A stretch of DNA of 64,000 nucleotides from Patescibacteria group bacterium (GTDB taxonomy: Bacteria; Patescibacteriota; Doudnabacteria; UBA920). The number at the start of each line of letters is the position of its first letter. The stretch's first letter is position 1. Below the pieces are notes generated by a model. That model saw nothing but the letters and a program-made list of their open reading frames with translations, was not told where the DNA came from and did not search any database. Location of the stretch: NCBI GenBank assembly GCA_036726225.1, contig DAIMCS010000005.1, positions 3,808-67,807 on the forward strand. Direction: 5' to 3'. Below, one piece after another: positions 1-64,000 of this stretch. The translations under genes were made by a program, and so were the position numbers.

Positions 1-2
1 GA

Positions 3-161
3 AATAAAGTTGTAAGATACAATTCCACCCTCAACGGCACGCAAGACGTGTGCGTACCAATAGTCGACGATCCTGGACAAGAGCTCTGTGGGGACGACCG
101 CTACGTTGCTAGAAATTCCGATTTAGACCGACAGTTCCAGTCGGAATTAGACGCTTTTAAA
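3..161 (+). CDS. C-terminal fragment of a gene entering from upstream of the window (unknown function)
   Basis: Open frame from the window edge to TGA at 159-161. Followed by hairpin 195-218. Too short to appear in the ORF track. Confidence 0.25.
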
Positions 162-192
162 AGACGGCTGAAATGACTCATGCCGAGAAAAC

Positions 193-232
193 GGGGCTGC
201 GAGAACCATCTCGCAGCCGCCTCATATTTTTA
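193..232. terminator. Bidirectional intrinsic terminator hairpin between convergent genes
   Basis: ggctgcgaga-acca-tctcgcagcc stem followed by a T-run. Lies just 3' of the IMPase stop on the minus strand and 3' of the plus-strand fragment. Confidence 0.4.
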
Positions 233-1006
233 TAAATACTTTTGCACAAGCTTTAAAAGCTGGCTATGCAGGTAACCGTTGGAAATTATTGCCCCCTTAA
301 CCGGCCTGTCGTATCTTTGCTCCCTGCCCCAAAAATCAGTTACCCTCCCGCCCGCTTCTTCCACAATAATTTTTATTGCTGCTACATCATGCGCGGTGTA
401 ATGGGGAAAAGTTATGCCGTCAATTTCGCCGGCTGCCAGCAGCATCGCATTATAAACAATCGATCCCATAGGAAAGCATTGGGCCTTATTTTTGAAAATT
501 AAATCTTCAATAAAACCTTTAAGCGGGTATTGCATCCGTGACCATACGCAATGACTAATGTAAGCCCCCTGCATTTTTTTGTATTTAGAAACTCTCAACT
601 TTTTTCCGTTCAAAAAAGCCCCTTTGCCTTTTTCTGCCACAACCATCCGTTCCATAAAAGGATCGTAGGCGACTCCTAATACTGGACTGCCGTTATGAAC
701 CAACGCTAACGAAAAAGCACAGGTTGGCGTGCCATGCGAGAAAGGGATAGTGCCGTCGACGGGATCGCATAGCCAGGAATATTCGGCATTTTCAATAGCA
801 TGATTTTCTTCTTCCCCAATTACAGCATGAGTTGGAAAATTTTTCTTGACCTCTTTTATTACCATGCTGTTTATGGCCAGGTCGGTCTTTGTCACCGGAG
901 ACCCGTCTTTCTTTATAATTCTGGTCATGCCCAAAGCAAAATTAGAGCGGATAATTTTTCCGGCTTTTTTTGCAATATTAACTGCGAACTTTTTGTAGAT
1001 TGACAT
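230..1006 (-). CDS. Inositol monophosphatase family protein (SuhB/IMPase-like)
   Basis: WLCDPVDGT and GEEE motifs. 258 aa, typical IMPase length. Confidence 0.8.
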   Translation of the reverse strand: MSIYKKFAVNIAKKAGKIIRSNFALGMTRIIKKDGSPVTKTDLAINSMVIKEVKKNFPTHAVIGEEENHAIENAEYSWLCDPVDGTIPFSHGTPTCAFSLALVHNGSPVLGVAYDPFMERMVVAEKGKGAFLNGKKLRVSKYKKMQGAYISHCVWSRMQYPLKGFIEDLIFKNKAQCFPMGSIVYNAMLLAAGEIDGITFPHYTAHDVAAIKIIVEEAGGRVTDFWGREQRYDRPVKGAIISNGYLHSQLLKLVQKYL

Positions 1007-1048
1007 AAAGTAATAAACTATATAGCTTTATCTTTAGGAGGAAAAAAG

Positions 1049-1201
1049 GTGGACCAAAGTGACCTTAGAGAACAGTTCGGCGAACCCTACGATCTGGTGC
1101 CTTGCAGCTTTCAAGACAGCGAATGGATCCTGGCTACCCTGCTTACACCGTGGATAGTCAGCACCCTTTCTTTGCTAGCACTGCACTACTGGGCGCCATA
1201 A
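1049..1201 (+). CDS. Small (50 aa) tail-anchored membrane protein, hypothetical
   Basis: AGGAGG at 1036-1041, 7 nt upstream of GTG 1049. Frame is open to TAA 1199-1201. C-terminal hydrophobic helix. Strong terminator immediately follows. Not in the ORF track because it has a GTG start and is under 60 aa. Confidence 0.35.
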   Translation: MDQSDLREQFGEPYDLVPCSFQDSEWILATLLTPWIVSTLSLLALHYWAP

Positions 1202-1206
1202 ACACA

Positions 1207-1242
1207 GAATGCGGCCGCGCAACTGCGCGGCCGCATTTTTTC
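1207..1242 (+). terminator. Intrinsic terminator (GC hairpin + TTTTTT)
   Basis: atgcggccgcgc-aact-gcgcggccgcat perfect 12-bp stem followed by tttttt. Confidence 0.6.
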
Positions 1243-1245
1243 ATC

Positions 1246-1929
1246 TTATTTATAGAGCTGCTCCACCTGACTTTTTATGCTGTTAATATCCCCTGACGAA
1301 ATTTTAGTGCCGTTAAAGTACAGCGTCGGCGTTGACTCAACCTTTAAACCCAAAGATTCCGAAATATCTTTTTGCAGCTTGTCCTTGTAAGTCTTGTTGG
1401 TTATATCGCTCCTAAATTTATTCAAATCGGCAACGCCCGCAATTTGGGCATATTCTACAAACTTATCTATTGGATCAATTAAATTTGACCATTCAGCCTG
1501 TTTTTCGTAGGCCAAAAATTTCCAGTCCCAAAACTTACCCTGGGCGCTTGCTGCTTCTGCAGCGTAAGCAGCCGGGATGGAATTTGGGTGCAAATCCGCA
1601 CTAAAAATATTTAAAGGAAGATGGCGAAAAACGACTTTGGTATCTTTTAACTGGTCGGGCAACTGTTTAAGCGTGGGCTCAAAAGCTGCGCAAGCCGGAC
1701 ACTGTAAATCCCCGTACTCAACTAATACATTTTTTGCTTCCGGGTTGCCTAAAATATGGTCGTCAAAACTAATATCTTTGGGCTGGGAAATAGTTTCAAA
1801 GTCGCTAAGGTTAAAATCTTGCGCCCAACCACCGCTTCCTGCGGGCTGTTCGGGTGAAATTTTAAACAAAAAGTAACCAAAGCCCAAGGCTACTAAAATA
1901 ATTATAACTATAGTTATTGTTCTCTTCAT
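1246..1929 (-). CDS. DsbA-like thiol:disulfide oxidoreductase (thioredoxin fold) with N-terminal TM anchor
   Basis: CPAC active-site motif. N-terminal hydrophobic segment. DsbA-like length. Confidence 0.7.
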   Translation of the reverse strand: MKRTITIVIIILVALGFGYFLFKISPEQPAGSGGWAQDFNLSDFETISQPKDISFDDHILGNPEAKNVLVEYGDLQCPACAAFEPTLKQLPDQLKDTKVVFRHLPLNIFSADLHPNSIPAAYAAEAASAQGKFWDWKFLAYEKQAEWSNLIDPIDKFVEYAQIAGVADLNKFRSDITNKTYKDKLQKDISESLGLKVESTPTLYFNGTKISSGDINSIKSQVEQLYK

Positions 1930-1943
1930 ACTAAATAAAAAAT

Positions 1944-2876
1944 TTAATTATTTATTAAGGCCGGGGTACTGGTTCCAAAAATAGCCGGTAACCCGTTTAA
2001 AAAAGCTAAGGCCCGGGCTTCTTCGCCTAAGCGCGCCAGATGCTTGGTTTCGTCGTAGGCAGTATACAAATGGTCTTCACCCAAAACCACAATCGCCAAC
2101 TCGCGCCCGTTTTTGTATTTTAAAACTGCGGAAAAGTTGTAGCGGGATTCGTCTAAATAGCCTGTTTTTGCAATTAAAACCTTAATATCGGCGTCACCAA
2201 GCAGCTTATTGGTATTCTTTATTGGCTGATTATAGCGCGAATTGTTGGTTGAACGCAAAGTGTATTGGGATAAGCCGGCAATTTTACGCAAATAAGGGTC
2301 CTGGAAAGCCGCAGCTAAAATTTTACCATAATCGGCGGCTGTAACCACGTTGGCAGGATCCAGCCCCGTAGGTTCGTTAAAATAACTGTTTGTTGCGCCC
2401 AAGCTTGCTGCCTTTGCATTCATTTTTTTGGAAAACTGTTCGGGTGTAAGCCCGGTGCTTCTGGCCAAAGCATTGGCAGCATTGTTTGCTGACAAAATTA
2501 AACTCGCATGGAATAAACCGTCCACGCTAAATTTTACCCCGGCCGCAGACTTTATGCACACGCCCCTCCTGCCACAATATCCCACGACCTGGTCTTCCTT
2601 AGTCATAGCTACGGCTTTGGAAAGTTTTGGCTTGGTATCCAAAACCACCAGCGCGGTTACCAACTTGGTTAGGGATGCAGGAATTTTAGGCGCATCCGGG
2701 TTTTTTGAAATTAAAACTTCCCCGTTTTGCGCGTCAACCACGGCGTAAGCAGAAGCCCTTATGCCGGCAAAGTTGGCCAAATCGTTACCGCTTAACGGAA
2801 TTTGCAAAGCCATAGCCGAAATTGGCGAAAGCAAAAATGCACCAAACAAAATTGTAGCTAAAAATTTTTTTACCAT
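1944..2876 (-). CDS. D-alanyl-D-alanine carboxypeptidase (peptidase S11, PBP5/6-like)
   Basis: Signal peptide. SLTKL (SxxK) and KTG motifs. Confidence 0.8.
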   Translation of the reverse strand: MVKKFLATILFGAFLLSPISAMALQIPLSGNDLANFAGIRASAYAVVDAQNGEVLISKNPDAPKIPASLTKLVTALVVLDTKPKLSKAVAMTKEDQVVGYCGRRGVCIKSAAGVKFSVDGLFHASLILSANNAANALARSTGLTPEQFSKKMNAKAASLGATNSYFNEPTGLDPANVVTAADYGKILAAAFQDPYLRKIAGLSQYTLRSTNNSRYNQPIKNTNKLLGDADIKVLIAKTGYLDESRYNFSAVLKYKNGRELAIVVLGEDHLYTAYDETKHLARLGEEARALAFLNGLPAIFGTSTPALINN

Positions 2877-2910
2877 TTTTTATTTATTTAACTCCATTCC
2901 CTTACTACTA

Positions 2911-3189
2911 TTACTGAAGCATATTCCCAAACTTCTTCTGGAGCATTTTTTTATGCTGCTTAAATAAATCTTCCAAAGCCGAACGGATGTGCCTGGCAAT
3001 TTCGCTTTTGTCCCCCGCTATGTCCGGGCTTACTTCCACGCTTTGGATATTTTGGTTTCCGTCAATAGTTAAAACAATCTTCCCTCCGGAAGATTTGCCG
3101 CTCACAGTCTCTGTAGAAAGCTTAGACTCCATTGCCTTAGCTTGCTTACGCATCTCGTTTATGTCTTTAAGTTTGTCCAATAATCCCAT
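2911..3189 (-). CDS. YbaB/EbfC family nucleoid-associated protein
   Basis: 92 aa. MGLLDKLKD...MRKQAKAME signature of YbaB. Confidence 0.75.
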   Translation of the reverse strand: MGLLDKLKDINEMRKQAKAMESKLSTETVSGKSSGGKIVLTIDGNQNIQSVEVSPDIAGDKSEIARHIRSALEDLFKQHKKMLQKKFGNMLQ

Positions 3190-3240
3190 AAAAATTTTTA
3201 ATTACAATTTATTATAACCGATTGTGCTTACTGCCGCAAT

Positions 3241-4098
3241 TTAACTTGCCAAACACGCGTTATAAGCCCTTACTTGAGAGTTATATTCCTGTTTTAGCGA
3301 CCCTAAAACATCTACTTTATTATTGTAAATTTTAACCAAATTGTTATATTCGGAAACTTTTCTGTTATATTCCTCGTATTCGGCTTTGGTTTTTGGGTCA
3401 CTTGAATCCAGCTCCTGCTTTTTAACGCTTAACTCTGCCGCCAGGGAATCAACTTCAGCCTGTAAAAAATTGATCTGGGTTTTTATATTTGAGTTAACAG
3501 TTGGGCAGCTGCTCGCCGGCCTGCCAAACTCCTGCACCGCCATCCAAACCTTTTTGCCTTTGTACGTGCCCTTGCCCACGGCCACGCCTATTTCGGTATA
3601 TTTTGGATTTAAGATGTTTGCCCTGTGTCCCGGGCTGTCCATCCACGCCTTTACTAAGGCCTCATCGTCTTCAAAATTCCCCAGCGCAAGGTTTTCACCA
3701 ATGGAGATGTAATCATAGCCCGCTTCTTTAGCCAAATCCGCCGCCGCCTTGCCCTGCGGGCTGTCGTGCTCAAAATACTGCTGGACAAACATATCTTTCA
3801 GTTTGTTTTGGGCAGCCACATTCAGCTTGCTGTTAGTTTGTAGGGCGGGCAAATTGCCGTTCTGACTGCGGTTTTGGTTGGTCCAAAACAATACTCCGTT
3901 TACGGTTAAAAAAGTTTCCTGCTCAAATAAACTGCCAATTAAGGGCGGCGGGGTGGAAATATCTTCTTTTATTTCCTCAAATATGGGGCTTTGGACAAGC
4001 TCCGGCAGTTTGTGGGCGTACTTTTGGATTTGGAACCTGTACCGCCAGCCAAAAACCACCAAAACTAAAATGAAAATAAATGCTAAAACTTTCTTCAT
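3241..4098 (-). CDS. CAP (SCP/PR-1-like) domain protein with N-terminal TM and C-terminal coiled coil
   Basis: GHRANILNPKYTEIGVAV CAP motif. C-terminal heptad-rich region. Confidence 0.65.
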   Translation of the reverse strand: MKKVLAFIFILVLVVFGWRYRFQIQKYAHKLPELVQSPIFEEIKEDISTPPPLIGSLFEQETFLTVNGVLFWTNQNRSQNGNLPALQTNSKLNVAAQNKLKDMFVQQYFEHDSPQGKAAADLAKEAGYDYISIGENLALGNFEDDEALVKAWMDSPGHRANILNPKYTEIGVAVGKGTYKGKKVWMAVQEFGRPASSCPTVNSNIKTQINFLQAEVDSLAAELSVKKQELDSSDPKTKAEYEEYNRKVSEYNNLVKIYNNKVDVLGSLKQEYNSQVRAYNACLAS

Positions 4099-4101
4099 AT
4101 G

Positions 4102-4329
4102 TTACCTAATTATCGGCTCCGGAAGGTGTGGGTCTACTATAGATTTGCCGTTGGGAAGCTCGCATGACCTGGGGTAGTAATCTGCTTTAACCGGATAACC
4201 TGCGGCTACGCATTCTTCAAAAGTCGACACCTTAGCCTCTTTGCTTTTTTTAAGTGAAGGATAAAGCAGCATAAACAATACTATTACTGCGGCCAAAAAC
4301 AAAAACATTACGGAAATTATTTTTTTCAT
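4102..4329 (-). CDS. Small membrane protein, hypothetical
   Basis: N-terminal TM. Two Cys. Abuts the neighbouring genes. Confidence 0.3.
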   Translation of the reverse strand: MKKIISVMFLFLAAVIVLFMLLYPSLKKSKEAKVSTFEECVAAGYPVKADYYPRSCELPNGKSIVDPHLPEPIIR

Positions 4330-4586
4330 ACCGTTGCAGACAGGAAACGCTTTAATCTTTGTTTAAGATAACGCTTCCCGAATCCTGATTTTAAATATTT
4401 TTCTCTAACCATTGCATCCAGCTTATTCAGACAGGCCTCATAATAAACTAAAATGAATGGCCCACGACCTTTTGTATAACCAAATAAATTTTTTTGATGT
4501 TGATTAAAGCGTTTCCGTAAATCACTGGTAAATCCTGTATATAGTAGTCCGGTTTTCGTACTTTTTAAAACGTAAACATAATACAT
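4326..4586 (-). CDS. GIY-YIG nuclease domain protein
   Basis: YVYVLKS...LYTGFTSDLRKRFNQH GIY-YIG signature. Confidence 0.7.
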   Translation of the reverse strand: MYYVYVLKSTKTGLLYTGFTSDLRKRFNQHQKNLFGYTKGRGPFILVYYEACLNKLDAMVREKYLKSGFGKRYLKQRLKRFLSATV

Positions 4587-4604
4587 AATGCGTCTGCAAC
4601 GGTA

Positions 4605-5222
4605 TTAAGCTCTTACAAAATAAGTAATCCAGCTTGTAGCGCTGTTTAATTTTGAAGCTTTCCTGCCGCTGGATAAAATAGAAAATTCTGCCAATTCCAA
4701 AATTTTTGAAAATTCTTGTTGTTCATAGTAAGCAAAAAATCGAGAAGCTCCGGAATCCTGCCAAACCTCATTTTTCTCACCCGTACCTTCTTTTAAAGAA
4801 ATAAAACCAACGCCTCCGGGTAAAATAACTTGTTTTATAATTCCTAAAATTTCTTTAATGCTGCTTTTTGGAATATGTAAAAGTGATGATGCTGCCCAGA
4901 AACCGTTAAATTTTCTTCTAAGTTGAGGAATCTCCTCATATAGCATAACTTGGAACTGCGCATTTGGATTATTTTCTTTAGCTATGGCAACCATATTTTG
5001 CGAGCCATCAATCCCTAAATACTCGTAACCATTTTCAATGAACCAAAAAGAATCCGCGCCTGTTCCACAACCTATGTCTAAAATAGAGCCTTGCGATTGC
5101 AATTCCCGAAATTTTTCAAATTCTTCAGCCCACACACTGTCCTTGCCAAGCCTGCGGGCCTTTGCCCAACTTGTTGAAATTGTGTCGTAAGTATTTAAAG
5201 TTTGTTTTTCAGATTCCTGCAT
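4605..5222 (-). CDS. Class I SAM-dependent methyltransferase
   Basis: ILDIGCGTG motif I. Confidence 0.7.
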   Translation of the reverse strand: MQESEKQTLNTYDTISTSWAKARRLGKDSVWAEEFEKFRELQSQGSILDIGCGTGADSFWFIENGYEYLGIDGSQNMVAIAKENNPNAQFQVMLYEEIPQLRRKFNGFWAASSLLHIPKSSIKEILGIIKQVILPGGVGFISLKEGTGEKNEVWQDSGASRFFAYYEQQEFSKILELAEFSILSSGRKASKLNSATSWITYFVRA

Positions 5223-6534
5223 TTATGAAGTTCAAAATTTCCTGTTGTGAAAGTTCTTTTTCCGCAGATTCCTTCAAACTTTTCACTTTATACTTCCCGC
5301 TTTTAACTTCCTCTTCCCCTACCACCAACACAAAAGGAATTTTTTCTTTGTCCGCGGTTTTTACCTGCGCGGAAACTTTGCGGTCTGTAAGGTCAACCGC
5401 TACAGCCAGGCCCTGCTCACGTAAATTTGATGCTAATTTATTTGCAGCCTCAAGATAATTTTCCAAATGGCAAATGTACAGCTTAACCGGTGGCTGGTAT
5501 GGTGGCAACAGATTGTATGTCTCCAAAAAATCCCTGGTTGTCACGTCGCCCCAGCCAAAACCTATGCCCGTAACTTTCTCTACCCCAAAAATTCCGACCA
5601 AATCGTCATAACGGCCGCCGCCAAAAAGCGCGCGCGGATTTTTTGGGTTAGTGTCGTACATTTCAAAAACCGTGCCTGTGTAATAGTCAAAACCGCGCAC
5701 CAGCATTTCGTCTATTACTGCATTTTTTATACCTTTTTTTACGAGCGCTTGTTGAACCGACATAAGCTCTTTGTACTCTTCACTATTTTTATATTTGCTG
5801 TCTTCAAAAAAATCCAGGCCGCGGTTTATAAAATTGGCAACATCTACAGATTTTTCAGAGCCGCCCATTTTTTCTTTTACCATTTCATCCACATCTGCCG
5901 ATGAAATTTTATCCTTTTTGTCCATTATCTTTGAAACAGCCTGGGATTGTTCGGGGTTTAGGCCCAAAACCTCCCGGAGTAAAAAATTTAAAAACTTGCG
6001 GTTGTTAATGCGAATAACAAACTGCTCGGCCGTGGCTCCAAACGCCCTCATAGCATCGTGCGCCAGAGAGATAATTTCAATATCTGCGTCTATGCCGTCC
6101 ACCCCGAACATATCTACATTTAACTGCCAGTGTTCGCGAAGGCGCCCACGCTGTGGGCGTTCGTAGCGAAAAAGATTGGGGATGGAATACCATCTAAGAG
6201 GAAAACTTAACTCTTTACGCTTTTGCGCCACCATCCTCGCAACGGTTGGTGTCATTTCCGGCCGAATAGTGACATCACGCCCGCCCCTGTCTGTAAAAGT
6301 ATAAGTTTGTTCATTAACAATTTCGTCGCCCGACTTAGCTTTGTACAATTCTGTTTCTTCTAAAATTGAAGCTCCATATTCTAAGTAGCCGTAACTTTCC
6401 ACAACTTTGCGCCAAACCGAAAAAATATAGTTTTGCACAAACTGGTCTTGCGGGTAGAAATCCCGCGTACCTTTATAGGGTTCCAAAGATAATTTTTTTG
6501 TATTTTTTTCCATATTTATTGACCAGTAACCCAC
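5209..6534 (-). CDS. hisS: Histidyl-tRNA synthetase
   Basis: Class II aaRS motifs. GTRDFYPQD N-terminus. 441 aa. Confidence 0.9.
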   Translation of the reverse strand: MGYWSINMEKNTKKLSLEPYKGTRDFYPQDQFVQNYIFSVWRKVVESYGYLEYGASILEETELYKAKSGDEIVNEQTYTFTDRGGRDVTIRPEMTPTVARMVAQKRKELSFPLRWYSIPNLFRYERPQRGRLREHWQLNVDMFGVDGIDADIEIISLAHDAMRAFGATAEQFVIRINNRKFLNFLLREVLGLNPEQSQAVSKIMDKKDKISSADVDEMVKEKMGGSEKSVDVANFINRGLDFFEDSKYKNSEEYKELMSVQQALVKKGIKNAVIDEMLVRGFDYYTGTVFEMYDTNPKNPRALFGGGRYDDLVGIFGVEKVTGIGFGWGDVTTRDFLETYNLLPPYQPPVKLYICHLENYLEAANKLASNLREQGLAVAVDLTDRKVSAQVKTADKEKIPFVLVVGEEEVKSGKYKVKSLKESAEKELSQQEILNFINAGI

Positions 6535-6564
6535 TAATTATAACCAAAATTAAGGGTTTTTACA

Positions 6565-6612
6565 AATTATAAAAAACCCCGTACAGTCAGTTATCATAAC
6601 GACTGTACGGGT
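6565..6612 (-). terminator. Intrinsic terminator for the gene at 6724-7167
   Basis: ccccgtacagtc...gactgtacggg stem with an A-run on the plus strand (a U-run on the minus-strand transcript). Confidence 0.5.
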
Positions 6613-6723
6613 TGAAAAAAATGTTCGAACAAGGTCACCATTTCTGGTGCCAGAGATTCCTCCTGTTTGGAGGACAGCCTCCGAAACAATTATCACCCAA
6701 AAAGCAGAAGAAGTCAATGGCTA

Positions 6724-7167
6724 TTAAATTATTAGACCTAAATTATTATTTACAAGAATTGGCCTTAACCCCAAAATTTCTTCTGTCCATGACAAATTAG
6801 GAATTGGGTTAAGTAAATAAATTTTCTTTTCTAAATGAAAAGCCAGGCCCATTTCCATTAAAGTGTTCGGACCAATGTAACCGGCTATGCCGTTTTTGTC
6901 GTAGTTGGTAACTAAAATAACATCTGACCATTTTACTTCTTCAAAATGGTCAATAATTCTCTGACTGTGGTTGTCTAAAAATGAAGGGTCTTTGAATGGA
7001 TCGGTTTTTTTAAATTTGTAATACTCCAGTGTATGCCATTTTTTACCGTGCCCGTCGACAAATTCAACCGGAGGCATATGCGCCTCATGCCCCATACTTT
7101 CCAACTGTTTTTTTACAGCTTCCATTTCTAGAATGAACGCCGTACTGCCGCAAATAGTTATTTTCAT
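6724..7167 (-). CDS. Hypothetical Rossmann-like protein (possibly nucleoside 2-deoxyribosyltransferase-like)
   Basis: MKITICGS N-terminus and the size fit that family. Weak call. Confidence 0.3.
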   Translation of the reverse strand: MKITICGSTAFILEMEAVKKQLESMGHEAHMPPVEFVDGHGKKWHTLEYYKFKKTDPFKDPSFLDNHSQRIIDHFEEVKWSDVILVTNYDKNGIAGYIGPNTLMEMGLAFHLEKKIYLLNPIPNLSWTEEILGLRPILVNNNLGLII

Positions 7168-7197
7168 GTTGACCTATTTACTATATAGTGCTACATT

Positions 7198-7479
7198 TTG
7201 TTAAACTTTTGTTTGGGAGGATTTATGTTCAAGGAAGGCACGAAAGTGCGTTGCACGGTAGTGGATGACGAAACGGCAGATGGAAAGCACATGCCGTCAA
7301 TGGCGCTTCTGAAACAGGGGGCAATTTACACCGTTGATGATTACCAAGGTTCTGAAGAATGCCGGGACCTTTATCCCGACCAGCCTTACCTCATGGAAAA
7401 CGGGGGTAAAATCATGCTTCGTGAACTGCCTGGTTTGGTATTTTTCCCCAGGCGCTTCGAAACAGTCGCTGCAGCATAG
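7198..7479 (+). CDS. Hypothetical protein
   Basis: ORF followed by a terminator at 7499-7534. Confidence 0.4.
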   Translation: MLNFCLGGFMFKEGTKVRCTVVDDETADGKHMPSMALLKQGAIYTVDDYQGSEECRDLYPDQPYLMENGGKIMLRELPGLVFFPRRFETVAAA

Positions 7480-7498
7480 GCCTAACAAAAATCATGAC

Positions 7499-7534
7499 AC
7501 GGGGTCAGAGAGATCTGGCCCCGGTGTTTTATTA
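7499..7534 (+). terminator. Intrinsic terminator
   Basis: ggggtcagagagatctggcccc hairpin followed by gtgttttatt. Confidence 0.45.
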
Positions 7535-7815
7535 TACCAAATTTGACGGTTCCCAAAAATTCCGAAGGATTTTTTGGGATATGGGAAATTGTTCCGAAGG
7601 CTGAAGTAAGCGAAATGTTTTTCGCACACGTAAGCCGCAGGGACAAATGACCCGCTGGAGCGGAATACGGGAATCGGACCCGTGCCTAAACCTTGGGAAG
7701 GTCTCGTACTACCATTATACTAATTCCGCAAGAATTGATTATTGCTGATGTATAATACCAAACTTTTGACCAACCGAAAAGATTATGGCAGAATGACAAA
7801 GGTGTTGATGTTCAA

Positions 7816-7848
7816 CCCCTCCCTAGCCCTCCCCAAACTTGGGGAGGG
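7816..7848. repeat. GC-rich palindromic mini-repeat, family 1 (CCCTCCC...GGGGAGGG), copy a; supplies the SD for the PEPC gene
   Basis: cccctccctagccctccccaaacttggggaggg matches the copies at 10203, 14579, 62964 and 63354. GGGGAGGG lies 8 nt upstream of ATG 7857. Confidence 0.6.
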
Positions 7849-7856
7849 AAATGACA

Positions 7857-9374
7857 ATGAAAAAACTATTTAGAAAAATCCCGACCACCATGGCCACGCA
7901 GCATCCCGACCATGCAGGGCGGCCGTTTTGGTACAAAGATCCATACATTCCGGCAATTGAAGAAGCCAAGGAATGTTTTTTAAATTTCAGCGAACTTGGC
8001 ATTACCGAATACAAATGGGATTGGGAGGGAAAATTGGTGGACGAATCTGTTTTAGAGCGTTTAATTGCCGAACATTTTGCCTATTTTAAAAAGCAACCCC
8101 TGGGCAAAGAAAGATTTTTAACTTTCCGTCTGCCAAACCCCAAAGTCCAAACCGAATTTAGGATGGGCCGGGCGCTTATGGGCATTGCGGGCGCAGCCGG
8201 CCTTGCCAAACAAGTCGGGCTCCATACTCCCCCTCTGTTTGAAGTTATTTTACCCATGACCGAAAGCGAAACCGAGATGCTCGAGATCCAGGAAGCTTTC
8301 CACGAAATCGCTTCTCTCAAGCATCCATTAAACCGTTTTGAAAAAGGCTTGCTTAGCCACGTTTTAATAATCCCGCTTTTCGAGCGCGTGGACACTATTA
8401 TTAATTCAAATGAGATACTGGAACGTTACCTCAAACTCCACAAAGCAAAATTTAAATTCAATCCGCCCTATTTAAGACCGTACACTGCCAGAAGCGACCC
8501 GGCGCTAAACTCAGGGCTTATCCCAACGGTCATTGCAGTAAAAATTGCACTCTCGCGATATAAAAAATTTGAAAAAAAACACAACATTCCCCTTTACCCC
8601 GTAATTGGCTGCGGCACGCTGCCTTTCCGCGGCGGACTTTTCCCAATTAACGTTAAAAGATTTATTAAGGAATATCCGGGCGTGCGCACCGTAACCATCC
8701 AAAGCGCGTTTAGGTATGATTTCCCCAAAGCTTCGGTTATTAAAGCCATTGCCACTTTAGAAAAAGATTTACCAAAAGGCAAGGCAGTAATAATTGCAGA
8801 CAGCGAAGAAGAAAAGTTAATCCACCTAATAAAACCATTCGAAGCGGCTTACAAAAATACTATTTCAGGCATTGCTCCAACCATAAACCGTTTAGCTCAT
8901 TTTTTTCCAAAGCGCAGGGAAAGGGTCCAGCATATCGGTTTGTTTGGATACTCCCGCGGCGAAGGCAAAGTAAAATTGCCGCGCGCTATTACTTTTACCG
9001 GTTCCCTTTATTCGCTTGGCGTGCCTCCCGAACTAATTGGCGCCGGACGCGGCATTTTAGCCGCAAAAAAAGCAGGCCAAGTTGGCCTGCTGGAAAAACA
9101 TTATGTAAATTTAAAGCACGATTTATATTTTGCAGGAAAATTCCTATACAAGCCGGGCTTGATTAACCTTAGTAAACATTCTAAAGCCTGGAAAAGCGTA
9201 CTTAAAGATGTGGAAGAAATAGAAAAATATTTGGGCAAGCCGCTTTCTGCAAAATACCTAAATGAGCAAGAGCATCAATTAATTTCTGCCAGGATCCACA
9301 AAAATTTATCGTCCGGTAAAAACCTTACAAGGCTAATTGAACAATCTGCGCAACTTAGAAGAAGTCTGGGCTAA
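7857..9374 (+). CDS. Archaeal-type phosphoenolpyruvate carboxylase (PpcA-like)
   Basis: N-terminal ...IPTTMATQHPD is the hallmark of atPEPC. About 505 aa. Start chosen at ATG 7857 (SD 8 nt upstream). The track start at 7839 is a TTG inside the repeat hairpin. Confidence 0.75.
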   Translation: MKKLFRKIPTTMATQHPDHAGRPFWYKDPYIPAIEEAKECFLNFSELGITEYKWDWEGKLVDESVLERLIAEHFAYFKKQPLGKERFLTFRLPNPKVQTEFRMGRALMGIAGAAGLAKQVGLHTPPLFEVILPMTESETEMLEIQEAFHEIASLKHPLNRFEKGLLSHVLIIPLFERVDTIINSNEILERYLKLHKAKFKFNPPYLRPYTARSDPALNSGLIPTVIAVKIALSRYKKFEKKHNIPLYPVIGCGTLPFRGGLFPINVKRFIKEYPGVRTVTIQSAFRYDFPKASVIKAIATLEKDLPKGKAVIIADSEEEKLIHLIKPFEAAYKNTISGIAPTINRLAHFFPKRRERVQHIGLFGYSRGEGKVKLPRAITFTGSLYSLGVPPELIGAGRGILAAKKAGQVGLLEKHYVNLKHDLYFAGKFLYKPGLINLSKHSKAWKSVLKDVEEIEKYLGKPLSAKYLNEQEHQLISARIHKNLSSGKNLTRLIEQSAQLRRSLG

Positions 9375-9580
9375 TTTTTTTCAGAATCATTCCCTTCTAA
9401 GTCCGGCGGATGCAAGATTTCTATGCTGTTCCCCTTATTTACCAAAAACTCATCCGGAATTTCCTTGTACTTTTTTGGGACTTTCTGGGTAGGGTTTAGC
9501 GCTTCCTGAGCCTCGGCTTCCGATATTGACTTCTTGTAGTCTGGCTCTAATTTGTAACTGCTGTCTAATTCTTCTGGCAT
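9371..9580 (-). CDS. Small acidic hypothetical protein
   Basis: ORF only; no recognisable motif. Confidence 0.25.
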   Translation of the reverse strand: MPEELDSSYKLEPDYKKSISEAEAQEALNPTQKVPKKYKEIPDEFLVNKGNSIEILHPPDLEGNDSEKN

Positions 9581-9620
9581 AAAGTTTAATTTATCTTATA
9601 ATATCAAATATACTAAAAAA

Positions 9621-10604
9621 ATGAAACTCCTAATAGTCGGTTCAGTCGCATACGATTCCATAAAAACGCCTTTTGGCAAGGCTAATAAAACCCTAGGCGG
9701 CAGCGCCACGTATTTTTCTTTGGCCGCGAGCTTTTTTACCAAACCTTCTCTGGTAGCTGTAGTTGGGCAGGATTTTAAAGATGAAGAAGTATTTAAACGC
9801 CTGGGGATAAACATTAGTGGGTTGGAAAAACAACCAGGCAAAACTTTTGCCTGGGGAGGGGAATATAGTTTTGATTTAAACTCCAGGAAGACTTTGTTTA
9901 CTCATTTGAATGTGTTTGAAAATTTTAAGCCAAAATTATCATCGGATCACAAAAAATCAAAATTTGTTTTTTTGGGCAACATCCACCCATCCCTTCAGCT
10001 GGATGTTTTAAAGCAGGTTAATGCGCCTAAATTTGTTGGGCTGGATACTATGAATTTGTGGATAGAAAAAACTTTAAAAGATTTGAAAACCGTTTTAAAA
10101 AAAGTTGATATTTTAATAATAAACGATTCAGAAGCGCGGGAGTTATCGCGGGAACATAATTTGCTGAAAGGCGCTAAAAAAATTCTGTCGCTAATGCAAT
10201 CACCCTCCCCTAGCCCCTCCCATCAAGGGAGGGGAACCAAAAACATTCCCTCCCCTAGAGGGGGAGGGTTAGGGAGGGGTGAAAAAATTGTGATCATCAA
10301 ACGCGGCGAATTCGGTTTGCTCATGTTCCAAAAAGGAAACATTTTCCATCTTCCCGGCTATCCGCTTGAAGATGTGGTTGACCCCACCGGTGCGGGCGAC
10401 AGCTTTGCCGGCGGGTTTTTTGGCTATTTGGCCAAGACCGATGATATTTCCTGGCCAAACCTAAAAAAAGCATGCGTCGCAGGCTCGGTTATGGCTTCTT
10501 TTTGTGTGGAAAAATTAGGGACTAAAAGGCTATTAGAAATTAAAAGCTTAGACATAACCCAAAGGCTAAAAGATTTTAAAACATTGACTCATTTTGAAAT
10601 TTAG
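9621..10604 (+). CDS. PfkB-family carbohydrate kinase (ribokinase-like) carrying an in-frame repeat-derived insertion
   Basis: DPTGAGDSFAGGF anion-hole motif. GC-rich repeat family 1 at 10203-10282 is in frame and encodes SPSPSPSHQGRG...GGGLGRGEK. Confidence 0.75.
   Translation: MKLLIVGSVAYDSIKTPFGKANKTLGGSATYFSLAASFFTKPSLVAVVGQDFKDEEVFKRLGINISGLEKQPGKTFAWGGEYSFDLNSRKTLFTHLNVFENFKPKLSSDHKKSKFVFLGNIHPSLQLDVLKQVNAPKFVGLDTMNLWIEKTLKDLKTVLKKVDILIINDSEARELSREHNLLKGAKKILSLMQSPSPSPSHQGRGTKNIPSPRGGGLGRGEKIVIIKRGEFGLLMFQKGNIFHLPGYPLEDVVDPTGAGDSFAGGFFGYLAKTDDISWPNLKKACVAGSVMASFCVEKLGTKRLLEIKSLDITQRLKDFKTLTHFEI
10203..10282. repeat. GC-rich palindromic repeat family 1, copy b (two tandem units) inside the PfkB coding sequence
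   Basis: ccctcccctagcccctcccatcaagggaggggaa followed by ccctcccctagagggggagggttagggaggggtg. Matches 14579-14614 almost base for base. Confidence 0.7.
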
Positions 10605-10647
10605 CTTATCTTAGTAAAAAATGAACTTTAACTGAAAAGAGGAAAAT

Positions 10648-10902
10648 GTGGAAGGATTCAGTACTTACGCGTTGTTGTTTGTTATAATCACCGTAGCCCA
10701 GATAATAATTCGACTTCTCGCCCGCCACAGAAGTCAACTCGACGGCCATGAAATAGACATCGATTACTACGTCGACGGAGTTTCGTCCGCCTTTATGGAC
10801 GACAAGCCAATGCGTACCTTCCCCTGGTGGGTTATTGAACATAAATTGTGCATGGTTATTAGAAACCAAATTGTAATGGATCTGCACAGCGACCAACTCT
10901 AA
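10648..10902 (+). CDS. Hypothetical small membrane protein
   Basis: Preferred over the overlapping antisense ORF 10606-10962 because an intrinsic terminator follows its stop. Confidence 0.3.
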   Translation: MEGFSTYALLFVIITVAQIIIRLLARHRSQLDGHEIDIDYYVDGVSSAFMDDKPMRTFPWWVIEHKLCMVIRNQIVMDLHSDQL

Positions 10903-10933
10903 ATCCCGTCCGCTAGCCGGCCGGGATTTTTTA
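10903..10933 (+). terminator. Intrinsic terminator
   Basis: atcccgtccgctagccggccgggat hairpin followed by tttttt. Confidence 0.5.
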
Positions 10934-10949
10934 CTAAAATGATATTTGG

Positions 10950-10992
10950 CACCCAAAAACAAGAGGCGCGCTCGACGATGTCGAGCGCGCCC
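10950..10992 (-). terminator. Intrinsic terminator for the Clp-N gene
   Basis: ggcgcgctcgacgatgtcgagcgcgcc perfect palindrome preceded by an A-run on the plus strand. Confidence 0.5.
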
Positions 10993-11025
10993 CGGGTCAA
11001 ACCCAAAACGCGCTAAAAATTACGC

Positions 11026-11616
11026 TTACTCGTCATTTAAAATTTTTTCTACCTTTTCGACAAGTAGCTTAAGCCTAACGTATGCACGCAAGAGCTCGCC
11101 TTTTGGAACACCGTCTTCAAGTAAAAGCTCAATCCTGTCCAGATAAAAAATCACTCCGGACTCCGTTGGCACTTCAGGCAAGGTTTGGACAACTCCGCGC
11201 CTGATTTGTGCGTCCAGTTTATCCCAAGTCACGCCAAGATCATCTAAAATCCTTGCCCCAACACAATCCTGCAGCTTGAGCATACCCAGCAACAGGTGTT
11301 CGGTGCCAATGTGGCGATGATGGACCCTTTCCGCTTCTGCCTGGGAGTAACCAAGAATAAGCTTGCATGAATCAGACATCGGTAGGTCTATGGAAGTACT
11401 GACCTTTTCACGAGCCGGAGATCTTTCTTCTACGGCTTTGCGAATAGACGGACAAGGATCCTCTACCCCCATCAGTCGGCCCAAAAAAGATTTGTCTTCC
11501 CTGGCAAGCCCTAAAAGCAAATGCTCTGTTTCGATGCGAACATGACCGAATTGGGAAGCCTCGTAACGAGCAAAGAAAATTACCCTTCTGGCTCTTTCTG
11601 TGTATCTTTCGAACAT
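11026..11616 (-). CDS. Clp N-terminal (Clp_N double repeat) domain protein
   Basis: Two repeats of the TEHLLLGL-type Clp_N motif. No AAA domain. Confidence 0.65.
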   Translation of the reverse strand: MFERYTERARRVIFFARYEASQFGHVRIETEHLLLGLAREDKSFLGRLMGVEDPCPSIRKAVEERSPAREKVSTSIDLPMSDSCKLILGYSQAEAERVHHRHIGTEHLLLGMLKLQDCVGARILDDLGVTWDKLDAQIRRGVVQTLPEVPTESGVIFYLDRIELLLEDGVPKGELLRAYVRLKLLVEKVEKILNDE

Positions 11617-11873
11617 TGTTTCCCCCTTTTGGGATGCTATCTGAAAAAAGTATACCTTAACGGCAAGCTGTTTGACAACCTAAAAATATCTGTTAGAATA
11701 ATTTTATAAAATCAAAGTAAGTTTAAAAAAAACACCCTTAAAGCTTTTGGAGGCGACGTAGGTGTTTTTTTAATTAGTTGCTAGACTCAAGATTAAAGTT
11801 TTTAGGATTATCATCTTTAATCTGTAATCTTTAATCTATTAACTAATTAGGGGGAGAAAGCAAAAGCAAAGCT

Positions 11874-12944
11874 ATGACAAGTGGCAAAATAATGGCCGAA
11901 TATATATGGCTAGATGGCCGCAAACCCACAGCCAAGCTCAGGTCCAAGACTAAGATTGTAAACGGGCCTGTAAGGAAATTGGAAGATATCCCTATGTGGG
12001 GATTTGACGGTTCTTCCACCGAGCAAGCCGAAGGAAGTTTTTCCGACTGTATGCTCAAACCGGTGTACTATGTGCCGGACCCAATAAGCAAGGGCGATAA
12101 CCTTTTGGTAATGTGCGAAGTTTTAAACGCCGACGGCACTCCGCACCAAACCAATACCCGGCACATTTTGGAAAAAGTGGCGGAAAAATACAAGGACCAG
12201 GAAGCCTGGTTTGGCATTGAGCAGGAATATACCCTTTACGGTTCCAACGACCGCCCCTTTGGCTGGCCCAAAGAAGGTTTCCCCCATCCACAAGGGCGCT
12301 ACTACTGTGGCGTAGGGTTTGACGAAGTCCACGGCAGGCCGCTGGTGGAAGCGCACCTTAAAGCTTGTTTAGATGCAGGCTTGGCCATTTCCGGCATTAA
12401 CGCGGAAGTTATGCCGGCGCAGTGGGAATTCCAGGTTGGCACTTTAGGGCCGCTGGAAGTGGCTGACCAGCTTTGGCTAGCCCGCTGGCTTTTGTACCGC
12501 CTAGGTGAAGAATACGGCGCGTACGCTAAGCTAGACCCCAAACCCATGACCGGGGATTGGAATGGCGCAGGCGGACACACTAACTACTCAACCCGCGCAA
12601 TGCGCGAAACCGGTGGTATGGAAGTGGTTAAGCAGGCTTGCGAAAAGCTTGGGCAGTACCGAATGCAGCATATGCGCGTTTACGGCGCTGACAACGACAA
12701 GCGTTTAACCGGCAAGCACGAAACCTGTTCTTATAAAGAATTCCGCTACGGAGTAAGCGATCGCGGCGCCTCTATCCGCATCCCGATGGAAACTGCCAAC
12801 AAAGGCCGAGGCTACCTGGAGGACAGGCGCCCGGCAGCAAACTTAGATCCTTACCAAATTTGCACAGCATTAATAGAAACCACCTGCGGCGAAGGTTTTA
12901 ACCCGGACACTTACGGCTGGGGAAACTTTGACCCTACGAGGTAA
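11874..12944 (+). CDS. Glutamine synthetase type II (eukaryote-like GSII)
   Basis: AEYIWLDG N-terminus and GDWNGAGGHTNYST motif. About 356 aa, typical of GSII rather than GSI. Confidence 0.85.
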   Translation: MTSGKIMAEYIWLDGRKPTAKLRSKTKIVNGPVRKLEDIPMWGFDGSSTEQAEGSFSDCMLKPVYYVPDPISKGDNLLVMCEVLNADGTPHQTNTRHILEKVAEKYKDQEAWFGIEQEYTLYGSNDRPFGWPKEGFPHPQGRYYCGVGFDEVHGRPLVEAHLKACLDAGLAISGINAEVMPAQWEFQVGTLGPLEVADQLWLARWLLYRLGEEYGAYAKLDPKPMTGDWNGAGGHTNYSTRAMRETGGMEVVKQACEKLGQYRMQHMRVYGADNDKRLTGKHETCSYKEFRYGVSDRGASIRIPMETANKGRGYLEDRRPAANLDPYQICTALIETTCGEGFNPDTYGWGNFDPTR

Positions 12945-12995
12945 ATGCGTTATCCGCTGATCACACGCGGATATTAACGCTGATAAGGCGCTGAT

Positions 12996-13030
12996 AGTTA
13001 AATCAAAAGCCGCTTCTTAACTGGAGCGGC
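12996..13030. terminator. Bidirectional terminator between GSII and the cupin gene
   Basis: aaagccgcttc-ttaact-ggagcggcttt hairpin flanked by T/A runs. Confidence 0.45.
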
Positions 13031-13080
13031 TTTTAAAGTTCAGCGTTTTATCGGCGTACCAATCCGCGACAAATCAGCGG

Positions 13081-13452
13081 TTATACTCTTCCGTATTGAT
13101 CCTCAAACCTTTCAATATCACCTTCGTCGTAATGCCCGGTTTGGGATTCCACAATTATGAGCTCTAAATCACCAATATTTTTTACGCGATGCTTGTCCCC
13201 TATTTTTATATCCACAAAGCTGCCTACCCCAACTTCAATTGCCTTATCATTTAAAATCACAGTACCTTTCCCCTGCACAATAAACCAATGTTCGTTGCGC
13301 TCTCTGTGAAGCTGGTAAGACAAAGAGGCGCCGGGCTTCAGGCGTAAAATTTTTATGCAAGAATCTTTATAGCCGGGCTCGTCCACTTTAAACTGACTCA
13401 AAATTTCGTAAGAGCCCCAAGGCCTATGTTCAATGTAATGGCTATTTTCCAT
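13081..13452 (-). CDS. Cupin domain protein
   Basis: Cupin_2 motifs G(x)5HxH-like and the H(x)3...beta-barrel pattern. 123 aa. Confidence 0.65.
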   Translation of the reverse strand: MENSHYIEHRPWGSYEILSQFKVDEPGYKDSCIKILRLKPGASLSYQLHRERNEHWFIVQGKGTVILNDKAIEVGVGSFVDIKIGDKHRVKNIGDLELIIVESQTGHYDEGDIERFEDQYGRV

Positions 13453-13516
13453 AAAAGGATTATAGCAAAAAAGTTGATGTCTATGGAAATTTCTGATAAT
13501 ATCGATTTATAAATAC

Positions 13517-14506
13517 ATGCCCCAAAAAAGCAAGCAACTTGCAGTAGAATTACATAGCCATCTAGGCGCCGCGGTAAGCCCGGCAATACTCTGGGCCATT
13601 GCCCACCGCCAGGGCATAAAACTTCCCAGTAAAAATTACTGGGATTTTGAAGATATGATTACGATGACCGGCGCGGAGAAGAATAAAGATTTAGACGAAA
13701 TGCACCGCCACTTTTTCCACTGGACAGAGCTTATACAATCATCACCCGAAGCCATAGAAGAATCTGTAAAGCTCACCATTTCCGGCGGATACCGCAAAAA
13801 CAACATTACAGTCCATGAGCTCCGTTTTGACCCCATGATGCGCAACCGCGGCGGTGAGCGGGATTTAGACCATATTATTATGTCCGCCCTTTGGGGAATG
13901 GATAAAGCCATTTTGGAATACCCCCAGGTCAAAGCCGGAATAATTATAGGTATGCACCGAATGCATAGCTTTAAGCAAAATGAAGTTAAAATACAAAAAG
14001 CCATCCGCTACAAAAATCGAGGCATAATTGGCATTGACCTTGCCGGCCCCAACCGCAGCAGCTTTTCCATGCAAAAACACAAAGATTTATTTATGATGGC
14101 AAAAAAGCACGGCCTTGGAGTTACCATCCACACCGGCGAGGAAAAACAACTGGCAGAAATGCGCTATGTAGTTAGAGAAATAAAGCCGCACAGAATTGGC
14201 CACGGCGTGGAATGCGTGAGGGATAAAAAGCTAATGGCAGATTTGGTAAAAAATAATATTCTTTTGGAAATTTGCCCGACTTCCAACTTACGTAACAGTG
14301 TTATTAAAAACCTAGCGGGATTAAAATCGGTTATAAAAACTTTGCTTAAAAATAAAGTTAAGTTTGCCATTTGCACCGACGGACCGGAAATGTACAAAAC
14401 CGGCATCCACAAAGAACAGCAGTTTTTGCTGGAAAACAAAATAATGACACAAAAAGAAATTGCCCAGTCAAGCCGCCTCGCGCTTGAAGCAAGTTTTATT
14501 CGATAA
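13517..14506 (+). CDS. Adenosine deaminase family amidohydrolase
   Basis: ELHSHLGAA and IHTGE metal-binding motifs. Confidence 0.7.
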   Translation: MPQKSKQLAVELHSHLGAAVSPAILWAIAHRQGIKLPSKNYWDFEDMITMTGAEKNKDLDEMHRHFFHWTELIQSSPEAIEESVKLTISGGYRKNNITVHELRFDPMMRNRGGERDLDHIIMSALWGMDKAILEYPQVKAGIIIGMHRMHSFKQNEVKIQKAIRYKNRGIIGIDLAGPNRSSFSMQKHKDLFMMAKKHGLGVTIHTGEEKQLAEMRYVVREIKPHRIGHGVECVRDKKLMADLVKNNILLEICPTSNLRNSVIKNLAGLKSVIKTLLKNKVKFAICTDGPEMYKTGIHKEQQFLLENKIMTQKEIAQSSRLALEASFIR

Positions 14507-14513
14507 TTATATT

Positions 14514-14616
14514 CCCTCCCCCTTGCCTGCCTACCGCAGGCAGGTGGGGAGGGCAAGGGAGGGGGTAAAAGCATCCGCCACCCTCCCCTAACCCCTCCCA
14601 TCCAGGGAGGGGAATT
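14514..14616. repeat. GC-rich palindromic repeat family 1, copy c (composite, two hairpins) between convergent genes
   Basis: ccctcccccttgcctgcctaccgcaggcaggtggggaggg... then accctcccctaacccctcccatccagggaggggaa. Confidence 0.7.
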
Positions 14617-15501
14617 TTATTTTGCGGGCTTTTTTTCGTATGTAAGCAAAATTAATCCTGCTGACACAGGAATTAAGGAGACCCATTGCCACAAGGTTGG
14701 CGACTGATGTAAAAAAATATAGGCAAAAAATAATGTGCTTAAAGGAGCTACCCCCGAGAACGAAGTCGCCTTAGTAACGCTAATTCGATGAATGCCCTCT
14801 ACCCACAAAAACTTGGTAAATCCTAAAACCACAAAACCATTTAAAATTAGAAGCCACAAGACCCCTTTAACTTCATGGAAAGGCGCAGTAGCTTGAAGCA
14901 AATAAGCCAAAAGGAAGAAAAAAGGGAAACTAAATAGGTTGCGCAAAAATAAGATAGTTTCGCTGCTAATAATTTTACGTAAGCTTTGTTGGTAATAATT
15001 CCCCAGAGTAGCGCAAGCACAAGCAATTAAGATAAACCAATCCCCGCCGGAAAAATCTAAACCTTCCTTCGGCCATAAAATAATTACTGCTCCTATTAAG
15101 ATCAAAACTGCCCCTGTTGTATGCTCTTTGGAGAAAGGTTGTTTTTTCCATACGTTAAAAAATAGATAGCTGAAAAATAATTCCATTAAGGCAAGAATGC
15201 TGGCGTTGCCGGCAGATGTGAATTTTAAACCGGCATAATACAAACCATAGTAAAGCCATCCAATCAAAAACGATATTATCAAAATATGTTTATAGATACC
15301 CTCTTTACGTAATTCAAAAAACTTTCCGCGAATTAGCATTAAGGCGGCAAAAAATACGCAAGAAAACATCGCGCTAAAAGCCAGTGAATAAACTGCTGAT
15401 ACGGTTGAATAAGACAGGATAGTTATAATCGGAAATAAGCCCCACAAAAGCTCATTTGCTATAATTGCTAACTCCCCTTTTCTGGTTTGGCTTAAATTCA
15501 T
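14617..15501 (-). CDS. EamA-like DMT superfamily transporter
   Basis: About 10 TM segments with a duplicated EamA-like architecture. Confidence 0.65.
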   Translation of the reverse strand: MNLSQTRKGELAIIANELLWGLFPIITILSYSTVSAVYSLAFSAMFSCVFFAALMLIRGKFFELRKEGIYKHILIISFLIGWLYYGLYYAGLKFTSAGNASILALMELFFSYLFFNVWKKQPFSKEHTTGAVLILIGAVIILWPKEGLDFSGGDWFILIACACATLGNYYQQSLRKIISSETILFLRNLFSFPFFFLLAYLLQATAPFHEVKGVLWLLILNGFVVLGFTKFLWVEGIHRISVTKATSFSGVAPLSTLFFAYIFLHQSPTLWQWVSLIPVSAGLILLTYEKKPAK

Positions 15502-15513
15502 ACCTTAATTATA

Positions 15514-15549
15514 ACAAAAAAACCGTCCCAAGGTAGGGACGGTTTTTAA
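15514..15549 (-). terminator. Intrinsic terminator for the SH3b gene
   Basis: aaaaaaaccgtccc-aaggta-gggacggttttt. Confidence 0.5.
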
Positions 15550-15556
15550 ATAACAA

Positions 15557-16333
15557 TTATTGCAAAGTTACGTAATCGTCAATAACCCAACCACTCCTGC
15601 CGTCTGTAAGTGTAATTTTATACCATCCGCTCTGGGATTCTGAATAGGAATAAATTTCTCCCGGGTTAACTTTGGTAATAATGCTGTAACTAAGTCCCGG
15701 TCCGCTTCTAAAGTTTAGCCAGCCCGTGGGCGTGGAATTTATTTTTAATTTTTTTTCAGCTGCCACCGGCGGAGTTGGGGTTATGCTGGGGTCTGTACCG
15801 GTTGAATTTTCCGGCAAAATGACCACTGTGGTGGTTGCCGGGTCATCCACAGGCTCTTGGACTTGGTAGTTAGGCTGTGGGTCTTGGCTGTTGGTGTCAT
15901 TTAACCCCCAAACCTGGTAAAGTTGGTAACTGGCGAAGCCCAAAAGTAAAAGAATAATTACCCCGATTATTTTACCCACACCGCCGCGATTTTGGTTATT
16001 TACCCTGTCTACAACGGACTTAGGCAACAGCCTGGGTTCGGCAGCGGGTTTTTCTGCTGCGGCAGTGGGTTTTGTGCCCGGTACGCTTGCAACCATAGGG
16101 CCCTCTGTCTCGGAAATTAAGCGCTTTTCCTGCACAGTCAAATTAGGCGCCTTTACCGTGGGGGCTTCAGAACCGCTTACGGGCGCATTTATCCCTTCCA
16201 AAGTCGGCTTGGGCCGCTTGGCTTTCTTTTCCTTTTCCGCTTTTATTTCTTCATTAAGGGAGTTTTCCAGCAACGATCCAGGAGTTTCTTCGGTAAAAGA
16301 ATTAGTTTGTTCTGAATCTATTTCGTCAGGCAT
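15557..16333 (-). CDS. Bacterial SH3-domain protein with TM anchor and Pro/Thr-rich linker
   Basis: C-terminal GWLNFRSGPG...GWYKI...GWV SH3b pattern. Confidence 0.6.
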   Translation of the reverse strand: MPDEIDSEQTNSFTEETPGSLLENSLNEEIKAEKEKKAKRPKPTLEGINAPVSGSEAPTVKAPNLTVQEKRLISETEGPMVASVPGTKPTAAAEKPAAEPRLLPKSVVDRVNNQNRGGVGKIIGVIILLLLGFASYQLYQVWGLNDTNSQDPQPNYQVQEPVDDPATTTVVILPENSTGTDPSITPTPPVAAEKKLKINSTPTGWLNFRSGPGLSYSIITKVNPGEIYSYSESQSGWYKITLTDGRSGWVIDDYVTLQ

Positions 16334-16448
16334 ATAACTATTTTAACACCTTTTATTTTTAATGCAAATTTTACCTATAAGTCTTAATTTGCGGTTAAAT
16401 TCAAAATTTGAGATAATCTAGGTCAGCTGAAAAGAAGGGAGCTATGAA

Positions 16449-16964
16449 ATGTCTTCAAATACGTTCGAGTTACTTGGCTTTTCCAATCCCTTGGACGATT
16501 ACCCGTCTCCGATTGTCCCCATAGGCAGGCTTAACGGTCAGCTTGTGGCGGTGTACACCACAATGAAAGATGGAGTATCTCACGTTACTGAGACTTTGTC
16601 CGAAGAAGCGGCATTCGATCGGCTCACCCCTGAGCTTAAAGATGCTTTGGGAGGATTCGACTACCTGTTCGATAACCTCTACGCCGTAACGTCAACCGAC
16701 GTTCGCAAATATCATGTTGCCGACCAAAAAGAGTTTTTTCTTTCTTTACTGGCCGACGACAATTTTGCGCCCGACAATCCTTTTGCGCGGTTAAGTATTG
16801 CTCAGCCTACCGGCGAACCAGCCATAATTTTAGCGGAGATAAAAAAATGCTATAAAGGACTGGGTAAAACGCCGAGATTCAAGAAGGCTTGGTTGATCCA
16901 AGAAATCGAACAAATGCGAGCTGATGGGATCGACGTCGCAGAAATCGAAACACTTCTGAAATAG
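16449..16964 (+). CDS. Hypothetical protein
   Basis: ORF with a terminator at 16980-17029. Confidence 0.45.
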   Translation: MSSNTFELLGFSNPLDDYPSPIVPIGRLNGQLVAVYTTMKDGVSHVTETLSEEAAFDRLTPELKDALGGFDYLFDNLYAVTSTDVRKYHVADQKEFFLSLLADDNFAPDNPFARLSIAQPTGEPAIILAEIKKCYKGLGKTPRFKKAWLIQEIEQMRADGIDVAEIETLLK

Positions 16965-16979
16965 ACCTCAAACATCTTT

Positions 16980-17029
16980 TGATATCCGGTGGCAATTTCG
17001 GTTGCTATCGGATATCTTATTTTTTTACA
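16980..17029 (+). terminator. Intrinsic terminator
   Basis: gatatccggtggcaa...ttgctatcggatatc hairpin followed by ttattttttt. Confidence 0.5.
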
Positions 17030-17039
17030 AACATCCTCC

Positions 17040-17069
17040 TTGCCGCAATAGGCTTTTTATTTTATAATA
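17040..17069 (+). promoter_or_regulatory. Sigma70-like promoter for tRNA-Gln
   Basis: TTGCCG, 18-nt spacer, TATAAT. The tRNA 5' end lies 21 nt downstream of the -10 box. Confidence 0.4.
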
Positions 17070-17073
17070 TCTT

Positions 17074-18624
17074 CTAGCTTGTCATATTCTTGGGGCGTAG
17101 CCAAGCGGTAAGGCACGGGCCTTTGAAGCCTGCATTCCCAGGTTCGATCCCTGGCGCCCCAGCCAAGACAAAACTTAGGTTAGTTTTAGAGAAATTTTTT
17201 CGTGCGACGCAGAGCGTCGCCCATTGTTTTACGGGGGATTCTTCAACTTTTTTATTTCGCAAAATCAGGTTCGAGCCGAAGATTTTTTGGAGGGAGGATT
17301 TTTTGGAGGGGAGGTCGTCTCCTTTTGCTATTTCGTCTAGCGTTGAAGCGTCCTTTATCCACTCTCGCATAGGTTCGAGCCACAGACTTCCCCCTCTTTG
17401 CGACTTGGCCAGAACTTCCTCAACCGATCTCTTTTCGGACATAGCCTCTCGCTTCTTGGCGAGGTAGGTTTCTCGGTCTATGTCCTGTTCAACAAAGAGG
17501 TCGGTAAGGCGGTCTATCTTGGCGTTAAAGACGCTTAATCGCTCCCGTAAGCTGTGGACTAAGGTTGCCGTAGTCTTGGAGCTACCTTTCTCGTCCTCGT
17601 CTGCGAGAGCCAATAACCCTTGCGTCCAATCGCTCGGCATTGCGTAATGTGTGAGTATTTCGGATAGGTCGGCGGCGAGGACTTCTTCTCTCACAAAAGG
17701 TTGAGAGCAACGAGCCGCCGATTTTTTTGTACAGCGATAGTAGATGTGGCCTTTCTGCTCCTCTGCGGTTATGCCCATACCGCACTCCCCGCAACGCAAA
17801 AGCCCACAAAAGGCTTTCGGTTCTTTATCTTTTCTCATTGGATGTCCACGACGGACAATTACGATCTGAACTTTATCAAAAAGGTGTTTGTCTATGAGTG
17901 GCGTATGTTTGCCCTCGTACATTTCGCCAGCGTAGCGGAAATGTCCGTAGTAAAAAGGATTAACGAGAATAAATCTTATTCTGTCTTTATGTATGGCGTT
18001 GCCATTTAAACTCTTAACCCCGTTTTCAAAAAGGAATGTAGAAATATCTTCAAGACGAGAGTTGCCTTTAGCGTAAAGCTCAAAGGCGGCTCTGATAAAT
18101 TTCGCTTTCTTCCGATCAACGACTATCGTCTTTGCTCGCACATCATTGAGGTAGCCAACGGGAGCAGTGCCGGGAAACTGTCCGAGCCGTGCCTTATGAT
18201 GTAGCCCTCGGCTTGTATTGGAGCTTAGGTCACGGATAAATTGGTTAGCCATACCAAACTCAACCGACATCATAAGTACATTGTCGTTTGAGAGATGGCT
18301 TCTGTCGTGCGTTTGAATACGCTGAATCGTCCCCTGTTGGAGTAGCCAACTGATCTGTCCGCCGTCCACGGGATTACGAGCCAAGCGATCTAGCTTCCAA
18401 CAAATAATGCCCTGTGCCTCGCCAGTCTGTATGCGTAGGAGCATATCGTTAAAGATCGGGCGACCGGGCATTTTTGCAGTTCGCTTTTCTACAAATTCGG
18501 CCGCAACTTCTAAGCCCTCGCTTTTCGCAAGCGAACGAAGTTCGTCTAATTGACCTTCGATGGAGAGGACTTGTTTATCCTCGACATCAGTAGATTTTCT
18601 AGCGTAAAGAAAGTATCTATTCAT
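17074..18624 (-). CDS. Large serine recombinase (integrase/resolvase family)
   Basis: N-terminal YARKSTD...Q catalytic Ser motif. Recombinase domain. CxxC...C zinc ribbon and coiled coil. ATG at 18624 (MNRYFLYARKST); the track start at 18702 is upstream. The 3' end reads across attL into the tRNA. Confidence 0.85.
   Translation of the reverse strand: MNRYFLYARKSTDVEDKQVLSIEGQLDELRSLAKSEGLEVAAEFVEKRTAKMPGRPIFNDMLLRIQTGEAQGIICWKLDRLARNPVDGGQISWLLQQGTIQRIQTHDRSHLSNDNVLMMSVEFGMANQFIRDLSSNTSRGLHHKARLGQFPGTAPVGYLNDVRAKTIVVDRKKAKFIRAAFELYAKGNSRLEDISTFLFENGVKSLNGNAIHKDRIRFILVNPFYYGHFRYAGEMYEGKHTPLIDKHLFDKVQIVIVRRGHPMRKDKEPKAFCGLLRCGECGMGITAEEQKGHIYYRCTKKSAARCSQPFVREEVLAADLSEILTHYAMPSDWTQGLLALADEDEKGSSKTTATLVHSLRERLSVFNAKIDRLTDLFVEQDIDRETYLAKKREAMSEKRSVEEVLAKSQRGGSLWLEPMREWIKDASTLDEIAKGDDLPSKKSSLQKIFGSNLILRNKKVEESPVKQWATLCVARKNFSKTNLSFVLAGAPGIEPGNAGFKGPCLTAWLRPKNMTS
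17091..17165 (+). tRNA. tRNA-Gln (anticodon UUG)
   Basis: 75 nt. Near-identical in arms to E. coli tRNA-Gln (TGGGG...GCCAAGCGGTAAGGCA...TTCGAnTCC...CCCCAGCCA). Anticodon loop CUUUGAA. Encoded CCA. Confidence 0.85.
17162..17317. repeat. IR-A (left terminal repeat of the element, about 156 bp)
   Basis: Reverse-complement match to 24641-24805, with one roughly 30-bp divergent patch. Confidence 0.8.
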
Positions 18625-18684
18625 AGTTGTAGTATACCACAACGGATGGTTTAAAACACAACTTTCAGCTATAATGGGATAAAT

Positions 18685-18891
18685 ATGAAAAGTGAAGCCC
18701 AAAAATTAGGCGATAATCTAAAACGAATAAGAACAGAGAAAGATATATCGCAGGGAGATATTGCACGAGCCTTAGAAGTGGATAAGAGTTTTGTCAGTAA
18801 TATAGAAAACGGCAAGACTAACCCGACACTTGCGACGATTGCAAAGATAGCAAAGGCAATCGGTGTTTCGGTTGATGAGTTATTAAAGTAA
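18685..18891 (+). CDS. XRE-family HTH transcriptional regulator
   Basis: Classic HTH_3: ISQGDIARALEVDKSFVSNIENG. Confidence 0.8.
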   Translation: MKSEAQKLGDNLKRIRTEKDISQGDIARALEVDKSFVSNIENGKTNPTLATIAKIAKAIGVSVDELLK

Positions 18892-18896
18892 AAATT

Positions 18897-20429
18897 ATGG
18901 CGACTTTAAATTGGATAGGAAAAGAAGCAGTAGTGAATCACGATAAAGAAGTGCCTTTTAAACTGCTCCAAAAAGTGCCGAGTGCTTCGGTGGGTAAGGA
19001 ATCAAAAAACCTTATCATTCACGGAGATAATCTTGAAGCTCTAAAGGCACTTATACCTTTTTATAAAAGTAAGGTGAAGTGCATTTATATTGATCCACCT
19101 TACAACACAGGCAACGAGGGTTGGGTATATAACGACAAAGTTAATTCTCCCAAAATCCAAGAATGGATTAAGAAGGTTGTTGGACGAGAGGGAGAAGATT
19201 TGACCCGCCACGATAAATGGATATGTATGATGTATCCAAGAATGAAGTTGCTACGCGACTTACTTGCAAACGATGGTGTAATTTTCGTAAGTATTGATGA
19301 CAACGAACAGCACTATCTAAGAATGGTTATGGACGAGATTTTTGGCGAAAAAAACTTTGTTGCTGACTTCATTTGGAATCACAGGAAATCAGGTCAAAAT
19401 GATATTGATGTATCTTTGTCTCATAATTATACGCTCTGTTATGCAAAAAAAAGAGCTGGACTCTTTTTGAATCGTCTCGCTATTGATGAAGGAAAGTTTT
19501 CTAATCCAGATAGCGATCCACGGGGCGATTGGGTTGCCGACCCTATGGACGCCCCCGCAATCCGAGAAAATTTAATGTATCCAATCATTAACCCAAATAC
19601 GAAACAAACATTTTTACCCCCTGTTGGGAGACATTGGCGATTTACTAAGGAAAAATACGAACAAGCGTTGAAGGATAATAGAATTGTTTTCGGGAAAACT
19701 GGCAAGTCCAAACCACAATTCAAACGCTTTAAAAGCGAAGCAGAGGAAAAAGGCATAAATGTTTTTACTATTTGGGACGATGTAGGAACTGCAACAGAAG
19801 GAACAAAAGAAATAATGGAGCTTTTTGGTGGAAAAAAAATCTTTGATACTCCTAAGCCAACTTCGTTTATTAAGAAAATTATTAAAATTGCTACGAAAGA
19901 TAATTCAATCGTATTGGATTCTTTTGCTGGTTCTGGGACAACTGGACACGCCGTTTTGGATTTAAATAAAGAAGATGGAATCAAACGCAGTTTTATTTTA
20001 GTAGAAATGGAAAATGATGTTGCTAAGAAAATTACCGCCGAGCGTATAAAGAGGGCTATCAAAAAGTATAAATATGATGACGGCTTTGAATATTGCGAAC
20101 TAGCCAAACCGCTTTTCAATGAGAAAGGGCAAATCAATGAGCAATGCACATATGGAGAACTTGCTACTTATATTTATTTTACCGAGACGCGAACAAATGC
20201 GGAAAAGAAGACTATCAAGTCGCCATTCATAGGAGAAAGTGGAGGCGTTTCTTACTACCTTATTTATGAAGGCAGAGATAAGAACGATCTCACTCGTTCA
20301 GCCCTTACGAAGTTGAAAATAAAGAAGCCAGCCGTAGTTTATGCGGATCGCTGTTTGGTGGACGAAGATGAGTTAAGAGAAAAAGGGATTGTATTCAAAC
20401 AAATCCCATACGAGATAAAAGTTTACTAA
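18897..20429 (+). CDS. Type III restriction-modification methyltransferase (Mod, N6-adenine, beta class)
   Basis: DPPYN motif IV precedes FAGSGTTG motif I (permuted order). The adjacent Res helicase-nuclease supports the call. Confidence 0.8.
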   Translation: MATLNWIGKEAVVNHDKEVPFKLLQKVPSASVGKESKNLIIHGDNLEALKALIPFYKSKVKCIYIDPPYNTGNEGWVYNDKVNSPKIQEWIKKVVGREGEDLTRHDKWICMMYPRMKLLRDLLANDGVIFVSIDDNEQHYLRMVMDEIFGEKNFVADFIWNHRKSGQNDIDVSLSHNYTLCYAKKRAGLFLNRLAIDEGKFSNPDSDPRGDWVADPMDAPAIRENLMYPIINPNTKQTFLPPVGRHWRFTKEKYEQALKDNRIVFGKTGKSKPQFKRFKSEAEEKGINVFTIWDDVGTATEGTKEIMELFGGKKIFDTPKPTSFIKKIIKIATKDNSIVLDSFAGSGTTGHAVLDLNKEDGIKRSFILVEMENDVAKKITAERIKRAIKKYKYDDGFEYCELAKPLFNEKGQINEQCTYGELATYIYFTETRTNAEKKTIKSPFIGESGGVSYYLIYEGRDKNDLTRSALTKLKIKKPAVVYADRCLVDEDELREKGIVFKQIPYEIKVY

Positions 20430-20430
20430 T

Positions 20431-22704
20431 ATGAAACTAAAACGCTACCAAGAAAACGCAATAGAAAAACTGGAAGAGTTTTTAGCGTTGCTCAAAAAGC
20501 AAAAGCCAAAACTTGCTTTCTATGAATTGACCGAAGAAAAATATAATGCCGAGTGGTTCGGTGATGTGCCTTTTGTTTGTATACGCATACCGACTGGTGG
20601 CGGAAAAACACTCGTCGGCTGTAAGTCAGTTGAACGGATAATGTCTATCGCATTACAGCACAAAATGGATACGGGTATTGTGATGTGGTTCGTGCCGTCC
20701 GATTCAATAAAGACGCAGACACTAAAAAAGTTTAGAGATTTGAAAGACTACCACTATGAAATGCTCAACGATTCTTTTGATACTAAGTTCAAAGTCTTTT
20801 CTAACGAGGAAGCACTTACCATTACGCCCGAAGATGTAAGAAATAATCTTTGTATTGTAGTCGCCAGTTTAGACGCTTTCCGTAAAGATCAGAAGATACA
20901 AAATAAATACAAGGTTTACAAAGAGAACGGGTCATTGATGGATCATTTCCAAAACCTTAAAGATGATTCGGCTCTTGAAAAAGATAAAGCGGGAACAGTC
21001 GTAAGTTCGTTAGCGAATGTCGTTCGTAAAAATAACCCACTCATTGTGATAGACGAAGGTCACCATACGCAAACAGAGCTATCAGTAGATATGCTTAAAG
21101 GACTTAGACCCTCTTTCATTATTGAGTTCACGGCTACGCCAAGAGACGGGAGCAATGTGCTTGTTCATACAAGTGCTTCGGAATTGAAAATTGAGGAGAT
21201 GGTAAAGATTCCTATTGTGCTTGAAAGTCGGACACAATGGGAACAGGTAGTCGCTGACGGAATAGCAAAGCGTGAGGAGCTTGAAAAACGAGCTAAGAAA
21301 CTTAAAGGCGAGTACATCCGCCCAATAGTTTTGCTTCAAGCCCAACCGAAAAGCAAAGTTAAAGCGACAATAACGATAGAGCAACTCAAACAGATGTTGC
21401 TTGATAAAAAAATTCCTGAAGAACAAATAAAAATAAAGACTTCGGAAGCTGATGAATTAGAAGGAATTGATTTGTTCTCTAAGAAATGTGAGGTGCGATA
21501 TATTCTCACAGTAAACGCACTTGCAGAAGGTTGGGACTGCTCCTTCGCTTATGTGCTTATTTCTGTTGCGAACTTAGGAGCAAGAATAGCAGTAGAGCAG
21601 ATTATCGGACGTGTTATCAGAATGCCTAACGCTCGCCGCAAAGAAGACGAAGCAATGAATCGCAGTTATGTATTTGCTTCTTCAGTAGATTTTAACGAGG
21701 CGGCGGACAAGGTTATCAAGGGACTTGTGGATAACGGATACAGCAAGAACGACCTTATTAGTGTTGCTGACGAGAAAGACTACTCCGATCCGTTAGAAGC
21801 GAAGAAGGCAATCAAAAAAGATTTGAAAGTGCCGATGATGACGCTCGGCAAAGACAAACTTTCCTTTGAAGACCTCTTGGGTGAGGACTTCAAATTAGCA
21901 AAACAGGACGCAGACTTTGATTTTAAAATCCATTATGACTTTGACGGGCAAGCAACGATAGATATTACGGAAGATGATGAGTGGCTACAAGGCAAACAGT
22001 TGAGCTTGCCGTATCAGTATCTTGAAGGCAATCACTCCGTTGAGGAATTAGCGTCTTGGCTTGATAAGAAGCTCCGCTTCCCAATGCTCAACCCCGACGA
22101 CAAAGCCGTCTTTATTGAAAGGGCTGTTCAAACGCAGATAAAGAAAAAGCGTAAACTCGCTGAATTATCGGTGAATAGATATTTACTCGCCGATCGCCTA
22201 AGTGTGGTGATAAATGAAATTCTTGAATTGTATACGAAAAAGATTTTTAACGGCTTGATGGCAAAAAAGAGCATTACTCTTGGTCTATTTGATTCGTATC
22301 CGACAACGATCACTCTCAAGTCGCCTGTGCCGAGGGTGTTTAATAAAAACCTATACGAGAGAATAGATGGTATCAACGGCGAGGAACGCGCGTTTGTAGA
22401 GCGTATTGACTTGGGGGCTTTGGATAATATTGAATACTGGGTGAGAAACCGAGAAAAAGTAGACCCGTTCTACATTCAAGGTTGGCGTAAAGGAAAGTTT
22501 TATCCCGACTTTGTGGCTATAACCAAGAAAGGCAACATCGTTGCCCTTGAATGGAAGGGAGAAGATCGCGTAAGCAACGAGGATACCGCCTACAAAGTAG
22601 AAATAGGAAATATTTGGGAAAAACTTGGTCGTGGTAAAACCTATTTCTTTCTCGTTCATAATGGGAATACCGAAGAAGTTTTAGGTAAACTGCGAAACCT
22701 ATAA
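20431..22704 (+). CDS. Type III restriction enzyme Res subunit (SF2 helicase + PD-(D/E)xK nuclease)
   Basis: Walker A PTGGGKT. DEGH box VIDEGHH. C-terminal YPDF...EWK nuclease motif. Start codon overlaps the mod stop. Confidence 0.8.
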   Translation: MKLKRYQENAIEKLEEFLALLKKQKPKLAFYELTEEKYNAEWFGDVPFVCIRIPTGGGKTLVGCKSVERIMSIALQHKMDTGIVMWFVPSDSIKTQTLKKFRDLKDYHYEMLNDSFDTKFKVFSNEEALTITPEDVRNNLCIVVASLDAFRKDQKIQNKYKVYKENGSLMDHFQNLKDDSALEKDKAGTVVSSLANVVRKNNPLIVIDEGHHTQTELSVDMLKGLRPSFIIEFTATPRDGSNVLVHTSASELKIEEMVKIPIVLESRTQWEQVVADGIAKREELEKRAKKLKGEYIRPIVLLQAQPKSKVKATITIEQLKQMLLDKKIPEEQIKIKTSEADELEGIDLFSKKCEVRYILTVNALAEGWDCSFAYVLISVANLGARIAVEQIIGRVIRMPNARRKEDEAMNRSYVFASSVDFNEAADKVIKGLVDNGYSKNDLISVADEKDYSDPLEAKKAIKKDLKVPMMTLGKDKLSFEDLLGEDFKLAKQDADFDFKIHYDFDGQATIDITEDDEWLQGKQLSLPYQYLEGNHSVEELASWLDKKLRFPMLNPDDKAVFIERAVQTQIKKKRKLAELSVNRYLLADRLSVVINEILELYTKKIFNGLMAKKSITLGLFDSYPTTITLKSPVPRVFNKNLYERIDGINGEERAFVERIDLGALDNIEYWVRNREKVDPFYIQGWRKGKFYPDFVAITKKGNIVALEWKGEDRVSNEDTAYKVEIGNIWEKLGRGKTYFFLVHNGNTEEVLGKLRNL

Positions 22705-22710
22705 AAAGAT

Positions 22711-24558
22711 ATGAGACTACTCAATTTTAGAATTAAAAATTATAAGTCCATCACCGATTCAAAAGATGTATTCCTCTCCGAGTTGGATAACATTACTATC
22801 CTCGCGGGACAAAATGAATCTGGTAAAAGTTCTATTTTACGGGCTTTGAATGATTTTGAAAGCGGAGAATTTGAAAAAGATTCAGTTCCTTTTTCACTTG
22901 AAAACGAAACTCAACAATCCGTGAGTTGCACTTACCGGATTGAGGATCAAGACAACCTAATTGAGCTTTTGACCGATTCAGTCATTGAAGATTTTTCTCT
23001 TAAATTACAGGAGGGTGAACAGATTTTGGATAAAGAGAAAATTGCGAGAATAAAAAACTTTACCCTAAGCCGCATAAGTGAAAAAGACGCTGTTCGTCTT
23101 GAGTTAGATGACGCAACTTTCAATATTTTTAAATCCGCCGTTCTTGAAAAACCGGCAATACCAAATCCAACTGCCGAGCAAGAACAGGGTGATGTTGTGA
23201 AAGAAAAGTATATCGCTGTTTCTGAAGATATGAATAGTAAAGTTGCCGAAATATTTTGGGCAAATTGCCCAAAGGTTGTTTACTTTGATGATTTTTGTGA
23301 CTTACTACCGGACAAGATTTTTATTTCAGCTCTAAAAAATAAGCAAAAAGATACACAGGGATATAAAGCCGTGAGGAACTTAGAGAATATTCTCAAAACG
23401 GATTTTGTATCAAAGGACGGAGAAGTTGATTCCCGACGAAGAACCAAAGAGACGCGAGAAAACGATACTCTTTCAATTGATTTCCAAAATGATTGGGGTC
23501 AAAGGATACACGGAGAGAACAAGGTTATCGTCAAGTATAATTTTGAGAAGCGTGTCGGTGATAATGAAAATGGTTCTTATGTTAATTTCTTTGTAGAAAC
23601 GAAGGAGGGGCAACCTCTACCACCTAAGCAAAGGAGTAAAGGATTGATTTGGTTTCTATCTCTTTGGCTTGAACTCAAAGCACAAAATGCTTCCGGTAAT
23701 GATTTAATTCTTCTATTAGATGAGCCAGATCAACATTTACATGTTAAAGCTCAAAAAGATATTTTAAAACTTATAAATAAACTTGCGACAACTACCGAAG
23801 TTGAAGAATCAGAAGCAGAGCGACGCGGCGATCAAATAATCTACGCTACTCATTCGCCCTACCTCATTGAGATAGAGCGTTTAAATCGCGTAAAGTTGAT
23901 AATCAATTCAGAAAAGCAAGGAACTCAAGTTGAAGATATTGCGACAAGCAAGATAAATACCGAGTTCAAAAAAGACGCCCTACAACCTATTGTGGACGCA
24001 ATAGGGTTAAGTGTTAATGAGTTTTCTTCGTTAGACAAAAACAATATTATTCTTGAGGGGATTTCGGATTTTTATTATTTCTCTGCTTTTAAGAAGCTCT
24101 TACAACGCACCGAAGAGTATAAGTTTATTCCGGGAATCGGCGTTAGGCAGATAAATAATCTAATATCTCTTGCTATCGGCTACGATCTCAACTGGTTGGT
24201 TATCATTGATGATGATCCAACTATTGGCGGGAAAGATTCAAAGAAGAAATATGACGAGATAAAAGACCATGTTTTTGATGGTGATTCAGCAAAAACGGAC
24301 AAGAAGGTAAATATTTTGAGCGGAATCGTTGGAGTAGAAAACATGTTTACGATTGACGACTTAAAATTAGTTGATTCAAAGGTTAATACTAATACCGATA
24401 TGGTTAAGGTTGTGGGGAAAAGGAGAAAAGTCTTGTTTGCTCAAATGTTTTATGAAAAAGTCTTGAGTGGAGAGATTACAAAGGATAAGCTATCACAATC
24501 TTCCATCAATAACTTTACCCAAGCCTTTGATTTTATTGACAGAGGTATGACCATCTAA
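22711..24558 (+). CDS. OLD-family ABC-ATPase/Toprim nuclease (class 1 OLD or fused PARIS-like AriAB)
   Basis: GQNESGKSS Walker A. LLLDEPDQHLH Walker B/D-loop. C-terminal Toprim with EGISD and IIDDD motifs. No adjacent helicase. Confidence 0.7.
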   Translation: MRLLNFRIKNYKSITDSKDVFLSELDNITILAGQNESGKSSILRALNDFESGEFEKDSVPFSLENETQQSVSCTYRIEDQDNLIELLTDSVIEDFSLKLQEGEQILDKEKIARIKNFTLSRISEKDAVRLELDDATFNIFKSAVLEKPAIPNPTAEQEQGDVVKEKYIAVSEDMNSKVAEIFWANCPKVVYFDDFCDLLPDKIFISALKNKQKDTQGYKAVRNLENILKTDFVSKDGEVDSRRRTKETRENDTLSIDFQNDWGQRIHGENKVIVKYNFEKRVGDNENGSYVNFFVETKEGQPLPPKQRSKGLIWFLSLWLELKAQNASGNDLILLLDEPDQHLHVKAQKDILKLINKLATTTEVEESEAERRGDQIIYATHSPYLIEIERLNRVKLIINSEKQGTQVEDIATSKINTEFKKDALQPIVDAIGLSVNEFSSLDKNNIILEGISDFYYFSAFKKLLQRTEEYKFIPGIGVRQINNLISLAIGYDLNWLVIIDDDPTIGGKDSKKKYDEIKDHVFDGDSAKTDKKVNILSGIVGVENMFTIDDLKLVDSKVNTNTDMVKVVGKRRKVLFAQMFYEKVLSGEITKDKLSQSSINNFTQAFDFIDRGMTI

Positions 24559-24563
24559 GGGAG

Positions 24564-24597
24564 TTTGCCGATCTTCCAAGACGGCAAAAGTTTTTAA
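24564..24597 (+). terminator. Putative terminator of the XRE-mod-res-OLD operon
   Basis: ttgccg...cggcaa hairpin followed by aagttttta. Confidence 0.35.
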
Positions 24598-24640
24598 CAC
24601 GCGCACGGGTAGGGTGGGGCAAGTGTTATGTCTTGCGTGA

Positions 24641-24805
24641 CGACCTCCCCTCCAAAAAATCCTCCCTCCAAAAATCTTCGGCTTTGTATTCTTGAATCTG
24701 TATTTTGCGAAATAAAAAAGTTGAAGAATCCCCCGTAAAACAATGGGCGACGCTCTGCGTCGCACGAAAAAATTTCTCTAAAACTAACCTAAGTTTTGTC
24801 TTGGC
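24641..24805. repeat. IR-A' (internal inverted copy of the left end)
   Basis: Reverse complement of 17162-17317. Shares the 5-bp GCCAA core with IR-B. Confidence 0.8.
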
Positions 24806-25091
24806 TCGTCTTTATAGTACCGCTCGAACGATTTTCATGGAAGATTTGGGCTAGTTTACCTAGTCACGCGGGTAGTCACTCGCTCCTTGCCCGAATGACT
24901 AGGGAGTATTGCTGAAAGCCCTAGTGAACACGGGGTCTTTCATCAATACCATCTCACAAAAAAGCAGTCCTACTTCACTCCGCTCCTCCTAGCGTCCGTC
25001 GCTCCGTGAAAATGTCACGGGTTCGTGTCTGGTGGCTCGGCCTTTGCTTCCGTCCTGCTAATTCTTTTTGCTCGTTGGTGGGGGGGGGTAA
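24801..25091. repeat. IR-B (internal inverted copy of the right end, 291 bp)
   Basis: Perfect reverse-complement match to 31010-31299, except G9 versus C8 in the homopolymer tract. Confidence 0.85.
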
Positions 25092-25146
25092 ATCGTGATT
25101 GAAAAATAAAATAAAAAATCGTTCAAGGCCGCTAGGCCGAGCGAAT

Positions 25147-26478
25147 TTATTTTTCAAACCAATTTTTTAGTTTTTCTTCTACAATATCGCGTGGAGTAGC
25201 GTAGCGTTCCCGCGATATTTTTAAAATAGTTTCTCGGTCTGCTTCGTATCCCGATGTTTTGAGCGGGGGCATAGTGATCGCCGAGAAAGCGTGAGACATT
25301 TTTCCGTCTATAAGAAGACGGAGAGCAATATGGTGGTTATCTAAATGCTCCAAGTCTTCGCTCGTAAATACTGGCTTCATTTCTTCCGCTAATTCCTTAG
25401 CGTCGTAATTCCCAACGCGGAAAGAAAGTATACTGCCTACATTGCCAAAAACAGCGTGTTTTATGGCCTCCGGTAGCTGATAGAGGTATTGGTGGGCTAT
25501 GTTTAAATTAAGGCGGTATTTACGAGCTTCGGAGAGGATAGACGGGAAAATGTCGGTGGAGAAGTTTTGAAACTCATCTATGTAGAGGTAAAAGTCTTTG
25601 CGTTGTTCTTCGGGTAGATTCTGACGTTCCAAAGCGGAGAGATACATTTTAGTAATAATGGCCGACCCTAAAAGGTTGGATTTATCCTCGCCGACTTTCC
25701 CTTTGGATAAATTGGCCAAGAGGATTCTTTTGTTGTCCATAACAAAACCGAAGTCCACCGAGCTTTTGGGTTGGCCGACAATATTCCGCATTTGAGGAGA
25801 AGTGAGAAGTTGTCCGACTTTGTTTTGAACTGGCGAGATTATTTCTTTACGAAAACGCTCGTCATAGTTTTCGTAATCATCTACCCAAAACATTTTTACA
25901 ATCGGGTCTTTGATATTCCCGACAATGAGTTTTCTGAACTCATTGTCCACGAGCATACGATACACGCCGAGTAAAGTTTGTCCGGGCGTATCCATCAAAG
26001 CCAAGACGCAGTTGTATAAAATGTGTTCAAGACGCGGACCCCAAAAATCTTTCCACAAGTGCCTGAAAACGGAAATCAGAGACGAGGCGACGAGATGTTT
26101 TTCATCATCACCTTTCGCTTCCAGAATATTGATAGCGACGGGGAAAGATGTGTCCGCAGGATTGAAATAGACAACTTCGTTCGTGCGAGTTTTCGGTATG
26201 TAGTTTAATAAATCTTCAACCAAGTCGCCGTGAGGATCAATCAAAGCAACGCCGTGATTCAAGCGTAAGTCTTGAATCACCATATTTTTAAGGAGCGTTG
26301 ATTTGCCCGTTCCTGTTTTACCGATAATGTAGATATGATTCCGGCGATCTTGCGTCTTTATGCCGAACGCGCGACGCTGTTCCCTGAATGTCGTTTCGCC
26401 GAGAGATTCTATTTCGTCTAAATGATATTCGTCCAAAGGCGTAAAAACTGTTTCCCGAAGTTTTCCTTCCAAAGACAA
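25147..26478 (-). CDS. Soluble TraD/VirD4/TrwB-like P-loop ATPase (type IV coupling-protein-like, FtsK-HerA superfamily), no TM anchor
   Basis: IIGKTGTGKST Walker A. ALIDPHGD. FYLYIDEFQNF Walker B. LNIAHQ. Paralog of 27204-28712. Confidence 0.55.
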   Translation of the reverse strand: MSLEGKLRETVFTPLDEYHLDEIESLGETTFREQRRAFGIKTQDRRNHIYIIGKTGTGKSTLLKNMVIQDLRLNHGVALIDPHGDLVEDLLNYIPKTRTNEVVYFNPADTSFPVAINILEAKGDDEKHLVASSLISVFRHLWKDFWGPRLEHILYNCVLALMDTPGQTLLGVYRMLVDNEFRKLIVGNIKDPIVKMFWVDDYENYDERFRKEIISPVQNKVGQLLTSPQMRNIVGQPKSSVDFGFVMDNKRILLANLSKGKVGEDKSNLLGSAIITKMYLSALERQNLPEEQRKDFYLYIDEFQNFSTDIFPSILSEARKYRLNLNIAHQYLYQLPEAIKHAVFGNVGSILSFRVGNYDAKELAEEMKPVFTSEDLEHLDNHHIALRLLIDGKMSHAFSAITMPPLKTSGYEADRETILKISRERYATPRDIVEEKLKNWFEK

Positions 26479-26703
26479 AGGAGCGATTACTCGCTCCTTG
26501 TCGTGTGCCTATATGTTTTCGTTATGTTCATTCCGTCTTTAACCAATCGGGGAACGATTGCCTAAAGTTCGGGATTAGCTCGTATTCCCCAAGCTGTCCC
26601 GCCCGCAACATCTTTTTAGCAAGAGAAGCGAGGGTAATGAAACTTAATGAAGTTTATACAACAAATGCCGTAAATAAGTCAAGGTAATGGTAAAATAACA
26701 CAA

Positions 26704-27207
26704 ATGGATTATAAAATTGATGTTGAAAATTTCACTCTACCAAACGGACAGACAGTTGAGGTTTCCAAACGCATTTATTCTTTCCAAAAGTGGAGAGGAG
26801 ATGAAATAAAAAACGACTACGGCGGTAAGGCGGTATTAGACAATGAAGGTAGTCCGCTTTTCGCTGAACTTGTAATACTACGGCTTTTGGAAAAAGAAGG
26901 TTGGTCTGGTATTTGGGTTGATACTTACGGCAAAAAGTTTAGGATGGGTTTACCAGAGAAATCTGATCCTATTTCGTTGCCTCCCGAGAAGCAAAGTTTA
27001 TTAGATAATATTTCAAAACAGGCGGGCGGATTTAAGGGTTGCTGGGATGTTTTTGCTTGGAAGGACAACGAATATCTTTTTGCCGAATCTAAGCGTATCG
27101 GCAAAGATTCAATACGCGATACTCAAATCAATTGGCTCTTTACCGCTCTCCAAGTGGGTATTCCTATCAAATCGTTTTTGCTCGTAGAGTGGAATATACA
27201 GAATTAA
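26704..27207 (+). CDS. Hypothetical small protein with a possible PD-(D/E)xK nuclease motif
   Basis: CWDVFAW...FAESKR fits D-x(n)-E-x-K. Sits between the two paralogous ATPase genes on the opposite strand. Confidence 0.3.
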   Translation: MDYKIDVENFTLPNGQTVEVSKRIYSFQKWRGDEIKNDYGGKAVLDNEGSPLFAELVILRLLEKEGWSGIWVDTYGKKFRMGLPEKSDPISLPPEKQSLLDNISKQAGGFKGCWDVFAWKDNEYLFAESKRIGKDSIRDTQINWLFTALQVGIPIKSFLLVEWNIQN

Positions 27208-28712
27208 AGTTTTCTTTTCGGCTCTCTAAAACTCTTTGGTTCGTCTAATTTCATTAACTCCTCTCGTCGTGCTTGATATTCTTCCTCAATTTCTTTGCGT
27301 TCCCGCAGATAGTTTTTTCCTATCTCACTTGAAGCTACCGCCGCAACGAATTCTTTTTCGTCCATTTCTGCAAATTCGTGAGGCGGAGGGAGATCGAGCG
27401 TTCGGACGGCGATAACTCCACCATCATTTTTATTTTTAATAACACATGACCGCCGTGGGAGTTCCTGAAGCCCTTGTATGTATGCTTCCCATCCCGGCGG
27501 GTCGTTGTAAATTGAGGCGAGAGATTCTTTAGCTAAAATATTAGAATCGTCCCGTGAGATTCTAAAATACGCTTGAAGTTCGCAGTTGGTAAGAATAGAG
27601 GCTCTCAAAGTTGTGGGAAGTTGAGCGAGATTTTGATGTGCCAGCAAAAGAGCGAGCTGATACTTGCGGGCTTCTGCGAGCATATCTTTAAAACTATCCG
27701 TTGCAAAGTTTTGAAACTCGTCTATGTAGAGATAAAACTTTCGGCGTTGAGGCTCTGGTGTATCTGTTCGGGAGAACGCCGCCGCCTGTATTTTCGCAAT
27801 AAGTAATGAGCCTAAAAGATCAGCACTCCCTTTTAGTCTGCCTTTATCCAGTTTAACGAGCAAGATTTTACCATCGTCCATAATTTCACGCAGATTGAAA
27901 GAACTTTTAGGCGAGGAAAGCATTTGTCCAACCTTGCCGTTAAACAAAAAGGCGTTCACTTTATTCAGAGTGGATTCTGCCCACTCGTCCTGTGTCCTGC
28001 GGGGTAAGCTATTAAATCTCTGAAAATATTCTCGGCAAACGCCGTGTTCAACTTTCTCTAAAATCTTGTTGCGTACTTCAAGGTCGGTAAGAAATAGAGG
28101 CAGTTCCGCAAGCGTAAGGTTATTTTGAATAAGAGCGACTAAAGTATTTTTTAGCAAAGCCTCCATTCTTGCACCCCAAGCGTCAATCCAAATTTTCTCA
28201 AATGCCCCTGTGAGTTCCAAGGCAATAGAATCAGCGTCTTCTCCCTTAGTGATTTCTAGCGGATTGAAAGTCACAATCCGTTCCGTGTTAGTTAGGTCAA
28301 CAAGAACGACACGCTCTTGGAGAAATTCGGGGTTATCTTTATTGAGAGCATACAAATATCCTTTTATGTCTTCCGTTAGGTCGCCGTGAGGATCAATAAC
28401 GCCAAACCCTAAACCATTTTCTATATCCTGCTTTACGAGCGATTCCAAAAATTTAGTTTTGCCGCTTCCCGAAGCACCAATAACATAAAAGTGAGTAGCT
28501 CGTGCCTCTTGCGACACGCCTTTCAGTTGGTATACCTCTTTGCCCTCGTCTATATTCTCAAACGAGGCGATACCCAAAGCCAACTCGTTAGGTGCGGGTT
28601 TTCTCATACGCACCTCTGGCACGAGTTCACGCTCGGAAAAGAGCGGGGCTTTGGGCTTTTTCGTGGTAAGCCAACGCCACAAAATTTTGAGGCGATCTTT
28701 TAACATATACAA
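27204..28712 (-). CDS. Soluble TraD/VirD4-like P-loop ATPase, paralog 2, with a charged C-terminal tail
   Basis: IGASGSGKTKF Walker A. VIDPHGD. FYLYIDEFQNF. LLAHQ. Collinear with 25147-26478. Confidence 0.55.
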   Translation of the reverse strand: MYMLKDRLKILWRWLTTKKPKAPLFSERELVPEVRMRKPAPNELALGIASFENIDEGKEVYQLKGVSQEARATHFYVIGASGSGKTKFLESLVKQDIENGLGFGVIDPHGDLTEDIKGYLYALNKDNPEFLQERVVLVDLTNTERIVTFNPLEITKGEDADSIALELTGAFEKIWIDAWGARMEALLKNTLVALIQNNLTLAELPLFLTDLEVRNKILEKVEHGVCREYFQRFNSLPRRTQDEWAESTLNKVNAFLFNGKVGQMLSSPKSSFNLREIMDDGKILLVKLDKGRLKGSADLLGSLLIAKIQAAAFSRTDTPEPQRRKFYLYIDEFQNFATDSFKDMLAEARKYQLALLLAHQNLAQLPTTLRASILTNCELQAYFRISRDDSNILAKESLASIYNDPPGWEAYIQGLQELPRRSCVIKNKNDGGVIAVRTLDLPPPHEFAEMDEKEFVAAVASSEIGKNYLRERKEIEEEYQARREELMKLDEPKSFREPKRKL

Positions 28713-28720
28713 AAATGGCT

Positions 28721-29239
28721 TTATGAAATGTTCAAAAAGCCGTGCGTGTGGGTATCAACTTTAGTGAAATCAAGATTCAATTCCTTTAGCGATTCGTTCA
28801 CGGCACTTTTCAACGATTCGTGGACGATTGTGACAAAAGCCGACAATTCCTCGGTCTTGAAAATATCAAGCTCCATTATATTACTTCCACCAATCGCTCT
28901 TGCGAGGTGCGGTAGTTCTTTCTCGTCCACGACGAGATACCATGAGACCAGTAATTGCTTGCCATAGTCTCTTGCTCCCGCATAGATAATCCAACCTAAC
29001 ATTGCTTCGTTTTTGATCTCAATCATCTCCCGCATTTGGCTACCGCCACCGCCACGAAATAAGCCCTTTACGGCCGCTCCCAATCCCGTGCTGATATTTT
29101 TCTTTTCTGCCACAATGCCGGGGATACCCGCCGCTTGAACATTGGACATAAAAGCCCGTAAGATTTTCTCGCTCTGCCCATTCGCTCCACCGATTGAAGC
29201 AAACCAACGCTCGGTAATGTTTTGATTTTTTAGGGACAT
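28721..29239 (-). CDS. Hypothetical protein
   Basis: ORF in an operon with the ATPase and the DHFR-like gene. No motif recognised. Confidence 0.35.
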   Translation of the reverse strand: MSLKNQNITERWFASIGGANGQSEKILRAFMSNVQAAGIPGIVAEKKNISTGLGAAVKGLFRGGGGSQMREMIEIKNEAMLGWIIYAGARDYGKQLLVSWYLVVDEKELPHLARAIGGSNIMELDIFKTEELSAFVTIVHESLKSAVNESLKELNLDFTKVDTHTHGFLNIS

Positions 29240-29360
29240 ATAAGATTTTGTTAAACAACTGCTTAATTAAGGCCGAACGACTAGACGGCCAAGAAACATT
29301 ATCTACATTTTAGCACTATTTTAAGTTTTTCTTTGGCGGCAAATTCTTTGCTCTTCAAAC

Positions 29361-29975
29361 CTATTTCACTAAAGATTCAGTCTTGAGCGGTCCGGTCGGT
29401 TCGTAGGTTGCAAATATTATGCCCGTAGGTAGAATTTTTGCGTATACCTGTTTGAAGCGTTCCGGTTGTGTGCCATCAGCGAATAATTTTTTGCCGGTGC
29501 CGATAGTAACGGGAAATGTCCAGATATGCATTCGATCTATGAGGTTGTTTTTAAGAAGCGTTTGTATAAGGTTGCTGCTACCGTACATCAACAGGTCAGG
29601 ACCATTTGATTTTTTAAGCTTTTTTATTTCTGCCACTACGTCTCCCGTAATAAGCTCGGAATTGCTCCAAGAGGGTTTAAAAGGTTTATGTGACACAACA
29701 TACTTTTTCGCGCGATCGAACTTCTTTCCCCACCGCGGCTCTGTTTTGTGTTTCGGCCAGTAACCGGCAAAAATATCATAGGTGAGTCTTCCCAAGAGCA
29801 GATCAAAAAGAGCATCCTGTATTTTTGTGTCGAATATATTGTCCCCTTCTTCGCCCCCATAACCGCCCTGCCAACCTCCGTATTTGAACCCTTCAGCTGT
29901 ATCTTCCTTCGAGCCACCGGGAGCTTGCATAACCCCGTCAAGGGTAATCATTGTGGTTGTGATAATTTTTCTCAT
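29361..29975 (-). CDS. Dihydrofolate reductase-like protein (RibD C-terminal domain family)
   Basis: MRKI...TLDGVMQAPGG start, a central GxxxL...VSHK region and a C-terminal YAKILPTGIIFATYEP pattern typical of RibD_C/DHFR-like proteins. Confidence 0.6.
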   Translation of the reverse strand: MRKIITTTMITLDGVMQAPGGSKEDTAEGFKYGGWQGGYGGEEGDNIFDTKIQDALFDLLLGRLTYDIFAGYWPKHKTEPRWGKKFDRAKKYVVSHKPFKPSWSNSELITGDVVAEIKKLKKSNGPDLLMYGSSNLIQTLLKNNLIDRMHIWTFPVTIGTGKKLFADGTQPERFKQVYAKILPTGIIFATYEPTGPLKTESLVK

Positions 29976-30066
29976 AATGTTTTATGGTTAATGTTAAATT
30001 ATTTCAAAAGTTCTTCCATTGGAACGCCTAACGCTTTGTGGCAAATTCTTAAATCTATTTTACCAC

Positions 30067-30930
30067 TTATTCCAAAATCGTGTGAGGCGTGTCGTCTTTA
30101 GGTGACTTCCAAATTGCCTCTAAAATCTTTTTGGCTGTTGTTAGGGTATATTCCGTTTCGGGAGCGAATAAAAACAATCTGCTTCCCGTACCTGCATTGT
30201 CGCCGCTCTTTCCAGCGTTCCGTAAACTCTCACTCCGTCCTTTGGACGGGGTGAGAGTGAGGACGCGGAAACGAGAAAGGCGGAGTTTCTCTTTTAATCT
30301 GTTGTCGCTCCACCACGACCAGTAAATCTTCAATTTATTTACAAACCTCTCGGTCGTCATTGTGCCTCTGTCGGCTTCAAGAAAATAGTTTATTTCCCCT
30401 CCTTCGTGAAGGATTGTAAAAAATGCGTCGGGAACGAGTGAGGGATTTTCGCCGCTCGCTTTTCGCAAAAGTTCTTTCAAGTCGTGTCCTTGAAACCAAC
30501 GGAGAATTTTTATCCCGCTCTCTTCGGTGGCGAGCGTAAGACAAATTCTAAATTGAGAAATCATTAAGGAATGGGCAATCAAGGGGAGTGTTCTTTCATT
30601 TTCCCGCAGACGGCGATAAATCCCTGCACGCTCGGTAGCGTCTTTTGAGAGTAGTTCCGCACCTTTGCGTCCAAGGGTGTAAACCATGTGCAACGAGGAA
30701 AGTTTGGCGGAGGTTTGGCTTTTCGGCCGATCAAGGTAGCCGTGCTGAAAGAGAGAAGCGAGCCGTCGGAGTAGATTCCTCTCTCCGCCTTGGTGCAAAG
30801 CCAAAATCTGGGGAGTGTTCATAAAGCGAAACTCTCCCACCGAGCGTAAGAGTTCAATGTCACGGGGCTGGAGCTGGAGGGGGTCGGCGACCTCGCTACG
30901 GACAAATTTTTTATGTATAAGGTTAGACAT
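30067..30930 (-). CDS. Replication-relaxation family protein (HTH N-terminus), putative mobilization/replication initiator
   Basis: N-terminal LQPRDIELLRSVGEFRFMNTPQILALH is Replic_Relax-like. This family commonly neighbours TraD/VirD4-like ATPases. A TATAAT box lies in 30931-30960. Confidence 0.5.
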   Translation of the reverse strand: MSNLIHKKFVRSEVADPLQLQPRDIELLRSVGEFRFMNTPQILALHQGGERNLLRRLASLFQHGYLDRPKSQTSAKLSSLHMVYTLGRKGAELLSKDATERAGIYRRLRENERTLPLIAHSLMISQFRICLTLATEESGIKILRWFQGHDLKELLRKASGENPSLVPDAFFTILHEGGEINYFLEADRGTMTTERFVNKLKIYWSWWSDNRLKEKLRLSRFRVLTLTPSKGRSESLRNAGKSGDNAGTGSRLFLFAPETEYTLTTAKKILEAIWKSPKDDTPHTILE

Positions 30931-31009
30931 AGAGGAATACCCTAATTATACGCCTACCGACCCCCTCAAACGAGGCCTTCTGCTTCCGTCCTATCCTTTT
31001 TTCTTCGTC

Positions 31010-31299
31010 TTACCCCCCCCACCAACGAGCAAAAAGAATTAGCAGGACGGAAGCAAAGGCCGAGCCACCAGACACGAACCCGTGACATTTTCACGGAGCG
31101 ACGGACGCTAGGAGGAGCGGAGTGAAGTAGGACTGCTTTTTTGTGAGATGGTATTGATGAAAGACCCCGTGTTCACTAGGGCTTTCAGCAATACTCCCTA
31201 GTCATTCGGGCAAGGAGCGAGTGACTACCCGCGTGACTAGGTAAACTAGCCCAAATCTTCCATGAAAATCGTTCGAGCGGTACTATAAAGACGAGCCAA
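31010..31299. repeat. IR-B' (right terminal repeat of the element)
   Basis: Reverse complement of 24801-25091. Ends at the GCCAA core abutting attR. Confidence 0.85.
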
Positions 31300-31341
31300 C
31301 AAAAAACTCATCCACGTTAGGCGGATGAGTTTTTTGTTTTG
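31300..31341 (+). terminator. Displaced intrinsic terminator of tRNA-Gln (right half of the ancestral attB)
   Basis: ctcatcc-acgttaggc-ggatgag hairpin followed by ttttttgtttt, immediately after attR. Confidence 0.55.
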
Positions 31342-31369
31342 CAGCCAAGATAAGTGATATAATAGATTT

Positions 31370-31747
31370 ATGGATTCAGACAAAAAACTTGAAGAACAAA
31401 TAAACGAATATGCCGCGCTTGCCAAGGAAAACCCCAAGATTGATGCAGCGGCCCTAATGGTAAGCGCGCTTCAAAGCCAAAGACCCCAGTCAGTTTCACC
31501 CAAGGCTAAAAGGTGGGCGTATTTAATTTCCATTGGCATACCACCTTTAGGCTTACTGTTCGCCTTAAATTATTTTATGAAAGACGACGACGAATCCAAG
31601 CAAGTGGCCTGGATGTGCGTAATTTTAACAATTGCCGCTATTATTATGTTTTGGCTATTCACCAAACTTTTATTTTCCGGGTCCGGGACTTCCCTGCAGC
31701 AAATCCAACAAATCAAACCTAACGACATATACCAGCTCAGCCAATGA
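31370..31747 (+). CDS. Hypothetical membrane protein
   Basis: Two predicted TM segments. ORF only. Confidence 0.4.
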   Translation: MDSDKKLEEQINEYAALAKENPKIDAAALMVSALQSQRPQSVSPKAKRWAYLISIGIPPLGLLFALNYFMKDDDESKQVAWMCVILTIAAIIMFWLFTKLLFSGSGTSLQQIQQIKPNDIYQLSQ

Positions 31748-32004
31748 ACCTAGAACAAGAAATTCAGACAATTAAAGACAGAAACAGAAATGTGGAGATG
31801 GATAAGGCCTGGGAAACCTCGGCTGTGCGGAGATTTTTTATTGCTGTTGTAACTTATGTTATTGCTTTTGTCTGGCTACTTATGATCCACGACACTACTC
31901 CTTTTTTAAAAGCTTTTGTACCCGCGGCCGGATATATACTTTCCACTCTTTCTCTACCTGTACTTAAAAAATGGTGGCTCACAAAAAATCAAAAACATGC
32001 ATAG
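31744..32004 (+). CDS. Hypothetical membrane protein
   Basis: Two TM segments. Overlapping start/stop with its neighbours. Confidence 0.4.
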   Translation: MNLEQEIQTIKDRNRNVEMDKAWETSAVRRFFIAVVTYVIAFVWLLMIHDTTPFLKAFVPAAGYILSTLSLPVLKKWWLTKNQKHA

Positions 32005-32318
32005 TGGCACTGGAGGACTATATGGATTGCCCATTTCCAATTGGCAGCTTGGTAACCTGGACAGACAATGCCCCTAAAACCTGGAGAACCGTCATTACGC
32101 CGGGACCAATGAAGGTAATTTCTTTTCGCTGGGACGAAGGCCATGCAAGCCTATATTCCATGCAATTTGGCGGAATACCGCGAAGTCCGGGTTGGATCAT
32201 AAATGTTGAATACGACCCCGACTCAACAGACTACTACGATCCCCCGCTAAGTTTGTTGTTTTGGCAAAATACCTTCCAAAAGGAAATTCATGAAATGTGG
32301 CTTGCAAGAGCGGACTAA
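31971..32318 (+). CDS. Hypothetical protein
   Basis: ORF followed by the terminator at 32320-32356. Confidence 0.4.
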   Translation: MVAHKKSKTCIVALEDYMDCPFPIGSLVTWTDNAPKTWRTVITPGPMKVISFRWDEGHASLYSMQFGGIPRSPGWIINVEYDPDSTDYYDPPLSLLFWQNTFQKEIHEMWLARAD

Positions 32319-32319
32319 C

Positions 32320-32356
32320 AAAACCCCCTGTTATCACCGGATAACAGGGGGTCTCT
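32320..32356. terminator. Bidirectional terminator
   Basis: ccccctgttatc-accgg-ataacaggggg. Confidence 0.5.
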
Positions 32357-32365
32357 TTAAAAGCT

Positions 32366-34108
32366 CTACTTAACTATTTCCCTGGTCGGCGCAATATGGT
32401 AGTAGTTTAAAATAAACTGGGCCATTTCTCCCCAAGCCGGGGCTGCCGTGCTTTCGGCATAGCTCACGTCGCGGGGATGGTCAATCCTGACTAACATAAC
32501 AAATTGAGGGTCATCCACCGGGCCATAACCAATAAAAGAACCAATGTTGTTATTTTCTTCGTAGCCCTTGCCGTCTTTTTTTGGGACCTGGGCAGTTCCG
32601 GTTTTACCGGCTAAATAATACCCGGGCACGCCTGCTCTTTTTCCGTGGCCGTTTTCTATAACCGACACCAACATCGCGCCAATGGAATTGGCTGTCCTTG
32701 GCGAAATTACTTCCCTTACCTCACGCGTGGAAGTATTCTCTGTTTTGCCTTCTGCGTAAATTTTAGACTGAATAATGTACGGCTGCATCATTTTGCCCTG
32801 GTTAGCCAAAGCCCCGTAAGCTTGAATAAGCTGGATAGGAGTTACGCTAATGCCCTGGCCAAAACTTGCGGCGTGGTAGTTTACCTGGATATTGCCTTTA
32901 AGTGAATCTAAATTGCCCTGGCTTTCGGGCAATTCCACTTCCGTAGGTTTACCAAAGCCAAAATTTTTAACATATTCCAAAAATTTACTGTTGCCAATTT
33001 GTTCTTTTGCAAAAATCGCGCCGGTATTTAAAGATTCGTCCAAAACTTGCGTCATATTTTGCTTTCCGTGGGCAAGCAAATCCGAATTTTTAATTTTATA
33101 GCCGTCAACCTCCACAATCCCTTCATCTATATATGTGGTTTCGGGGGTAACTTTTTCTTCATTTATTGCCGCTGCCATAGTTATGGGCTTAAATACCGAG
33201 CCGGGTTCGTAGTTGCCCACCATGGCTATATTGGAAAAACTTTTCGGGTCTTCCACTTTGTTATATTCGTTTGGGTTAAAATCGGGAAAATTTGCTATAG
33301 CCAAAACCGCGCCGGTCTTGGGGTTAGCCACAATTATTGAACCGGCGTCAGCGCCGTGCTTGGTTACACTGTCTTTAATTACGCTTTGGGCCTTAAACTG
33401 GATGCTTTTGTCTATAGTTAAAATTAAAGTCGCGCCGTCCACTGCCGGGCTGCCTTTGTTTTCCGCTCCCGCTATGGTTGAACCGCTGCTGTCTTTTTCC
33501 GTTACCAATTCACCCGCCTCACCGGTCAGCTCTTTGTCAAAATATTTTTCCAGCCCGTACAAACCCAGCTTTTGGCTGGATTTGTCCTTGTAGCCCACAA
33601 AACCCACCACCTGGCTTAACAAATTATTTTCCGGGTAAAAACGCGTGTCCTCGGAGTCAAAAAATATGCCGGAAAGTTTTAGTTTAAAAATTTTTGCCTG
33701 CTCTTCCTCGGTCAGTGCTTTTTTTATGGGCACGTATTTTTTATCTAAGCGGGTAATTTTTTCCAAAACCTCATTTTTATCCAGCTGTAAAATTTCAGCT
33801 AAACTGGCCGCAGTCTGGTTGGGGTTGATTACACTGTTTGGCACCGCGTAAACCAAAAAACTTTCCAAATTGGTGGCAACCGCAGTCGTGCCTTTGGAAA
33901 GCGGGTCCATAAGCTTAATTTCGCCGCGTGTGGGAAGCAATTTTCTATAAATGCTGTGCTGGGCGTCGGCCTTCTGTTTTGCTGTGTGCCCGTTTATAAT
34001 TTGCAAACTGAAAAGCTTTGCCAGGACAACAACAAAACAAAGTAACAAAAAAGCGGTCAAAAGGCCGCTCCTTTGGCTGAAAGTAAAATTTTGGCGACGA
34101 TCAACCAT
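32366..34108 (-). CDS. ftsI: Peptidoglycan D,D-transpeptidase (FtsI/PBP2-like class B PBP)
   Basis: N-terminal TM and dimerisation domain. SVFKP (SxxK) and KTGTA motifs. Position downstream of ftsL. Confidence 0.85.
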   Translation of the reverse strand: MVDRRQNFTFSQRSGLLTAFLLLCFVVVLAKLFSLQIINGHTAKQKADAQHSIYRKLLPTRGEIKLMDPLSKGTTAVATNLESFLVYAVPNSVINPNQTAASLAEILQLDKNEVLEKITRLDKKYVPIKKALTEEEQAKIFKLKLSGIFFDSEDTRFYPENNLLSQVVGFVGYKDKSSQKLGLYGLEKYFDKELTGEAGELVTEKDSSGSTIAGAENKGSPAVDGATLILTIDKSIQFKAQSVIKDSVTKHGADAGSIIVANPKTGAVLAIANFPDFNPNEYNKVEDPKSFSNIAMVGNYEPGSVFKPITMAAAINEEKVTPETTYIDEGIVEVDGYKIKNSDLLAHGKQNMTQVLDESLNTGAIFAKEQIGNSKFLEYVKNFGFGKPTEVELPESQGNLDSLKGNIQVNYHAASFGQGISVTPIQLIQAYGALANQGKMMQPYIIQSKIYAEGKTENTSTREVREVISPRTANSIGAMLVSVIENGHGKRAGVPGYYLAGKTGTAQVPKKDGKGYEENNNIGSFIGYGPVDDPQFVMLVRIDHPRDVSYAESTAAPAWGEMAQFILNYYHIAPTREIVK

Positions 34109-34189
34109 AAGCTAAATGAACAAAAATTACAGGAATTAAATTAATTATTTTTGCCAATTTTCTTTTATTTAATTTTGTCGTTATTTTTA

Positions 34190-34567
34190 TTATCTCTGCG
34201 TAAAATGGTTTAGGTCAATTTCCAAAAACCTTGGAGTGCCTGCGGGCACAAAATTAGCCATAGTCGTGCCGTTTTGGACGCTAACTATGGAACCGGATTC
34301 TGCGGCCGTTAAATTCAATTTTTTATTCTCTTCAACTAGAACAGTATGTTTTTTTTCTAAAGATTTCATTACATAACCTTTGGAAGCCAAATCGTTAACC
34401 CCGTAAACATAAGCAAAAAGTAAAGTTATGTTGGCAGCTATTAAAAGGATTGCGAACCTAAACCTGGCGGATGTTTTTTCTTTAACTGCAGCTTTAACTA
34501 ATGTCGGTCTTTTTGTTTTAAATAATCCTGCCGGCCAAAAACCTTCTAAGACAGATGCTTTTAACAT
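34190..34567 (-). CDS. ftsL: FtsL/DivIC-like cell-division protein (single TM + coiled coil)
   Basis: Size, single TM, and position between rsmH and ftsI. Confidence 0.45.
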   Translation of the reverse strand: MLKASVLEGFWPAGLFKTKRPTLVKAAVKEKTSARFRFAILLIAANITLLFAYVYGVNDLASKGYVMKSLEKKHTVLVEENKKLNLTAAESGSIVSVQNGTTMANFVPAGTPRFLEIDLNHFTQR

Positions 34568-34597
34568 TGTTTAAAAATTAATTTTTTTGTTTTGTTT

Positions 34598-35533
34598 TTA
34601 TATTTTTTGAATCGCCCTTAGCTTTGCCGGCTTAGCACGAGGGTTTGTATGTAATTCCTCGGCCGAAGCAAGCAGAACTTTTTTTGTGAGGATTTTCCCC
34701 TGCGGGTTTTTGCCACAAACACACTGCGGGAAATCTAGCGGACAAACACAGCCTTTGCTTAATTGGTTAAAAAACTGCTTTACAATCCTGTCTTCCAAAG
34801 AATGGAAACTCACTATTACCAACCTGCCACCGGGACTTAAAACGTCGAATGCCTTGGGTAAAAATTCTTTTAAATTTTCCAGTTCGTGGTTAACTTCTAT
34901 TCTTAAAGCCTGGAAAATTCTTCTGGCGCTGTCATCTGCTCTGTGTTTAACCGGTTTTGGTAGTGCATCAACAATCACTTGATACAGATCGGTCGTATTA
35001 CTTAGCGCTACACCCTTAGCCCTTAGCCCTAAAATTTTATTAACAATCTGCTTACTAAATTTTTCCTCTCCAAATTCTGTAAAAATTTTGTATAGTTGAT
35101 GTTCGTTGTAATTATTTAAAACAAATTTTGCGTCTATGTGCTCCCCGCTCTGGTTAAACCTCATATCCAGCGGCTGGTCGGTTTGAAAACTCATTCCCCG
35201 ATGTTCCAGTTCGTACGATGACAGACCAAGATCGGCTACTATACCGTTGATATTACTAAATTTGTAATGCTCAACAATTTTATCTACGTGCGCAAAATTC
35301 CCGTGATGTAAAATTAAATTCTTAGCCCTTAGCCCTATACCCTTAGCGCTCTCATCGATTGCGTCTTGGTCCAAATCAATCGCCAAGACCTTCCCATCCG
35401 GCCTATTTTTAGCGATGATGGCCGATGTATATCCCCCGCCCCCTAACGTGGCGTCAACAAAATTCTTGCCGGGGCTAACGTCCAAATATTCAATAACCTC
35501 TTTAAGTAAAACTGGAATGTGTTCATAAGCCAT
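34598..35533 (-). CDS. rsmH: 16S rRNA (cytosine1402-N4)-methyltransferase RsmH (MraW)
   Basis: MAYEHIPVLL...DATLGGGG N-terminus. dcw context. Confidence 0.9.
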   Translation of the reverse strand: MAYEHIPVLLKEVIEYLDVSPGKNFVDATLGGGGYTSAIIAKNRPDGKVLAIDLDQDAIDESAKGIGLRAKNLILHHGNFAHVDKIVEHYKFSNINGIVADLGLSSYELEHRGMSFQTDQPLDMRFNQSGEHIDAKFVLNNYNEHQLYKIFTEFGEEKFSKQIVNKILGLRAKGVALSNTTDLYQVIVDALPKPVKHRADDSARRIFQALRIEVNHELENLKEFLPKAFDVLSPGGRLVIVSFHSLEDRIVKQFFNQLSKGCVCPLDFPQCVCGKNPQGKILTKKVLLASAEELHTNPRAKPAKLRAIQKI

Positions 35534-35618
35534 TTAAATGATTGGCCATGATTGACAAAATTGACATGATTTCCAATCTTGCTCAATCTTTTAATTCTTT
35601 TAAATCTTGATCAATTCC

Positions 35619-36053
35619 TCAAACTCCTAAACTTCCCAATTGCTCTGCTATTGCATTGCTCTGCGCCTCGGTCTGCGTCTTGTAAGCCTGCCAAAGTTCA
35701 TCACTCCAAATTTCTATACGGTTATAAAGTCCGGCAATAACTACCTTCTTGTTTATTCTCGCAAATTCCTTCAAATATTGAGGCAAAATAATTCTGCCCT
35801 GCTTGTCTATTTCGCAGTCCATAGCTCCGGCCAGCATAAGGCGGGAAAAAGCTCTTGTATTGGCAGTAGAAATTGGGAGACTAGCCAATTTTTCCGCCAG
35901 CTTTTTCCATTCATCTAAGCTGTAAAGGAACAACGAATTGTCTAAACCTCTGGTAACCACGACTTTTTTTGATTTCAGCTGCGGTCTAAACTTAGAGGGG
36001 ATGGAAATTCGCCCTTTTTCATCAATATTTGCCTGATATTCTCCAATAAACAT
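35619..36053 (-). CDS. mraZ: Transcriptional regulator MraZ
   Basis: MFIGEYQANIDEKGRISIPSKFR. Duplicated MraZ fold. Confidence 0.85.
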   Translation of the reverse strand: MFIGEYQANIDEKGRISIPSKFRPQLKSKKVVVTRGLDNSLFLYSLDEWKKLAEKLASLPISTANTRAFSRLMLAGAMDCEIDKQGRIILPQYLKEFARINKKVVIAGLYNRIEIWSDELWQAYKTQTEAQSNAIAEQLGSLGV

Positions 36054-36329
36054 ATTAACTCGCTGATTTGTCGCTGATGAGTACGCCGATTTGTCGCTGA
36101 GCGCTTTTTTCAGCGTTTATTCAGCGACTGCAGTCGATCAGCGTAGCTTCAGCGTGTTAAGGTTTTCCACAGCAACACCCACTTATCCCCACTTTCAACC
36201 ACTTTTTACCATTACCTAGGTATTATACTCCACAATTACCCAAAAGTCAAAGCTGTGAAAAAAGTGTAAAACAAAAAAATACCCCTTACACAAGAGGTAT
36301 TTTATAAACTCTATATTTTGTACTAATTC

Positions 36330-36812
36330 CTATCCACAAAGGCTTATTTCATACGCCGCGACGCCAAAAGCAACCGATACATTTAGACTTTCTTTTTTGC
36401 CCAGCATTGGAATTTCAACAACTCGGTCGCATAATTCCAAAATGGGCTTCGATATTCCCCTAACCTCTTCGCCTAAAACCAAAGCCAGCGGGAATTTAGG
36501 TTTGAATTTGCCTATATATATCGAGCCTTTTATGTTTTCCAGCGCAATGATATTAATTTTCTTTAATCTTAAATCTTTAATCAGCCTTACTGCCGAAGCC
36601 TTGTATTCCCACGGCACAAAATTTTCTGCCCCAAGGGAAACTTTGCCCATACGTTTTTTGTGGAATTCGTTTGCCGGCGTGCCGGTATAGCCGGTTAAAT
36701 AAATTTTACTAATACCAAAAGCGTCGGCTGTGCGGAAAATAGAGCCGACGTTAAGTAACGAACGGATGTTATGCGCAATTACAAAAAACTCTTTTGCCGC
36801 TTTCTTCTTCAT
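36330..36812 (-). CDS. SpoU/TrmH/TrmL-family RNA 2'-O-methyltransferase
   Basis: SPOUT motifs: ENIKGSIYIGK...GEE...VAFGVAAYE. Confidence 0.7.
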   Translation of the reverse strand: MKKKAAKEFFVIAHNIRSLLNVGSIFRTADAFGISKIYLTGYTGTPANEFHKKRMGKVSLGAENFVPWEYKASAVRLIKDLRLKKINIIALENIKGSIYIGKFKPKFPLALVLGEEVRGISKPILELCDRVVEIPMLGKKESLNVSVAFGVAAYEISLCG

Positions 36813-36813
36813 T

Positions 36814-37194
36814 TTAGGTGTTAGCAGACAAAATATTTCTTACAATTGCAACAATACTAAAGGAAAGCAGCGCAAAAACCAGGCCTAAAACCGCCCACTG
36901 AATGGTTTTTTTGGCTTTAATCAACCGTTCTTCATTCCCGGCCGAAGAAATCATTTGGAAAGCGCCGACTAAAATAAACAAAACCGAAACTATGGGTATA
37001 ATTTGTAAAATGTCCCGGATAATTAAAATAAAAAATTCCGCTAAATCGCAAGCCCTGCTCAAACAAACCAGCTGGTTTTCGGGCAGCGGATTATATAATT
37101 TTTCGTAAGTTTCGCTGAAATCCGCTGCCCTGCCAAGCAATGGGGCTAAAAGCAAAAAAATAAAAAAATAGACCTTGTTTAAAATTTTACGCAT
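36814..37194 (-). CDS. Small secreted two-helix membrane protein (VirB2/TrbC pilin-like architecture), hypothetical
   Basis: Signal peptide, then two hydrophobic helices separated by a short charged loop. About 126 aa. Confidence 0.3.
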   Translation of the reverse strand: MRKILNKVYFFIFLLLAPLLGRAADFSETYEKLYNPLPENQLVCLSRACDLAEFFILIIRDILQIIPIVSVLFILVGAFQMISSAGNEERLIKAKKTIQWAVLGLVFALLSFSIVAIVRNILSANT

Positions 37195-37197
37195 TTA

Positions 37198-37617
37198 TTA
37201 ATTCAATAAATGTAAATTAACCTTTGGATTATACAGCCGCGTCATTTCCCCGCGTAATTTTGTCAACAACATTTCGCAGGTTGCGGAAATTGTCATCTTA
37301 TACACATGCCCGCCCAGAGTGCTAAAATCTGTACGGCCAAACACGCCATGGGCGTGGATAAAATGCTTGCCTTCTTTTAAGCTGCCATTCCCGTTAAAAA
37401 CCAAAATTTCCAGGTCTTCCGAAAATTCTTTTTTTTCAAAAGTTTTGCTTTCAGACACGTAGCTACCCAGTTCCAATTGGTTTGAGGCGCCAATCGCATT
37501 AAAAACACACGCGTCTATTTCGTGGTTTTTTAAAAATTCTCCCAACGCAAAAATTACTTCTTCGCCTTTCTCAAACCGAAGAACCAGCTTGTCGCTTTCT
37601 TCAAGTATGACCTGCAT
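37198..37617 (-). CDS. PPC/DUF296 domain protein (putative DNA-binding)
   Basis: Length and the GxHxH (HAHGVFG) pattern of DUF296. Confidence 0.5.
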   Translation of the reverse strand: MQVILEESDKLVLRFEKGEEVIFALGEFLKNHEIDACVFNAIGASNQLELGSYVSESKTFEKKEFSEDLEILVFNGNGSLKEGKHFIHAHGVFGRTDFSTLGGHVYKMTISATCEMLLTKLRGEMTRLYNPKVNLHLLN

Positions 37618-37619
37618 AC

Positions 37620-38006
37620 TTAATTTGGGTAATTTACGCTCCTGGCTAAGACTTCTTTGACCTTACGAATAATATCGTCCACCGACTGGTCGGACTTAAG
37701 CAAATAGTCAGCTCCGCCGGCTTCAACAATTTTACTAATAGTTTCTACGTCGCCAATGTTGGTTAAAACTATGACCGAGGTTCTTTCCGTCTCGGGGTTG
37801 GATTTAATTTCCCTTAAAACCGAAATTCCGTCTTTTTTCGGCATCATAATGTCGAGCAGCACCAAGTCAGGCTTGGTTTCGACAATTTTGGCAACCGCTT
37901 CTTCGCCGTCGTAGGCAGGGATAGGTTCGTAACCTTCGACTTTTAAAGCGTCACACAGGGAATTGGATATTAACTTGTCATCTTCGGCTACTACAATTTT
38001 AGGCAT
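37620..38006 (-). CDS. Stand-alone response regulator receiver domain (CheY-like)
   Basis: DD...D57-like LLDIMMP...K pattern. No output domain. Confidence 0.8.
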   Translation of the reverse strand: MPKIVVAEDDKLISNSLCDALKVEGYEPIPAYDGEEAVAKIVETKPDLVLLDIMMPKKDGISVLREIKSNPETERTSVIVLTNIGDVETISKIVEAGGADYLLKSDQSVDDIIRKVKEVLARSVNYPN

Positions 38007-38070
38007 ATGTATAATTTTATTACTCTTTTTTACTCCTATATATTAGCACACTTGTTAAAAAACCAAAAAC

Positions 38071-39744
38071 TCACTTGTTTAAAGGCAAACTGAAATAAAA
38101 AGTTGAACCCAAATTTTCCCCGGCGCTTTCCGCCCAAATTCTGCCTCCGTGCGCCTCCACAATTCCGCGGGTAACCACCAACCCCAAGCCCGTGCCTTTG
38201 CGGCTGCGGTCCCCGCTTTGCAGTTGTTTAAATTTGGAAAATAGCTGGTTTAAATCTTCCCTGGCCACGCCAATGCCCGTGTCTTTTATTGCAACTATAG
38301 CCTGTCCCTTGTCTTTGTCCTCGCTGACATTTAAATCTATTTGTCCGGCGTCCGTATATTTTATGGAATTACTTAACAGGTTGCCCAAAACCTGGGAAAT
38401 TCTTACCTTGTCAAATTTAACCGGCATTTTTTCCGGCGCTGAAACATTTATGACCAAATGTTTGGTCTCGGCCTGCGGAGTAAAAGTTTTTGCCTGCTCT
38501 TTAACAATTTCTACAAGATCGTAAGCCTGCACATTCAGCTCGAATTTCCCGGCCTCTATTTTTGCCACGTCGAGCAAGTCGTTGACCAGCTCCAGCATAT
38601 TGTTAGATGCCGTCTCTATTGTGACCATAGTGTCCTTAACTTTGGCCGGATCGGTTCCTGTAGACGCGCTTAAATTTTTAAGCAGGCTTTCGGAAGACCA
38701 GCGCACTGCGGTAAGCGGGGCGCGCAGCTCGTGGACCATCATAGCGGTAAACTCTTGCCTTAATTTTTCCAAAGATTTTTCAGTGGTAACGTCGTGAAAG
38801 AGCACGCTGGCCGCAATGGTTTTGCCCTGGCTGTCTTTAACCGGTGAAATAGTCATTTCCAACGCTTTATCTTTTAGCAAAACTTCGGGCAGCGTAATGG
38901 TTTTATTTTGAGCCACGGCCTGTTCAATTTTAGTCCTAAGGTCCACTTTGCCTGCGAGCCCGTCTATTATGTCAAACATCGTCAGCGGCTTTTCGGTTTC
39001 CCTGTGTATGCCTAAAATATCCTGGACTATGGGGTTGTAAACACCAAGCTGGTTATTTAAATCAACGGTTATGACTCCGTCGCTTAAAGAGTAAAGTATG
39101 GCGGAAAGTTTGCCCCTCTCGCTTTCCAAAACCGCTTCTAATTTGGTAACCGCCGTTGAAGCCTGGTTTATGACAGTATATAAAATAGATGCCTCGCCGG
39201 CGCCATACTTGCCGGGAATGACTGAAGCAACATTAATTAAACAAACTAATTTTTGTGAAATTATTACCGGCAGGTTAAAATAAGATTTCACCTGCACTCT
39301 TAAACTGTCGTCCAAAATATTACCGGTTAAACTTTCATCTAACTCTTTTGTGTCTAAGGGTTTGTCTAAAATCGCCCCGTAAGAAACAAACATTTTTTCT
39401 TTAACCTCTTCTATAAAATCCTGGCTAACCGCGTTTTCCACATGGCATTTAAAAACCTTTTTGCCGTCTTTGTCAATGGTTAAAGAAGAAACCGTGTCAT
39501 AGTCTAAAAGGTTAGCTAAGCTGCTGGTAATAATGTCCACAATCTTGGAAGTGTCTAAAGAATAGCCAATACGCTCACTAATTTCCTTTAAAACCTGGGA
39601 TTGGTAGACTTTTTGCTGCAATTCCAAAGACTGCCCGGCTTTCTCGCGCAAATATCTTCGCTCTTTCATGGAAGAGAAAATATAAGCGCTGACAACAACC
39701 GCCAACATTACAAAGTCAACTATCAGTAAAATATTTATGATCAT
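38071..39744 (-). CDS. Sensor histidine kinase (TM + PAS-like + HisKA + HATPase_c)
   Basis: HELRAPL H-box. N, G1 (DTGIGV) and G2 (GTGLGL) boxes. Confidence 0.8.
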   Translation of the reverse strand: MIINILLIVDFVMLAVVVSAYIFSSMKERRYLREKAGQSLELQQKVYQSQVLKEISERIGYSLDTSKIVDIITSSLANLLDYDTVSSLTIDKDGKKVFKCHVENAVSQDFIEEVKEKMFVSYGAILDKPLDTKELDESLTGNILDDSLRVQVKSYFNLPVIISQKLVCLINVASVIPGKYGAGEASILYTVINQASTAVTKLEAVLESERGKLSAILYSLSDGVITVDLNNQLGVYNPIVQDILGIHRETEKPLTMFDIIDGLAGKVDLRTKIEQAVAQNKTITLPEVLLKDKALEMTISPVKDSQGKTIAASVLFHDVTTEKSLEKLRQEFTAMMVHELRAPLTAVRWSSESLLKNLSASTGTDPAKVKDTMVTIETASNNMLELVNDLLDVAKIEAGKFELNVQAYDLVEIVKEQAKTFTPQAETKHLVINVSAPEKMPVKFDKVRISQVLGNLLSNSIKYTDAGQIDLNVSEDKDKGQAIVAIKDTGIGVAREDLNQLFSKFKQLQSGDRSRKGTGLGLVVTRGIVEAHGGRIWAESAGENLGSTFYFSLPLNK

Positions 39745-39756
39745 TTTTTCAAAACC

Positions 39757-40071
39757 TTACAGACCCTTTATTTGGGGATATTTTGCCTCAAGTCCCTCCA
39801 AAATTTTAAGTGTTACCGCCTGGGAAAGCCCGCTGAATTCATGTGTCAAAGCTTTTAGCACCATTGCAAAATCACCTGAAATTCCAAAAGCCCTGCCATC
39901 TTCGGCCAACTTTAAACCCACAACCTTGCGAGCCGTGTCCAAAGCAATGTTTGGACCCAAAACCAGCATTTGCTTTTGGATGAATTCAGTAAGTATTTTT
40001 TCGTTTTCCTCCGAACCGGCCATATTTTGTTTCAAAAGCCCTTCCTTATTTTTCTCTCCCAAAAGCACCAT
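39757..40071 (-). CDS. Hypothetical protein
   Basis: ORF. The SD is provided by the adjacent family-2 repeat. Confidence 0.4.
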   Translation of the reverse strand: MVLLGEKNKEGLLKQNMAGSEENEKILTEFIQKQMLVLGPNIALDTARKVVGLKLAEDGRAFGISGDFAMVLKALTHEFSGLSQAVTLKILEGLEAKYPQIKGL

Positions 40072-40080
40072 TCTTTATTT

Positions 40081-40166
40081 CCTTCTCCCTTTGGGAGAAG
40101 GTGGTCCGCCTCTGGCGGACCGGATGAGGGTTGGGAGAGATGTCGCCGTAGGCGACAGAGAGGGCT
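40081..40166. repeat. GC-rich palindromic repeat family 2 (CCTTCTCCCTTTGGGAGAAGG + GGTCCG...CGGACC), copy f
   Basis: Matches 47534-47590 with a changed loop. Contains three stem-loops. Confidence 0.7.
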
Positions 40167-40260
40167 TTTTAATAGTTTTTTCAATTTTATTATAGCATAA
40201 ATTGACTAAAAACAAAAAAGCCCCTTAAAGGACTTTTTTTATTTGAACCGGCTTTTTATA

Positions 40261-40449
40261 TTAGTTAGGTCGATTGCGTTCTAAAAGGTCGAAACCGGCT
40301 GCTGTCTTAGCATCATCATCTTCTTTTGCCTGAACGTCATTGGAAACTGCAGCTGCCTTATCAATATTATCAGAATGCATTTTAGCGTAATCCGGAGTTC
40401 CGCTTGGGTCTACCAAACCATCTTCAATTTTTATTCCTCTTGATCCCAT
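40261..40449 (-). CDS. Small acidic hypothetical protein
   Basis: ORF only. Confidence 0.2.
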   Translation of the reverse strand: MGSRGIKIEDGLVDPSGTPDYAKMHSDNIDKAAAVSNDVQAKEDDDAKTAAGFDLLERNRPN

Positions 40450-40500
40450 AATATTATAAAATTAATAATACAATTATATTATAACATATTTTTAATTTGG

Positions 40501-41787
40501 CTATTTCTCTTTTATCCTCCCAAACCCCACCGACTCCTGGAAAGCGTCTTTGGCTGCTAAAATTGGCACGCGGCAAATGGTAAAATCGCCGTATTTGGCG
40601 TTAATGCTGTCTAAAGCCGTAACCAATCCTTTCAGCCGTTTTTCATGGCCAAACAAACTTAACTGGTTTACGTAAGGCTTGAGTCCTGCCACGGTTACGC
40701 CAATTAATTTAAATTCGCCGGGCTGCATGGAAAAATTTTCAAAAATTTTCATACACTGCAAAAAAATTTCCCGGCCGTCGTAAACGTAAAAACCCAATTT
40801 TAAACTTTTGCCAAAACCATTATAGTCTTTGTCATGTAAGTAAAAATGAATAACGTTACCCATAAGCTCTTGTTTGCGCAGGCGCTTTGCCACCATTTCG
40901 CAAAGTTTATACAGCACGGGCACAAAAACTTTTTTCTCCCTAAACTGGGTGGGCAAAGTATACATATGGCCAATGGATTTTATTTGCTCGTCCAGTTCCA
41001 CTTTGGGTTTGAAGCTGCCCTCCAGCTGCCCCATTTTGTGCAAATGGTAGCCTTGGATGGCGCCAAAAGCATTTATAAGCCAGCTAAGCGGATAATTTTT
41101 TAAATCCGGCAAAGTCTTAATGCCGAGCCTGTTTAAGTTTTTTTCCTGCCTGTGGCCTATGCCGGGAATGTCTGTAAGTTTAAGCTGATTATAAAGATCG
41201 GCCTTAGATAAAATCCGGCACCCTTCACTTACAACCCGTAACCCGTCACTAATAACCACCAACCCGTCCGGTTTTTGCATATCCGAGGCAATTTTGGCAA
41301 GCAATTTATTTTCCGCAATGCCAATTGAGCAGGTAAGCCAGTCCCCAACTTCTTTTTTCATTCTGCGTTTAATTTCTTTGGCAATACTCACCGCTTCCTC
41401 AAATGGGTTACTGTCCACTGTCCACTGATCACTGATCACTTTTTTTATATTACACGCCTTGCTCATGTCTGCAAACAACTCGTCTATGCTGTATTGCTCC
41501 ACAAACGCCGTGTAATCGCTTACGACTTTAATTACGCGATTTATATACATACGATAACGGCCCGGGCTGGTTTTGGTTAAAATAATTTTTGGATAAAGCC
41601 TGCGCGCTTCCCATACCGGCGTGCCGGTTTTTATGCCCCAGCGTTTAGCTTCTACACTGGCAGCGATAATGATTCCGCCTAAATGTTCGCACACGCCCAA
41701 AGGCTTTCCGCGCCAGGCAGGGTTGTCCTGCTGCTCAACCGTGGCAAAATAGCTGTTCATATCGAGATGGAAGATGACGGAAGGCAT
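40501..41787 (-). CDS. dinB: DNA polymerase IV (Y-family, DinB-like)
   Basis: HLDMNSYFATVEQ N-terminus. IMS/UmuC domain layout. Confidence 0.8.
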   Translation of the reverse strand: MPSVIFHLDMNSYFATVEQQDNPAWRGKPLGVCEHLGGIIIAASVEAKRWGIKTGTPVWEARRLYPKIILTKTSPGRYRMYINRVIKVVSDYTAFVEQYSIDELFADMSKACNIKKVISDQWTVDSNPFEEAVSIAKEIKRRMKKEVGDWLTCSIGIAENKLLAKIASDMQKPDGLVVISDGLRVVSEGCRILSKADLYNQLKLTDIPGIGHRQEKNLNRLGIKTLPDLKNYPLSWLINAFGAIQGYHLHKMGQLEGSFKPKVELDEQIKSIGHMYTLPTQFREKKVFVPVLYKLCEMVAKRLRKQELMGNVIHFYLHDKDYNGFGKSLKLGFYVYDGREIFLQCMKIFENFSMQPGEFKLIGVTVAGLKPYVNQLSLFGHEKRLKGLVTALDSINAKYGDFTICRVPILAAKDAFQESVGFGRIKEK

Positions 41788-41883
41788 AATAATAAACTTA
41801 TTAATTGATAACTAATAACTTCTTATTGGTTATCAATTATAAATTATCAGTTACTTAATGGTATACTATCGTTCACCTTATTG

Positions 41884-41922
41884 TCAAACAAAAAATCCGG
41901 CCTTTTTTAGGCCGGATAATTT
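41884..41922 (-). terminator. Intrinsic terminator
   Basis: aaaaaatccggcc-tttttt-aggccggat. Confidence 0.5.
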
Positions 41923-41928
41923 TGATAT

Positions 41929-42327
41929 TTAATGTTTCTTATGCCCGTGCGCCTGAGCGTGAAATTCATGGCGCACCTGGATATGCCGCTTTTTGTGGAC
42001 CAGGAAAATAACCACGTTCATAACTCCCAAACTCGCCCAATAGCTAACGTCGGAAAAAATATCCAGACCCGTAATTAGGCTTGTAATAAGCAAGTCGGAA
42101 AAAGCGTCGCCCACACTCCAGACAATCATAACAAAAACTGCTTCCATATAATTTATTACGCCCAAACGCCTGACCATTGCAGCGGCGACTATGGCCGTTG
42201 CCGTCCAAAAAGCAATGGCTTCCACTCCCCCATTTGTAAAAATATCGTAATTAAAATAACAAATTTTTAGCGCGGTAAAAAAGACCCACTGTAAAAAAGC
42301 TATGAGTAAAAAATTCTTGGTGTTCAT
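41929..42327 (-). CDS. Multi-TM membrane protein (possibly MreD-like), hypothetical
   Basis: Four hydrophobic segments. Downstream of mreB. Confidence 0.35.
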   Translation of the reverse strand: MNTKNFLLIAFLQWVFFTALKICYFNYDIFTNGGVEAIAFWTATAIVAAAMVRRLGVINYMEAVFVMIVWSVGDAFSDLLITSLITGLDIFSDVSYWASLGVMNVVIFLVHKKRHIQVRHEFHAQAHGHKKH

Positions 42328-42330
42328 ATA

Positions 42331-42894
42331 CTAAACCCCGACAACCGTTTTCTTTTTGGGCGCTTTTTTGCGCACCACTTTTTTCCCGCCCAAAGACAGC
42401 CCGCCCCTGGCGGACTTTTTTTGCGGCTCAAGGGCCGGGGGCTCTATAATAGTCGGACTTATAATAGTTTCTTCTATTATGACAGGCCGGCTTTGCTGGG
42501 GTTCTTCTGAAATTGCGTCGGCAATTTCTCCAACCTGCTCAGCGTCCTGGGCCAGCCTTTCTTTGGCAATGGCCAGCATTTCTTTTAACTTCTCGTTATT
42601 GTCGGAAAAAACTTTTGTGGACAAATGGTTAAAAAATCCGCCGTGTGTTTTTTCTTCGTACACTCTGTTAAACCAGGAAACCCCCAGCCAAATTCCGTAC
42701 CAAACGCCCATCATTAAAACAAGAATTAAAGTAAAATACTCTACTGCTAAAAATTCTCTGTAGTTTAGGTTGATGTTAATAGTTCCAATAGCAACAAGGT
42801 ATAGGAATATAAACACTATAACCCGGTGGAGAATTAAAAACAGCAACGCACCCAAAAGGGCACTTAAAAAAATATATAAAGATTTGTGAGCCAT
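42331..42894 (-). CDS. Membrane protein with a C-terminal basic tail, hypothetical
   Basis: Multiple TM segments. Lys/Arg-rich C-terminus. Confidence 0.35.
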   Translation of the reverse strand: MAHKSLYIFLSALLGALLFLILHRVIVFIFLYLVAIGTININLNYREFLAVEYFTLILVLMMGVWYGIWLGVSWFNRVYEEKTHGGFFNHLSTKVFSDNNEKLKEMLAIAKERLAQDAEQVGEIADAISEEPQQSRPVIIEETIISPTIIEPPALEPQKKSARGGLSLGGKKVVRKKAPKKKTVVGV

Positions 42895-42974
42895 TTTTGT
42901 TTCTTAAAGACTTTTTATTGTTTTATTTATTATAACAAAACCAAAACTTCGATGCAAATTTTTAAACCAAAAAG

Positions 42975-43991
42975 CTATTTTGCGCTTAAAATGCTTCGTT
43001 TGTAGCTGTCTAAATTGTCCAATGCCACGCCCGTACCTTTGGCTACGCACAAAAGCGGCTCTTCAGCCACAAAACACGGCACGCCCACGGCCCCGGCAAT
43101 GTAATGGTCCAAATTTCGCAAAAGCGCCGTGCCCCCTGTCATAACCATACCTTTGTCTATAATGTCAGAAGCCAGCTCAGGCGGAGTTTCCTGGAGCACA
43201 ATTTTAACCGCTCTGGCAATTTCCGACAATTCGTCGGAAATTGCCTGCACTACGTCGTTGGTGGAAACAGTCACAGTCTTAGGCAGTCCCGTTAAATTGT
43301 CGCGGCCTTTTATTTCCATAAGCTCCTCTTCGTTAAGCCCCAAAGCGCTGCCAATTGTAATTTTTATTTCTTCTGCTGTCCTGTCCCCAATAGCAAGGCC
43401 GTATCGTTTTCTTACAAATTCTATTATGGACTGGTCCAAACGGTTGCCGGCAACGCGAACTGAAGTAGAGTTAACAATGCCGCCCAGGGAAAGCACGGCT
43501 ACATCTGTAGTGCCGCCGCCTATATCTATAACCAAATTACCGCGCGACTCCGCAATAGAAATGCCCGCGCCAATTGCCGCGGCAACAGTTTCTTTAATTA
43601 CAAAAGCGGCTTTAGCGCCGGCAGCAACGGCCGCATCTATTACCGCACGCCTTTCAGTAGAAGTAATTCCGCCGGGCACGCTTATCATAACTTCCGGCCT
43701 GAAAAACCGAATGTTGCCCAAAGCTTTATTTATAAAATACCTAAGCATAGCTTCCGTAACTCTGTAGTCCGCAATTACCCCGTCTTTCATAGGGCGGCTG
43801 GCCACTATAGTTTCCGGAGTTCTGCCCAACATTTCTTTTGCTTCCTGGCCTACGGCTAAAACCCGGTTGTCCTCTACCGAAATGGCAACCACTGTGGGTT
43901 CGTTTATTATAATGCCTCTCTTAGGAACGTAAACTAGTGTGTTGGCTGTGCCTAAATCTATGCCTATTTTTGTCTCAAACATACATCGCAA
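42975..43991 (-). CDS. mreB: Rod-shape-determining actin homolog MreB
   Basis: IGIDLGTANTLVY phosphate-1 motif. MreB length. Confidence 0.85.
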   Translation of the reverse strand: MRCMFETKIGIDLGTANTLVYVPKRGIIINEPTVVAISVEDNRVLAVGQEAKEMLGRTPETIVASRPMKDGVIADYRVTEAMLRYFINKALGNIRFFRPEVMISVPGGITSTERRAVIDAAVAAGAKAAFVIKETVAAAIGAGISIAESRGNLVIDIGGGTTDVAVLSLGGIVNSTSVRVAGNRLDQSIIEFVRKRYGLAIGDRTAEEIKITIGSALGLNEEELMEIKGRDNLTGLPKTVTVSTNDVVQAISDELSEIARAVKIVLQETPPELASDIIDKGMVMTGGTALLRNLDHYIAGAVGVPCFVAEEPLLCVAKGTGVALDNLDSYKRSILSAK

Positions 43992-44139
43992 ATCTTGCGG
44001 ATTTTAATAAATCGGGGATATCTCGCGGATCTGCGTAATTCCCGCGCTGACATCCGCGTGTTTTCCGCGGTTGGATAACCATTATAACAAACTGCTGCTA
44101 GTTGTAAAAGACCGCCACTTGAGATAAGATTATTCTAAT

Positions 44140-45435
44140 ATGACCAAAAAGTCTCGTTACCTGTTGCTTTTAGCAGGCTTTATAGCCTTCCTCATTGCGG
44201 CTCCGCTAATGGTGCTTTATGTTCAGGGCATTAGCGTAGATTTTACCAACCGAAGCTTTATTCAAACCGGAATCCTCACAGCCAAAACTGAACCTAAAGA
44301 TGCGGAAATTTATTTAAACGGCGAGCTGGCGCGTAAAAGTAACGGCAGCATTAGGTTCTTAATGCCTTCCGAATACAAGGTGGAAATTAAAAAAGAAGGC
44401 TACCTTACCTGGGCAAAACGCTTAAAAATTCAAAGCGCCGAGGTGACGGCCGCCAACCCGCCTTTTAACAATATTTATCTTTTTTACCAGGACCCGAAAG
44501 TTAAAACAATAGAAAGCCGGGTTGTAGATTTTTACCATGGCCAAAATGCTTTGGGGTTTTTAACCCAAAACGATTTTGTGGTAATACCTGCCGACGGGGA
44601 CACGGTGAGAACCGACAACCGCCATGTGCTGCCTAAAATGGTGAATAAAATTTTGGCTGTGGATGCCGATGAAAATAATTTCCTGCTTGGCGACGGCGTC
44701 CGGACTATGCTGGTTTTCAATGCCGATTCCGAAGAATTTTACGACATTAGCAGCATAGTCAACAACGAGGCTAAAATGCAGCTTGCCTCAAGCGGCAAGC
44801 TCTATGCCCAATTCAAAGACGTTTTATACGAAATTAACCCGCAAAGCAAAACCATAAAACCCATACTTTCTTCGGTCAAAGCTTTTTTTCTGCTGGAAAA
44901 CGACCTTTACTATATTAAAGAAGACGCCCAGAGCGGTTTGACGCTCTTTGTCACGCCCTCTCCCTTTAGCCAAAACCAAACGCTTATAAATGACATCCCG
45001 CAATTTTCACAAGGCCAACTGTTTGTGACCTTTGAAAAACAAATTTTCCTGCTTGGCGACGGCAGCCTGTACCGCATAAGTATGGATTCAAAAAAAATTC
45101 AAAGCAACGTGAGTGATTTTAGTTTTGATGCAGCCAATTCCACCTTGGCGGTTTTGTCTGCGGGCGAATTTGATTACATAAGCGGTATGGACAAAAATTT
45201 AAACGTGGTCACCAGGAGCGCTGAAACAATTAAAAATTTAAGCATAAGCCACCACGCCTATTATGGATTCTATTTAAAAAACGGCTCTGTCACGGCGGTG
45301 GAGTTGGACACTAGAGATACCCAAAACACTTACACTTTATATTCCGGCCAAGCCGAAAAATTTAGTGTGGACGACGAAGCAAAAAATATTTGGGTTTTAG
45401 ACGGAGGCGAACTCAAACTAATAGCAATTAGGTAA
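44140..45435 (+). CDS. PEGA-domain membrane-anchored protein
   Basis: N-terminal TM, then AEIYLNGE...GSI...YKVEIKKEGY PEGA motif. Confidence 0.55.
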   Translation: MTKKSRYLLLLAGFIAFLIAAPLMVLYVQGISVDFTNRSFIQTGILTAKTEPKDAEIYLNGELARKSNGSIRFLMPSEYKVEIKKEGYLTWAKRLKIQSAEVTAANPPFNNIYLFYQDPKVKTIESRVVDFYHGQNALGFLTQNDFVVIPADGDTVRTDNRHVLPKMVNKILAVDADENNFLLGDGVRTMLVFNADSEEFYDISSIVNNEAKMQLASSGKLYAQFKDVLYEINPQSKTIKPILSSVKAFFLLENDLYYIKEDAQSGLTLFVTPSPFSQNQTLINDIPQFSQGQLFVTFEKQIFLLGDGSLYRISMDSKKIQSNVSDFSFDAANSTLAVLSAGEFDYISGMDKNLNVVTRSAETIKNLSISHHAYYGFYLKNGSVTAVELDTRDTQNTYTLYSGQAEKFSVDDEAKNIWVLDGGELKLIAIR

Positions 45436-45838
45436 TTCCCAAAGCTTCGTCTATTGCCCGGTTAACCAGTTTGTCCGCCTGTTTATTTAACTCTCTTACA
45501 ACGTGGGTAAACCCCACGTTTTTAAATTTGTTTGTAAGTTTAAAAACTTCCTGGGCCAAAAGTTTTAAAGTCGGCTCTTTAATTTTATACTGGCCAAGCA
45601 TTTGCCTAACTATTAACTCGGAATCCATATTTATTTGCAAATTCTCCCCTCCTAACTCCAAAGCTTTTTTTAGCGCTAAAATTAACGCGCGATATTCAGC
45701 AACGTTGTTGGTAGTTTCGCCAATATACTCTTTTAGTTCAGCCAGGTTCTTGCCGGATGCATCTTTAATAACCGCTCCGATGCCGGCCGGACCGGGGTTG
45801 CCTCTTGCACCCCCATCTGTAAAAATAGTTAGGTTCAT
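45428..45838 (-). CDS. rnhA: Ribonuclease HI
   Basis: TDGGARGNPGPAG and the DEDD catalytic pattern. Confidence 0.8.
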   Translation of the reverse strand: MNLTIFTDGGARGNPGPAGIGAVIKDASGKNLAELKEYIGETTNNVAEYRALILALKKALELGGENLQINMDSELIVRQMLGQYKIKEPTLKLLAQEVFKLTNKFKNVGFTHVVRELNKQADKLVNRAIDEALGIT

Positions 45839-45898
45839 ATTTTATAATTTATTATACTACCATTCTAATATCTAAACCAAAACTTCGCTGCTAAAATC

Positions 45899-47662
45899 TT
45901 AGGATGCCTTTACATCAACTATTCTTAGCTTAAGGTTTTTGCTTCCGTTCCATCCGTCTTCTATTAATTCGCAGGCTATGTCCACGTTAGTAATTTGTAA
46001 TGGTTTAAAGTTAAATGCTATGGCAGAAAAGGTGGAATTATTTAACCCTAAATTTAGCTGCAGGTGCTGACTTTGCGTCCCCACTTGCCGCTGCGACAAA
46101 ACCTTGGCTGCCTTAACCAAAAATTTGGGCTTAGGGTTACCAACTCCAAAAGGTTCTAAATTTTTAATTTGTTCCAAATTTTCCACATTTATGTCAAAAG
46201 CCTGAAGCTCGGCCTCCAGCTCTAAAACTTTATCTGCGTTAGTTTCATTAATGTGCAAATCTGCATGCTCTAAAATTTTTTGGTAAAACAAATCGAACTT
46301 GGAAATTTCTACCGTCAAACCGGCAGCTTGTTTGTGTCCGCCAAACTTCACTATGTGTTCAGAACTGAATTTTAAGGCCTCAATTAAGTTAAATTCCCCG
46401 GCGGTCCTGGCCGAACCTGTGCACAAATTTTCCGTCTGCTCCAGCACAATTACGGGCTTAAAATACTCCTCCGCAAGCCTGCCGGCCACAAGCCCCATTA
46501 CACCCTTAGGCCAGCCCTGCCCGACCATAACCAGGACTTTCCTGTCCATTAGCATTATGGCTTTTTCCTTAGCCTCGCTTAAAACGGTCTGGGTGAGCTG
46601 CTGGCGGCGTTGGTTTATTTGTTCCAGCCTGGCTGCTTTTTCTTTTGCCAAAAAAGGATTTTGCTCCAGCAGCAAATCTAAAGCAATCCCCGCGTGCTCA
46701 AGCCGGCCGGCGGCATTCAAGCGGGGCGCAATTACAAAACCCAACGTATAAGTGTCAGGCAGCTTTTGGCTAAAATCCAACCCACCGGCCTGGGCCAAAG
46801 CTTTCAGGCCAATCCACTTTGTCTTAGCCAAAACTTTAAGCCCGTATTTTACAAGGATACGGTTTTCTCCAAGCAAACTATGGCAGTCAGCCACAGTGCC
46901 TATTGCCACAAGATCCAGCAGCCACTTCTCGTATCCTTCGGCATATTTTGGAACCTGGAGTTTGGTTCTTGGATCTTTCAAAATAGCACACGCAAGCTTA
47001 AAAGCCACACCCACCCCTGTAATTTCCCTGTACGGATAACTATCGTTACCATTTTTGGGATTAATTAACGCATAAGCGTCCGGCTCCTGCCCAATTATTT
47101 CGTGGTGATCGGTTATTATAAAATCTATGCCGCGGGCTTTGCACCAATCCGCCGCATCTATAGAGTTAGTTCCGCAATCCACGGTAATAATTATTTTTGC
47201 CCCATTTTGGGCAATTTTTTCCAAAGCTTCAATGTTTACCCCGTAGCCTTCGGAAAAACGGTCCGGGATGTAGCTGTCGGCTTCCACGTCTAAAAAATTA
47301 AAAGTTTGCCTAAGTACCGCATTGGCCGTGACCGCGTCTGCGTCGTAGTCGCCGTAAATGCAAATTTTTTCGCGGTGGTTAATTGCCTGCCAAATCCTGT
47401 CCACGGCCTGTTGCATATCCTTAAAAAGAAAAGGGCTGTGTAACTTTTCATAAGTCGGGTTTAAAAAATCGGCTACTTGATCTTTATTGCTTAGTCCGCG
47501 GTTATAAAGCAGCTGCGATAGCAGCTCCAAATTTCCTTCTCCCTTTGGGAGAAGGTGGTCCGTCGACTGACGGACCGGATGAGGGGTCTGTAACAAAAAA
47601 TTTACGATCTCTATCCCTTTTTCCTGAGGAATTTGCGATTTTAGTTTCCAAAGTTTTGGCAT
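45899..47662 (-). CDS. recJ: Single-stranded-DNA-specific exonuclease RecJ; N-terminus contains an in-frame family-2 repeat
   Basis: DHH motifs DCGTNS and TDHHE plus a DHHA1 domain. The repeat at 47534-47590 encodes ...HLLPKGEGNLELL. Confidence 0.8.
   Translation of the reverse strand: MPKLWKLKSQIPQEKGIEIVNFLLQTPHPVRQSTDHLLPKGEGNLELLSQLLYNRGLSNKDQVADFLNPTYEKLHSPFLFKDMQQAVDRIWQAINHREKICIYGDYDADAVTANAVLRQTFNFLDVEADSYIPDRFSEGYGVNIEALEKIAQNGAKIIITVDCGTNSIDAADWCKARGIDFIITDHHEIIGQEPDAYALINPKNGNDSYPYREITGVGVAFKLACAILKDPRTKLQVPKYAEGYEKWLLDLVAIGTVADCHSLLGENRILVKYGLKVLAKTKWIGLKALAQAGGLDFSQKLPDTYTLGFVIAPRLNAAGRLEHAGIALDLLLEQNPFLAKEKAARLEQINQRRQQLTQTVLSEAKEKAIMLMDRKVLVMVGQGWPKGVMGLVAGRLAEEYFKPVIVLEQTENLCTGSARTAGEFNLIEALKFSSEHIVKFGGHKQAAGLTVEISKFDLFYQKILEHADLHINETNADKVLELEAELQAFDINVENLEQIKNLEPFGVGNPKPKFLVKAAKVLSQRQVGTQSQHLQLNLGLNNSTFSAIAFNFKPLQITNVDIACELIEDGWNGSKNLKLRIVDVKAS
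47534..47590. repeat. GC-rich palindromic repeat family 2, copy g (inside the recJ 5' coding region)
   Basis: ccttctccctttgggagaaggtggtccgtcgactgacggaccggatgagggg. Confidence 0.7.
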
Positions 47663-47683
47663 AAATCCATTCTATCACGAATT

Positions 47684-47714
47684 GGTAAAAATAAAACAGG
47701 CTTTTGGGGCCTGA
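47684..47714 (-). terminator. Intrinsic terminator at the end of the glycolytic gene block
   Basis: caggcttttggggcctg preceded by an A-run on the plus strand. Confidence 0.5.
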
Positions 47715-47746
47715 ATTTTACATCTTAAATCCCTATGTTTAGCAGG

Positions 47747-49363
47747 CTAATTATTTTGAGGCACTTCGTCTATCTCTTCCAATAAATTTACGCCTGTCAT
47801 TTCCTCCGGCTTTTTTACTCCGAACAAATCCAAAACAGTCGGCGCAATGTCACACAAAGCTCCGGCCGGAACCCTTTCGGACAAAAAACCAAAATTCCTG
47901 ACAAAAGGCTTTTTAAACTTAAACTCGTCCGCAATAAGTAAAAATGGTACCGGGCTGGTGGTGTGGTCTTTGTCTATGCCGCCGGTTTTTGGGCTTATCA
48001 TTTGTTCAACGTTGCCATGATCTGCGGTAATAATGAGCAAAGCTCCGCGTTTTAAGCACGCGTCAAGAATTTTTTTTACACATGTATCTAAACACTGCAC
48101 GGCTAAAACTGCCGCCTGCAAACTGCCCGTATGCCCAACCATGTCACCATTGGCAAAATTGGCTACAAAAAAGTTAGTTTCACTTTCTAAAATTTTTTTC
48201 ACCAAATTTTCGGTAAGCTGTTCCGCCGACATTTTCGGGTTGTCAGAATAATTGTTAGCATTATTTGGGCTGTTAACAATTAGCCTTTCCTCATTTACAT
48301 AAGGCTCTGCCAGACCGCCGTTAAAAAAAGAAGTCACGTGAGCATACTTTTCACTTTCTGCTATATGAAACTGGCTCAAACCGCGGGTGGCGATAACCTC
48401 TGCCAAATTATTCTTTAACTCCATTTGAGCAAATGCAACTTTCACCGGCAAGCCCGGCAAATATTCTGTCATAGTGACAAAACATAAATTTTGCGGCACC
48501 AGACGCCTAAACTCCTCGGGCAATTTTTCGGGGCTGGCAAAGCTTTGAGTCAGCTGTAAGGCCCTGTCTGAACGGAAATTAAAAAAAATAACTCCATCGT
48601 TGTCAGAAATTTTTCCAATTGGCTGGCCGTTTATGTCTAAAATAACAGTCGGGCGTATCATTTCGTCAAAAATTTGGGAGCCATAGGCTTTATAAATTGC
48701 ATCTTGGGCGCTTTGGGCGGTTTCCCCTTTCCCGTTAACTAAAGCGTCAAAAGTTTGCAGCGTTTGGCCCCAGTGCCCGCCCCTGTCCATTGCATAAAAT
48801 CTCCCGCTAATTGTGGCAACCGCACCTGCCCCGATTTCAGAAATTCTCTCAGTCAATTTTTTTAAAGACTCTATGGCAATTTTAGGTTCAGTATCCCGCC
48901 CGTCGGTAAACATATGGATAAAAATTTTTTTCAGTCCCTGCTCCACAGCCATTGCCAACAGAGCATACACATGTTCGTCTGAACTGTGCACGCCACCGGG
49001 GCTTACCATGCCCAACAAATGCAGCGCCGAATTATTTTGCCTGACATGCTCAACGCACTCCAAAAAAGCGGGATTGTAAAAAAAATCTTTGCTTTGAATG
49101 TTGCTGTTTATCCTGGGCAAATCCTGTCCGGCTATTCTGCCCGCGCCAATGTTTAAATGCCCAACCTCAGAATTACCCATTTCACCCCAGGGCAGGCCTA
49201 CCAAAGGCCCGCTGGCCTGCAAAGTCAGGCTGGGAAAATTATTTACAATATAATCGAACGTAGGGATTTTCGCCTGCGAAATGGCATTGCCGTGGCCGTC
49301 CGGGGCAGAGCCAAAACCGTCCAAAATTACCAACACAACTTTTTTATATATTTTATGATGCAT
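47747..49363 (-). CDS. gpmI: 2,3-bisphosphoglycerate-independent phosphoglycerate mutase
   Basis: VVLVILDGFG N-terminus and the Mn-binding TADHGN motif. ATG at 49363 (MHHKIY...) is preferred over the track start. Confidence 0.85.
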   Translation of the reverse strand: MHHKIYKKVVLVILDGFGSAPDGHGNAISQAKIPTFDYIVNNFPSLTLQASGPLVGLPWGEMGNSEVGHLNIGAGRIAGQDLPRINSNIQSKDFFYNPAFLECVEHVRQNNSALHLLGMVSPGGVHSSDEHVYALLAMAVEQGLKKIFIHMFTDGRDTEPKIAIESLKKLTERISEIGAGAVATISGRFYAMDRGGHWGQTLQTFDALVNGKGETAQSAQDAIYKAYGSQIFDEMIRPTVILDINGQPIGKISDNDGVIFFNFRSDRALQLTQSFASPEKLPEEFRRLVPQNLCFVTMTEYLPGLPVKVAFAQMELKNNLAEVIATRGLSQFHIAESEKYAHVTSFFNGGLAEPYVNEERLIVNSPNNANNYSDNPKMSAEQLTENLVKKILESETNFFVANFANGDMVGHTGSLQAAVLAVQCLDTCVKKILDACLKRGALLIITADHGNVEQMISPKTGGIDKDHTTSPVPFLLIADEFKFKKPFVRNFGFLSERVPAGALCDIAPTVLDLFGVKKPEEMTGVNLLEEIDEVPQNN

Positions 49364-49383
49364 TTTTGTTTTAGTTTGATCCT

Positions 49384-50634
49384 CTAAGAACTCATTAAAT
49401 CCGAGATTTCCATGAGGCGATTGTACTTGCATACCCGCTCACCCCTACTCGGCCCAACTTTTATCCATTCACTCCCCACACAAACCCCCAAGTCTACCAA
49501 AAACGTGTCATTAGTTTCGCCACCGCCCCTATGTGAAGGGATGGTAAAAAATCCGTGCTGGTTTGCAAGCACGCAACAATCTACGGTTTCGGTAACCGTG
49601 CCCGCCTGGTTAAGTTTTATTAAAATGGAGCTCGCCACCTTTTTATTTATTGCCTCCTGCAAAAGCTCCACACTGGTAACAGTTAAGTCGTCCGCCACAA
49701 TTTTTACTTTTCCCGCGCCCTCCAAAAGTTTTGGCCAGCTTTCCCAGTCAAATTCCGAAAGACCGTCCTCTAAAGCAACAATCGGGTATTTTTTAAACCA
49801 TCCCACATATTTTTCTATAAGCTGCGAAGAACTTAACAACTGGTTTTCAATTGCTAAATTATATTGCGAATCTTTGTAAAATTCAGAAGCGGCAGCATCT
49901 ATATAAATTGCAGCATCATTAACCGGTTTATAGCCGGCCCGGCTTATTGCCTCGGTTATGAATTTAAGGGGCAGTTCGTTGTCACCTATGCCGCCGGGCG
50001 CAAATGCCCCTTCGTTGCCCACATTAGTGGAAAAATTATTCTCTTTTAATATTTTTTTAAGCGCCTGGTAAATTTCTTCCATCATCCTAATATTTTGTGC
50101 GGCTGGTTGGTTTTTGGTAACAGCTAAAATGTATTCCTGCAAGTCTGTGGAATTGTCAGCGTGCCTGCCGCCTTCAATAAAAACAGCAAGCGGCTTGGGC
50201 AGCTTAAGGGCTGTCCCCAAATTGTAAGCCTTGGATAAATACGCATACAATTCTAAATTTTCAGATGCCGCAGCAGCCCTACAGACTGCCATAGACACTC
50301 CCAAAATAGCGTTTGCGCCCAAATTTTTCTTGTTTTCCGTACCGTCGGCATTAATAAGGATTTTATCAACCGCACGCTGGTCTAAAGAATCTTTGCCTAT
50401 TAACAGCGGGGAAATTTTCTCGTTCACATTTTCCACAGCTTTAAGCATACCCTTGCCGTTGTAGCGACTTTTGTCCCCGTCAAACAAAACAAATGCCTCC
50501 TTGCTACCCGCAGATGCGCCGTAGGAAACAGACGCAATGCCAATTGCCCCCGACTCCAACTCCACTTTCACCTCCACACTCGGCTCGCCTCCGCTCGCCA
50601 AAATTTCCCTCGCTCGTATTTTCTTGATTTTCAT
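49384..50634 (-). CDS. eno: Enolase
   Basis: N-terminus IKKIRAREILASGGEPSVEV. Confidence 0.9.
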   Translation of the reverse strand: MKIKKIRAREILASGGEPSVEVKVELESGAIGIASVSYGASAGSKEAFVLFDGDKSRYNGKGMLKAVENVNEKISPLLIGKDSLDQRAVDKILINADGTENKKNLGANAILGVSMAVCRAAAASENLELYAYLSKAYNLGTALKLPKPLAVFIEGGRHADNSTDLQEYILAVTKNQPAAQNIRMMEEIYQALKKILKENNFSTNVGNEGAFAPGGIGDNELPLKFITEAISRAGYKPVNDAAIYIDAAASEFYKDSQYNLAIENQLLSSSQLIEKYVGWFKKYPIVALEDGLSEFDWESWPKLLEGAGKVKIVADDLTVTSVELLQEAINKKVASSILIKLNQAGTVTETVDCCVLANQHGFFTIPSHRGGGETNDTFLVDLGVCVGSEWIKVGPSRGERVCKYNRLMEISDLMSS

Positions 50635-50647
50635 AGATGGTTTTTAA

Positions 50648-50676
50648 TTGGTGTAGGGCCCGCCAATGGCGGGCCG
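50648..50676. repeat. REP-like hairpin with a GTAG-type head (left flank of the RAYT gene)
   Basis: tgtagggcccgccaatggcgggccg. Confidence 0.6.
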
Positions 50677-50677
50677 T

Positions 50678-51178
50678 TTATTTAATTATAGCAAATTTTT
50701 GATTATATTCGTCCAATTCCCACTGCTTAGGATTATTGACTATATATTCGCGGATTCGCGTTAAATCCTCTTGAGAACGAATAACATGATCATAAAATGA
50801 ATGTTGCCATTCAAAATTTGAATTTATATTGCGGATAGCTTTAGAAACAACATTTTTATATGAGCCTATAATTTTAGAAAGACTTACCTGTTTGTAGGGC
50901 CGGCCATCGGCCGGCAGCTGTTTGATTATGACTATTCCGTGAATATGATTCGGCATAACGACAAAAACATCTAAGCCTACATTAGGGTAATGGTTGGGCA
51001 CTTCTTTCCAAAATTTTTCTGCAATTATACCCTGTTCATCCAGAACTACCAGATCATTTTTTACCTTCCCGAAACATTCTAATCGATTTTGAACGCAGAT
51101 CGTTACAAAATAATAACCGGGGGTTGTATAATCAAATTTTTGCAAACGATAAGAGCTTCTTTGCGGCAATTTATTCAT
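50678..51178 (-). CDS. REP-associated tyrosine transposase (IS200/IS605-family HUH, RAYT-like)
   Basis: HUH motif MPNHIHGIV. Size around 165 aa. Flanked by inverted REP hairpins. Confidence 0.7.
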   Translation of the reverse strand: MNKLPQRSSYRLQKFDYTTPGYYFVTICVQNRLECFGKVKNDLVVLDEQGIIAEKFWKEVPNHYPNVGLDVFVVMPNHIHGIVIIKQLPADGRPYKQVSLSKIIGSYKNVVSKAIRNINSNFEWQHSFYDHVIRSQEDLTRIREYIVNNPKQWELDEYNQKFAIIK

Positions 51179-51193
51179 TTGTTCCAATTTAAA

Positions 51194-51218
51194 CGGCCAG
51201 GCAATGCCTGGCCCTACA
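51194..51218. repeat. REP-like hairpin (right flank of the RAYT gene, inverted relative to the left one)
   Basis: cggccaggcaatgcctggccctaca. Its reverse complement begins tgtagggcc. Confidence 0.6.
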
Positions 51219-51236
51219 ATATACTAAATCTCAACT

Positions 51237-52457
51237 TTATTTCAAAGCTTCAACGCCGGGGAGTTTTTTGCCGGCCAAGTATTCAAGCATTGCCCCGCCG
51301 CCGGTGGAGACGTGGTCTATGTGGCTAAATTGGTGAGCCTGGCGAATGGCATCAACAGTGTCGCCACCGCCGGCAACAACGAAGGCATGACCTTTGCCGC
51401 GGCCGCCAATAAGACGGCAGAGCGCTTTGGTAGCCGTGTCAAAAGGTTTTTTTTCAAACAGGCCCAAAGGACCGCTCCACACAATAGTTTTAGCTAACTT
51501 TAATTCTTTAGCAAAAAGTAAAATAGTTTTGGGACCTGCGTCTAAAACAATTTCTTTTTTGCCTATTTCATGGGGCGCGCAAACCCGAATGGAATTTTTG
51601 TCCATTTCCGCATTTGCCACAACAACATCTACAGGCAACACAAGTTTTCCTTTAAAATTCTTTTCTATTTGAAAAGCGGTCTTCATTTCGCCTTCTTCAA
51701 TTTTTGAAAGGCCAATTTCCAGTCCCTTAGTCTTAAAAATTAAATTCGCTACTCCCCCGCCCACCAGAATTTTGTCAGCCTTTGTGCCCAAATTTTCCAG
51801 AGCACCAATTTTTTCCGACAGCTTAATCCCGCCCGTCATTACCACAAACGGATGCTTTACAGTTTTTAAAACGGCGTCAAGCGATTTTATTTCTTTTTCC
51901 AAAAGCAAACCGCAGTAACTGGGCAAATGCTTTGCCACGCCGGTAACCGAAACAGAAGCGTGGTGATCCACCCCAAAAGCGTCGTTAACGTAAACTTCGG
52001 CTAAATCTGACATATGCTTGGCAAAACTTTCGTCGTTGTCTTCTTCCTGCTTGTAAAAACGCATATTCTCCAAAAATATGACATCTTGGTCGCCCATGTT
52101 TTTAACTTGCGCTCTATGCGCGCTTTCCAGCAAATTTCCGGTATAAAAAATTAAATGCCCTCCGCCTTCGGGAATTTTTGCGTCAGTCGCAAAAAATTTT
52201 AAGCCCAAAGAGTGGGCCAGTTTTTCCGCCACCGGCTTAAAGCTTAACTCTTCCTTCCACTGGCCTTTTGGACGTCCCAAGTGCCCACAAATAATAAGTT
52301 TGTTGTCATCATCTATAAGTTTTTTAATCGTCGGCAAACTTTCATGAATTCTAAAATCGTCTGTCACCTTACCGTTTTCCACGGGACAATTCAAATCCGG
52401 CCGTAGCAGCACGGTTTTATTTTTGACTGACGATGTTCTTAAATACTTAATTGCCAT
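51237..52457 (-). CDS. pgk: Phosphoglycerate kinase
   Basis: 406 aa. N-terminal VLLRPDLNCP motif (the PGK RxD-N-P signature) and a C-terminal GGGD...GG glycine-rich region. Confidence 0.9.
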   Translation of the reverse strand: MAIKYLRTSSVKNKTVLLRPDLNCPVENGKVTDDFRIHESLPTIKKLIDDDNKLIICGHLGRPKGQWKEELSFKPVAEKLAHSLGLKFFATDAKIPEGGGHLIFYTGNLLESAHRAQVKNMGDQDVIFLENMRFYKQEEDNDESFAKHMSDLAEVYVNDAFGVDHHASVSVTGVAKHLPSYCGLLLEKEIKSLDAVLKTVKHPFVVMTGGIKLSEKIGALENLGTKADKILVGGGVANLIFKTKGLEIGLSKIEEGEMKTAFQIEKNFKGKLVLPVDVVVANAEMDKNSIRVCAPHEIGKKEIVLDAGPKTILLFAKELKLAKTIVWSGPLGLFEKKPFDTATKALCRLIGGRGKGHAFVVAGGGDTVDAIRQAHQFSHIDHVSTGGGAMLEYLAGKKLPGVEALK

Positions 52458-52460
52458 AAA

Positions 52461-53483
52461 TTACTTCTGCCCAACTAAGATAACTTCCTCTACCAACCTG
52501 TTACTATATCCGAATTCGTTATCATACCAGGCAACAACTTTAAGAAAATTTCCGTCCACGACTTGAGTGAGGCCTAAATCAACTATTGCGGAAGCCGGGT
52601 TACCAACAATGTCCGCCAAAACCAGCTGCTCATCACTGACTTCCAAAATGCCTTTGTATTTTGAAGTCTTAGATGCTTCTATGAAGGCCTGGTTGACTTC
52701 TTCTTTTGTGACGTTCTTTTTAAGTAATAACGTAAAATCTGATAACGACCCTACGGGGGTGGGAACACGAAAAGCCACGCCGTCAAATTTTCCTTTAAGG
52801 GATGGAATTGCTTGGGTTGCGGAGATAGCGGCGCCGGTAGTTGTTGGGATTATGTTAACTGCGGCAGCGCGGGCACGGCGAAGATCATTAGCCTTGCCTC
52901 CTGGCGGATTCCCGTCAACCAAATTTTGCTCTGCGGTATAACTGTGGATGGTGGACATAAAAGCTTTTTCAATGCCAAACTTGTTATGCAAAACGTCTAA
53001 AACCGGAGTAATACAATTAGTTGTGCAGGAAGCATTGCTAACTATAGGCTGGCCGTTGTAATCCTCGCCGTTAACACCTAAAACAATAGTTGGGGTAACG
53101 CCTTCATCTTTCGCCGGGGCTGATATCACTACGTGTCTGGCTCCGGCTTTAATATGCGCCGATGCCGAAGCGCTGTCTGTAAACCTGCCGGTGCATTCAA
53201 TTACCACATCCACGCCTAATTTGCCCCAAGGCAACGCACTTGGGTCTTTTTCAGCAAACACCGGATACTTGTGCCCGTCTATAATTACGTTTTTTTCGTC
53301 AAAGGAAACGTCGTGAGGGTATTTACCGTAGTTACTGTCGTATTTTAAAAGATGAGCCAAAACCGAAGGCGCGCCCAGGTCGTTGACTCCAACAATTTCA
53401 ATTTCTTCTTTTTCCAAAGCAATTTTAAAAGCCTGTCTACCAATGCGCCCAAAGCCGTTTATTCCAATTTTTATTTTTTTCAT
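52461..53483 (-). CDS. gap: Glyceraldehyde-3-phosphate dehydrogenase (type I)
   Basis: INGFGRIGR NAD-binding motif. SNASCTTNC active-site Cys. Confidence 0.9.
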   Translation of the reverse strand: MKKIKIGINGFGRIGRQAFKIALEKEEIEIVGVNDLGAPSVLAHLLKYDSNYGKYPHDVSFDEKNVIIDGHKYPVFAEKDPSALPWGKLGVDVVIECTGRFTDSASASAHIKAGARHVVISAPAKDEGVTPTIVLGVNGEDYNGQPIVSNASCTTNCITPVLDVLHNKFGIEKAFMSTIHSYTAEQNLVDGNPPGGKANDLRRARAAAVNIIPTTTGAAISATQAIPSLKGKFDGVAFRVPTPVGSLSDFTLLLKKNVTKEEVNQAFIEASKTSKYKGILEVSDEQLVLADIVGNPASAIVDLGLTQVVDGNFLKVVAWYDNEFGYSNRLVEEVILVGQK

Positions 53484-53508
53484 ATTTTAATTCTTAATAA
53501 TATTTAAA

Positions 53509-54060
53509 TCAATTAGTTGAACTCGGCCGCAACGTAGCTTCCGGAGTTAAATATTTTTTTGCAAAATACATTATCGCTAATAACATTAAAGGCTGCCAGA
53601 CTAAAAATAAAATCCCAAAATCATTAAAATGAATTGGTATATATACGGAAAACCCAAGCACGCCTCCCCACAAGCTTAGCTTAATAACTTCAGCGATACT
53701 TATTGATACTAGCATCCACCTCACAGCCATAACGCTTAAAAACGCTCCGATACACCCTCCGAAAAAAAAGCTTAAGGGCTCCAGAAAGTCCACAGTATAA
53801 AGGGTAGCCCAAAAAGCTGCCATGTAGGCAATTATGCTCGCTAGAACAAACCCTACAAACCCCAACCATTTAGTGTGCCCACAGATAATTATAAAAGCCA
53901 AGCATGTTGAGAGCCCAAAAAATAAACCGGGAAAAATATCAAAATATACCGCATTTCCAGAATATATTTGGTATAAATCAAGCTTGGGAGGGACGTATAC
54001 AGTTAACGCTCCTGAAATTAAACCGAGTACTAAGCTAAAAAAAATATTTTTGATATTCAT
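53509..54060 (-). CDS. Multi-TM membrane protein, hypothetical
   Basis: Five or six hydrophobic segments. Confidence 0.35.
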   Translation of the reverse strand: MNIKNIFFSLVLGLISGALTVYVPPKLDLYQIYSGNAVYFDIFPGLFFGLSTCLAFIIICGHTKWLGFVGFVLASIIAYMAAFWATLYTVDFLEPLSFFFGGCIGAFLSVMAVRWMLVSISIAEVIKLSLWGGVLGFSVYIPIHFNDFGILFLVWQPLMLLAIMYFAKKYLTPEATLRPSSTN

Positions 54061-55076
54061 TAATCTTTTTTCTTATTTACTTTCGCGAGTAATTTCTTTT
54101 TAAATTTCTCAGTGGTAATTTCTACAGGCTTAAAACTTTTCATTTTGGAAAGCTTGGCGAGCATTTCTTTCTTATACAAAAGGCCTGCCTGAGGGCCAAC
54201 TTGCAGAACACAAGAGCCGGCATTCATTGGGCCCCAGCGCAATGCTTCTTTATGCGGGTTGCCGTAAAACAAAGCAGACACATAGCCCGTGGTAAACGCA
54301 TCACCTGCGCCTGTAGCCTCAATACGAGGCCCTGGAAATTCTTGCAGATAGTAGAACCCTTCATCGCTGTAGCTGTATGCGCCTTTTCGGCCGTCAGTAA
54401 GCACAATGGCTTTTGGCCCTAGCTTCTTGAGTTTTTTGCAAAGGTCCTCCGGGTCGCGTCCGCTGTTTCCGACCCAAGCTTGGGCCTCTTCTACGTTGAG
54501 TGATAGTAAAGTTGTATTTTCTAAAATTATTTTATTAGCTTTTACGCCCGCCCTAAGCTGGAAGGTGCCGGGGTTGTAAGCTAATTTAACATTATTTTTC
54601 TTTAAATAATTTACTAAATCTTTGTGGATGGTTTCAAAGCCGTGTCCCGTGCTGGTTAAATACACCCATTTAGCCGGCGCCAGTTTTGGCAGTTTATATT
54701 TTCTGTGTTCATGGTAAACCAAAATGGTGCGCTCGCCTTGGTAAGAAATTACGGTTGACGCGTTGGTCGGGTGTTTGTCGTTCTTATCTATATAGATAGG
54801 CGAAACTCCCTCTTTTACCATTTTGTGAACAATTTCGCGTCCGCCGGTGTCGTGCGCCACAACGCAGTAAAAAGCGACTTTTAAGCCTAAACGGGATGCG
54901 CCAACTGCATTGTTAGCCGCATTGCCTGCCACGGTGCGGTAAAATTCATCCACCGGCAATTTGTCACCCCAGTTTATAATTGCTTTCTTCGCGCCATTGA
55001 TTTTTTTAATTTCAATGTCGTGGATCATTAAAAACGTGTCGATTGTCGGGTCTCCTATGGAAATGATGTCGAACAT
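54060..55076 (-). CDS. PfkB-family sugar kinase with a Lys-rich C-terminal extension
   Basis: GAGDAFTTGY motif. Confidence 0.7.
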   Translation of the reverse strand: MFDIISIGDPTIDTFLMIHDIEIKKINGAKKAIINWGDKLPVDEFYRTVAGNAANNAVGASRLGLKVAFYCVVAHDTGGREIVHKMVKEGVSPIYIDKNDKHPTNASTVISYQGERTILVYHEHRKYKLPKLAPAKWVYLTSTGHGFETIHKDLVNYLKKNNVKLAYNPGTFQLRAGVKANKIILENTTLLSLNVEEAQAWVGNSGRDPEDLCKKLKKLGPKAIVLTDGRKGAYSYSDEGFYYLQEFPGPRIEATGAGDAFTTGYVSALFYGNPHKEALRWGPMNAGSCVLQVGPQAGLLYKKEMLAKLSKMKSFKPVEITTEKFKKKLLAKVNKKKD

Positions 55077-55093
55077 AAGTTAGTGAATAGTGG

Positions 55094-55453
55094 TTAGTGA
55101 TTAGTTATTAGTTTTTTAATTCTAAAATATTTAATTAAACTCAAACCAATAAAACTAAGTCCAATATAAGTTAATGCATTAACATAAAAATTTTTTTGAT
55201 AATAGCTAGGTACATTCTCATTCACTTCTAAGCAACGTTTTATTTTTAAAGGCCAACCAACGTGATAGCAAGTAGCATCAGCGTCATAAAAATTTAGCCA
55301 AAACTTAGGCAAGTTTTTAATATCACCATCGATTACGCTTTGATTGCCGGCAAATATATTATAGTAATTCATTACAAAATAATTTACAGCCAGTCCAATA
55401 ATTATGCTCCATATAACCAAACTCGTTTTTGTTTGCAGACTGAAAATTTTCAT
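55094..55453 (-). CDS. Small two-TM membrane protein, MKIFSLETKKH paralog family, member 1
   Basis: N-terminal MKIFSLQTK, the GWP motif and a C-terminal TM + basic tail shared with 57810-58674. Confidence 0.45.
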   Translation of the reverse strand: MKIFSLQTKTSLVIWSIIIGLAVNYFVMNYYNIFAGNQSVIDGDIKNLPKFWLNFYDADATCYHVGWPLKIKRCLEVNENVPSYYQKNFYVNALTYIGLSFIGLSLIKYFRIKKLITNH

Positions 55454-55465
55454 TTACTTTTTTAC

Positions 55466-55553
55466 GGCGTCATTCTGAGGGAGTGCATCCGACCGAAGAA
55501 TCCCTTAATTGAGATCCTTCGCCCTCAGATGCATTCGGGCTCAGGATGACGCC
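55466..55553. other. 88-nt imperfect palindrome (long stem-loop) 13 nt upstream of the start codon of 55094-55453
   Basis: ggcgtcattctgagg...cctcagatgcattcggg...ctcaggatgacgcc. Confidence 0.4.
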
Positions 55554-55586
55554 AAGCTTCGGATGTTAATTGTTAATTGTTTTATT

Positions 55587-55630
55587 CCTGTAGACATCTG
55601 TAGTTAAATTTATAGATTCTGTAGTTTATA
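55587..55630. promoter_or_regulatory. Conserved CTGTAG/ACTACAG triple-repeat motif (copy 1) at the tkt-C 3' end
   Basis: 40/45-nt identity with 62548-62591. Confidence 0.4.
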
Positions 55631-56603
55631 CCTTCTTTCTCTTTAAAACTTTTTTAACCGCTTCAATAACCGCCGTCTTACCCATTCCATACTTTTCTAT
55701 TAATTCTTCCGGCTGGCCGGATTCGCCAAACGAATTGGGCATGCCAACCATTTCTACAGGTACAGGATGATTTTGGGCAAGCACTTCGCATACAGCCGAG
55801 CCGCAACCCGCCATGGTTTGGTGTTCTTCTAAAGTTACCACGGCCCCACAAGTTTTAGCCGCGTTGATAATTGTAGCAGCGTCAATGGGTTTAATAGTGT
55901 GGTTATTTACAACCATAACCGAAATCCCCTCTTTTTCCAGCTCTATTGCCGCCAAAAGGCCGTTATACAAAACCGGGCCTGAAGCTATTATAGCAACATC
56001 TTTGCCTTCTTTAAAAATTTCCGCCTTACCTACTGCAAAAGGCGTTTGTTCGGTGGTTATAATAGGCGTTTTACTTCTTCCTAAACGAAAATACGCCGGT
56101 CCGAGCATTGTGCCTAAAGCCCGAACAGTTTTACGCGCTTCAATAGCATCGCACGGCACCTCTACTATAATATTTGGCAAGACGCGGGTAATGGCTACAT
56201 CTTCTAAAGCCTGATGCGTAGCGCCGTCCGGACCGACTGATATGCCCGTATGCGCTCCGGCAACTTTTACATTTGCCTGGCTATAGCAAACAGAAACTCT
56301 AAGCTGGTCCCAAGAGCGTCCCGGTGAAAAAGTTGCATAAGACGAGACGAATGCGGTTTTTCCGGTAAGCGCTAACCCTGCTGCAATGCCCATCATATTC
56401 TGCTCGGCCACGCCGCATTCCACAAACCTTTCCGGATATTTTTTTGCAAAATCTAAAACCATGGTGGACTCCGCCAAATCTGCAGTCAGCACCACAACAT
56501 TTTCATCGTGTCCGCCCAAATCTAAAACTCCCTGCCCGTAACCTTTACGAGTGGCTTCCTGTTCAACGTCTTTTTGTCCGATTTTTGGGTTTAATTGAAT
56601 CAT
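55626..56603 (-). CDS. Transketolase C-terminal subunit (pyrimidine-binding + C-terminal domain)
   Basis: Split tkt. ATG at 56603 (MIQLNPK...) preferred. Confidence 0.85.
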   Translation of the reverse strand: MIQLNPKIGQKDVEQEATRKGYGQGVLDLGGHDENVVVLTADLAESTMVLDFAKKYPERFVECGVAEQNMMGIAAGLALTGKTAFVSSYATFSPGRSWDQLRVSVCYSQANVKVAGAHTGISVGPDGATHQALEDVAITRVLPNIIVEVPCDAIEARKTVRALGTMLGPAYFRLGRSKTPIITTEQTPFAVGKAEIFKEGKDVAIIASGPVLYNGLLAAIELEKEGISVMVVNNHTIKPIDAATIINAAKTCGAVVTLEEHQTMAGCGSAVCEVLAQNHPVPVEMVGMPNSFGESGQPEELIEKYGMGKTAVIEAVKKVLKRKKV

Positions 56604-56613
56604 AAAAATAGGT

Positions 56614-56835
56614 TTAGGAAAAAGCTCCAGGAGGAAAATCAATTTTTATTGGCATAAACGCCAATAAGGCATTATAAATTAATACAATTATGCCTAAAAT
56701 TAAAAGTATCAGGCCTAAAATACGTTGCATGCTGGTTTTCTGATTTTCATCGAGCTTATTATGCCTAAGAAGAAATATACCCAGAATGATAGCAATGATT
56801 GACCCGACAAATTGTTTCCAAAATATTATTATCAT
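56614..56835 (-). CDS. Small membrane protein, hypothetical
   Basis: Two TM segments. Lies between the tkt halves. Confidence 0.3.
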   Translation of the reverse strand: MIIIFWKQFVGSIIAIILGIFLLRHNKLDENQKTSMQRILGLILLILGIIVLIYNALLAFMPIKIDFPPGAFS

Positions 56836-56858
56836 CTATTTACAGATTTACTTTCTAA

Positions 56859-57758
56859 TTATTGATGTTCGCTTTGAATTTTCCCTCGGAGTGTCCTAAG
56901 TTCATCAAGGGCTATTCTTGCCTGTTCCGCTTTAGGTGGCGCACCGGCAACATCTTGAGCTCCGGGAGGCATGCCGTGCCATTTGTAATCGTATTCCATA
57001 AAATCCACGCCTTTGCCGGCAATGGTATGAGCAATAATGATGGTGGGTTTTTCGTAAATGGCTTTTGCCTCGTGGCAGGCATCTATAATTTCTTGAATAT
57101 TATGGCCGTCTATTTCCAAAACATGCCAGTTAAAAGCTTCATACTTAGCGCGTAAATTTTCCAGCGGCATTATGTCTTCTGTGTAGCCGTCTATTTGGAT
57201 GTTGTTGCGGTCCATAATTGCCGTAATGTTGTGAAGTTTATTTTTTCCTGCAAACATAACTGCTTCCCAAGTTTGGCCTTCCTGCTGCTCGCCGTCCGAC
57301 ATTACCAAATACACCCGATTTTTCATGCGGTTCATTTTAAGCGCCAGCGCTATTCCAACTGCCTGTGATGATCCTTGAGCCAAAGGACCGGAGGATGTTT
57401 CAACGCCAGGCAATGCCAGATTATGAGGATGGCCGTGCAGCCTTGTGCCAAGCTTTCTTAAAGTCTTTAGCTCTTCTTTTGGAAAATATCCGGCTTCGGC
57501 AAGCGTGGCGTACAAAACAGGATTAATATGGCCGCAAGACAAAACAAAACGGTCCCTGCCTTCCCATTTGGGATTTTGAGGGTCGTGCTCCATTACGTTA
57601 AAATAAAGTGACGCAAAAACATCGGCCATATCCAAAGGACCGGCGGAATGCCCGCTTCCTGCAGCCACCAGCATTTCAATAATATCCTGCCTTATGTCGT
57701 TGGCTTTGTATGTTAGCTCATTTAAAGATAATTTTTGCATTTTTTTATGTTTTCCCAT
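56859..57758 (-). CDS. Transketolase N-terminal subunit (TPP-binding)
   Basis: GHSAGPLDMA and GDG motifs. Confidence 0.85.
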   Translation of the reverse strand: MGKHKKMQKLSLNELTYKANDIRQDIIEMLVAAGSGHSAGPLDMADVFASLYFNVMEHDPQNPKWEGRDRFVLSCGHINPVLYATLAEAGYFPKEELKTLRKLGTRLHGHPHNLALPGVETSSGPLAQGSSQAVGIALALKMNRMKNRVYLVMSDGEQQEGQTWEAVMFAGKNKLHNITAIMDRNNIQIDGYTEDIMPLENLRAKYEAFNWHVLEIDGHNIQEIIDACHEAKAIYEKPTIIIAHTIAGKGVDFMEYDYKWHGMPPGAQDVAGAPPKAEQARIALDELRTLRGKIQSEHQ

Positions 57759-57809
57759 TTCGATTCCGACAAAGTCGGAAGAGAAATCTGTTTTTTTATA
57801 GATCTCTCC

Positions 57810-58169
57810 CTACGGTCGAGATGGTGGGAATGTTTGATTTTTCTTTCTAAAATGTCTTACTAAACTTAAAATGATCAAGGAGATGGCTATCCAAAACAAA
57901 GTGTCTAAAGAGTACGCGCGAAAATATCCTGGCTCAGTATAAAATGGCGGTTTTATATCATAGCATGGGTCGCAGATTACTCTCGATACTGAGAAGGGCC
58001 ATCCAATTTGCTGCTTTACATTAACCCATACTGAAGGATCTATTAGAAAAGTACCGTCCGCGCTTTGGTCTCTATAACTTAAATTGAATACAAAAAAATT
58101 TATCGCCACCCCAAGTACCAAACCCCAACCTACCAAATGTTTTTTTGTTTCCAAACTAAAGATTTTCAT
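57810..58169 (-). CDS. MKIFSLETKKH-family small membrane protein, member 2
   Basis: Paralogous to 55094-55453. Confidence 0.45.
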   Translation of the reverse strand: MKIFSLETKKHLVGWGLVLGVAINFFVFNLSYRDQSADGTFLIDPSVWVNVKQQIGWPFSVSRVICDPCYDIKPPFYTEPGYFRAYSLDTLFWIAISLIILSLVRHFRKKNQTFPPSRP

Positions 58170-58423
58170 ACTTTTTGTTTTCTAAGATGTCTTAATAGAC
58201 TTAAAACAATAAAAGCTACGAGAATCCAAAATAACAAATCTAAATTTTGATTATTGAAAGGCCAACTCAAACTTTCCAAGCAATCGATCTGGTCATTAAT
58301 TATTGAAGCGCAATTATACCTATTTTGAAGTGCTTTAAAGGTAATTGCATAATTAATAAAAACACCCAATAAAAGACTCCAAATTACTAAATGTTTTTTT
58401 GTTTCCAGGCTAAAAATTTTCAT
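58166..58423 (-). CDS. MKIFSLETKKH-family small membrane protein, member 3
   Basis: Tandem paralog with an overlapping stop/start. Confidence 0.45.
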   Translation of the reverse strand: MKIFSLETKKHLVIWSLLLGVFINYAITFKALQNRYNCASIINDQIDCLESLSWPFNNQNLDLLFWILVAFIVLSLLRHLRKQKV

Positions 58424-58674
58424 ACAGAGCCTTTATTTCTAAAATGCTTTACTAAACTTAAAATTCCCAAAAAAATCAGAAACCAAAAAATAAAACTGAA
58501 AAATAAGGAGCTAAACGGCCAATATGCCTTAAGCGCCTGGTCGCAAGAATTGGTTACTACGCAATTGTTATGCTGCCATGATCTTTTAAAAGAAATAATA
58601 TTATTTATAGCAACGGACAAACCAGCGCTCCATCCCAACAAATGCCTAATTGTCTCCAAACTAAAAAAGTTCAT
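58420..58674 (-). CDS. MKIFSLETKKH-family small membrane protein, member 4
   Basis: Tandem paralog starting MNFFSLETIRH. Confidence 0.45.
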   Translation of the reverse strand: MNFFSLETIRHLLGWSAGLSVAINNIISFKRSWQHNNCVVTNSCDQALKAYWPFSSLFFSFIFWFLIFLGILSLVKHFRNKGSV

Positions 58675-58763
58675 AGACTTTCATTATTACTCTCCCCAAT
58701 TTATGGGGAGATGTCCCGACATCAGTCGGGACAGAGGGGTTAAGCTAAAGCATTAACCTCTCC

Positions 58764-59405
58764 CTAAGAGTTTACTGCCATTTGTAGCTTTTCGTAAGCC
58801 AAATTTACATCATCCGCTTTAACCAAAGCAGAGCCTACGCAAATTAAGTCCGCCCCAGCTTCTTTTATCGCTTTTATGTTGGTTTCGTTAACTCCGCCGT
58901 CTACCTCTATTATAGCATGCGGTTTTAACTCCTTTAATTGCTTAATTCTGCCCAAAGTCGACTCTATAAACTGTTGTCCCTGCTTACCTGGAACCACGCT
59001 CATTATTAAATATTGGTCTGCCTCAACATCGGCTAATGCCTTAACAGCCGTTTTAGGATTTATAGCCACAGATGTCTTAAAATTCATTGCCTTAATTGTT
59101 GCCAAAGCTTTCTTTAAATCAGCAGGCGAGGAGTAGGCTTCGTAATGAACAATAATAGTTTTAAAGCCGCAAATTTGATAGTCTAAAAAATCGTTCGGGG
59201 CTTTAAGCATTAAATGCGCTTCCCATTGGAAGGCGGGGTTTAGCGTGTCCATTTCGGCAGCAGACAACAATTTATTTTCAATAAACTCGCCGTCACCAAA
59301 ATCCACCTGAATTCTTTCTAAGGCCGGCAACTTGGAAATTCTGAAAACTTTTTCTAAAAAGCCTTCTTTAGTTTGCTCTAAAATTGCTGGTAGAATTAAG
59401 GACAT
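58764..59405 (-). CDS. rpe: Ribulose-phosphate 3-epimerase
   Basis: HLML and VDGG motifs. Size. Confidence 0.75.
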   Translation of the reverse strand: MSLILPAILEQTKEGFLEKVFRISKLPALERIQVDFGDGEFIENKLLSAAEMDTLNPAFQWEAHLMLKAPNDFLDYQICGFKTIIVHYEAYSSPADLKKALATIKAMNFKTSVAINPKTAVKALADVEADQYLIMSVVPGKQGQQFIESTLGRIKQLKELKPHAIIEVDGGVNETNIKAIKEAGADLICVGSALVKADDVNLAYEKLQMAVNS

Positions 59406-59410
59406 GGGAA

Positions 59411-59776
59411 CTAGGAGTTAGGAGTTAGATTTTTAATCATTGTATTTAACATCCGCATTATTTCATCAAGCAAAGGGTCAACTTTTGAAAAATTTAAATT
59501 CTTGCCAAAAGGTAATTTTTTAGCAACAGCGATGTGACTTTCAAGCTCGGCGCCGGAACCAAAAGCAATTACTAAAAATTGACGGAATTCTTTTTTACTG
59601 CCAAGACGTCGGCCTTCGGCTATATTAGCTGGGATAGACACTCCGGCTCTTCTAGTTTGTGAAGTTAATCCATATATCTCTATTTTTGGATAGTCATCAG
59701 TTAACTCATAGATGGCTACCACAAGTTCCACTGATTTCTGCCAAACAATTAAATCTTTATAACTTTGGATTTCCAT
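59411..59776 (-). CDS. Four-helix-bundle protein (23S rRNA IVS protein family)
   Basis: YKDLIVWQKS...AEG pattern typical of PF05635. Confidence 0.6.
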   Translation of the reverse strand: MEIQSYKDLIVWQKSVELVVAIYELTDDYPKIEIYGLTSQTRRAGVSIPANIAEGRRLGSKKEFRQFLVIAFGSGAELESHIAVAKKLPFGKNLNFSKVDPLLDEIMRMLNTMIKNLTPNS

Positions 59777-59783
59777 CTAATTT

Positions 59784-60242
59784 CTATTTCCTATCTCCTA
59801 ATTCCTCTAACTTAGCAATTTTCTCGACCCTCCTCTGGTGCCTGCCGCCTTCAAACCGGGTTTCAATAAATAAATCTATGGCTCGCTTTACTTCATCAAC
59901 ATTCAAAAACTGGGCTCCTAAAGACAAAATATTTGCGTTATTGTGCTGCCTGGACAAACTCACAATATCCTCGTGCCCGCCATAAAACAAGGCTGCCCGA
60001 ATACCCTTAACCTTATTTGCCGCCATTGCCTCCCCGTTTCCCGACCTGCCTAAAATAATCCCAATGCTGCCGGGATTGGCAGCAACTTTTTGGGCGCAGG
60101 GAAAAATAAAATCAGGATAGTCGTCGTCCGGGTCAAAGGTATGAGGACCGCAGTCTTCAATTTCCTGGTCCGTATTTTTTAAATGCTCCAGTATTTGTTT
60201 TTTTAATTCAAACCCTGCGTGGTCAGATGCGATATAGATCAT
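59784..60242 (-). CDS. rpiB: Ribose-5-phosphate isomerase B
   Basis: MIYIASDHAGFELK N-terminus. ATG at 60242 preferred over the track start. Confidence 0.8.
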   Translation of the reverse strand: MIYIASDHAGFELKKQILEHLKNTDQEIEDCGPHTFDPDDDYPDFIFPCAQKVAANPGSIGIILGRSGNGEAMAANKVKGIRAALFYGGHEDIVSLSRQHNNANILSLGAQFLNVDEVKRAIDLFIETRFEGGRHQRRVEKIAKLEELGDRK

Positions 60243-60302
60243 AAATATTGAAGCTTGAAATTTGAAGCATGAACAAGCTTGCTTCATTTTTCATGCTTTA
60301 TG

Positions 60303-60986
60303 CTACATATTAATTATCTGGTTAAAATCTTTCGCAATTAAACTCGCCCCGCCCACTAGAAGACCGTCAACATTTCTTTCAGCTAAAAGAGCGGGTCCTG
60401 TAGACACATTCGCGCTGCCGCCATACAAAACTGTTTTAACGCCGTACTTAGACTTTATAAATAAAGACACCTTTTCCGCGTGTTCAGGCGTTGGGGTTTT
60501 GCCGGAACCAATTGCCCAAACCGGTTCATAGGCGACGACAACCAAAGACGCGTCGAGATTTGCCAAGCCAATATCCAACTGGGACTTTAAAACATCAATA
60601 ACTTCCAAATCGTCCTGCTCAACAGTTGTGCCGTAGCCAACGCACAACACCGGCGTAACATTATTTTCTAACAGCGATTTTACTTTTGCGTTAACCATTT
60701 CATCGCTGTCCCCCACTGCCCGTTTTTCACTGTGGCCAATAATGCAATATTTCGCGCCCAGATCTTTTAACTGTGCGGCAGATGTCTGGCCCGTGTAAGC
60801 TCCTTTGTCAGCCCAAAAACAATCTTGGGCCCCGATATTGGGATATTGGATATTGGATATATAAATGGTGGGCGGGCAAAGCACAACTTTATTTTTAGCC
60901 TTGATGTTTATCGAAGCCGCCAAACCTTGCGCTTCTTTCAGAGTGGTTGGATTAAGCTTCCAGTTAGCGATAATCAATTTTTTCAT
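60303..60986 (-). CDS. tpiA: Triose-phosphate isomerase
   Basis: ANWKLN and the catalytic Glu loop. Confidence 0.9.
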   Translation of the reverse strand: MKKLIIANWKLNPTTLKEAQGLAASINIKAKNKVVLCPPTIYISNIQYPNIGAQDCFWADKGAYTGQTSAAQLKDLGAKYCIIGHSEKRAVGDSDEMVNAKVKSLLENNVTPVLCVGYGTTVEQDDLEVIDVLKSQLDIGLANLDASLVVVAYEPVWAIGSGKTPTPEHAEKVSLFIKSKYGVKTVLYGGSANVSTGPALLAERNVDGLLVGGASLIAKDFNQIINM

Positions 60987-61026
60987 AAATATATCGAATC
61001 AACGAATAAGACGAATCTGCGAAGGA

Positions 61027-61410
61027 CTACGAATCCCTGCGCAAGACCCGATGGGGCAGGGCGGATTTGGCCCAAAAATTAATTAATAAACCTAATTTCA
61101 AATTTAAAACCTTTAAATATCTTTGGACTTGGGCAAAATCATCTTCATTTAAAAAAGGCTTTGCCTTAACTTCAACTAAAATTTTATCAAACAAAACTAA
61201 ATCCGCGCGATTGCCGGTACCCGAAGCGACCAATTCTCTTCTGCATGGAATTTCCAGTTCTTTTGCCCTGTCCTCAAAACTATCGCAAAACTGCCTTTCT
61301 TTAGCAAACCTTCCCAGCCTATTTTGGACATAAAAACAAATGCCGTTGATTTGAAAACATTCATCAGCATATAAGACTTTGGTTTTGTCCACTTGGTATC
61401 GTGTTTGCAT
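61027..61410 (-). CDS. GxxExxY-like PD-(D/E)xK family small protein, hypothetical
   Basis: DLVLFDKILVEVKA nuclease-like motif. About 127 aa. Flanked by inverted cgaatcaacgaata / cgaatctgcgaa modules. Confidence 0.4.
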   Translation of the reverse strand: MQTRYQVDKTKVLYADECFQINGICFYVQNRLGRFAKERQFCDSFEDRAKELEIPCRRELVASGTGNRADLVLFDKILVEVKAKPFLNEDDFAQVQRYLKVLNLKLGLLINFWAKSALPHRVLRRDS

Positions 61411-61461
61411 TCGTTTATTCGTAGTTATTCGTTGATTCGTTCCATTCGCAGATTCGATGTA

Positions 61462-62463
61462 TTACTCTCCCTTTAAAAATTTCGTACTAACTTCCGGCGG
61501 GATGGGGTTTACGGGAATGCCGGTGGCAAACTCAAACCCTGCCCAAATAGTAATGCGCGGAAAAATAGTTAAGTGCCAGTGGTAAGCCTCTTCCTCGTGC
61601 GCGCTGTGGCGGCCCGCCCCATCCCGCCCTTTTAGCGGCATATTATGAATATAAAAATTAAGCGGCGGGTCGGACAATTTGGTGTAAAGCTGGCCCAAAG
61701 TAACCTTTAAGACAAAAGATAAATGCCTTATTTCATCTTCTGACATATGTTCAAAGCGCGCGCCGTGCTTTTTGGGCAGGATCCAGGTTTCAAACGGACT
61801 TCGGCTGGCATAAGCCGAAATAACCACAAAATGCTCACTCTCGTAAACCAGCCGGTCCTTAACTTTTATCTCCTCTTTAATAATATCACAATAAATACAA
61901 GTTTTGTGGGTCTGGTAATAGTGGTAACAGCCTAAAATTTCGGAATGGATGTGGGGCGGCACAATTGGCGTGGTAATAAGCTGGTAGTGGGGGTGGATAA
62001 TAGAAGCCCCGGCATCCCGCCCGTGGTTATGGAAAATTTGGATGTAACTTAGCTTTTGGTGCTGGTCTAAATCTTTTATCCGTTCTATAAAAGTTCTAAG
62101 CGTTAATTCCACCGTGGCAATGGACTGCAGGGCCACGGGCTCGTTATGCGCGCGGGTAATAATAACTTCGTGGTCGCCGTTACCCGAATGCGACACATAA
62201 AATTCTTTATGGCTATAAGTTGCGACATGTTCCAAGGTTGCAAATTTATTGGGGATGACCCTAATTTGCCAATCTTTATTGTTTGGGGTTTTTACAATTT
62301 CCGGGTTAGTGTGCTCATTACCGGGACAAAAAACACATTTATTGTCTACTTCCGGAATGCCGTGCATAACCGAATAGGTTTTATACTGGTCCGGCCGTTT
62401 GCCTCTGGAGGGCGCTATAAGCACCCAGTGTTTTGTAATTGGATTTTGCCTAAATTCGGACAT
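61462..62463 (-). CDS. Galactose-1-phosphate uridylyltransferase-like (HIT-family GalT)
   Basis: CVFCPGNE zinc motif and HPHYQ histidine-triad-like active site. Confidence 0.65.
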   Translation of the reverse strand: MSEFRQNPITKHWVLIAPSRGKRPDQYKTYSVMHGIPEVDNKCVFCPGNEHTNPEIVKTPNNKDWQIRVIPNKFATLEHVATYSHKEFYVSHSGNGDHEVIITRAHNEPVALQSIATVELTLRTFIERIKDLDQHQKLSYIQIFHNHGRDAGASIIHPHYQLITTPIVPPHIHSEILGCYHYYQTHKTCIYCDIIKEEIKVKDRLVYESEHFVVISAYASRSPFETWILPKKHGARFEHMSEDEIRHLSFVLKVTLGQLYTKLSDPPLNFYIHNMPLKGRDGAGRHSAHEEEAYHWHLTIFPRITIWAGFEFATGIPVNPIPPEVSTKFLKGE

Positions 62464-62547
62464 AAAATTATTGTAATAAACTACAGAATACTATTTTAAA
62501 CCTACAGATAACTACAGAAGTTCCGTAAAAATCTCTGGTTTTCCAAA

Positions 62548-62591
62548 TTCTGTAGTCATCTGTAGTAATTTATAGCTTTTGTAGTTTATTC
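62548..62591. promoter_or_regulatory. Conserved CTGTAG triple-repeat motif (copy 2), overlapping the ruvX stop
   Basis: Matches 55587-55630. An inverted partner ctacagataactacag sits at 62499-62514. Confidence 0.4.
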
Positions 62592-62962
62592 CTACTATCC
62601 AAATAATTTTGCAACAAAATTTGTGCTGCTAAACTGTCCAGATCTTTTTTACCACCGCTGATATTTTCCGCCATAGCCGATGATAAGCGCTCGTCAGTAA
62701 TATCTATTTTAATATCTATTAATTTCTCCAATTTCTCTTTGAAAGCTTTCACCTCTTCCGTTTTTTTTGTTTCCTGTCCACTCATATTTAGCGGCCAGCC
62801 TAGAACAATTTGTGATACCTGATTTTCGTCGATGACCGATTTTATAGTTTCCCAAAATTCTTTTGGTGAAAGTATTTTAAGCTCTCTGGCAAACGTCAAA
62901 GATTCGTCGGAAATTGCCAAACCAATCCTTTTTTCACCAAAATCAATTCCAAGGGTTTTCAT
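62570..62962 (-). CDS. ruvX: Holliday-junction resolvase-like YqgF/RuvX
   Basis: LGIDFGEKRIGLAISD N-terminus. Confidence 0.85.
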   Translation of the reverse strand: MKTLGIDFGEKRIGLAISDESLTFARELKILSPKEFWETIKSVIDENQVSQIVLGWPLNMSGQETKKTEEVKAFKEKLEKLIDIKIDITDERLSSAMAENISGGKKDLDSLAAQILLQNYLDSRNKLQKL

Positions 62963-63351
62963 ACTCCCCTCCCCTTATTAATAAGGGGAGGTTGGGAGGG
63001 GATATTCTTTATTTCCTGGATTATCCTCTCAACAACTCCTTCTAAATTGTTTAATACTTCGTTATCGTAAAACCTCAGTACACTTATATTTTTGGAATTA
63101 AAAAATCGGGTTCTATTTTTGTCATAAGTAATGTTGTCTTTTTGCATATGCTGACTACCGTCTAACTCTACTGCCAACCTTAAAGACGGACAATAAAAGT
63201 CGGCTATAAATTTTCCCACACTATATTGCCTTGTAAATTTAAAACCCATAATTTGATTTCTTCTTAATACTGACCACATTTTTCTTTCGGCATCTGTGGA
63301 ATTATTTCTCAATTCTTTTCTGAAACCTTTTAAAATTTTATCCTGATACAT
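62959..63351 (-). CDS. DUF559 (Vsr-like endonuclease domain) protein, selfish-type insertion
   Basis: FYCPSLRLAVELDGSQH pattern of DUF559. Flanked by GC palindromes at both ends. Confidence 0.65.
   Translation of the reverse strand: MYQDKILKGFRKELRNNSTDAERKMWSVLRRNQIMGFKFTRQYSVGKFIADFYCPSLRLAVELDGSQHMQKDNITYDKNRTRFFNSKNISVLRFYDNEVLNNLEGVVERIIQEIKNIPSQPPLINKGRGV
62964..63002. repeat. GC-rich palindromic repeat family 1, copy d (encodes the DUF559 C-terminus; supplies the SD for ruvX)
   Basis: ctcccctccccttattaataaggggaggttgggaggggat. Confidence 0.6.
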
Positions 63352-63353
63352 AT

Positions 63354-63388
63354 CACCCCCTAACCCCCTCTTATTATAAGAGGGGGAA
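63354..63388. repeat. GC-rich palindromic repeat family 1, copy e (upstream of the DUF559 start)
   Basis: caccccctaaccccctcttattataagagggggaa. Confidence 0.55.
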
Positions 63389-63967
63389 CTACTTACTCTC
63401 CCCTAAAATCACTATTAGTGTCTTTTCACTGCCCTTACTATAAACTTTAAGCCTAACGCTGTCTCCAACGTTAAAATCTTTTAACAAATCCCCTAAGGGA
63501 TGTTCTTCGTCAACCTTTTGGCCATTTACTTCCAAAATAATATCGTTTTCCATAAGGCCTGCTTTGTCCGCGGGCGACCCGGGCAGCACTGCGTAATCAT
63601 CGGCAGTTTGTCCGTGTACTATTAAGGCACCGTAAGTTTGAGCCAGCTTTTCCTGTTCAACCAAAGCCGGGGTCACCATTACATATCTCACACCCAAAAA
63701 TGGTCTGGTAATTTTTCCATTTTTTTGAAAGCTTAGCAAAGCTTTGGCGGCATCTTTAGAAGCTATGGCAAACCCAACCAACTGCCCTTGCTGGTCAATT
63801 GCGGTATTAATACCAATAACCTGGCCTGCAAGATTAAGTAACGGCCCGCCGCTGTTGCCGGGGTTTATGGCCGCATCGGTCTGAATAACGCCGGAAAGGT
63901 TTTCTATACTTTGGCTGCTGCCGGCAGTAATTCTCCTGCCTATGCCGGAAATAATTCCCGATGTCAC
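63389..63967 (-). CDS. HtrA/DegP-like serine protease, C-terminal part (catalytic Ser + PDZ); the N-terminus lies beyond the window
   Basis: [10 protein letters not shown] catalytic serine motif. A PDZ-like tail. The frame is open to the window edge. Confidence 0.7.
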
Positions 63968-64000
63968 CGTGTTATGATACTGCCCTAAAGAATTGCCAAT

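Follow-up and report, generated by a model that had tools for sequence, protein, structure and literature searches.

What are the GC-rich repeats scattered through the 64,000-nucleotide stretch of Patescibacteria DNA analysed here (the window), and do they serve the genes that they lie beside or within? They had been described as a family of palindromic hairpins at five loci, and CCCTCCCC-type repeats are indeed found at all five, where the original prediction had placed them. CCCTCCCC has 10 matches on both strands, against 1.65 +/- 1.43 expected from dinucleotide shuffles (0 of 100 shuffles reach 10). The surrounding genome, said to be AT-rich, is only moderately so (42% GC), and the proposed consensus, CCCTCCCCTARCCCCTCCCATCMAGGGAGGGGAA, is exact in units b1 (10203-10236) and c2 (14581-14614), the other units being diverged relatives. 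Because loci b and c each consist of two inverted units, the CCCTCCCC-type family comprises seven units; three more (f1, f2 and g; 40081-40130, 47535-47584 and 58691-58739), previously overlooked, share their architecture with different arm sequences. An ITxF-like scan of the window recovers 10 three-armed units, whereas 40 dinucleotide shuffles yield 0.125 on average and never more than 2. The family is dispersed, as predicted, with pattern matches in at least 120 contigs of a metagenome and at least 120 of a viral collection.

Read along the G-rich strand, to which we assign each unit (order Py-Pu-Pu), all 10 units consist of a pyrimidine arm, a loop, a purine arm, a linker of about 3 nt (TTA, CTA, CAA and similar) and a mirrored purine arm; four of the 10 carry an extra loop hairpin. 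In f1 (40079..40136, + strand; arms CCTTCTCCC / GGGAGAAGG / GGATGAGGG), upstream of an ORF at 39757-40071 (- strand), and in g (58689..58741, + strand; arms TCTCCCC / GGGGAGA / AGAGGGG), directly downstream of rpe, this hairpin is in the linker. Since all units are three-armed, we dropped the reading as plain palindromes or simple hairpins; rather than MITE/REP-like, they are motifs of the already described BoxC/PIT/TMECO class. No REP tag (GTAG or CGTC) was seen in the unit flanks as printed. Among 131 distinct metagenomic copies, the third arm is mirrored in 87 and direct in 5, the remainder being symmetric and uninformative. Across 178 elements, the third arm has G at 1291 of 1307 positions opposite G-C pairs, and opposite A-T pairs it has A 172 times, T 66 times and other bases only 7 times; this pattern is the purine-motif triad rule. 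The commonest linkers in these elements are TTA, CTG and CCG, a preference shared with types A and B of the E. coli TMECO. The mirror relation and the triad rule are conserved over hundreds of copies from many genomes.

The BoxC/PIT/TMECO repeats are a published class of intrastrand-triplex repeats (Bachellier 1990s; Hoyne and Maher 2000; Holder et al. NAR 2015, PMC4666352), and triplex formation by TMECO single strands has been demonstrated by CD and NMR; published work on the E. coli motif found neither an in vivo footprint nor an association with known mobile elements. We consider it probable that the window repeats are dispersed triplex motifs (TMs) of this kind, with a predicted intrastrand triplex and a DUF559 nuclease as their partner. 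In single-stranded DNA, the third arm would settle into the major groove of the hairpin through reverse-Hoogsteen pairs (G.G-C, A.A-T or T.A-T), and the constraint would act on DNA structure rather than on RNA or protein.

The putative partner lies within the window. Units d (62962..63003, + strand) and e (63352..63390, - strand) bracket a gene (62959..63351, - strand) for a YcjD-like endonuclease of the Vsr fold, which matches the DUF559 family (Pfam PF04480, 5e-33), the NCBIfam YcjD model (3.7e-28) and, among PDB entries, 3hrl (5e-20) and the homing-endonuclease domain 3r3p (0.006). Unit e forms the upstream (5') end, beginning right after the stop codon of an htrA-like gene, and the DUF559 ATG directly adjoins its third arm, GGGGGTGAT, which is left unpaired. 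Unit d forms the downstream (3') end and abuts the ATG of ruvX (62570..62962, - strand): as had been noted, it encodes the last ~13 DUF559 codons, the ORF ending in IPSQPPLINKGRGV and a TGA that overlaps the ruvX start (ATGA) within the unit. Rather than two hairpins exapted independently, units d and e are the inverted ends of a single DUF559 cassette, which in this genome fills the htrA-ruvX intergenic slot. Relatives share the gene order htrA-slot-ruvX-galT-slot-tpiA, with TM-DUF559-TM in the slot in the window and in one relative (L221), a GIY-YIG gene in another (L219) and nothing in a third (L220). TMs occur solo, as inverted pairs or as the inverted ends of a small DUF559 cassette. No DUF559 copy with arms of the a, b or c type is found in the window; such copies occur only in other contigs (L132, L181).

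A motif scan formally detected a TM within 300 nt at 11 of 13 DUF559 loci, 9 of these within 41 nt, while TMs at some loci were identified by eye; as background, control loci totalling 1.2 Mb contained 3 TMs. Where a TM abuts each side of the gene, as at six DUF559 loci, the orientation is always the same, and at others (L222, L308, L225) the TMs are otherwise arranged or lie 75-200 nt away. Pro-containing C-terminal tails are found in 89 of 120 DUF559 homologues (Pro 20.7% in the tail versus 2.2% in the core), and 14 homologues read through into the Gly/Arg arm. In E. coli, the stop codon of ycjD, a homologue of the window gene, lies within a degenerate TM, and a strict TMECO follows 168 nt downstream. 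TMECOs number 19-30 in ycjD-carrying E. coli phylogroups and 1-2 in ycjD-lacking B2 strains (Holder et al., PMC4666352), which fits a causal role for DUF559 but is confounded by phylogeny. DUF559 may be the candidate missing mobility partner of TMs, perhaps what spreads them. DUF559 genes are rare beside TMs (4 in 1.8 Mb of TM-selected DNA with >250 TMs), so any action must be in trans: the nuclease would copy or maintain TM units, as RAYT does for REP, and solo and paired units would be gene-less derivatives, or homing targets, of the cassette.

The same gene could instead be a selfish, homing-type insertion between pre-existing TM pairs, the TMs themselves spreading otherwise (by replication slippage, gene conversion or an unknown enzyme). 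Units c1 and c2 form a gene-less head-to-head pair with the same relative orientation as the cassette ends, and at L224 and L214 the cassette has to either side of it a copy of a 50-75 nt segment that takes in the upstream TM with its leader, a layout expected if it had inserted beside an existing TM. The DUF559 fold is also common to an intron homing endonuclease (3r3p), and the equivalent slot can also contain another small nuclease gene (GIY-YIG, PDDEXK_3) with inverted repeats of its own. Homing leaves the abundance of TMs and their conservation across phyla unexplained, however, and the difference in TMECO counts just described, for all its phylogenetic confounding, favors a causal role; we regard this alternative as unlikely.

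Somewhat less credible still is the original proposal that mobile MITE/REP-like hairpins were exapted by the host as ribosome-binding sites (PEPC, ruvX), a terminator (copy c) and a surface loop (PfkB). Unit a (7814..7849, - strand; on the + strand, third arm CCCCTCCC, TAG, CCCTCCCC, loop, GGGGAGGG) precedes the gene for an archaeal-type PEP carboxylase (PEPC; 7857..9374, + strand) and does place GGGGAGGG (7841-7848) 8 nt ahead of the ATG at 7857, the start also called on the source contigs. A GGAGG-containing purine arm likewise lies 4-5 nt before the ruvX ATG, and the third arm of unit e adjoins the DUF559 start. That the repeats supply Shine-Dalgarno (SD) sequences is nevertheless weakly supported. 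When the 5' ends of PEPC and ruvX are folded as RNA, the SD-like arm is buried, fully paired, in stable stems (-19.3 and -22.1 kcal/mol). In two relatives (L005, L006) PEPC is preceded by no repeat and by no SD, so nothing needed supplying. Among 135 metagenomic copies, the purine arm is followed by a start codon no more often than expected (36 versus 36 on the opposite side; 31% at random).

The proposed terminator fares similarly. Copy c does lie between convergent genes, for adenosine deaminase (13517-14506, + strand) and EamA (14617-15501, - strand), but only unit c2 (14577..14614, - strand) fits the pattern of a hairpin followed by a T-run, on the + strand; c1 (14512..14568, + strand) carries an extra small hairpin (14524-14542) within its first loop. 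Published work on E. coli members of the class found no promoter or terminator activity. The SD-like arms before PEPC and ruvX and the terminator-like c2 would be incidental by-products.

The third supposed use concerns a PfkB-family sugar kinase (9621..10604, + strand), in which units b1 (10201..10236, - strand) and its inverted partner b2 (10245..10282, + strand) lie in frame, as predicted, encoding SPSPSPSHQGRG and IPSPRGGGLGRGE in a surface loop (residues 189-219); in frame, the kinase reads SPSPSPSHQGRGTKNIPSPRGGGLGRGEK. Comparison with orthologs confirms an insertion: the segment is missing from most of 120 orthologues, from 79 non-CPR proteins of 299-304 aa, and from PDB 3kd6, in which the loop has 3 residues rather than 31. 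It falls in a low-confidence coil between a helix (181-192) and a strand (223-227). At the same codon position, a relative (L005) has a unit identical to b1 at 34 of 36 nt, while the PfkB proteins share 63% aa identity. A lineage-specific loop therefore stands, but it is predicted to be disordered and shows no evident sign of function. In-frame embedding is confirmed at two further places, the DUF559 tail and the N-terminus of the RecJ exonuclease (45899..47662, - strand), where unit f2 (47533..47588, + strand), identical to f1 over the first 32 nt, encodes TPHPVRQSTDHLLPKGEGN. Elsewhere, in other low-GC contigs, units are tolerated in CarA and PurM-like interdomain linkers and at the CheW N-terminus. 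In-gene units encode disordered Pro/Ser...Gly/Arg loops; as no stop codon can arise in pyrimidine-only or purine-only arms, copies with a length divisible by three would survive in loops and linkers. Together with the demonstration that d and e are parts of the same gene cassette, these results make host exaptation improbable as an account of the family.

It is very unlikely that the conserved feature is an RNA element, whether a transcript-stabilizing or terminator hairpin or an anti-SD mimic that titrates or sequesters SD-like purine arms. CACCCUCCCCUAA is similar to the 16S 3' tail, folding gives highly stable hairpins (single units and the pair range from -17 to -74 kcal/mol, with z as low as -5.8), and many copies occupy transcribed intergenic or genic positions. 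The units, however, keep no single orientation toward transcription, a, b1 and d being sense and b2 and e antisense, and they match no Rfam family. Their third arm, being mirrored and not direct, makes an equally good alternative Watson-Crick hairpin impossible, and it obeys the purine-motif rule, under which T may also face an A-T pair; this motif is stated in the literature not to form in RNA. Nor is there much to recommend a G-quadruplex on the G-rich strand (GGG-A-GGGG-CTA-GGGG-A-GGG) with an i-motif on the C-rich strand, which we regard as barely tenable: family-1 units do contain four G3+ tracts separated by short loops, but f1, f2, g, d, e and DUF559-flanking units elsewhere keep the mirror layout without four such tracts, a quadruplex needs neither the Watson-Crick pyrimidine arm nor the mirror relation, and published NMR ruled one out for TMECO.

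Among known systems, the BoxC/PIT/TMECO class shares with the window repeats the order on one strand (Py, loop of 3-6 nt, Pu, 3-nt loop, mirrored Pu), the triad rule including T opposite A-T, the TTA and CCG linker types, and an occurrence solo or in inverted pairs with many copies per genome. The window arms differ, being 8-nt CCCTCCCC and similar rather than the TMECO arm CCCTCNCCC, and nothing in the window matches the strict TMECO regex. TMECOs are reported to be always intergenic, whereas three of the 10 window units lie inside ORFs; four have the extra loop hairpin, unlike the known class; and the host is a Patescibacteria/CPR genome, the known class being from E. coli and other Proteobacteria. 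Holder et al. 2015 (PMC4666352) make no mention of the DUF559 bracket.

H-DNA mirror repeats have a similar mirrored pyrimidine (or purine) tract with triplex potential, but the window units carry the Watson-Crick partner arm on the same strand, so that the predicted triplex is intrastrand, in single-stranded DNA, and not extruded from a homopurine/homopyrimidine duplex. MITEs (such as Correia, RUP and Nezha) are likewise small, non-coding and dispersed, sometimes supplying promoters, terminators or coding segments; the window units have neither a known transposase nor terminal inverted repeats traceable to a known IS. The Rickettsia palindromic elements (RPEs), not known outside Rickettsia, are reportedly short structured repeats that insert in frame in protein genes and are tolerated as extra surface segments, as in PfkB. 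RPEs bear no sequence relation to the window units; at about 100-150 bp they are also the longer elements, and they are simple palindromes without a third arm. In its working, the system resembles REP/REPIN with its RAYT transposases. The window units are three-armed, and their gene, whose role in mobilization is putative, is a Vsr-fold PD-(D/E)XK nuclease (DUF559) rather than an IS200/IS605-type Y1 transposase; both systems combine short, GC-rich, structured multicopy repeats, inverted pairs among them, with a single-copy nuclease-type gene flanked by inverted copies of the repeat.

The GC-rich repeats named in the original prediction are present at 7816-7848, 10203-10282, 14514-14616, 62964-63002 and 63354-63388 when these sequences are read, and they are non-random: in a window of 42% GC, CCCTCCCC occurs 10 times on the two strands, where 1.65 would be expected and 100 shuffles all stay below 10. 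A repeat finder placed 7814-7849, 10201-10236 and 14579-14614 in one family (D5), and a scan for GC-rich hairpins located three further units with other arms, at about 40081-40130, 47535-47584 and 58691-58739. An ITxF-like scan, set to accept only perfect stems of 7 nt or more whose third arm follows G.G-C, A.A-T or T.A-T with at most one mismatch, returned 10 units in the window, compared with a mean of 0.125 and a maximum of 2 in 40 dinucleotide shuffles.

These triplex-motif (TM) units lie upstream of PEP carboxylase (unit a; gene 7857-9374), in the PfkB kinase gene (b1 and b2; 9621-10604), whose homologues bear Patescibacteria and Doudnabacteria names and so mark the host as a member of the CPR, and between the convergent genes for adenosine deaminase (13517-14506, plus strand) and EamA (14617-15501, minus strand; c1 and c2). 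Units d and e stand at either end of a DUF559 gene (62959-63351) between those for RuvX (62570-62962) and an HtrA-like protease (from 63389), all three on the minus strand. The remaining units are f1, f2 and g. The first 32 nt of f1, which is intergenic, and f2, which is inside RecJ, are 100% identical (40077-40108 and 47531-47562; repeat D10), which is suggestive of a recent copying event or of gene conversion. The layout is common to all ten units. Read along the C-rich strand, a pyrimidine arm is followed by a linker of 2-3 nt (TAG, TAA, AA or TTG), a mirror-image second pyrimidine arm, a loop, and a purine arm complementary to the second arm; on the G-rich strand the order is pyrimidine, loop, purine, linker, mirrored purine. 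Four units (c1, f1, f2, g) have an extra small hairpin inside a loop. An Rfam scan of the whole window at the gathering threshold returned two tRNAs only and no RNA family at the repeats.

This is the layout of a kind of element already described, the class II purine-motif intrastrand triplex (Holder et al. 2015, PMC4666352). Its E. coli representative, TMECO (also known as BoxC or the PIT element), has the form CCCTCNCCC N3-6 GGGNGAGGG N3 GGGNGAGGG, with a second loop of TTA in type A and CCG in type B; its single strand forms a triplex in vitro by CD and NMR, an in vivo footprint is absent, and it has neither promoter nor terminator activity (PMC4666352). The window units follow the class II block order of ITxF (pyrimidine stem, Watson-Crick purine stem, second purine stem, each 6-15 nt), and all ten obey the reverse-Hoogsteen rule for an antiparallel third block (G.G-C; A.A-T or T.A-T) with at most one mismatch. 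The loops of a, b1, b2 and c2 fall within the ITxF limit of 1-6 nt, the hairpin loops of d and e measure 7-8 nt by a strict perfect-stem count, and in c1, f1, f2 and g one loop extends to 20-24 nt and is a small hairpin in its own right. By their sequence class the window units are putative triplex formers, folding having been shown only for the E. coli TMECO oligonucleotides. The strict TMECO expression, which finds the E. coli copy beside ycjD, has zero matches on either strand of the window; the window units therefore belong to a different family of the same kind.

Copies in other genomes reveal which feature of the units is conserved. The pattern CCCTCCC N3-5 CCCTCCC N3-12 GGGAGGG was found in at least 120 metagenome contigs and at least 120 contigs of the viral collection; among the matches listed, GC content at the metagenomic loci spans 39-74%. 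In the IMG/VR contigs classed as viral (at least 120; L227-L346), many units form head-to-head pairs 60-80 nt apart. Among the listed metagenomic matches, 131 copies are distinct, and the third arm is mirrored in 87 and direct in 5, the other 39 being symmetric and uninformative on this point. Across 178 elements with varied arms, in G-strand notation, the third arm has G opposite G-C at 1291 of 1307 positions (99%), and opposite A-T it has A at 172 positions, T at 66 and another base at 7. The dominant linkers, TAA, CAG and CGG on the C strand (TTA, CTG and CCG on the G strand), are as in E. coli. This pattern of third-arm bases is the purine-motif rule, which argues against three other structures as the conserved feature. 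A pyrimidine-motif (C+.G-C) triplex, formed by the C-rich strand or by RNA, is disfavored, as A stands where T would be required at 66 of 245 positions. For a simple alternative Watson-Crick hairpin using the extra pyrimidine arm, pairing is weakened by that arm being mirrored rather than direct, and the hairpin is out of reach for families f, g and e. A G-quadruplex is rejected.

The copy in PfkB lies in frame as a surface-loop insertion, as had been predicted; it is absent from most orthologues and modelled as coil. In the AlphaFold model (mean pLDDT 91.5), the inserted segment between helix 181-192 and strand 223-227 is coil, with pLDDT values around 50-75, and residues 189-219 match three residues in the closest solved structure, 3kd6. 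Most of 120 orthologues are without any insert, and about 30 of the 120 carry other Pro/Gly-rich inserts in the same loop, such as TSPQPSPQKGRE and GRGVPSATEGTPPP. A profile search of genome contigs, which recovered almost only non-CPR orthologues and so represents an insertion-free outgroup rather than a census of repeats in CPR, gave 79 of 80 orthologues from other phyla at 299-304 aa without the insert. Differing Pro/Gly-rich, repeat-derived inserts occur in this loop in many CPR lineages (for example at 5434-5465 in the related contig L005 and 10601-10622 in another, L006); the loop is a recurrent insertion site or a retention hot spot. The L005 unit sits at the same PfkB codon position and is identical to b1 at 34 of 36 nt, while the two proteins are 63% identical; the repeat is therefore more conserved than the coding DNA around it. 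Contig L006 also has, within 6 kb, three copies (6230-6390, 10955-11105, 11860-12020) of a different repeat, about 150 nt long, which is bounded by GCGGAGC...GCTCCGC and encloses two pyrimidine/purine hairpins.

Residence within genes extends beyond PfkB. In RecJ, the residues TPHPVRQSTDHLLPKGEGN encoded by f2 precede the conserved N-terminal helix, and solved RecJ structures align from residue 47 onward only. In other low-GC contigs, in-frame units fall in the interdomain linkers of CarA and a PurM-like protein, at the N-terminus of CheW, and in a TonB-receptor-like ORF. It is plausible that units are tolerated in frame because arms made only of pyrimidines or only of purines are unable to encode a stop codon. 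A literature search for in-frame repeats in CPR returned nothing relevant, and residence within PfkB, RecJ, CarA and PurM-like genes is a behavior without earlier report for these repeats. In annotating and modelling CPR proteins, "PSPxPSPxxGRG" segments should accordingly be read as repeat-derived and not as functional motifs.

The proposed regulatory roles fared less well. Repeats were thought to supply Shine-Dalgarno sequences to PEPC and ruvX, yet on RNA folding the purine arms are wholly inside stems of -19.3 and -22.1 kcal/mol; among the folded 5' ends of PEPC, ruvX and DUF559, the only arm left unpaired is the third one of unit e, before DUF559. The PEPC genes of L005 and L006 have neither a unit nor a Shine-Dalgarno sequence, and start codons show no enrichment after the purine arm in 135 metagenomic copies, where ORF noise is high in the GC-rich contigs. 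As for copy c acting as a terminator, c2 fits the terminator pattern and c1 and c2 fold together into three hairpins, but the effect looks incidental. Shine-Dalgarno and terminator effects could thus both occur as apparent by-products, and the general proposal that the repeats were exapted as ribosome-binding sites, terminators and loops is mostly unsupported.

The part worth following is the link to DUF559. In the window, the whole space between the htrA-like stop and the ruvX start is occupied by units e and d on either side of DUF559, whose product gives a full-length match to the model of E. coli YcjD, also matches the Neisseria gonorrhoeae structure 3hrl, and more weakly matches an intron homing-endonuclease domain. 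DUF559 genes elsewhere also lie near TM units. In a formal scan, 11 of 13 DUF559 loci have a TM unit within 300 nt and 9 of the 13 within 41 nt, the background being 3 units in 1.2 Mb of control loci. Loci chosen for DUF559 in unrelated lineages (L209, L214, L218, L222, L224, L225) have a unit beside the gene; conversely, in metagenome contigs chosen for TM units, all three DUF559 homologues among the matches listed abut a unit or lie within 15 nt of one, and a homologue in the viral-classed contig L308 is flanked by TM-like hairpins. In six loci with abutting units on both sides, the G-rich strand of the upstream unit is the sense strand of the gene and the downstream unit is inverted, which is also the orientation of the gene-less pair c1/c2. 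Among 120 DUF559 homologues, 89 have Pro-containing tails (20.7% Pro, versus 2.2% in the core), and 14 read through into the Gly/Arg arm.

Two of these loci carry a directly repeated segment on both sides of the cassette (L224, about 515-600 and 1165-1250; L214, 1464-1500 and about 1897-1960). The segment, 50-75 nt long, comprises the upstream unit plus the leader as far as the ATG, the outcome to be expected had the cassette gone in next to a unit already present and duplicated that unit. The association of DUF559 with TM units is correlative, with mobilization or homing putative, and a literature search for a link between DUF559 and repeats returned nothing relevant.

Empty and filled sites were compared at the level of genes upstream of PEPC, in PfkB, and between htrA and ruvX. 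The htrA-ruvX slot holds TM-DUF559-TM in the window and in the relative L221, whose contig stops short of the galT-tpiA slot. In L220, whose RuvX is 73% identical, it is empty, a 59-nt spacer with an unrelated hairpin; in L219 it is taken by a GIY-YIG gene that is flanked by an inverted repeat of its own. The galT-tpiA slot is likewise empty in L220; it contains a PDDEXK_3 / GxxExxY gene in the window (61027-61410) and, in L219, a PDDEXK_3 gene bounded by TACGAAA / TTTCGTA repeats. A "23S rRNA IVS" gene encoding a four-helix bundle (59411-59776) fills the rpiB-rpe slot of the window, which is empty in L220. Small, selfish-looking genes thus pepper the conserved htrA-ruvX-galT-tpiA-rpiB-rpe block of the window at slots that are empty in L220. 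Elsewhere in the window, at 4326-4604, an 86-aa GIY-YIG nuclease gene on the minus strand lies between perfect 12-nt inverted repeats, ACCGTTGCAGAC (4331-4342) and GTCTGCAACGGT (4593-4604), which place it in the loop of a hairpin.

Two further regions of the window contain repeats of other kinds. Long inverted repeats at 24792-25087 / 31013-31308 (296 nt, 99%) and at 17161-17265 / 24702-24806 (105 nt, 100%), the latter starting at the 3' end of a tRNA (17091-17162), surround a serine recombinase (17074-18702), an N6/N4 methyltransferase and a ResIII helicase gene; the region 17074-31308 may represent a restriction-modification element, either integrated or invertible. The region 55381-58676 holds a series of small ORFs (about 119 aa) that have no Pfam match; these coincide with segments of 75 nt and 57 nt (families D1 and D2) present in three to four diverged copies in tandem, and the region looks like a tandem paralogue array.

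In E. coli K-12 (NC_000913.3, 1351000-1351800), the ycjD stop codon is inside a degenerate unit; then come a partial duplication of the gene's own 3' end and, 168 nt downstream, a strict TMECO. Of 5426 complete E. coli genomes, 3346 have the ycjD region, and eefRABCD is in its place in the others. Under the customary phylogroup assignments, ycjD is found in phylogroups A, B1 and C and eefRABCD in the rest. TMECO counts are 19-30 in K-12, B, HS, 55989, IAI1, W and E24377A (phylogroups A, B1 and C), 1-2 in CFT073, UTI89, IHE3034, S88 and other B2 strains, where eef stands in place of ycjD, and 6-15 in D, E and F strains (supplement of Holder et al., PMC4666352). Salmonella is reported to lack TMECO. 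TMECO number tracks the ycjD/eef split, which is compatible with a causal link and confounded by phylogeny. An excision junction is unreadable in strains lacking ycjD, the site being the eefRABCD operon and not a clean empty site.

To our knowledge, BoxC/PIT/TMECO repeats have been on record for about 30 years with their function, origin and means of spread all unexplained. It is a tentative proposal, and one we would sooner doubt than assume, that the protein partner so long missing for such triplex repeats is to be found in the YcjD-like DUF559 nucleases. The autonomous unit would be a cassette of about 0.45 kb, TM-DUF559-inverted TM; the thousands of solo and paired units from E. coli to CPR, those within genes and on viral contigs included, would be either its homing sites or derivatives of it that lack the gene; and the units would be recognized by the structure into which their single strand folds, in the way that RAYT recognizes REP hairpins. 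In contigs of CPR, Desulfuromonadales-like, Chloroflexota and other origin, and next to E. coli ycjD, a small gene for a Vsr-fold nuclease is consistently bracketed by the repeats; this supplies a concrete and tractable candidate enzyme for the repeat family, and a testable function for the orphan ycjD and the DUF559 family.

Compared with known systems, the window repeats are unlike REP elements in that the GTAG/CGTC tag is absent from the flanks of all ten units, and where the REP/RAYT system has an IS200/IS605-like Y1 transposase flanked by repeats, the gene flanked here is DUF559 (PF04480), a Vsr-fold nuclease. Their in-frame behavior resembles that of RPE: the units are in conserved genes (PfkB, RecJ, CarA, PurM-like, CheW), in loops or linkers, and absent from orthologues. 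They are closest to TMECO, which often occurs as inverted pairs, is found with locally variable regions, and whose mobilizing enzyme is not known; Holder et al. make no mention of ycjD or DUF559 (PMC4666352). Inverted pairs are likewise found at loci b and c, and the second loops are TMECO-like (TTA in b2, c2 and e; CTA in a and b1; CAA in c1; TT in d). However, TMECO is always intergenic (PMC4666352), whereas here PfkB contains b1 and b2, RecJ contains f2 and the DUF559 tail contains d. What is new here is the presence and density of such repeats in a CPR genome, which extends this kind of element to ultra-small genomes; their frequent in-frame residence in conserved genes; and their systematic bracketing of YcjD-like DUF559 nuclease genes, which recasts copies d and e.

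Follow-up and report, generated by a model that had tools for sequence, protein, structure and literature searches.

A 14.1 kb two-module integrative element with an internal inverted attP at the 3' end of a Patescibacteria tRNA-Gln gene

The 14.1 kb of DNA that follows a tRNA-Gln(UUG) gene in the window (the whole 64 kb stretch analyzed here) is a real integrative element that is polymorphic in its population, because the corresponding empty site is present in a metagenome contig. Taken as a whole, the locus is very probably best explained as a tRNA-Gln-targeting, population-polymorphic, two-module element, with a design that would be selected and invertible. The host is presumably a Patescibacteria (CPR) bacterium, an assignment made through association with relatives rather than through a marker gene. 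An earlier note on this DNA had proposed an integrative element; that interpretation is supported, and all of the sequence features it listed are present. The attachment sites and their arms are as follows.

17091-17165, + strand: tRNA-Gln(UUG), anticodon ttg (ARAGORN; Rfam RF00005, 63.3 bits; family junction alignment)
17161-17166, + strand: common core AGCCAA of attL (four-way alignment of attB, attL, attR and attP)
17167-17319, + strand: left P' arm (inverted repeats I2 and I3; terminator scan)
24639-24800, - strand: internal inverted copy of the P' arm, with an integrase 3' fragment (inverted repeats I2 and I3; terminator scan; arm comparison)
24801-24806, - strand: core of the internal attP, TTGGCT, the reverse complement of AGCCAA (four-way alignment)
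24807-25091, - strand: internal inverted copy of the P arm (inverted repeat I1; motif search)
31010-31293, + strand: right P arm (inverted repeat I1; BLAST with one gap)
31294-31299, + strand: common core AGCCAA of attR (four-way alignment)
31300-31339, + strand: B' half of attB, the original intrinsic terminator of tRNA-Gln (RNA fold; contiguous with the tRNA in contig L004)

Metagenome contig L004 (ENA ERZ27267734 k141_439715) consists of window positions 6449-17175 fused directly to 31294-31434. It lacks both modules of the element, X and Y, and has the terminator directly 3' of tRNA-Gln, so the search for an empty site that had been suggested was positive. The tRNA ends at 17165, as had been claimed (ARAGORN; Rfam, 63 bits). 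The attL junction reads ...CCCCAGCCAA|GACAAAACTT and the attR junction ...GACGAGCCAA|CAAAAAACTC; the junction that had been placed at 17165 is present, but the break lies one base to the right, at 17166|17167. At attL, AGCCAA comprises the last acceptor-stem base, the discriminator, CCA and an A, and the same six bases are common to attL, attR and the internal inverted attP. The four att sites are exactly reciprocal, as predicted for conservative crossover in a short shared core, and this reciprocity and the empty site together support the proposed serine-integrase crossover between attP and the boundary of tRNA 3' end and terminator. The hairpin and T-run at ~31300-31339 fold at -22.5 kcal/mol (z = -6.6; none of 200 shuffles equaled it) and are contiguous with the tRNA in L004, which bears out the idea that the tRNA's own terminator was displaced to the right end of the element. 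A comparison of GC content, also suggested earlier, did not set the element apart (0.37-0.47, versus 0.40-0.46 in the flanks). The element is probably mobilizable. Neither a directionality factor nor a canonical relaxase was identified in it, so the argument for present-day mobility is the empty-site polymorphism.

The earlier note had also recorded an attP-like site inside the element. The site, GACGAGCCAAGACAAAACTT, is there in inverted orientation, but it is an intact attP within a 450 bp inverted duplication that joins both element ends (160 bp of P' arm with the integrase 3' end plus 287 bp of P arm), rather than a match of 20 nt. Nor is it an expected product of integration, as the note had it; only attL and attR are expected, and the intact internal attP is an extra feature that needs an explanation of its own. 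The repeats pair 17161-17265 with 24702-24806 (105 nt, 100% identity), 17284-17319 with 24639-24674 (36 nt, 100% identity) and, as I1, 24792-25087 with 31013-31308 (296 nt, 99% identity), and these attP-arm repeats are the sole long inverted repeats across the 64 kb window. The left P' arm takes in the final ~50 codons of the integrase as well as a hairpin facing the tRNA (GCGACGC-AGA-GCGTCGC plus CCATTGTTTT, 17204-17220; terminator scan), which looks like a replacement terminator for tRNA-Gln. The internal P' copy, a variant that is 9 nt longer and has an in-frame stop at the KIFGSNL codons, has its hairpin at 24747-24763. Three TAGTCA boxes lie in the internal P arm, as does the P half-site AAAATCGTTCGAGC, which is 17 nt away from the core; the half-site motif has exactly two matches in the window, against 0.02 expected. 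The right P arm equals the internal copy except for a homopolymer at its distal edge (C8 versus G9).

The layout is thus B|P' X rc(P')|rc(P) Y P|B', where rc denotes the reverse complement. The internal inverted attP separates two modules that both have inverted repeats at their ends, and as read from the sequence every junction is a legal att site. It follows from this layout that excision by attL x attR must yield a circle with two inverted attP sites. We found no described precedent in the literature for a second, inverted attP in mid-element. Module X comprises the integrase, an HTH protein, Type III restriction-modification and an OLD-like ATPase, and module Y two TraG-like ATPases, Replic_Relax and other genes.

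17074-18624, - strand: large serine recombinase (LSR), 516 aa (Pfam; translation; tail analysis)
18685-18891, + strand: Xre-type HTH protein, 68 aa (HTH_31/HTH_3; PADLOC HTH_VI, Control_protein)
18897-20429, + strand: Type III restriction-modification methyltransferase, Mod (Pfam N6_N4_Mtase 5.6e-39; PADLOC MTase_III 3.9e-182)
20431-22704, + strand: Type III restriction subunit, Res (Pfam ResIII 1.2e-16; PADLOC REase_III 5.3e-95)
22711-24558, + strand: OLD-family (AriA/Old/GajA-like) ATPase (Pfam AAA_15, AAA_21; PADLOC)
25147-26472, - strand: TraG/VirD4/HerA-like ATPase, 441 aa (Pfam TrwB_AAD_bind 2.4e-10, DUF87)
26704-27207, + strand: 167 aa protein, no family match in Pfam or PADLOC
27204-28712, - strand: second TraG/VirD4-like coupling-protein paralogue, 500-502 aa (Pfam TrwB_AAD_bind 1.3e-10, TraG-D_C 1.4e-7, T4SS-DNA_transf 6.5e-6; paralogous repeat D1)
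28721-29239, - strand: 172 aa protein, no family match in Pfam
29361-29975, - strand: RibD_C-domain (dihydrofolate-reductase-like) protein (Pfam RibD_C 3.5e-18)
30067-30930, - strand: replication-relaxation family protein (Pfam Replic_Relax 3.5e-26)

Could the inverted internal attP be an assembly artefact that arose from a mixture of integrated and excised forms? Short-read contigs do often break at the arm edges, and the set includes a few poor-quality public contigs, one of which (L114) begins with adapter. However, the junctions of the internal attP with X (24638|24639) and with Y (25091|25092) recur in many independent contigs and assemblies from different samples (L001-L006 and L021-L026, with L021 spanning 16.7 kb), the same architecture occurs in long-read chromosome assemblies (L036), and mixing the two forms would give direct rather than inverted repeats. 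We regard an artefact as scarcely credible.

The LSR starts at an ATG at 18624 (an alternative TTG lies upstream at 18702), stops at 17074-17076, carries all three expected Pfam domains (Resolvase, 2e-17; Recombinase, 3e-13; Zn_ribbon_recom, 8e-10) and is at most 32% identical to phage and plasmid records. As had been noticed earlier, its minus-strand ORF reads across the junction; it spans the whole tRNA-Gln gene in antisense, and since there is no stop ahead of the crossover core, the final 29 codons are antisense tRNA (tail analysis). With no stop of its own, the ORF takes its tail from whichever half-site is joined, and ~8-10% of integrase cluster representatives read into a P arm instead of a tRNA. 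The gene for the 68 aa HTH protein is divergent from that of the integrase and adjoins it in at least 25 relatives (tblastn); possible roles for the protein are those of regulator, restriction-modification C-protein or directionality factor.

In the mechanism that we propose, the LSR inserted the element by conservative crossover in the 6 bp AGCCAA at the extreme 3' end of tRNA-Gln(UUG), parting the tRNA from its terminator, and the P' arm supplies a replacement hairpin behind the tRNA. The LSR most likely reads the tRNA T-loop, because the attP half-site P shares GTTCGA with it. The tRNA forms the B half of attB, its T-loop GGTTCGA lying 13 nt from the core in the family alignment of junctions, and over ~45 loci the GTTCGA spacing is constant at 13 nt in the tRNA T-loop and 17 nt in the attP half-site, that is, 4 nt farther from the core in attP. 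This spacing is close to the half-turn attP/attB offset of studied large serine integrases, for which a 5 bp rule describes the motif of the second DNA-binding domain (PMC11722253).

In the protein collection, >4,500 sequences are homologous to the integrase at E < 1e-50, and GTDB species genomes contain 272 relatives, essentially all of them Patescibacteria. Over 20 tRNA species are targeted by the family at their 3' ends; of 68 loci that could be assessed, 50 have an antisense tRNA directly against the 3' end of the integrase gene. Among 80 related loci surveyed in Patescibacteria genomes, long-read chromosomes included, 52 carry the integrase 3' end plus core a second time, inverted, upstream of the integrase (35 of the 46 with at least 2.5 kb upstream), and at least 10 have both arm pairs, among them long-read chromosome OY970354.1. 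The arms are 105-340 bp long, 87-100% identical within an element and diverged from locus to locus, and the internal copy has a conserved insertion of 7-11 nt that recurs across subfamilies. This combination points to an ancestral duplication that has been kept homogeneous, and the comparison of arms shows a pattern of concerted evolution.

One possibility is that the internal attP is a functionless relic of this ancient duplication, homogenised by gene conversion and tolerated because inverted repeats cannot delete, and at most a passive transcription insulator through P' arm hairpins facing module X. Both hairpins do point into X, the internal copy has its old insertion, and its integrase frame is open in only 26 of 52 cases, which also weakens the idea of an alternative integrase 3' end. 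The copy is absent within 10 kb in ~11 of 46 assessable relatives (about a quarter), the integrase is almost always in one orientation against the tRNA, and the cargo runs in either direction relative to the integrase, without any apparent rule. Against these points, the copy has been kept across lineages whose integrases have diverged to ~55% identity, its arms are homogeneous within yet diverged between elements and far exceed the length of an LSR half-site, the internal variant is conserved as well, and an active chromosomal attP is a liability that selection should purge if it were useless. We therefore consider the relic explanation doubtful and prefer the reading that the two-attP arrangement is selected. 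While the layout is read directly from the DNA, we infer the role of the inverted attP: selection would most likely act on the 3' context and expression of the integrase and on which strand of the module X cargo is read.

Under this preferred reading, recombination between arms would flip the modules with all att sites preserved, by RecA-type exchange in the integrated state and possibly by weak integrase-mediated attP x attP exchange in the circle. Contigs hint that the cargo module may exist in both orientations, Y being flipped beside attR in two of them (L015, L016) and oriented as in the window in four (L013, L014, L017, L028). Both flipped contigs are short and could be de Bruijn-graph mis-joins across the 287 bp perfect repeat, and no flipped X was seen among at least 7 left-flank contigs. 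The A118 integrase recombines attP x attP at <5% of the attP x attB rate (PMC3556126), the SPbeta integrase synapses two attP sites, and no recombination of attP with attL or attR is seen in the large serine integrases that have been studied.

An alternative role for the inverted pair is amplification like that of the yeast 2-micron plasmid, in which the integrase would occasionally recombine the circle's two attP sites during replication, inverting one fork and giving many copies per initiation before re-integration or transfer. Like the 2-micron plasmid (FLP/FRT), the predicted circle would have a recombinase gene and two long target-bearing inverted repeats delimiting two unique regions able to flip; a replication-relaxation gene adjoins a P arm, and other LSRs are known to synapse attP x attP and to recombine the pair weakly. 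The likeness is purely architectural and replication or amplification of the element hypothetical; unlike 2-micron, a tyrosine system, the element has a serine recombinase and integrates into a chromosome. Amplification is an unlikely explanation: the excised circle of this exact element had no match in exact-match metagenome or viral-contig scans, no origin was identified, coiled-coil contacts of the SPbeta integrase are considered to prevent strand exchange between two attP sites, and Replic_Relax homologues occur in just 2 of 80 related loci, so that autonomous replication is no family trait.

It might also be supposed that X and Y are separate elements stacked at one tRNA, an integrase cassette and a cargo cassette or satellite sharing the integrase. 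The modules do vary independently among relatives, several of which have more complex layouts (L093, L095, L113). L113 combines the same P arm with other X cargo and has a further P-type arm of a different kind; in L095 the same arms flank two cargo cassettes; and the HTH-Mod-Res block, part of X in this element, belongs to Y in L040. Stacking is nonetheless most improbable, because X and Y are both missing from the empty site, no contig examined is occupied by X or Y alone, and either module alone at attB would leave junctions of opposed core polarity, and such junctions are beyond a serine recombinase whose crossover is non-palindromic.

Returning to the reading as a single two-module element, its integrase shares domain order (Resolvase, Recombinase, zinc-ribbon) with those of phiC31, Bxb1, A118/LI, SPbeta (SprA) and TP901-1. 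As with these large serine integrases, a short common core lies in otherwise unrelated attP and attB, the same motif lies farther out, by about half a helical turn, in attP than in attB, and insertion is precise and conservative with a restorable attB. Unlike them, this family hits the extreme 3' end of many tRNA genes, most likely via the T-loop, whereas t(m)RNA sites make up just 4.9% of mapped serine integrase elements (PMC7192596). The integrase ORF here also crosses the crossover site, and a second, inverted attP is kept. The myxophage Mx8 similarly has its attP inside the integrase gene (intP), such that integration alters the integrase C-terminus, but Mx8 uses a tyrosine integrase and lacks an inverted second attP. 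In the Hin, Gin and Cin invertase switches, as here, inverted copies of the enzyme's own site flank a segment that includes the recombinase gene. The enzymes of those switches are small serine recombinases that do not integrate and that work with 26 bp sites, an enhancer and Fis, in contrast to a large serine integrase with arms of 105-340 bp and attL and attP as the bracketing sites.

The element also resembles integrative mobilizable elements and tRNA-linked defence islands in its site-specific insertion at a tRNA gene, its defence cargo of Type III restriction-modification and an OLD-family protein, and its coupling-protein-like and replication-relaxation genes, which are not accompanied by a complete type IV secretion system. 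In such islands the integrase is nearly always a tyrosine enzyme that cuts within the tRNA and supplies a substitute for its 3' half; in this element the tRNA is left intact, the terminator alone is displaced, and no canonical relaxase was detected. The cargo had been described beforehand as defence plus mobilization-like, and this holds, with Mod (3.9e-182), Res (5.3e-95), two TraG/VirD4-like proteins and Replic_Relax. The PADLOC matches of the OLD-family ATPase are to AriA (2.4e-24), Old (1.5e-20, residues 323-512) and GajA (9e-17, residues 322-547), and they extend into the Toprim region.

The 14.1 kb block that separates tRNA-Gln(UUG) from its terminator is a precise-ended presence/absence polymorphism in the population, as expected from a conservative site-specific recombinase. 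Exact flanking proteins looked up in public assemblies led to about 30 metagenome contigs with 99.9–100% identity to the window over the common sequence. One of these, L004 (ENA ERZ27267734 k141_439715), is the empty site that an earlier note on this DNA had proposed to search for: window positions 6449–17175 continue straight into 31294–31434, the terminator lies directly 3' of tRNA-Gln, and the flanks are 100% identical to those of the occupied contigs. The occupied site is present in sister samples (L001–L006 and L021), with the 16.7 kb contig L021 covering both modules of the element. In a four-way alignment, attB (from L004), attL, attR and the internal attP are exactly reciprocal about a 6 bp core, AGCCAA. 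The GC comparison that the note had also proposed showed that the element is not distinct from its flanks.

The finding of the earlier note is real, and its interpretation was right as far as it went. The tRNA ends at 17165 as described, the open reading frame of the large serine recombinase (LSR, or integrase) runs antisense through the element junction and the entire tRNA gene, the junction sequences were correct as written, and the hairpin and T-run beyond attR form the tRNA terminator (-22.5 kcal/mol, z = -6.6). Two details change. The attL boundary lies one base to the right of the original figure, between 17166 and 17167, because the attL core spans 17161–17166, and the internal inverted GACGAGCCAAGACAAAACTT is present but is part of a match far longer than 20 nt. 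The features discussed below are as follows.

Features of the element and its insertion site
17091–17165, plus strand: tRNA-Gln(UUG), called by ARAGORN and Rfam
17161–17166: common core AGCCAA at attL
18624 to stop codon 17074–17076, minus strand: LSR open reading frame
17320–24638: module X, with integrase, helix-turn-helix (HTH) gene, Type III restriction-modification and OLD-like ATPase
24801–24806: core of the internal inverted attP
25092–31009: module Y, with TraG-like genes, Replic_Relax gene and remaining genes
31294–31299: common core AGCCAA at attR

The left end of the element (17161–17265) is inverted at 24702–24806, and 17284–17319 is inverted at 24639–24674, both at 100% identity, while the right end (31013–31308) is inverted at 24792–25087 at 99% identity. 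The 64 kb window has no other long inverted repeats. If B and B' are the chromosomal half-sites on the tRNA and terminator sides, P and P' the element half-sites or arms, and rc the reverse complement, the layout reads B/P' - X - rc(P')/rc(P) - Y - P/B'. Modules X and Y each lie between inverted repeats, and each of the three junctions is a valid att site. Recombination of attL with attR would therefore excise a circle with two inverted attP sites, as deduced from the integrated layout. No circular form of the element was recovered, viral contigs scanned with the integrase gave no match, and neither did a scan for exact 30-mers of the P' arm in a metagenome contig set that evidently lacked the samples of the matching contigs. 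The arms matched no RNA family in an Rfam scan, and a promoter scan of the P arm was likewise negative.

The integrase has 516 residues, with PF00239 (the resolvase catalytic domain with its serine nucleophile; 2.2e-17) at residues 31–174 and the motif YARKST near the N-terminus, followed by PF07508 (Recombinase; 3e-13) and then PF13408 (zinc ribbon; 8e-10). It differs from the small serine invertases Hin and Gin, which have about 190 residues, a C-terminal HTH, short inverted sites and an enhancer; the element's enzyme carries Recombinase and zinc-ribbon domains, and its arms are 105–296 nt long. GTDB species genomes hold 272 relatives with 55–95% identity, essentially all in Patescibacteria metagenome-assembled genomes, and a protein collection holds more than 4,500 homologues at E < 1e-50, while identity to entries of a phage or plasmid collection is at most 32%. 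Mobile elements of the candidate-phyla radiation (CPR) are barely described, and here is one with an empty site, defense systems and thousands of integrase homologues.

Both the tRNA junction and the inverted arm recur in this family. Among 80 fetched loci, an antisense tRNA abuts the integrase 3' end in 50 of the 68 that could be assessed, with more than 20 tRNA species represented; several further partners resemble tRNA 3' halves without an ARAGORN call. An inverted repeat of the last 80–173 nt of the integrase plus core lies upstream of the integrase in 52 of the 80 loci, and in 35 of the 46 with at least 2.5 kb of upstream sequence. At least 10 loci have both arm pairs within the fetched stretch, including the chromosome-level record OY970354.1 (L036), where the P arms share 266 nt at 100% and the P' arms 141 nt at 93%. 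In relatives that lack the long P-arm repeat, no second short P half-site was found within the available flank. Many short-read contigs end 120–300 nt past the internal P' copy, at the place where a repeated P arm would break an assembly, and the arm repeats account for the breaks of genome assemblies at such tRNA loci. An assembly artefact as the source of the layout is excluded by the recurrence of the junctions in many samples and in long-read chromosomes. The architecture is undescribed in the open-access literature text searched, and the element and its family are set apart from described serine-integrase integrative elements by three properties together: the conserved inverted attP, the probable targeting of T-loops, and a reading frame that runs across the crossover site.

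How does such an integrase choose its targets? An alignment of junctions from about 45 loci gives a simple rule. The common core ranges from 3 to 6 bp and shrinks in relatives to AGC, CAC or CTC, three nucleotides that represent the final base of the acceptor stem, the discriminator and C74. On the chromosomal side, every junction has a tRNA T-arm in which GGTTCGA ends 13 nt from the core, and on the P side every one reads (G/T)AAAAT(A)GGTTCGAGC...TATA..., in which GTTCGA ends 17 nt from the core. In attB sites of serine integrases, the motif of the second DNA-binding domain is placed about 5 bp nearer the center than in attP (PMC11722253), and the offset of 13 versus 17 nt, about half a helical turn, agrees with that rule if GTTCGA is taken as the bound motif. 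We infer from this spacing that the zinc-ribbon domain reads the tRNA T-loop sequence. Reading of the T-loop would explain why integrases more than 90% identical are found at five or more different tRNAs, and the 13 versus 17 nt rule would account for hopping among more than 20 tRNA species. A serine integrase that uses the conserved T-loop as its attB motif could interest integrase engineers. Only 4.9% of the mapped elements with serine integrases lie at t(m)RNA sites (PMC7192596), which makes a family specialized on tRNA ends unusual. A palindromic crossover dinucleotide, which would allow either orientation, is possible for the AGC core, but the CAC and CTC cores argue against it as a rule for the family.

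The arms themselves carry traces of their history. Within a locus, the core-proximal 105–112 nt of the two P' arms usually show few or no differences, and the P arms are 98–100% identical, while between loci arm positions differ freely; this pattern indicates that the core-adjacent part is kept homogeneous by inter-arm recombination. The KIFGSNL codons of the integrase (17261–17277, and the equivalent spot in relatives) read AAAATCAGGTTCGAGCC on the opposite strand, which adds a third occurrence of the P-type half-site motif, some 95 nt away from the core. Exactly at this spot, between the KIFG and SNL codons, the internal inverted arm has a conserved insertion of 7–11 nt, and because this insertion recurs in distant subfamilies the duplication is ancestral. 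With an integrase frame that stays open in just 26 of 52 cases, the internal copy appears to be kept as DNA and not as a spare coding end. The origin of the layout is not explained by simple cointegration or by tandem accretion, as either yields direct and not inverted sites. A single-stranded fold-back, of the CTX-phage or hairpin-primed kind, was also rejected; concerted double-strand exchange would leave a broken, hairpin-capped chromosome.

Module Y lies beside attR in the window orientation in L013, L014, L017 and L028, and in L015 (JGI 3300012175) and L016 (ENA ERZ27267685) its opposite end is joined via the P arm to the terminator. The two latter joins fit inversion across 287 bp of perfect homology and faintly suggest that Y flips, both contigs being short and of low coverage and a perfect repeat of that length allowing de Bruijn mis-joins. 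A flipped X was seen in none of at least seven left-flank contigs. Among integrase cluster representatives, about 8–10% read into a P arm and not into a tRNA. In L113 (1–67; 7040–7100) the integrase module X lies between two different P-type arms, L095 (2251–15447) has four copies of a P arm of about 380 bp with two cargo cassettes on either side of the integrase, and in L093 (9650–9845; 11337–11520) the integrase cassette X lies between two tRNA-like 3' ends. Thus, att sites do get reshuffled, and the layouts of L093, L095 and L113 suggest secondary recombination or tandem arrays. Circularity was shown for none of the contigs whose integrase has an attP-form tail (L060, L112–L115).

What role might the inverted attP play? 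Such a site, conserved and intact within an integrated element, lies outside the textbook life cycle of serine integrases. Known large serine integrases acting alone recombine attP with attB only, and because of this preference chromosomal flipping is most likely due to RecA-type exchange between the arms; flipping driven by the integrase would be conceivable only in the circle. For the A118 integrase, attP x attP recombination occurs at less than 5% of the attP x attB rate, and attL and attR are inactive (PMC3556126). Synapses between two attP sites do form with the SPbeta integrase and are considered unproductive.

One possibility, which we hold tentatively, is that the inverted attP is a selected invertible design that controls either the 3' context of the integrase or the cargo strand read from X. 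The integrase frame has no stop before the core. When joined to a tRNA, its tail consists of 2–90 arbitrary antisense-tRNA residues (xGIEPx), and when joined to P, of 13–17 residues with the pattern LYxxxRTYFxxN. A flip of X would rejoin the stop-less frame to its native P-arm 3' end and, on a reading that we consider unlikely, could serve as an on/off switch, in place of or alongside a directionality factor. In the integrated state, a stop codon is available only to integrase transcripts that enter the tRNA gene head-on, an arrangement that may damp integrase production. The idea that the attP-form tail (LYxxxRTYF) is a functional peptide is unsupported, as the tail is wholly the translation of conserved P half-site DNA. 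In the relatives, the direction of cargo genes relative to the integrase is mixed (5 versus 8).

A terminator scan showed a GC hairpin in the P' arm at 17204–17220, about 40 nt behind the tRNA and in its direction, and an inverted twin at 24763–24747 faces the opposite way. Because the hairpins face inward, both P' arms look like terminators for transcription entering X, and the left one plausibly stands in for the tRNA's own terminator, which integration moved 14 kb away. A switch in which the tRNA promoter reads through into the integrase was rejected: with the same inward hairpin in both P' arms, orientation would have no effect.

Alternatively, the inverted attP may be a tolerated relic, which we consider rather doubtful. 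The homogeneous arms sit less easily with this reading, and if the site has no function, it is a striking example of a hazardous sequence whose copies evolve in concert. A third and quite improbable reading is that it serves as an amplification device like that of the 2-micron plasmid, a circle with two target-bearing inverted repeats. The circle deduced from the integrated layout would have the same form, and inversion of attP x attP by the serine integrase would lead to amplification in the 2-micron style; no replication origin was identified in the element. The proposal that these elements form a large, undescribed CPR class, with a circle bearing two inverted attP sites, set in long, homogenized inverted repeats, that function by flipping or amplification and an integrase that reads the T-loop, is in our judgment unlikely. 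If it were true, either route would be a new form of serine-integrase control over the life cycle of a mobile element, the inverted attP would be a new regulatory or amplification device, and the integrase would be a naturally occurring reader of the universal tRNA T-loop.

In large serine integrases, directionality is controlled by a coiled-coil motif inserted in the zinc-ribbon domain. Excision needs a recombination directionality factor, and the only candidate in the element is the conserved HTH neighbor of the integrase. This Xre-type gene (68 aa; 18685–18891) is divergent from the integrase, and at least 25 relatives have a homologue at the equivalent place. Because its position is kept whatever the cargo, it belongs to the integrase module and not to the restriction-modification system.

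The cargo calls of the earlier note held up in PADLOC and Pfam searches, which show Type III restriction-modification and an OLD-like ATPase. The Mod (PADLOC MTase_III, 3.9e-182) and Res (PADLOC REase_III, 5.3e-95) genes lie 1 nt apart. The ATPase is of the OLD/AriA/GajA kind (AAA_15, 3.8e-23); the matches to Old and GajA in PADLOC extend across residues 323–547, covering the expected place of the Toprim domain, and there was no stand-alone Toprim match in Pfam at E < 0.01. The remaining cargo comprises two paralogous TraG/VirD4-like ATPases, a Replic_Relax protein (not common to most relatives), a RibD_C protein and two proteins without a family match. Integrative and mobilizable elements carry their own relaxase and oriT without complete mating-pore genes; no canonical relaxase family, oriT or type IV secretion system genes were found in this element. 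The two TraG/VirD4-like genes (25147–26472 and 27204–28712) are diverged paralogues, 73% identical over 89 nt and 34% at the protein level in relatives, and homologues also turn up among the cargo of L029 and L086, and beside the elements of L051 and L057.

Several minor observations concern the arms and flanks. Each P arm has three TAGTCA boxes (24859–24903, with an inverted twin in 31197–31241) arranged as CCTAGTCA-N4-GGTAGTCA-N17-TGACTAGG, an arrangement kept in the L112 arm (81–85% identity), and these look like putative operator or accessory-protein sites. A distal homopolymer of the P arm differs by one base between the copies (G9 at 25080–25088, C8 at 31013–31020) and could be a marker for tracing recombination in reads. 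Just past the integrase match in L063, L067, L071, L077, L089 and L100 is a tRNA-like 3' half without an ARAGORN call; a conserved stretch, ...CCTTACACG...GTGGACTATATCATC, comes next. Such partners may be intron-containing tRNA genes, which were recently reported in Patescibacteria (PMC13011429). The attP-tail contig L114 (ENA ERZ4902915 NODE_8040) has an Illumina adapter at its start (1–60; AGATCGGAAGAGCACACGTCTGAACTCCAGTCAC...). Elsewhere in the window, GC is 0.53 at 12001–13000 versus about 0.42 in the remainder, and 55381–58676 contains a 75 nt unit in four direct but diverged copies, about 250 nt apart with one 2.7 kb away, which are probably the starts of a small tandem family of paralogous genes. 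Finally, directly after the tRNA terminator, GCAGCCAAGA at 31341–31350 matches the attL junction CCAGCCAAGA at 9 of 10 nt and could be a scar left by an earlier insertion, a secondary site or a chance match.

Follow-up and report, generated by a model that had tools for sequence, protein, structure and literature searches.

An integrated element of a Patescibacteria tRNA-Gln gene with a second, inverted attP: a probable representative of a large-serine-integrase family

The window, the whole stretch of 64,000 nucleotides analysed here, comes from a Patescibacteria (CPR) genome and contains a 14.1-kb element (17161-31299) integrated at the 3' end of a tRNA-Gln gene. This element probably belongs to a large family that is specific to Patescibacteria, uses a large serine integrase and has an inverted second attP as its hallmark. 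Its layout consists of attL at the junction of tRNA-Gln and element (17161), a full inverted attP in the middle, and attR at 31299; past the displaced tRNA terminator the host flank runs into a PBP gene (Table 1). The element sequence was 100% identical in several independent assemblies, one of which (L094) covers host flank, recombinase, centre and relaxase in the same layout as the window. A large part of bacterial diversity belongs to Patescibacteria, but few of their mobile elements have been described.

Table 1. Coordinates of the element's features in the window
Feature	Position	Strand	Basis or remarks
Large serine recombinase, 516 aa	17074..18624	-	Start MNRYFLYARKSTD; Pfam Resolvase + Recombinase + Zn_ribbon_recom
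tRNA-Gln(ttg), integration target	17091..17165	+	ARAGORN; Rfam tRNA 63 bits; sequence
attL core AGCCAA	17161..17166	+	Identity segment common to attL, centre (reverse complement) and attR
P' arm, recombinase-proximal copy (IR-B)	17161..17319	+	Repeats, sequence
Recombinase-arm cargo	18685..24558	+	Pfam
XRE	18685-18891	+	Pfam
Type III-like Mod (N6_N4 methylase)	18897-20429	+	Pfam
Res (ResIII)	20431-22704	+	Pfam
AAA_15/OLD-like ATPase	22711-24558	+	Pfam
Rho-independent-type terminator after cargo operon	24565..24595	+	Stem TTGCCGATC..GACGGCAA, then AAGTTTTT; sequence
Conserved hairpin, stem TAACAC/GTGTTA, invariant G-rich loop GCGCACGGGTAGGGTGGGGCAA	24595..24628	+	Directly inside centre P' copy
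Centre copy of P' arm (IR-B partner)	24639..24806	-	Repeats, sequence
Core of internal inverted complete attP (plus strand TTGGCT)	24801..24806	-	Sequence
Centre copy of P arm (IR-A), with T-loop mimic CGTTCGA	24801..25087	-	Repeats, sequence
Second-arm cargo	25147..30930	- (except 26704-27207)	Pfam
TrwB-like ATPase	25147-26478	-	Pfam
167-aa ORF without assigned family	26704-27207	+	Second-arm cargo
TrwB/TraG-like ATPase	27204-28712	-	Pfam
172-aa ORF without assigned family	28721-29239	-	Second-arm cargo
RibD_C	29361-29975	-	Pfam
Replic_Relax relaxase	30067-30930	-	Pfam
P arm at attR (IR-A partner)	31013..31299	+	T-loop mimic 31270-31276, core AGCCAA 31294-31299
Displaced native tRNA-Gln terminator (attB B' side), AAAAAACTCATCCACGTTAGGCGGATGAGTTTTTT	31300..31338	+	Sequence

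A repeat search of the window reported three inverted pairs: 24792-25087 with 31013-31308 (296 nt, 99%), 17161-17265 with 24702-24806 (105 nt, 100%) and 17284-17319 with 24639-24674 (36 nt, 100%). Read directly, the centre (24639-25087) shows the right end, the core and the left end joined in that order and reverse-complemented, ...GTACTATAAAGACG AGCCAA GACAAAACTTAGG... Both lines of evidence bear out the original prediction, in which the centre was read as the two ends joined and reversed, with a G9/C8 homopolymer as the sole mismatch of the 296-nt pair; this arrangement also supports the expectation that, after excision, the circle would have a pair of inverted repeats of about 450 bp, each spanning an attP. 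The left-end copy, described at the time as about 80% identical with a divergent patch of 30 bp, is in fact 100% identical on either side of a patch of 18 nt at the left end and 27 nt in the centre. At the left end, the patch (17266-17283) contains a T-loop-like GGTTCGAGCC motif, which is split in the centre patch (24675-24701), and the 9-nt indel brings an in-frame TGA into the centre copy. A length difference of 7-11 nt between the two patches recurs in most relatives. The left-end P' arm encodes on its minus strand the last ~52 pre-core codons of the recombinase and includes a terminator-like hairpin, GCGACGCAGAGCGTCGC followed by a T-run, serving the tRNA. Hairpins equivalent to the terminator after the cargo operon were also seen in relatives. 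The neighboring G-loop hairpin was found in 37 of 50 centres and showed covariation, with compensatory changes at all 6 stem pairs and 90.9% pairing; none of 500 shuffles reached the observed score.

The recombinase matched PF00239 (resolvase catalytic domain, E = 2e-17), with the N-terminal motif YARKSTD, PF07508 (DBD1, E = 3e-13) and the zinc ribbon PF13408 (DBD2, E = 8e-10). Its PDB relatives are SPbeta SprA, the A118 integrase and 3guv, and the match to the A118/LI integrase 4kis spans residues 161-299. The catalytic serine motif, the Recombinase domain and the zinc ribbon, together with a half-site offset and a short identity segment, mark it as a large serine recombinase. A serine invertase switch of the Hin/Gin/Pin type was rejected. 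These invertases are small serine recombinases that have an HTH at the C-terminus and act, together with an enhancer, on short inverted sites; the protein encoded here is a 516-aa large recombinase with RD and ZD domains, and its sites are integrative att sites at a tRNA.

The T-loop of tRNA-Gln, GGTTCGA (17141-17147), is separated by 24 nt from the end of the core's AGCC, a B-type half-site spacing, whereas for the T-loop mimic of the P arm this distance in the window is 28 nt, 4 nt farther out. Counted over more than 100 junctions (55+ of B-type and 46+ of P-type), the distance between the GTTC motif and the point where the shared P' repeat starts was cleanly bimodal, being 20 nt at tRNAs and 24 nt at P-type sites. 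In large serine integrases DBD2 sits 4-5 bp nearer the centre in attB than in attP (PMC11722253), and the bimodality matches this offset. The GTTC motif is a candidate for the DBD2 site, and the P arm appears to mimic the tRNA T-loop at a spacing that follows the canonical attP versus attB geometry of these enzymes. The P|P', tRNA|P' and P|B' junctions could be read exactly in 8 complete relatives, so that for these and the window all three junctions of an attP x attB reaction giving attL and attR were reconstructed, with cores of only 3-6 nt. The targets of the family comprise the extreme 3' ends of more than 12 tRNA species, tmRNA-like ends, and tRNA 3' halves downstream of long intron-like insertions.

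The recombinase has 277 relatives when one genome per species is taken, and the best 80 of these are 53-95% identical and all come from Patescibacteria (CPR) MAGs. Using self-BLAST and half-site HMMs, homologous elements with the same inverted-repeat layout were looked for and found: the order attR, cargo arm, inverted attP, recombinase arm, attL, tRNA was detected at about 50 of the 80 loci, including closed long-read chromosomes such as OY970354.1 (L007). As the original prediction had surmised for serine-recombinase elements, no published account of a layout with an inverted second attP was found in the literature, and the family is apparently undescribed, with this second site as its conserved hallmark. 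Three relatives (L002, L022 and L059) had no centre within 10 kb and another (L004) resembles a simple P'...P element, indicating that the second attP is not obligatory. Within one element the repeat copies were 99-100% identical, compared with 80-87% between close relatives; the long att arms appear to evolve in concert.

Pfam agreed with the gene content assigned earlier (recombinase, XRE, methylase, ResIII, AAA_15, two TrwB-like ATPases, RibD_C and Replic_Relax), but the proposed division into a defence arm and a mobilization arm was not conserved, as the cargo of both arms varies among relatives. By its genes the window copy has the content of an IME, namely an integrase, a Replic_Relax relaxase and two TrwB-like ATPases, with no VirB4-type genes among the 11 ORFs of the element. 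Most relatives are without a relaxase/coupling module, and their cargo consists mostly of defence genes. No replication-initiator family was present among the 25 listed of the 59 Pfam families in 64 cargo proteins of relatives, and the sole possible link to replication was the full name of the relaxase family, 'Replication-relaxation'.

Use of the internal attP, raised as a possibility in the original prediction, is supported by locus L067. Here the order is tRNA-Thr, a centre-type P' copy with its patch and hairpin, recombinase, P' and a tRNA-like sequence, and the tRNA-Thr joined to the centre-type copy is genuine and intron-containing. On the strength of this one clear locus, the internal site has been used at least once. 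The locus is a fossil without the second arm, and its copies have drifted to 83%. In L089 the arms concatenate, and chains or mosaics between elements were seen in L089, L076 and L130. Junctions of the recombinase arm with a P arm (L127, L037, L089, L093 and L004) could represent chromosomal chains instead of excised circles; no closed circular contig was found.

The inferred circle, with two exact inverted repeats holding the target and two unique regions, had led to a comparison with the yeast 2-micron plasmid and with herpesvirus segments, a reading in which the integrase would recombine the inverted attP repeats and both arms would isomerise continually, for amplification or for switching of the recombinase tail. 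The two attP-spanning repeats of that reading stood; free flip-flop of either arm did not, and we consider such isomerisation unlikely. The crossover core does lie inside two long identical inverted repeats whose copies evolve in concert, and SPbeta integrase makes attP-attP tetramers in vitro (PMC11722253). However, 58 junctions joined the recombinase arm to a tRNA and only 1 joined the centre to a tRNA. The proposal that integration had taken place through one copy, namely the recombinase-proximal one, is supported. In about 10 comparisons between lineages, homologous cargo arms faced the same way with respect to the centre, against one discordant contig, and the long contigs (window, L094, L082 and L092) were all canonical. 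In these data the two isomers do not occur at comparable levels. Flipped cargo-arm junctions were seen only in L115 and L116, where the cp1 end of the cargo arm is joined to the attR flank, and in L084, where the centre is joined to the relaxase end. Since these are short-read assemblies crossing a repeat of ~290-296 nt that exceeds the read length, they may be repeat-resolution chimeras, and the ratio of 5 canonical to 2 flipped paths through the 296-nt repeat fits random resolution. The window copy is chromosomal rather than an autonomously replicating circle, the relatives' Pfam families surveyed offer no replication genes, and directionality rules disfavour attP x attP, attP x attL and attP x attR reactions, which are not expected of large serine integrases (PMC11722253). 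For the flipped contigs misassembly is a live explanation. As an account of the architecture itself, a misassembly, palindromic or chimeric, of the integrated and the excised form can practically be dismissed: although short-read contigs very often end within these repeats, the centre has unique sequence on either side, and the layout is identical in the independent assembly and is shared by about 50 diverged relatives, closed long-read chromosomes included. Two adjacent elements, one (17161-24806) with terminal inverted repeats of ~160 nt and the other (24792-31308) with terminal inverted repeats of 296 nt, each moving through a palindromic joined-end site, would account for the repeats bounding each arm and for the reassortment of arms between relatives. 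This is very improbable, being contradicted by the core polarity, which is the same at attL, centre (reverse complement) and attR; the cores CAC and CTC of relatives also have no palindromic dinucleotide. It follows that neither arm alone can be excised or inserted by conservative serine recombination, and attL x centre or centre x attR recombination can only invert.

Two further explanations concern the function of the second site. Transferred single strands could fold back, the inverted attPs pairing as a stem of ~450 bp that provides a double-stranded att site, promoter or priming site before complementary-strand synthesis, with mismatch correction in the stem keeping the copies identical. 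The perfect complementarity over 105+36 and 296 nt, the relaxase and coupling proteins of the window, and the drift in L067, where the second arm is missing, are all in keeping with this. So is the homogenisation of point differences alongside persistence of the 9-11-nt indel, as expected if the stem heteroduplex corrects only small mismatches. We nevertheless regard fold-back as quite unlikely: relaxase genes are missing from most relatives, a serine integrase cutting the folded stem would, on topological grounds, leave hairpin-capped chromosome ends, and the analogous case of CTXphi involves tyrosine recombinases. Alternatively, the internal attP could, together with the hairpin and the duplicated recombinase 3' end, control the recombinase in cis, by titration, promoter autoregulation or antisense RNA, with the centre normally playing no part in recombination. 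Minimal relatives have the hairpin and the terminator within the mere 250-400 bp that separate the centre from the recombinase start downstream of it, and a transcript of the centre from the P side would be complementary to the final ~160 nt of the recombinase mRNA. Such a decoy is also improbable, given the 6 kb of cargo between centre and recombinase gene in the window, the absence of a promoter-like site in a search around the centre, an identical P arm of 296 nt that is more than a decoy needs, and the ability of the L067 centre to recombine.

In the explanation that we favour, an integrated element of a Patescibacteria family with two attPs, the site geometry suggests that the integrase takes the T-arm and acceptor 3' end of a tRNA or tmRNA as B half-site and, in attP, the T-loop mimic set 4 nt farther out as P half-site. 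Crossover would fall inside the last 3-6 nt of the tRNA, which would thus stay intact, and the P' arm would give it a new terminator. The second attP splits the element into two cargo bays bounded by inverted repeats, with ~160-nt P' arms at both sides of the recombinase bay and P arms of 150-390 nt at the recombinase-less bay. Excision by attL x attR would produce a circle with two inverted attPs, integrating almost exclusively via the recombinase-proximal one. The internal attP would remain recombination-competent in the chromosome and could engage another tRNA attB, so that bays are split or exchanged, as in L067, while bays of different elements would join into chains, as in L089 and L076. 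Through the near-identical arms the recombinase-less bay may occasionally invert; homologous recombination, not integrase flip-flop, is the most likely route. More tentatively, the family might constitute a natural two-attP cassette system, in which T-arm mimicry reads tRNA 3' ends, the second attP makes each half an exchangeable cassette, and DNA, host DNA between tRNA genes included, is swapped, split or captured in double or successive reactions with tRNA gene pairs. Paired attPs in transferred single strands might possibly fold into a duplex site. The proposal gives no selective reason for keeping a complete inverted attP, for the 9-11 nt inserted in the patch or for the G-loop hairpin with its covariation; like the concerted arms, these are open to direct testing.

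The family looks widespread, bringing mostly anti-phage defence cargo to the 3' ends of tRNA and tmRNA genes. The logic of its att sites is legible in the sequence and allows the half-site-offset model of directionality in serine integrases to be tested on natural sites. The family also points to integrases with a target that every genome has, namely the 3' end of tRNA genes. A cassette system, if true, would drive the shuffling of cargo and genome rearrangements linked to tRNA genes in Patescibacteria, and would supply integrases whose target is broad and predictable.

IMEs and prophages with large serine integrases (SPbeta SprA, A118/LI, phiC31 and the streptococcal IMEs reviewed in PMC5704250) share with the family the resolvase, recombinase and zinc ribbon domains, the short core, and attP and attB half-sites differing by a 4-5-bp shift of the outer motif. 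Unlike these, the family carries a complete second attP, inverted, internal and conserved family-wide, has att arms of 150-390 nt that are kept identical, and reaches the extreme 3' end of many tRNA/tmRNA genes via a T-loop mimic; its integrase ORF crosses the core and its hosts are Patescibacteria. Targets in tRNA genes are usually the domain of tyrosine integrases. The 2-micron plasmid (Flp/FRT) resembles the inferred circle in its long exact inverted repeats holding the recombination target and in having the recombinase encoded in one unique region. It uses a tyrosine recombinase, whereas the element has a serine integrase and sits integrated in the chromosome; no replication module was detected in the relatives' Pfam families surveyed, an amplification function is unsupported, and there is no isomer equilibrium in the family because the recombinase arm is fixed. 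CTXphi, with attP1 and attP2, likewise has two inverted att copies in one element that could pair in the single strand. In that phage XerCD, host tyrosine recombinases working by single-strand exchange, integrate folded single-stranded DNA, and the copies are imperfect and ~90 nt apart, whereas those of the element are perfect, 6-7 kb apart, and served by a double-strand-cutting serine integrase. In synthetic phiC31/Bxb1 cassette exchange (for example 10.1101/2020.11.25.398784), a cassette lies between two inverted attP sites and is swapped for another in a double reaction with a pair of attB sites. The recombinase bay of L067, with a tRNA end on either side, resembles a product of such exchange, although the element is natural, the exchange is deduced from one locus, and tRNA genes in pairs would serve as attB partners. 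Inversions of the pTN3 type between tRNA genes of Thermococcales (PMC5495485) are similar in that integrase and att sequences of an integrated element promote tRNA-linked rearrangements; they involve an archaeal tyrosine integrase and are not known to include an internal inverted attP.

The recombinase ORF crosses the core and continues into the tRNA antisense, and the original prediction that its tail differs between states is supported by P0011/L127, which bears a P-arm tail. The figures of 29 and 18 aa became, on recount, 28 tRNA-antisense and 15 P-arm codons. Among near-identical recombinases the tails derived from two different tRNAs, from the cognate P arm or from a foreign one, a variety that points to activity of the lineage.

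The inverted repeats of the element, a 14-kb insertion (17161-31299) at the 3' end of tRNA-Gln, were delimited by a repeat search and by direct reading. The right-end sequence recurs in inverted orientation at the centre over 296 nt with 99% identity, the sole difference being G9 versus C8, and the left end is also copied there in inverted orientation. Since the two pairs meet at AGCCAA, the centre reads exactly as the reverse complement of right end, core and left end, that is, as a complete inverted attP, as the original prediction had proposed. The left-end copy was better than claimed: this P' pair (P and P' being the attP arms, B and B' the tRNA-side arms of attB) consists of stretches of 105 nt and 36 nt, both 100% identical, around a patch that measures 18 nt in the left-end copy and 27 nt in the central one. 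The 3' terminus of the tRNA adjoins the left end; beyond the right end come a hairpin and a T-run resembling the displaced terminator of tRNA-Gln. Chromosomal genes (EamA, SH3 and a PBP) flank the element. Within 16500-32000, Rfam models matched nothing but the tRNA at E<=1, and the 296-nt arm gave no significant fold (z = -1.6 and -2.0). The two TrwB-like ATPase genes have a diverged direct repeat in common (73% over 89 nt), which makes them paralogues within the second arm.

Coordinates and annotation of features of the element
Feature	Position	Strand	Source	Remarks
tRNA-Gln(ttg)	17091-17165			3' terminus at left end
Large serine recombinase	17074-18624	minus	Pfam	516 aa; ORF crosses the core into the tRNA antisense
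Left end and its inverted copy	17161-17319; 24639-24806		repeat search, direct reading	reverse complements
Right end and its inverted copy	31013-31308; 24792-25087		repeat search, direct reading	reverse complements
Patch in P'	17266-17283 (recombinase copy); 24675-24701 (centre copy)			same position in most relatives
GGTTCGAGCC T-loop-like motif	recombinase 3' region, 105-112 nt from core	antisense		coding FGSNL
Hairpin with G-rich loop	24595-24628			between cargo terminator and centre P' copy
Recombinase-arm cargo			Pfam	XRE, Mod, Res, AAA_15/OLD-like ATPase
Second-arm cargo			Pfam	two TrwB-like ATPases, RibD_C, Replic_Relax relaxase
Diverged direct repeat	25517-25605; 27661-27749			common to both TrwB-like ATPase genes

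Among contigs taken from one genome per species, 277 relatives of the recombinase were found; every one of the best 80 (53-95% identical) comes from a Patescibacteria MAG. In about 60 of the best 80, self-BLAST revealed an inverted copy of the 3'-terminal 110-170 nt of the recombinase gene 0.25-9 kb upstream, and on contigs of sufficient length a second inverted pair adjoins the first with an overlap of 3-5 nt. With HMMs for both half-sites, the order attR, arm, P/P' centre, arm with recombinase, P'/tRNA junction was found in about 50 loci, including closed long-read chromosomes (e.g. OY970354.1). In eight complete relatives the P/P', tRNA/P' and P/B' junctions are exact, with cores of 3-6 nt. 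A paralogue of 35% identity (L069) has the same recombinase-bracketing repeat, adjoining a tRNA. The search for homologous elements with this inverted layout was thus positive, and the structural finding is correct and general. In the literature, which was covered incompletely, neither the family nor any serine-integrase element with a natural second attP in inverted orientation was found to be described.

Misassembly had been named as a possible source of the inverted layout, and the repeats interrupt most short-read contigs, as is expected of short-read assembly. Many independent assemblies, however, encode the element proteins on DNA 99.9-100% identical, and one contig of 16.7 kb (L094) carries host flank, recombinase, centre and the entire second arm in the order of the window. 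These assemblies, together with the diverged relatives of the same layout, rule out an artefact. Length variants of Mod (498 versus 510 aa) and missing recombinase calls elsewhere were due to gene calling only. One Logan contig (L106) stops at window position 17166, exactly at AGCCAA, and two others (L107, L108) stop at 17161; the ends of L107-L109 differ from that of L106. Such ends at or near the attL core, seen in some samples, may mean that occupied and empty sites coexist there, or may be mere graph simplification.

Alternative layouts and roles were also considered. Two self-contained elements, one per arm, each with inverted repeats at its ends and a palindromic att, were rejected because the core has the same polarity at all three sites; palindromic att sites for single arms are also excluded by the relatives, whose cores have no palindromic dinucleotide. 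Accretion of two ordinary elements was rejected because the cargo arm is P-type at both ends, which simple P'...P elements cannot yield. A plasmid or phage lifestyle was rejected as well, since plasmid and phage collections hold only relatives of at most 32% identity, the nearest of them without such repeats; the nearest non-CPR relative, on a Sulfitobacter plasmid (32%), has no recombinase-bracketing repeat, and a scan of viral contigs gave no matches. The cargo of relatives is mainly defence (GmrSD, several R-M systems, HEPN, reverse transcriptase, AAA_15), no replication module was seen in it, and relaxase modules were found in the clade of the window alone, which argues against a role in amplification. 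The inverted attPs might possibly serve single-strand fold-back. Another possible role of the internal attP is that of a regulatory decoy; a scan for sigma-70-type promoters around the centre found none and picked up only the terminator-like hairpin of the P' copy. We classify the element as a serine-integrase integrative element, a new variant with several unexplained conserved features.

By analogy with the 2-micron plasmid, either arm had been expected to flip. Among P' copies with enough context, 58 join the recombinase side to a B-type half-site, at least 46 join the centre to a P-type one and about 5-7 the recombinase side to a P-type one, while the centre is joined to a B-type half-site only once (locus L067). 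The recombinase arm is therefore not a flip-flop arm. For the second arm, in two short contigs (L115, L116) the ATPase gene end next to the centre runs through the 296-nt repeat into the attR host flank, and in an approximately 80%-identical relative (L084) the centre is joined to the relaxase end; all three span a repeat longer than the reads. The relaxase end is joined to the attR host flank in five cases (L113, L114, L117, L125 and the window), and the 5:2 ratio of canonical to flipped is the expectation of random repeat resolution. The long contigs (the window, L094, L082 and L092) are mutually concordant, and in about 10 lineage comparisons homologous arms point the same way with respect to the centre. 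Given the ambiguity of the flipped contigs and the concordance of long contigs and lineages, inversion of the second arm may happen, but without a 2-micron-like equilibrium, and the mechanistic analogy mostly failed.

The suggestion that the internal attP may itself be used held at one locus. In L067, a tRNA-Thr with an intron-like insertion is followed by a centre-type P' (with patch insertion and hairpin), the recombinase, a further P' and a tRNA-like end, an arrangement that recombination of the internal attP with a second attB would be expected to produce; the internal attP has thus been used at least once. The two P' copies of this locus have drifted to 83%. In L089 (606-8480) a single P-flanked arm connects two different recombinase arms, in L076 (2251-15447) a 386-nt arm is present in four copies, and in L130 the centre attP (1230-1339) is of another subfamily than the recombinase-end P' (3876-3949), with only a 41-nt inner repeat shared. 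This last mismatch indicates mosaic exchange between family members, and in view of all three loci the arms behave as modules. Tandem or chained elements or arms within one genome were seen in L076, L089 and also L060, where a second family element (12268-21100) adjoins the first. As predicted, the recombinase tail differs between states: the tails of near-identical proteins derive from two different tRNAs, from the cognate P arm (P0011 on contig L127) or from a foreign P arm, so that the lineage is mobile. The attP-state form of the 516-aa integrase has 503 aa. A reading of L127 as an excised circle was set aside because the centre of the sibling L130 is non-cognate, which leaves the state of L127 ambiguous.

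Without exception, integration is at the very 3' end of tRNA genes, including those for Gln, Asn, Ile, Leu, Ala, Tyr, Glu, Val, Arg, Thr and Trp, and different tRNAs hold recombinases 95% identical to each other. Further targets are tmRNA-like ends and tRNA 3' halves downstream of long intron-like insertions. The former (T-arm and acceptor after a long structured region) were judged to be such by eye in L024, L029, L044, L051, L059 and L081; tRNA genes with insertions of about 190 nt were found in L067 (9441-9696) and near the recombinase end in L054 and L072, and such interrupted targets were missed by ARAGORN and the Rfam tRNA model. Beside the core, the P arm is a T-loop mimic (AAAATAGGTTCGAGC...) whose distance from the crossover exceeds that of the real T-loop by 4 nt; across more than 100 junctions the spacing is cleanly bimodal (20 versus 24 nt). 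This offset equals the geometry reported for large serine integrases, in which the DBD2 motif lies nearer the centre in attB than in attP by 5 bp (LI) or 4 bp (SPbeta) (PMC11722253). The idea that the tRNA-mimicking P arm makes attR resemble attB and attL resemble attP was dropped, because the 4-nt offset makes P and B distinct half-site types. P' is conserved and B' is not, and the terminator-like hairpin in P' would stop transcription of the tRNA after integration.

Arm copies are 99-100% identical within an element versus 80-87% between close relatives, a case of concerted evolution. Nevertheless, a 9-11-nt insertion (TTTGnATTyyT) occurs at one position in nearly every centre P' copy; it splits GGTTCGAGCC and usually creates a TGA, whereas the recombinase copy keeps the motif intact; the insertion is absent from L016, L023, L044, L061 and L074. 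The hairpin beside the centre P' copy is present in 37 of 50 loci (e.g. L001, L016, L053) with a 6-bp stem that covaries and a G-rich loop, GCGCAyGGGTGGGTGGGGCAA, that is invariant. In L127 (1-175), homology to the siblings L128 and L130 stops inside this loop, which is abutted by unrelated sequence ending an ORF. The junction may represent an insertion targeted to the hairpin; an IS end was rejected, having no Pfam match in support. No Rfam family matched the patch insertion, this hairpin or a conserved module of the P arms, TTGGCGGGGG...TTTGAAAnnGAATGGGCGG, located near the inner boundary of long arms (L013, L018, L050, L057, L060). GC-rich hairpins of the tetraloop type lie farther out from this module, and with both the P arms exceed a half-site.
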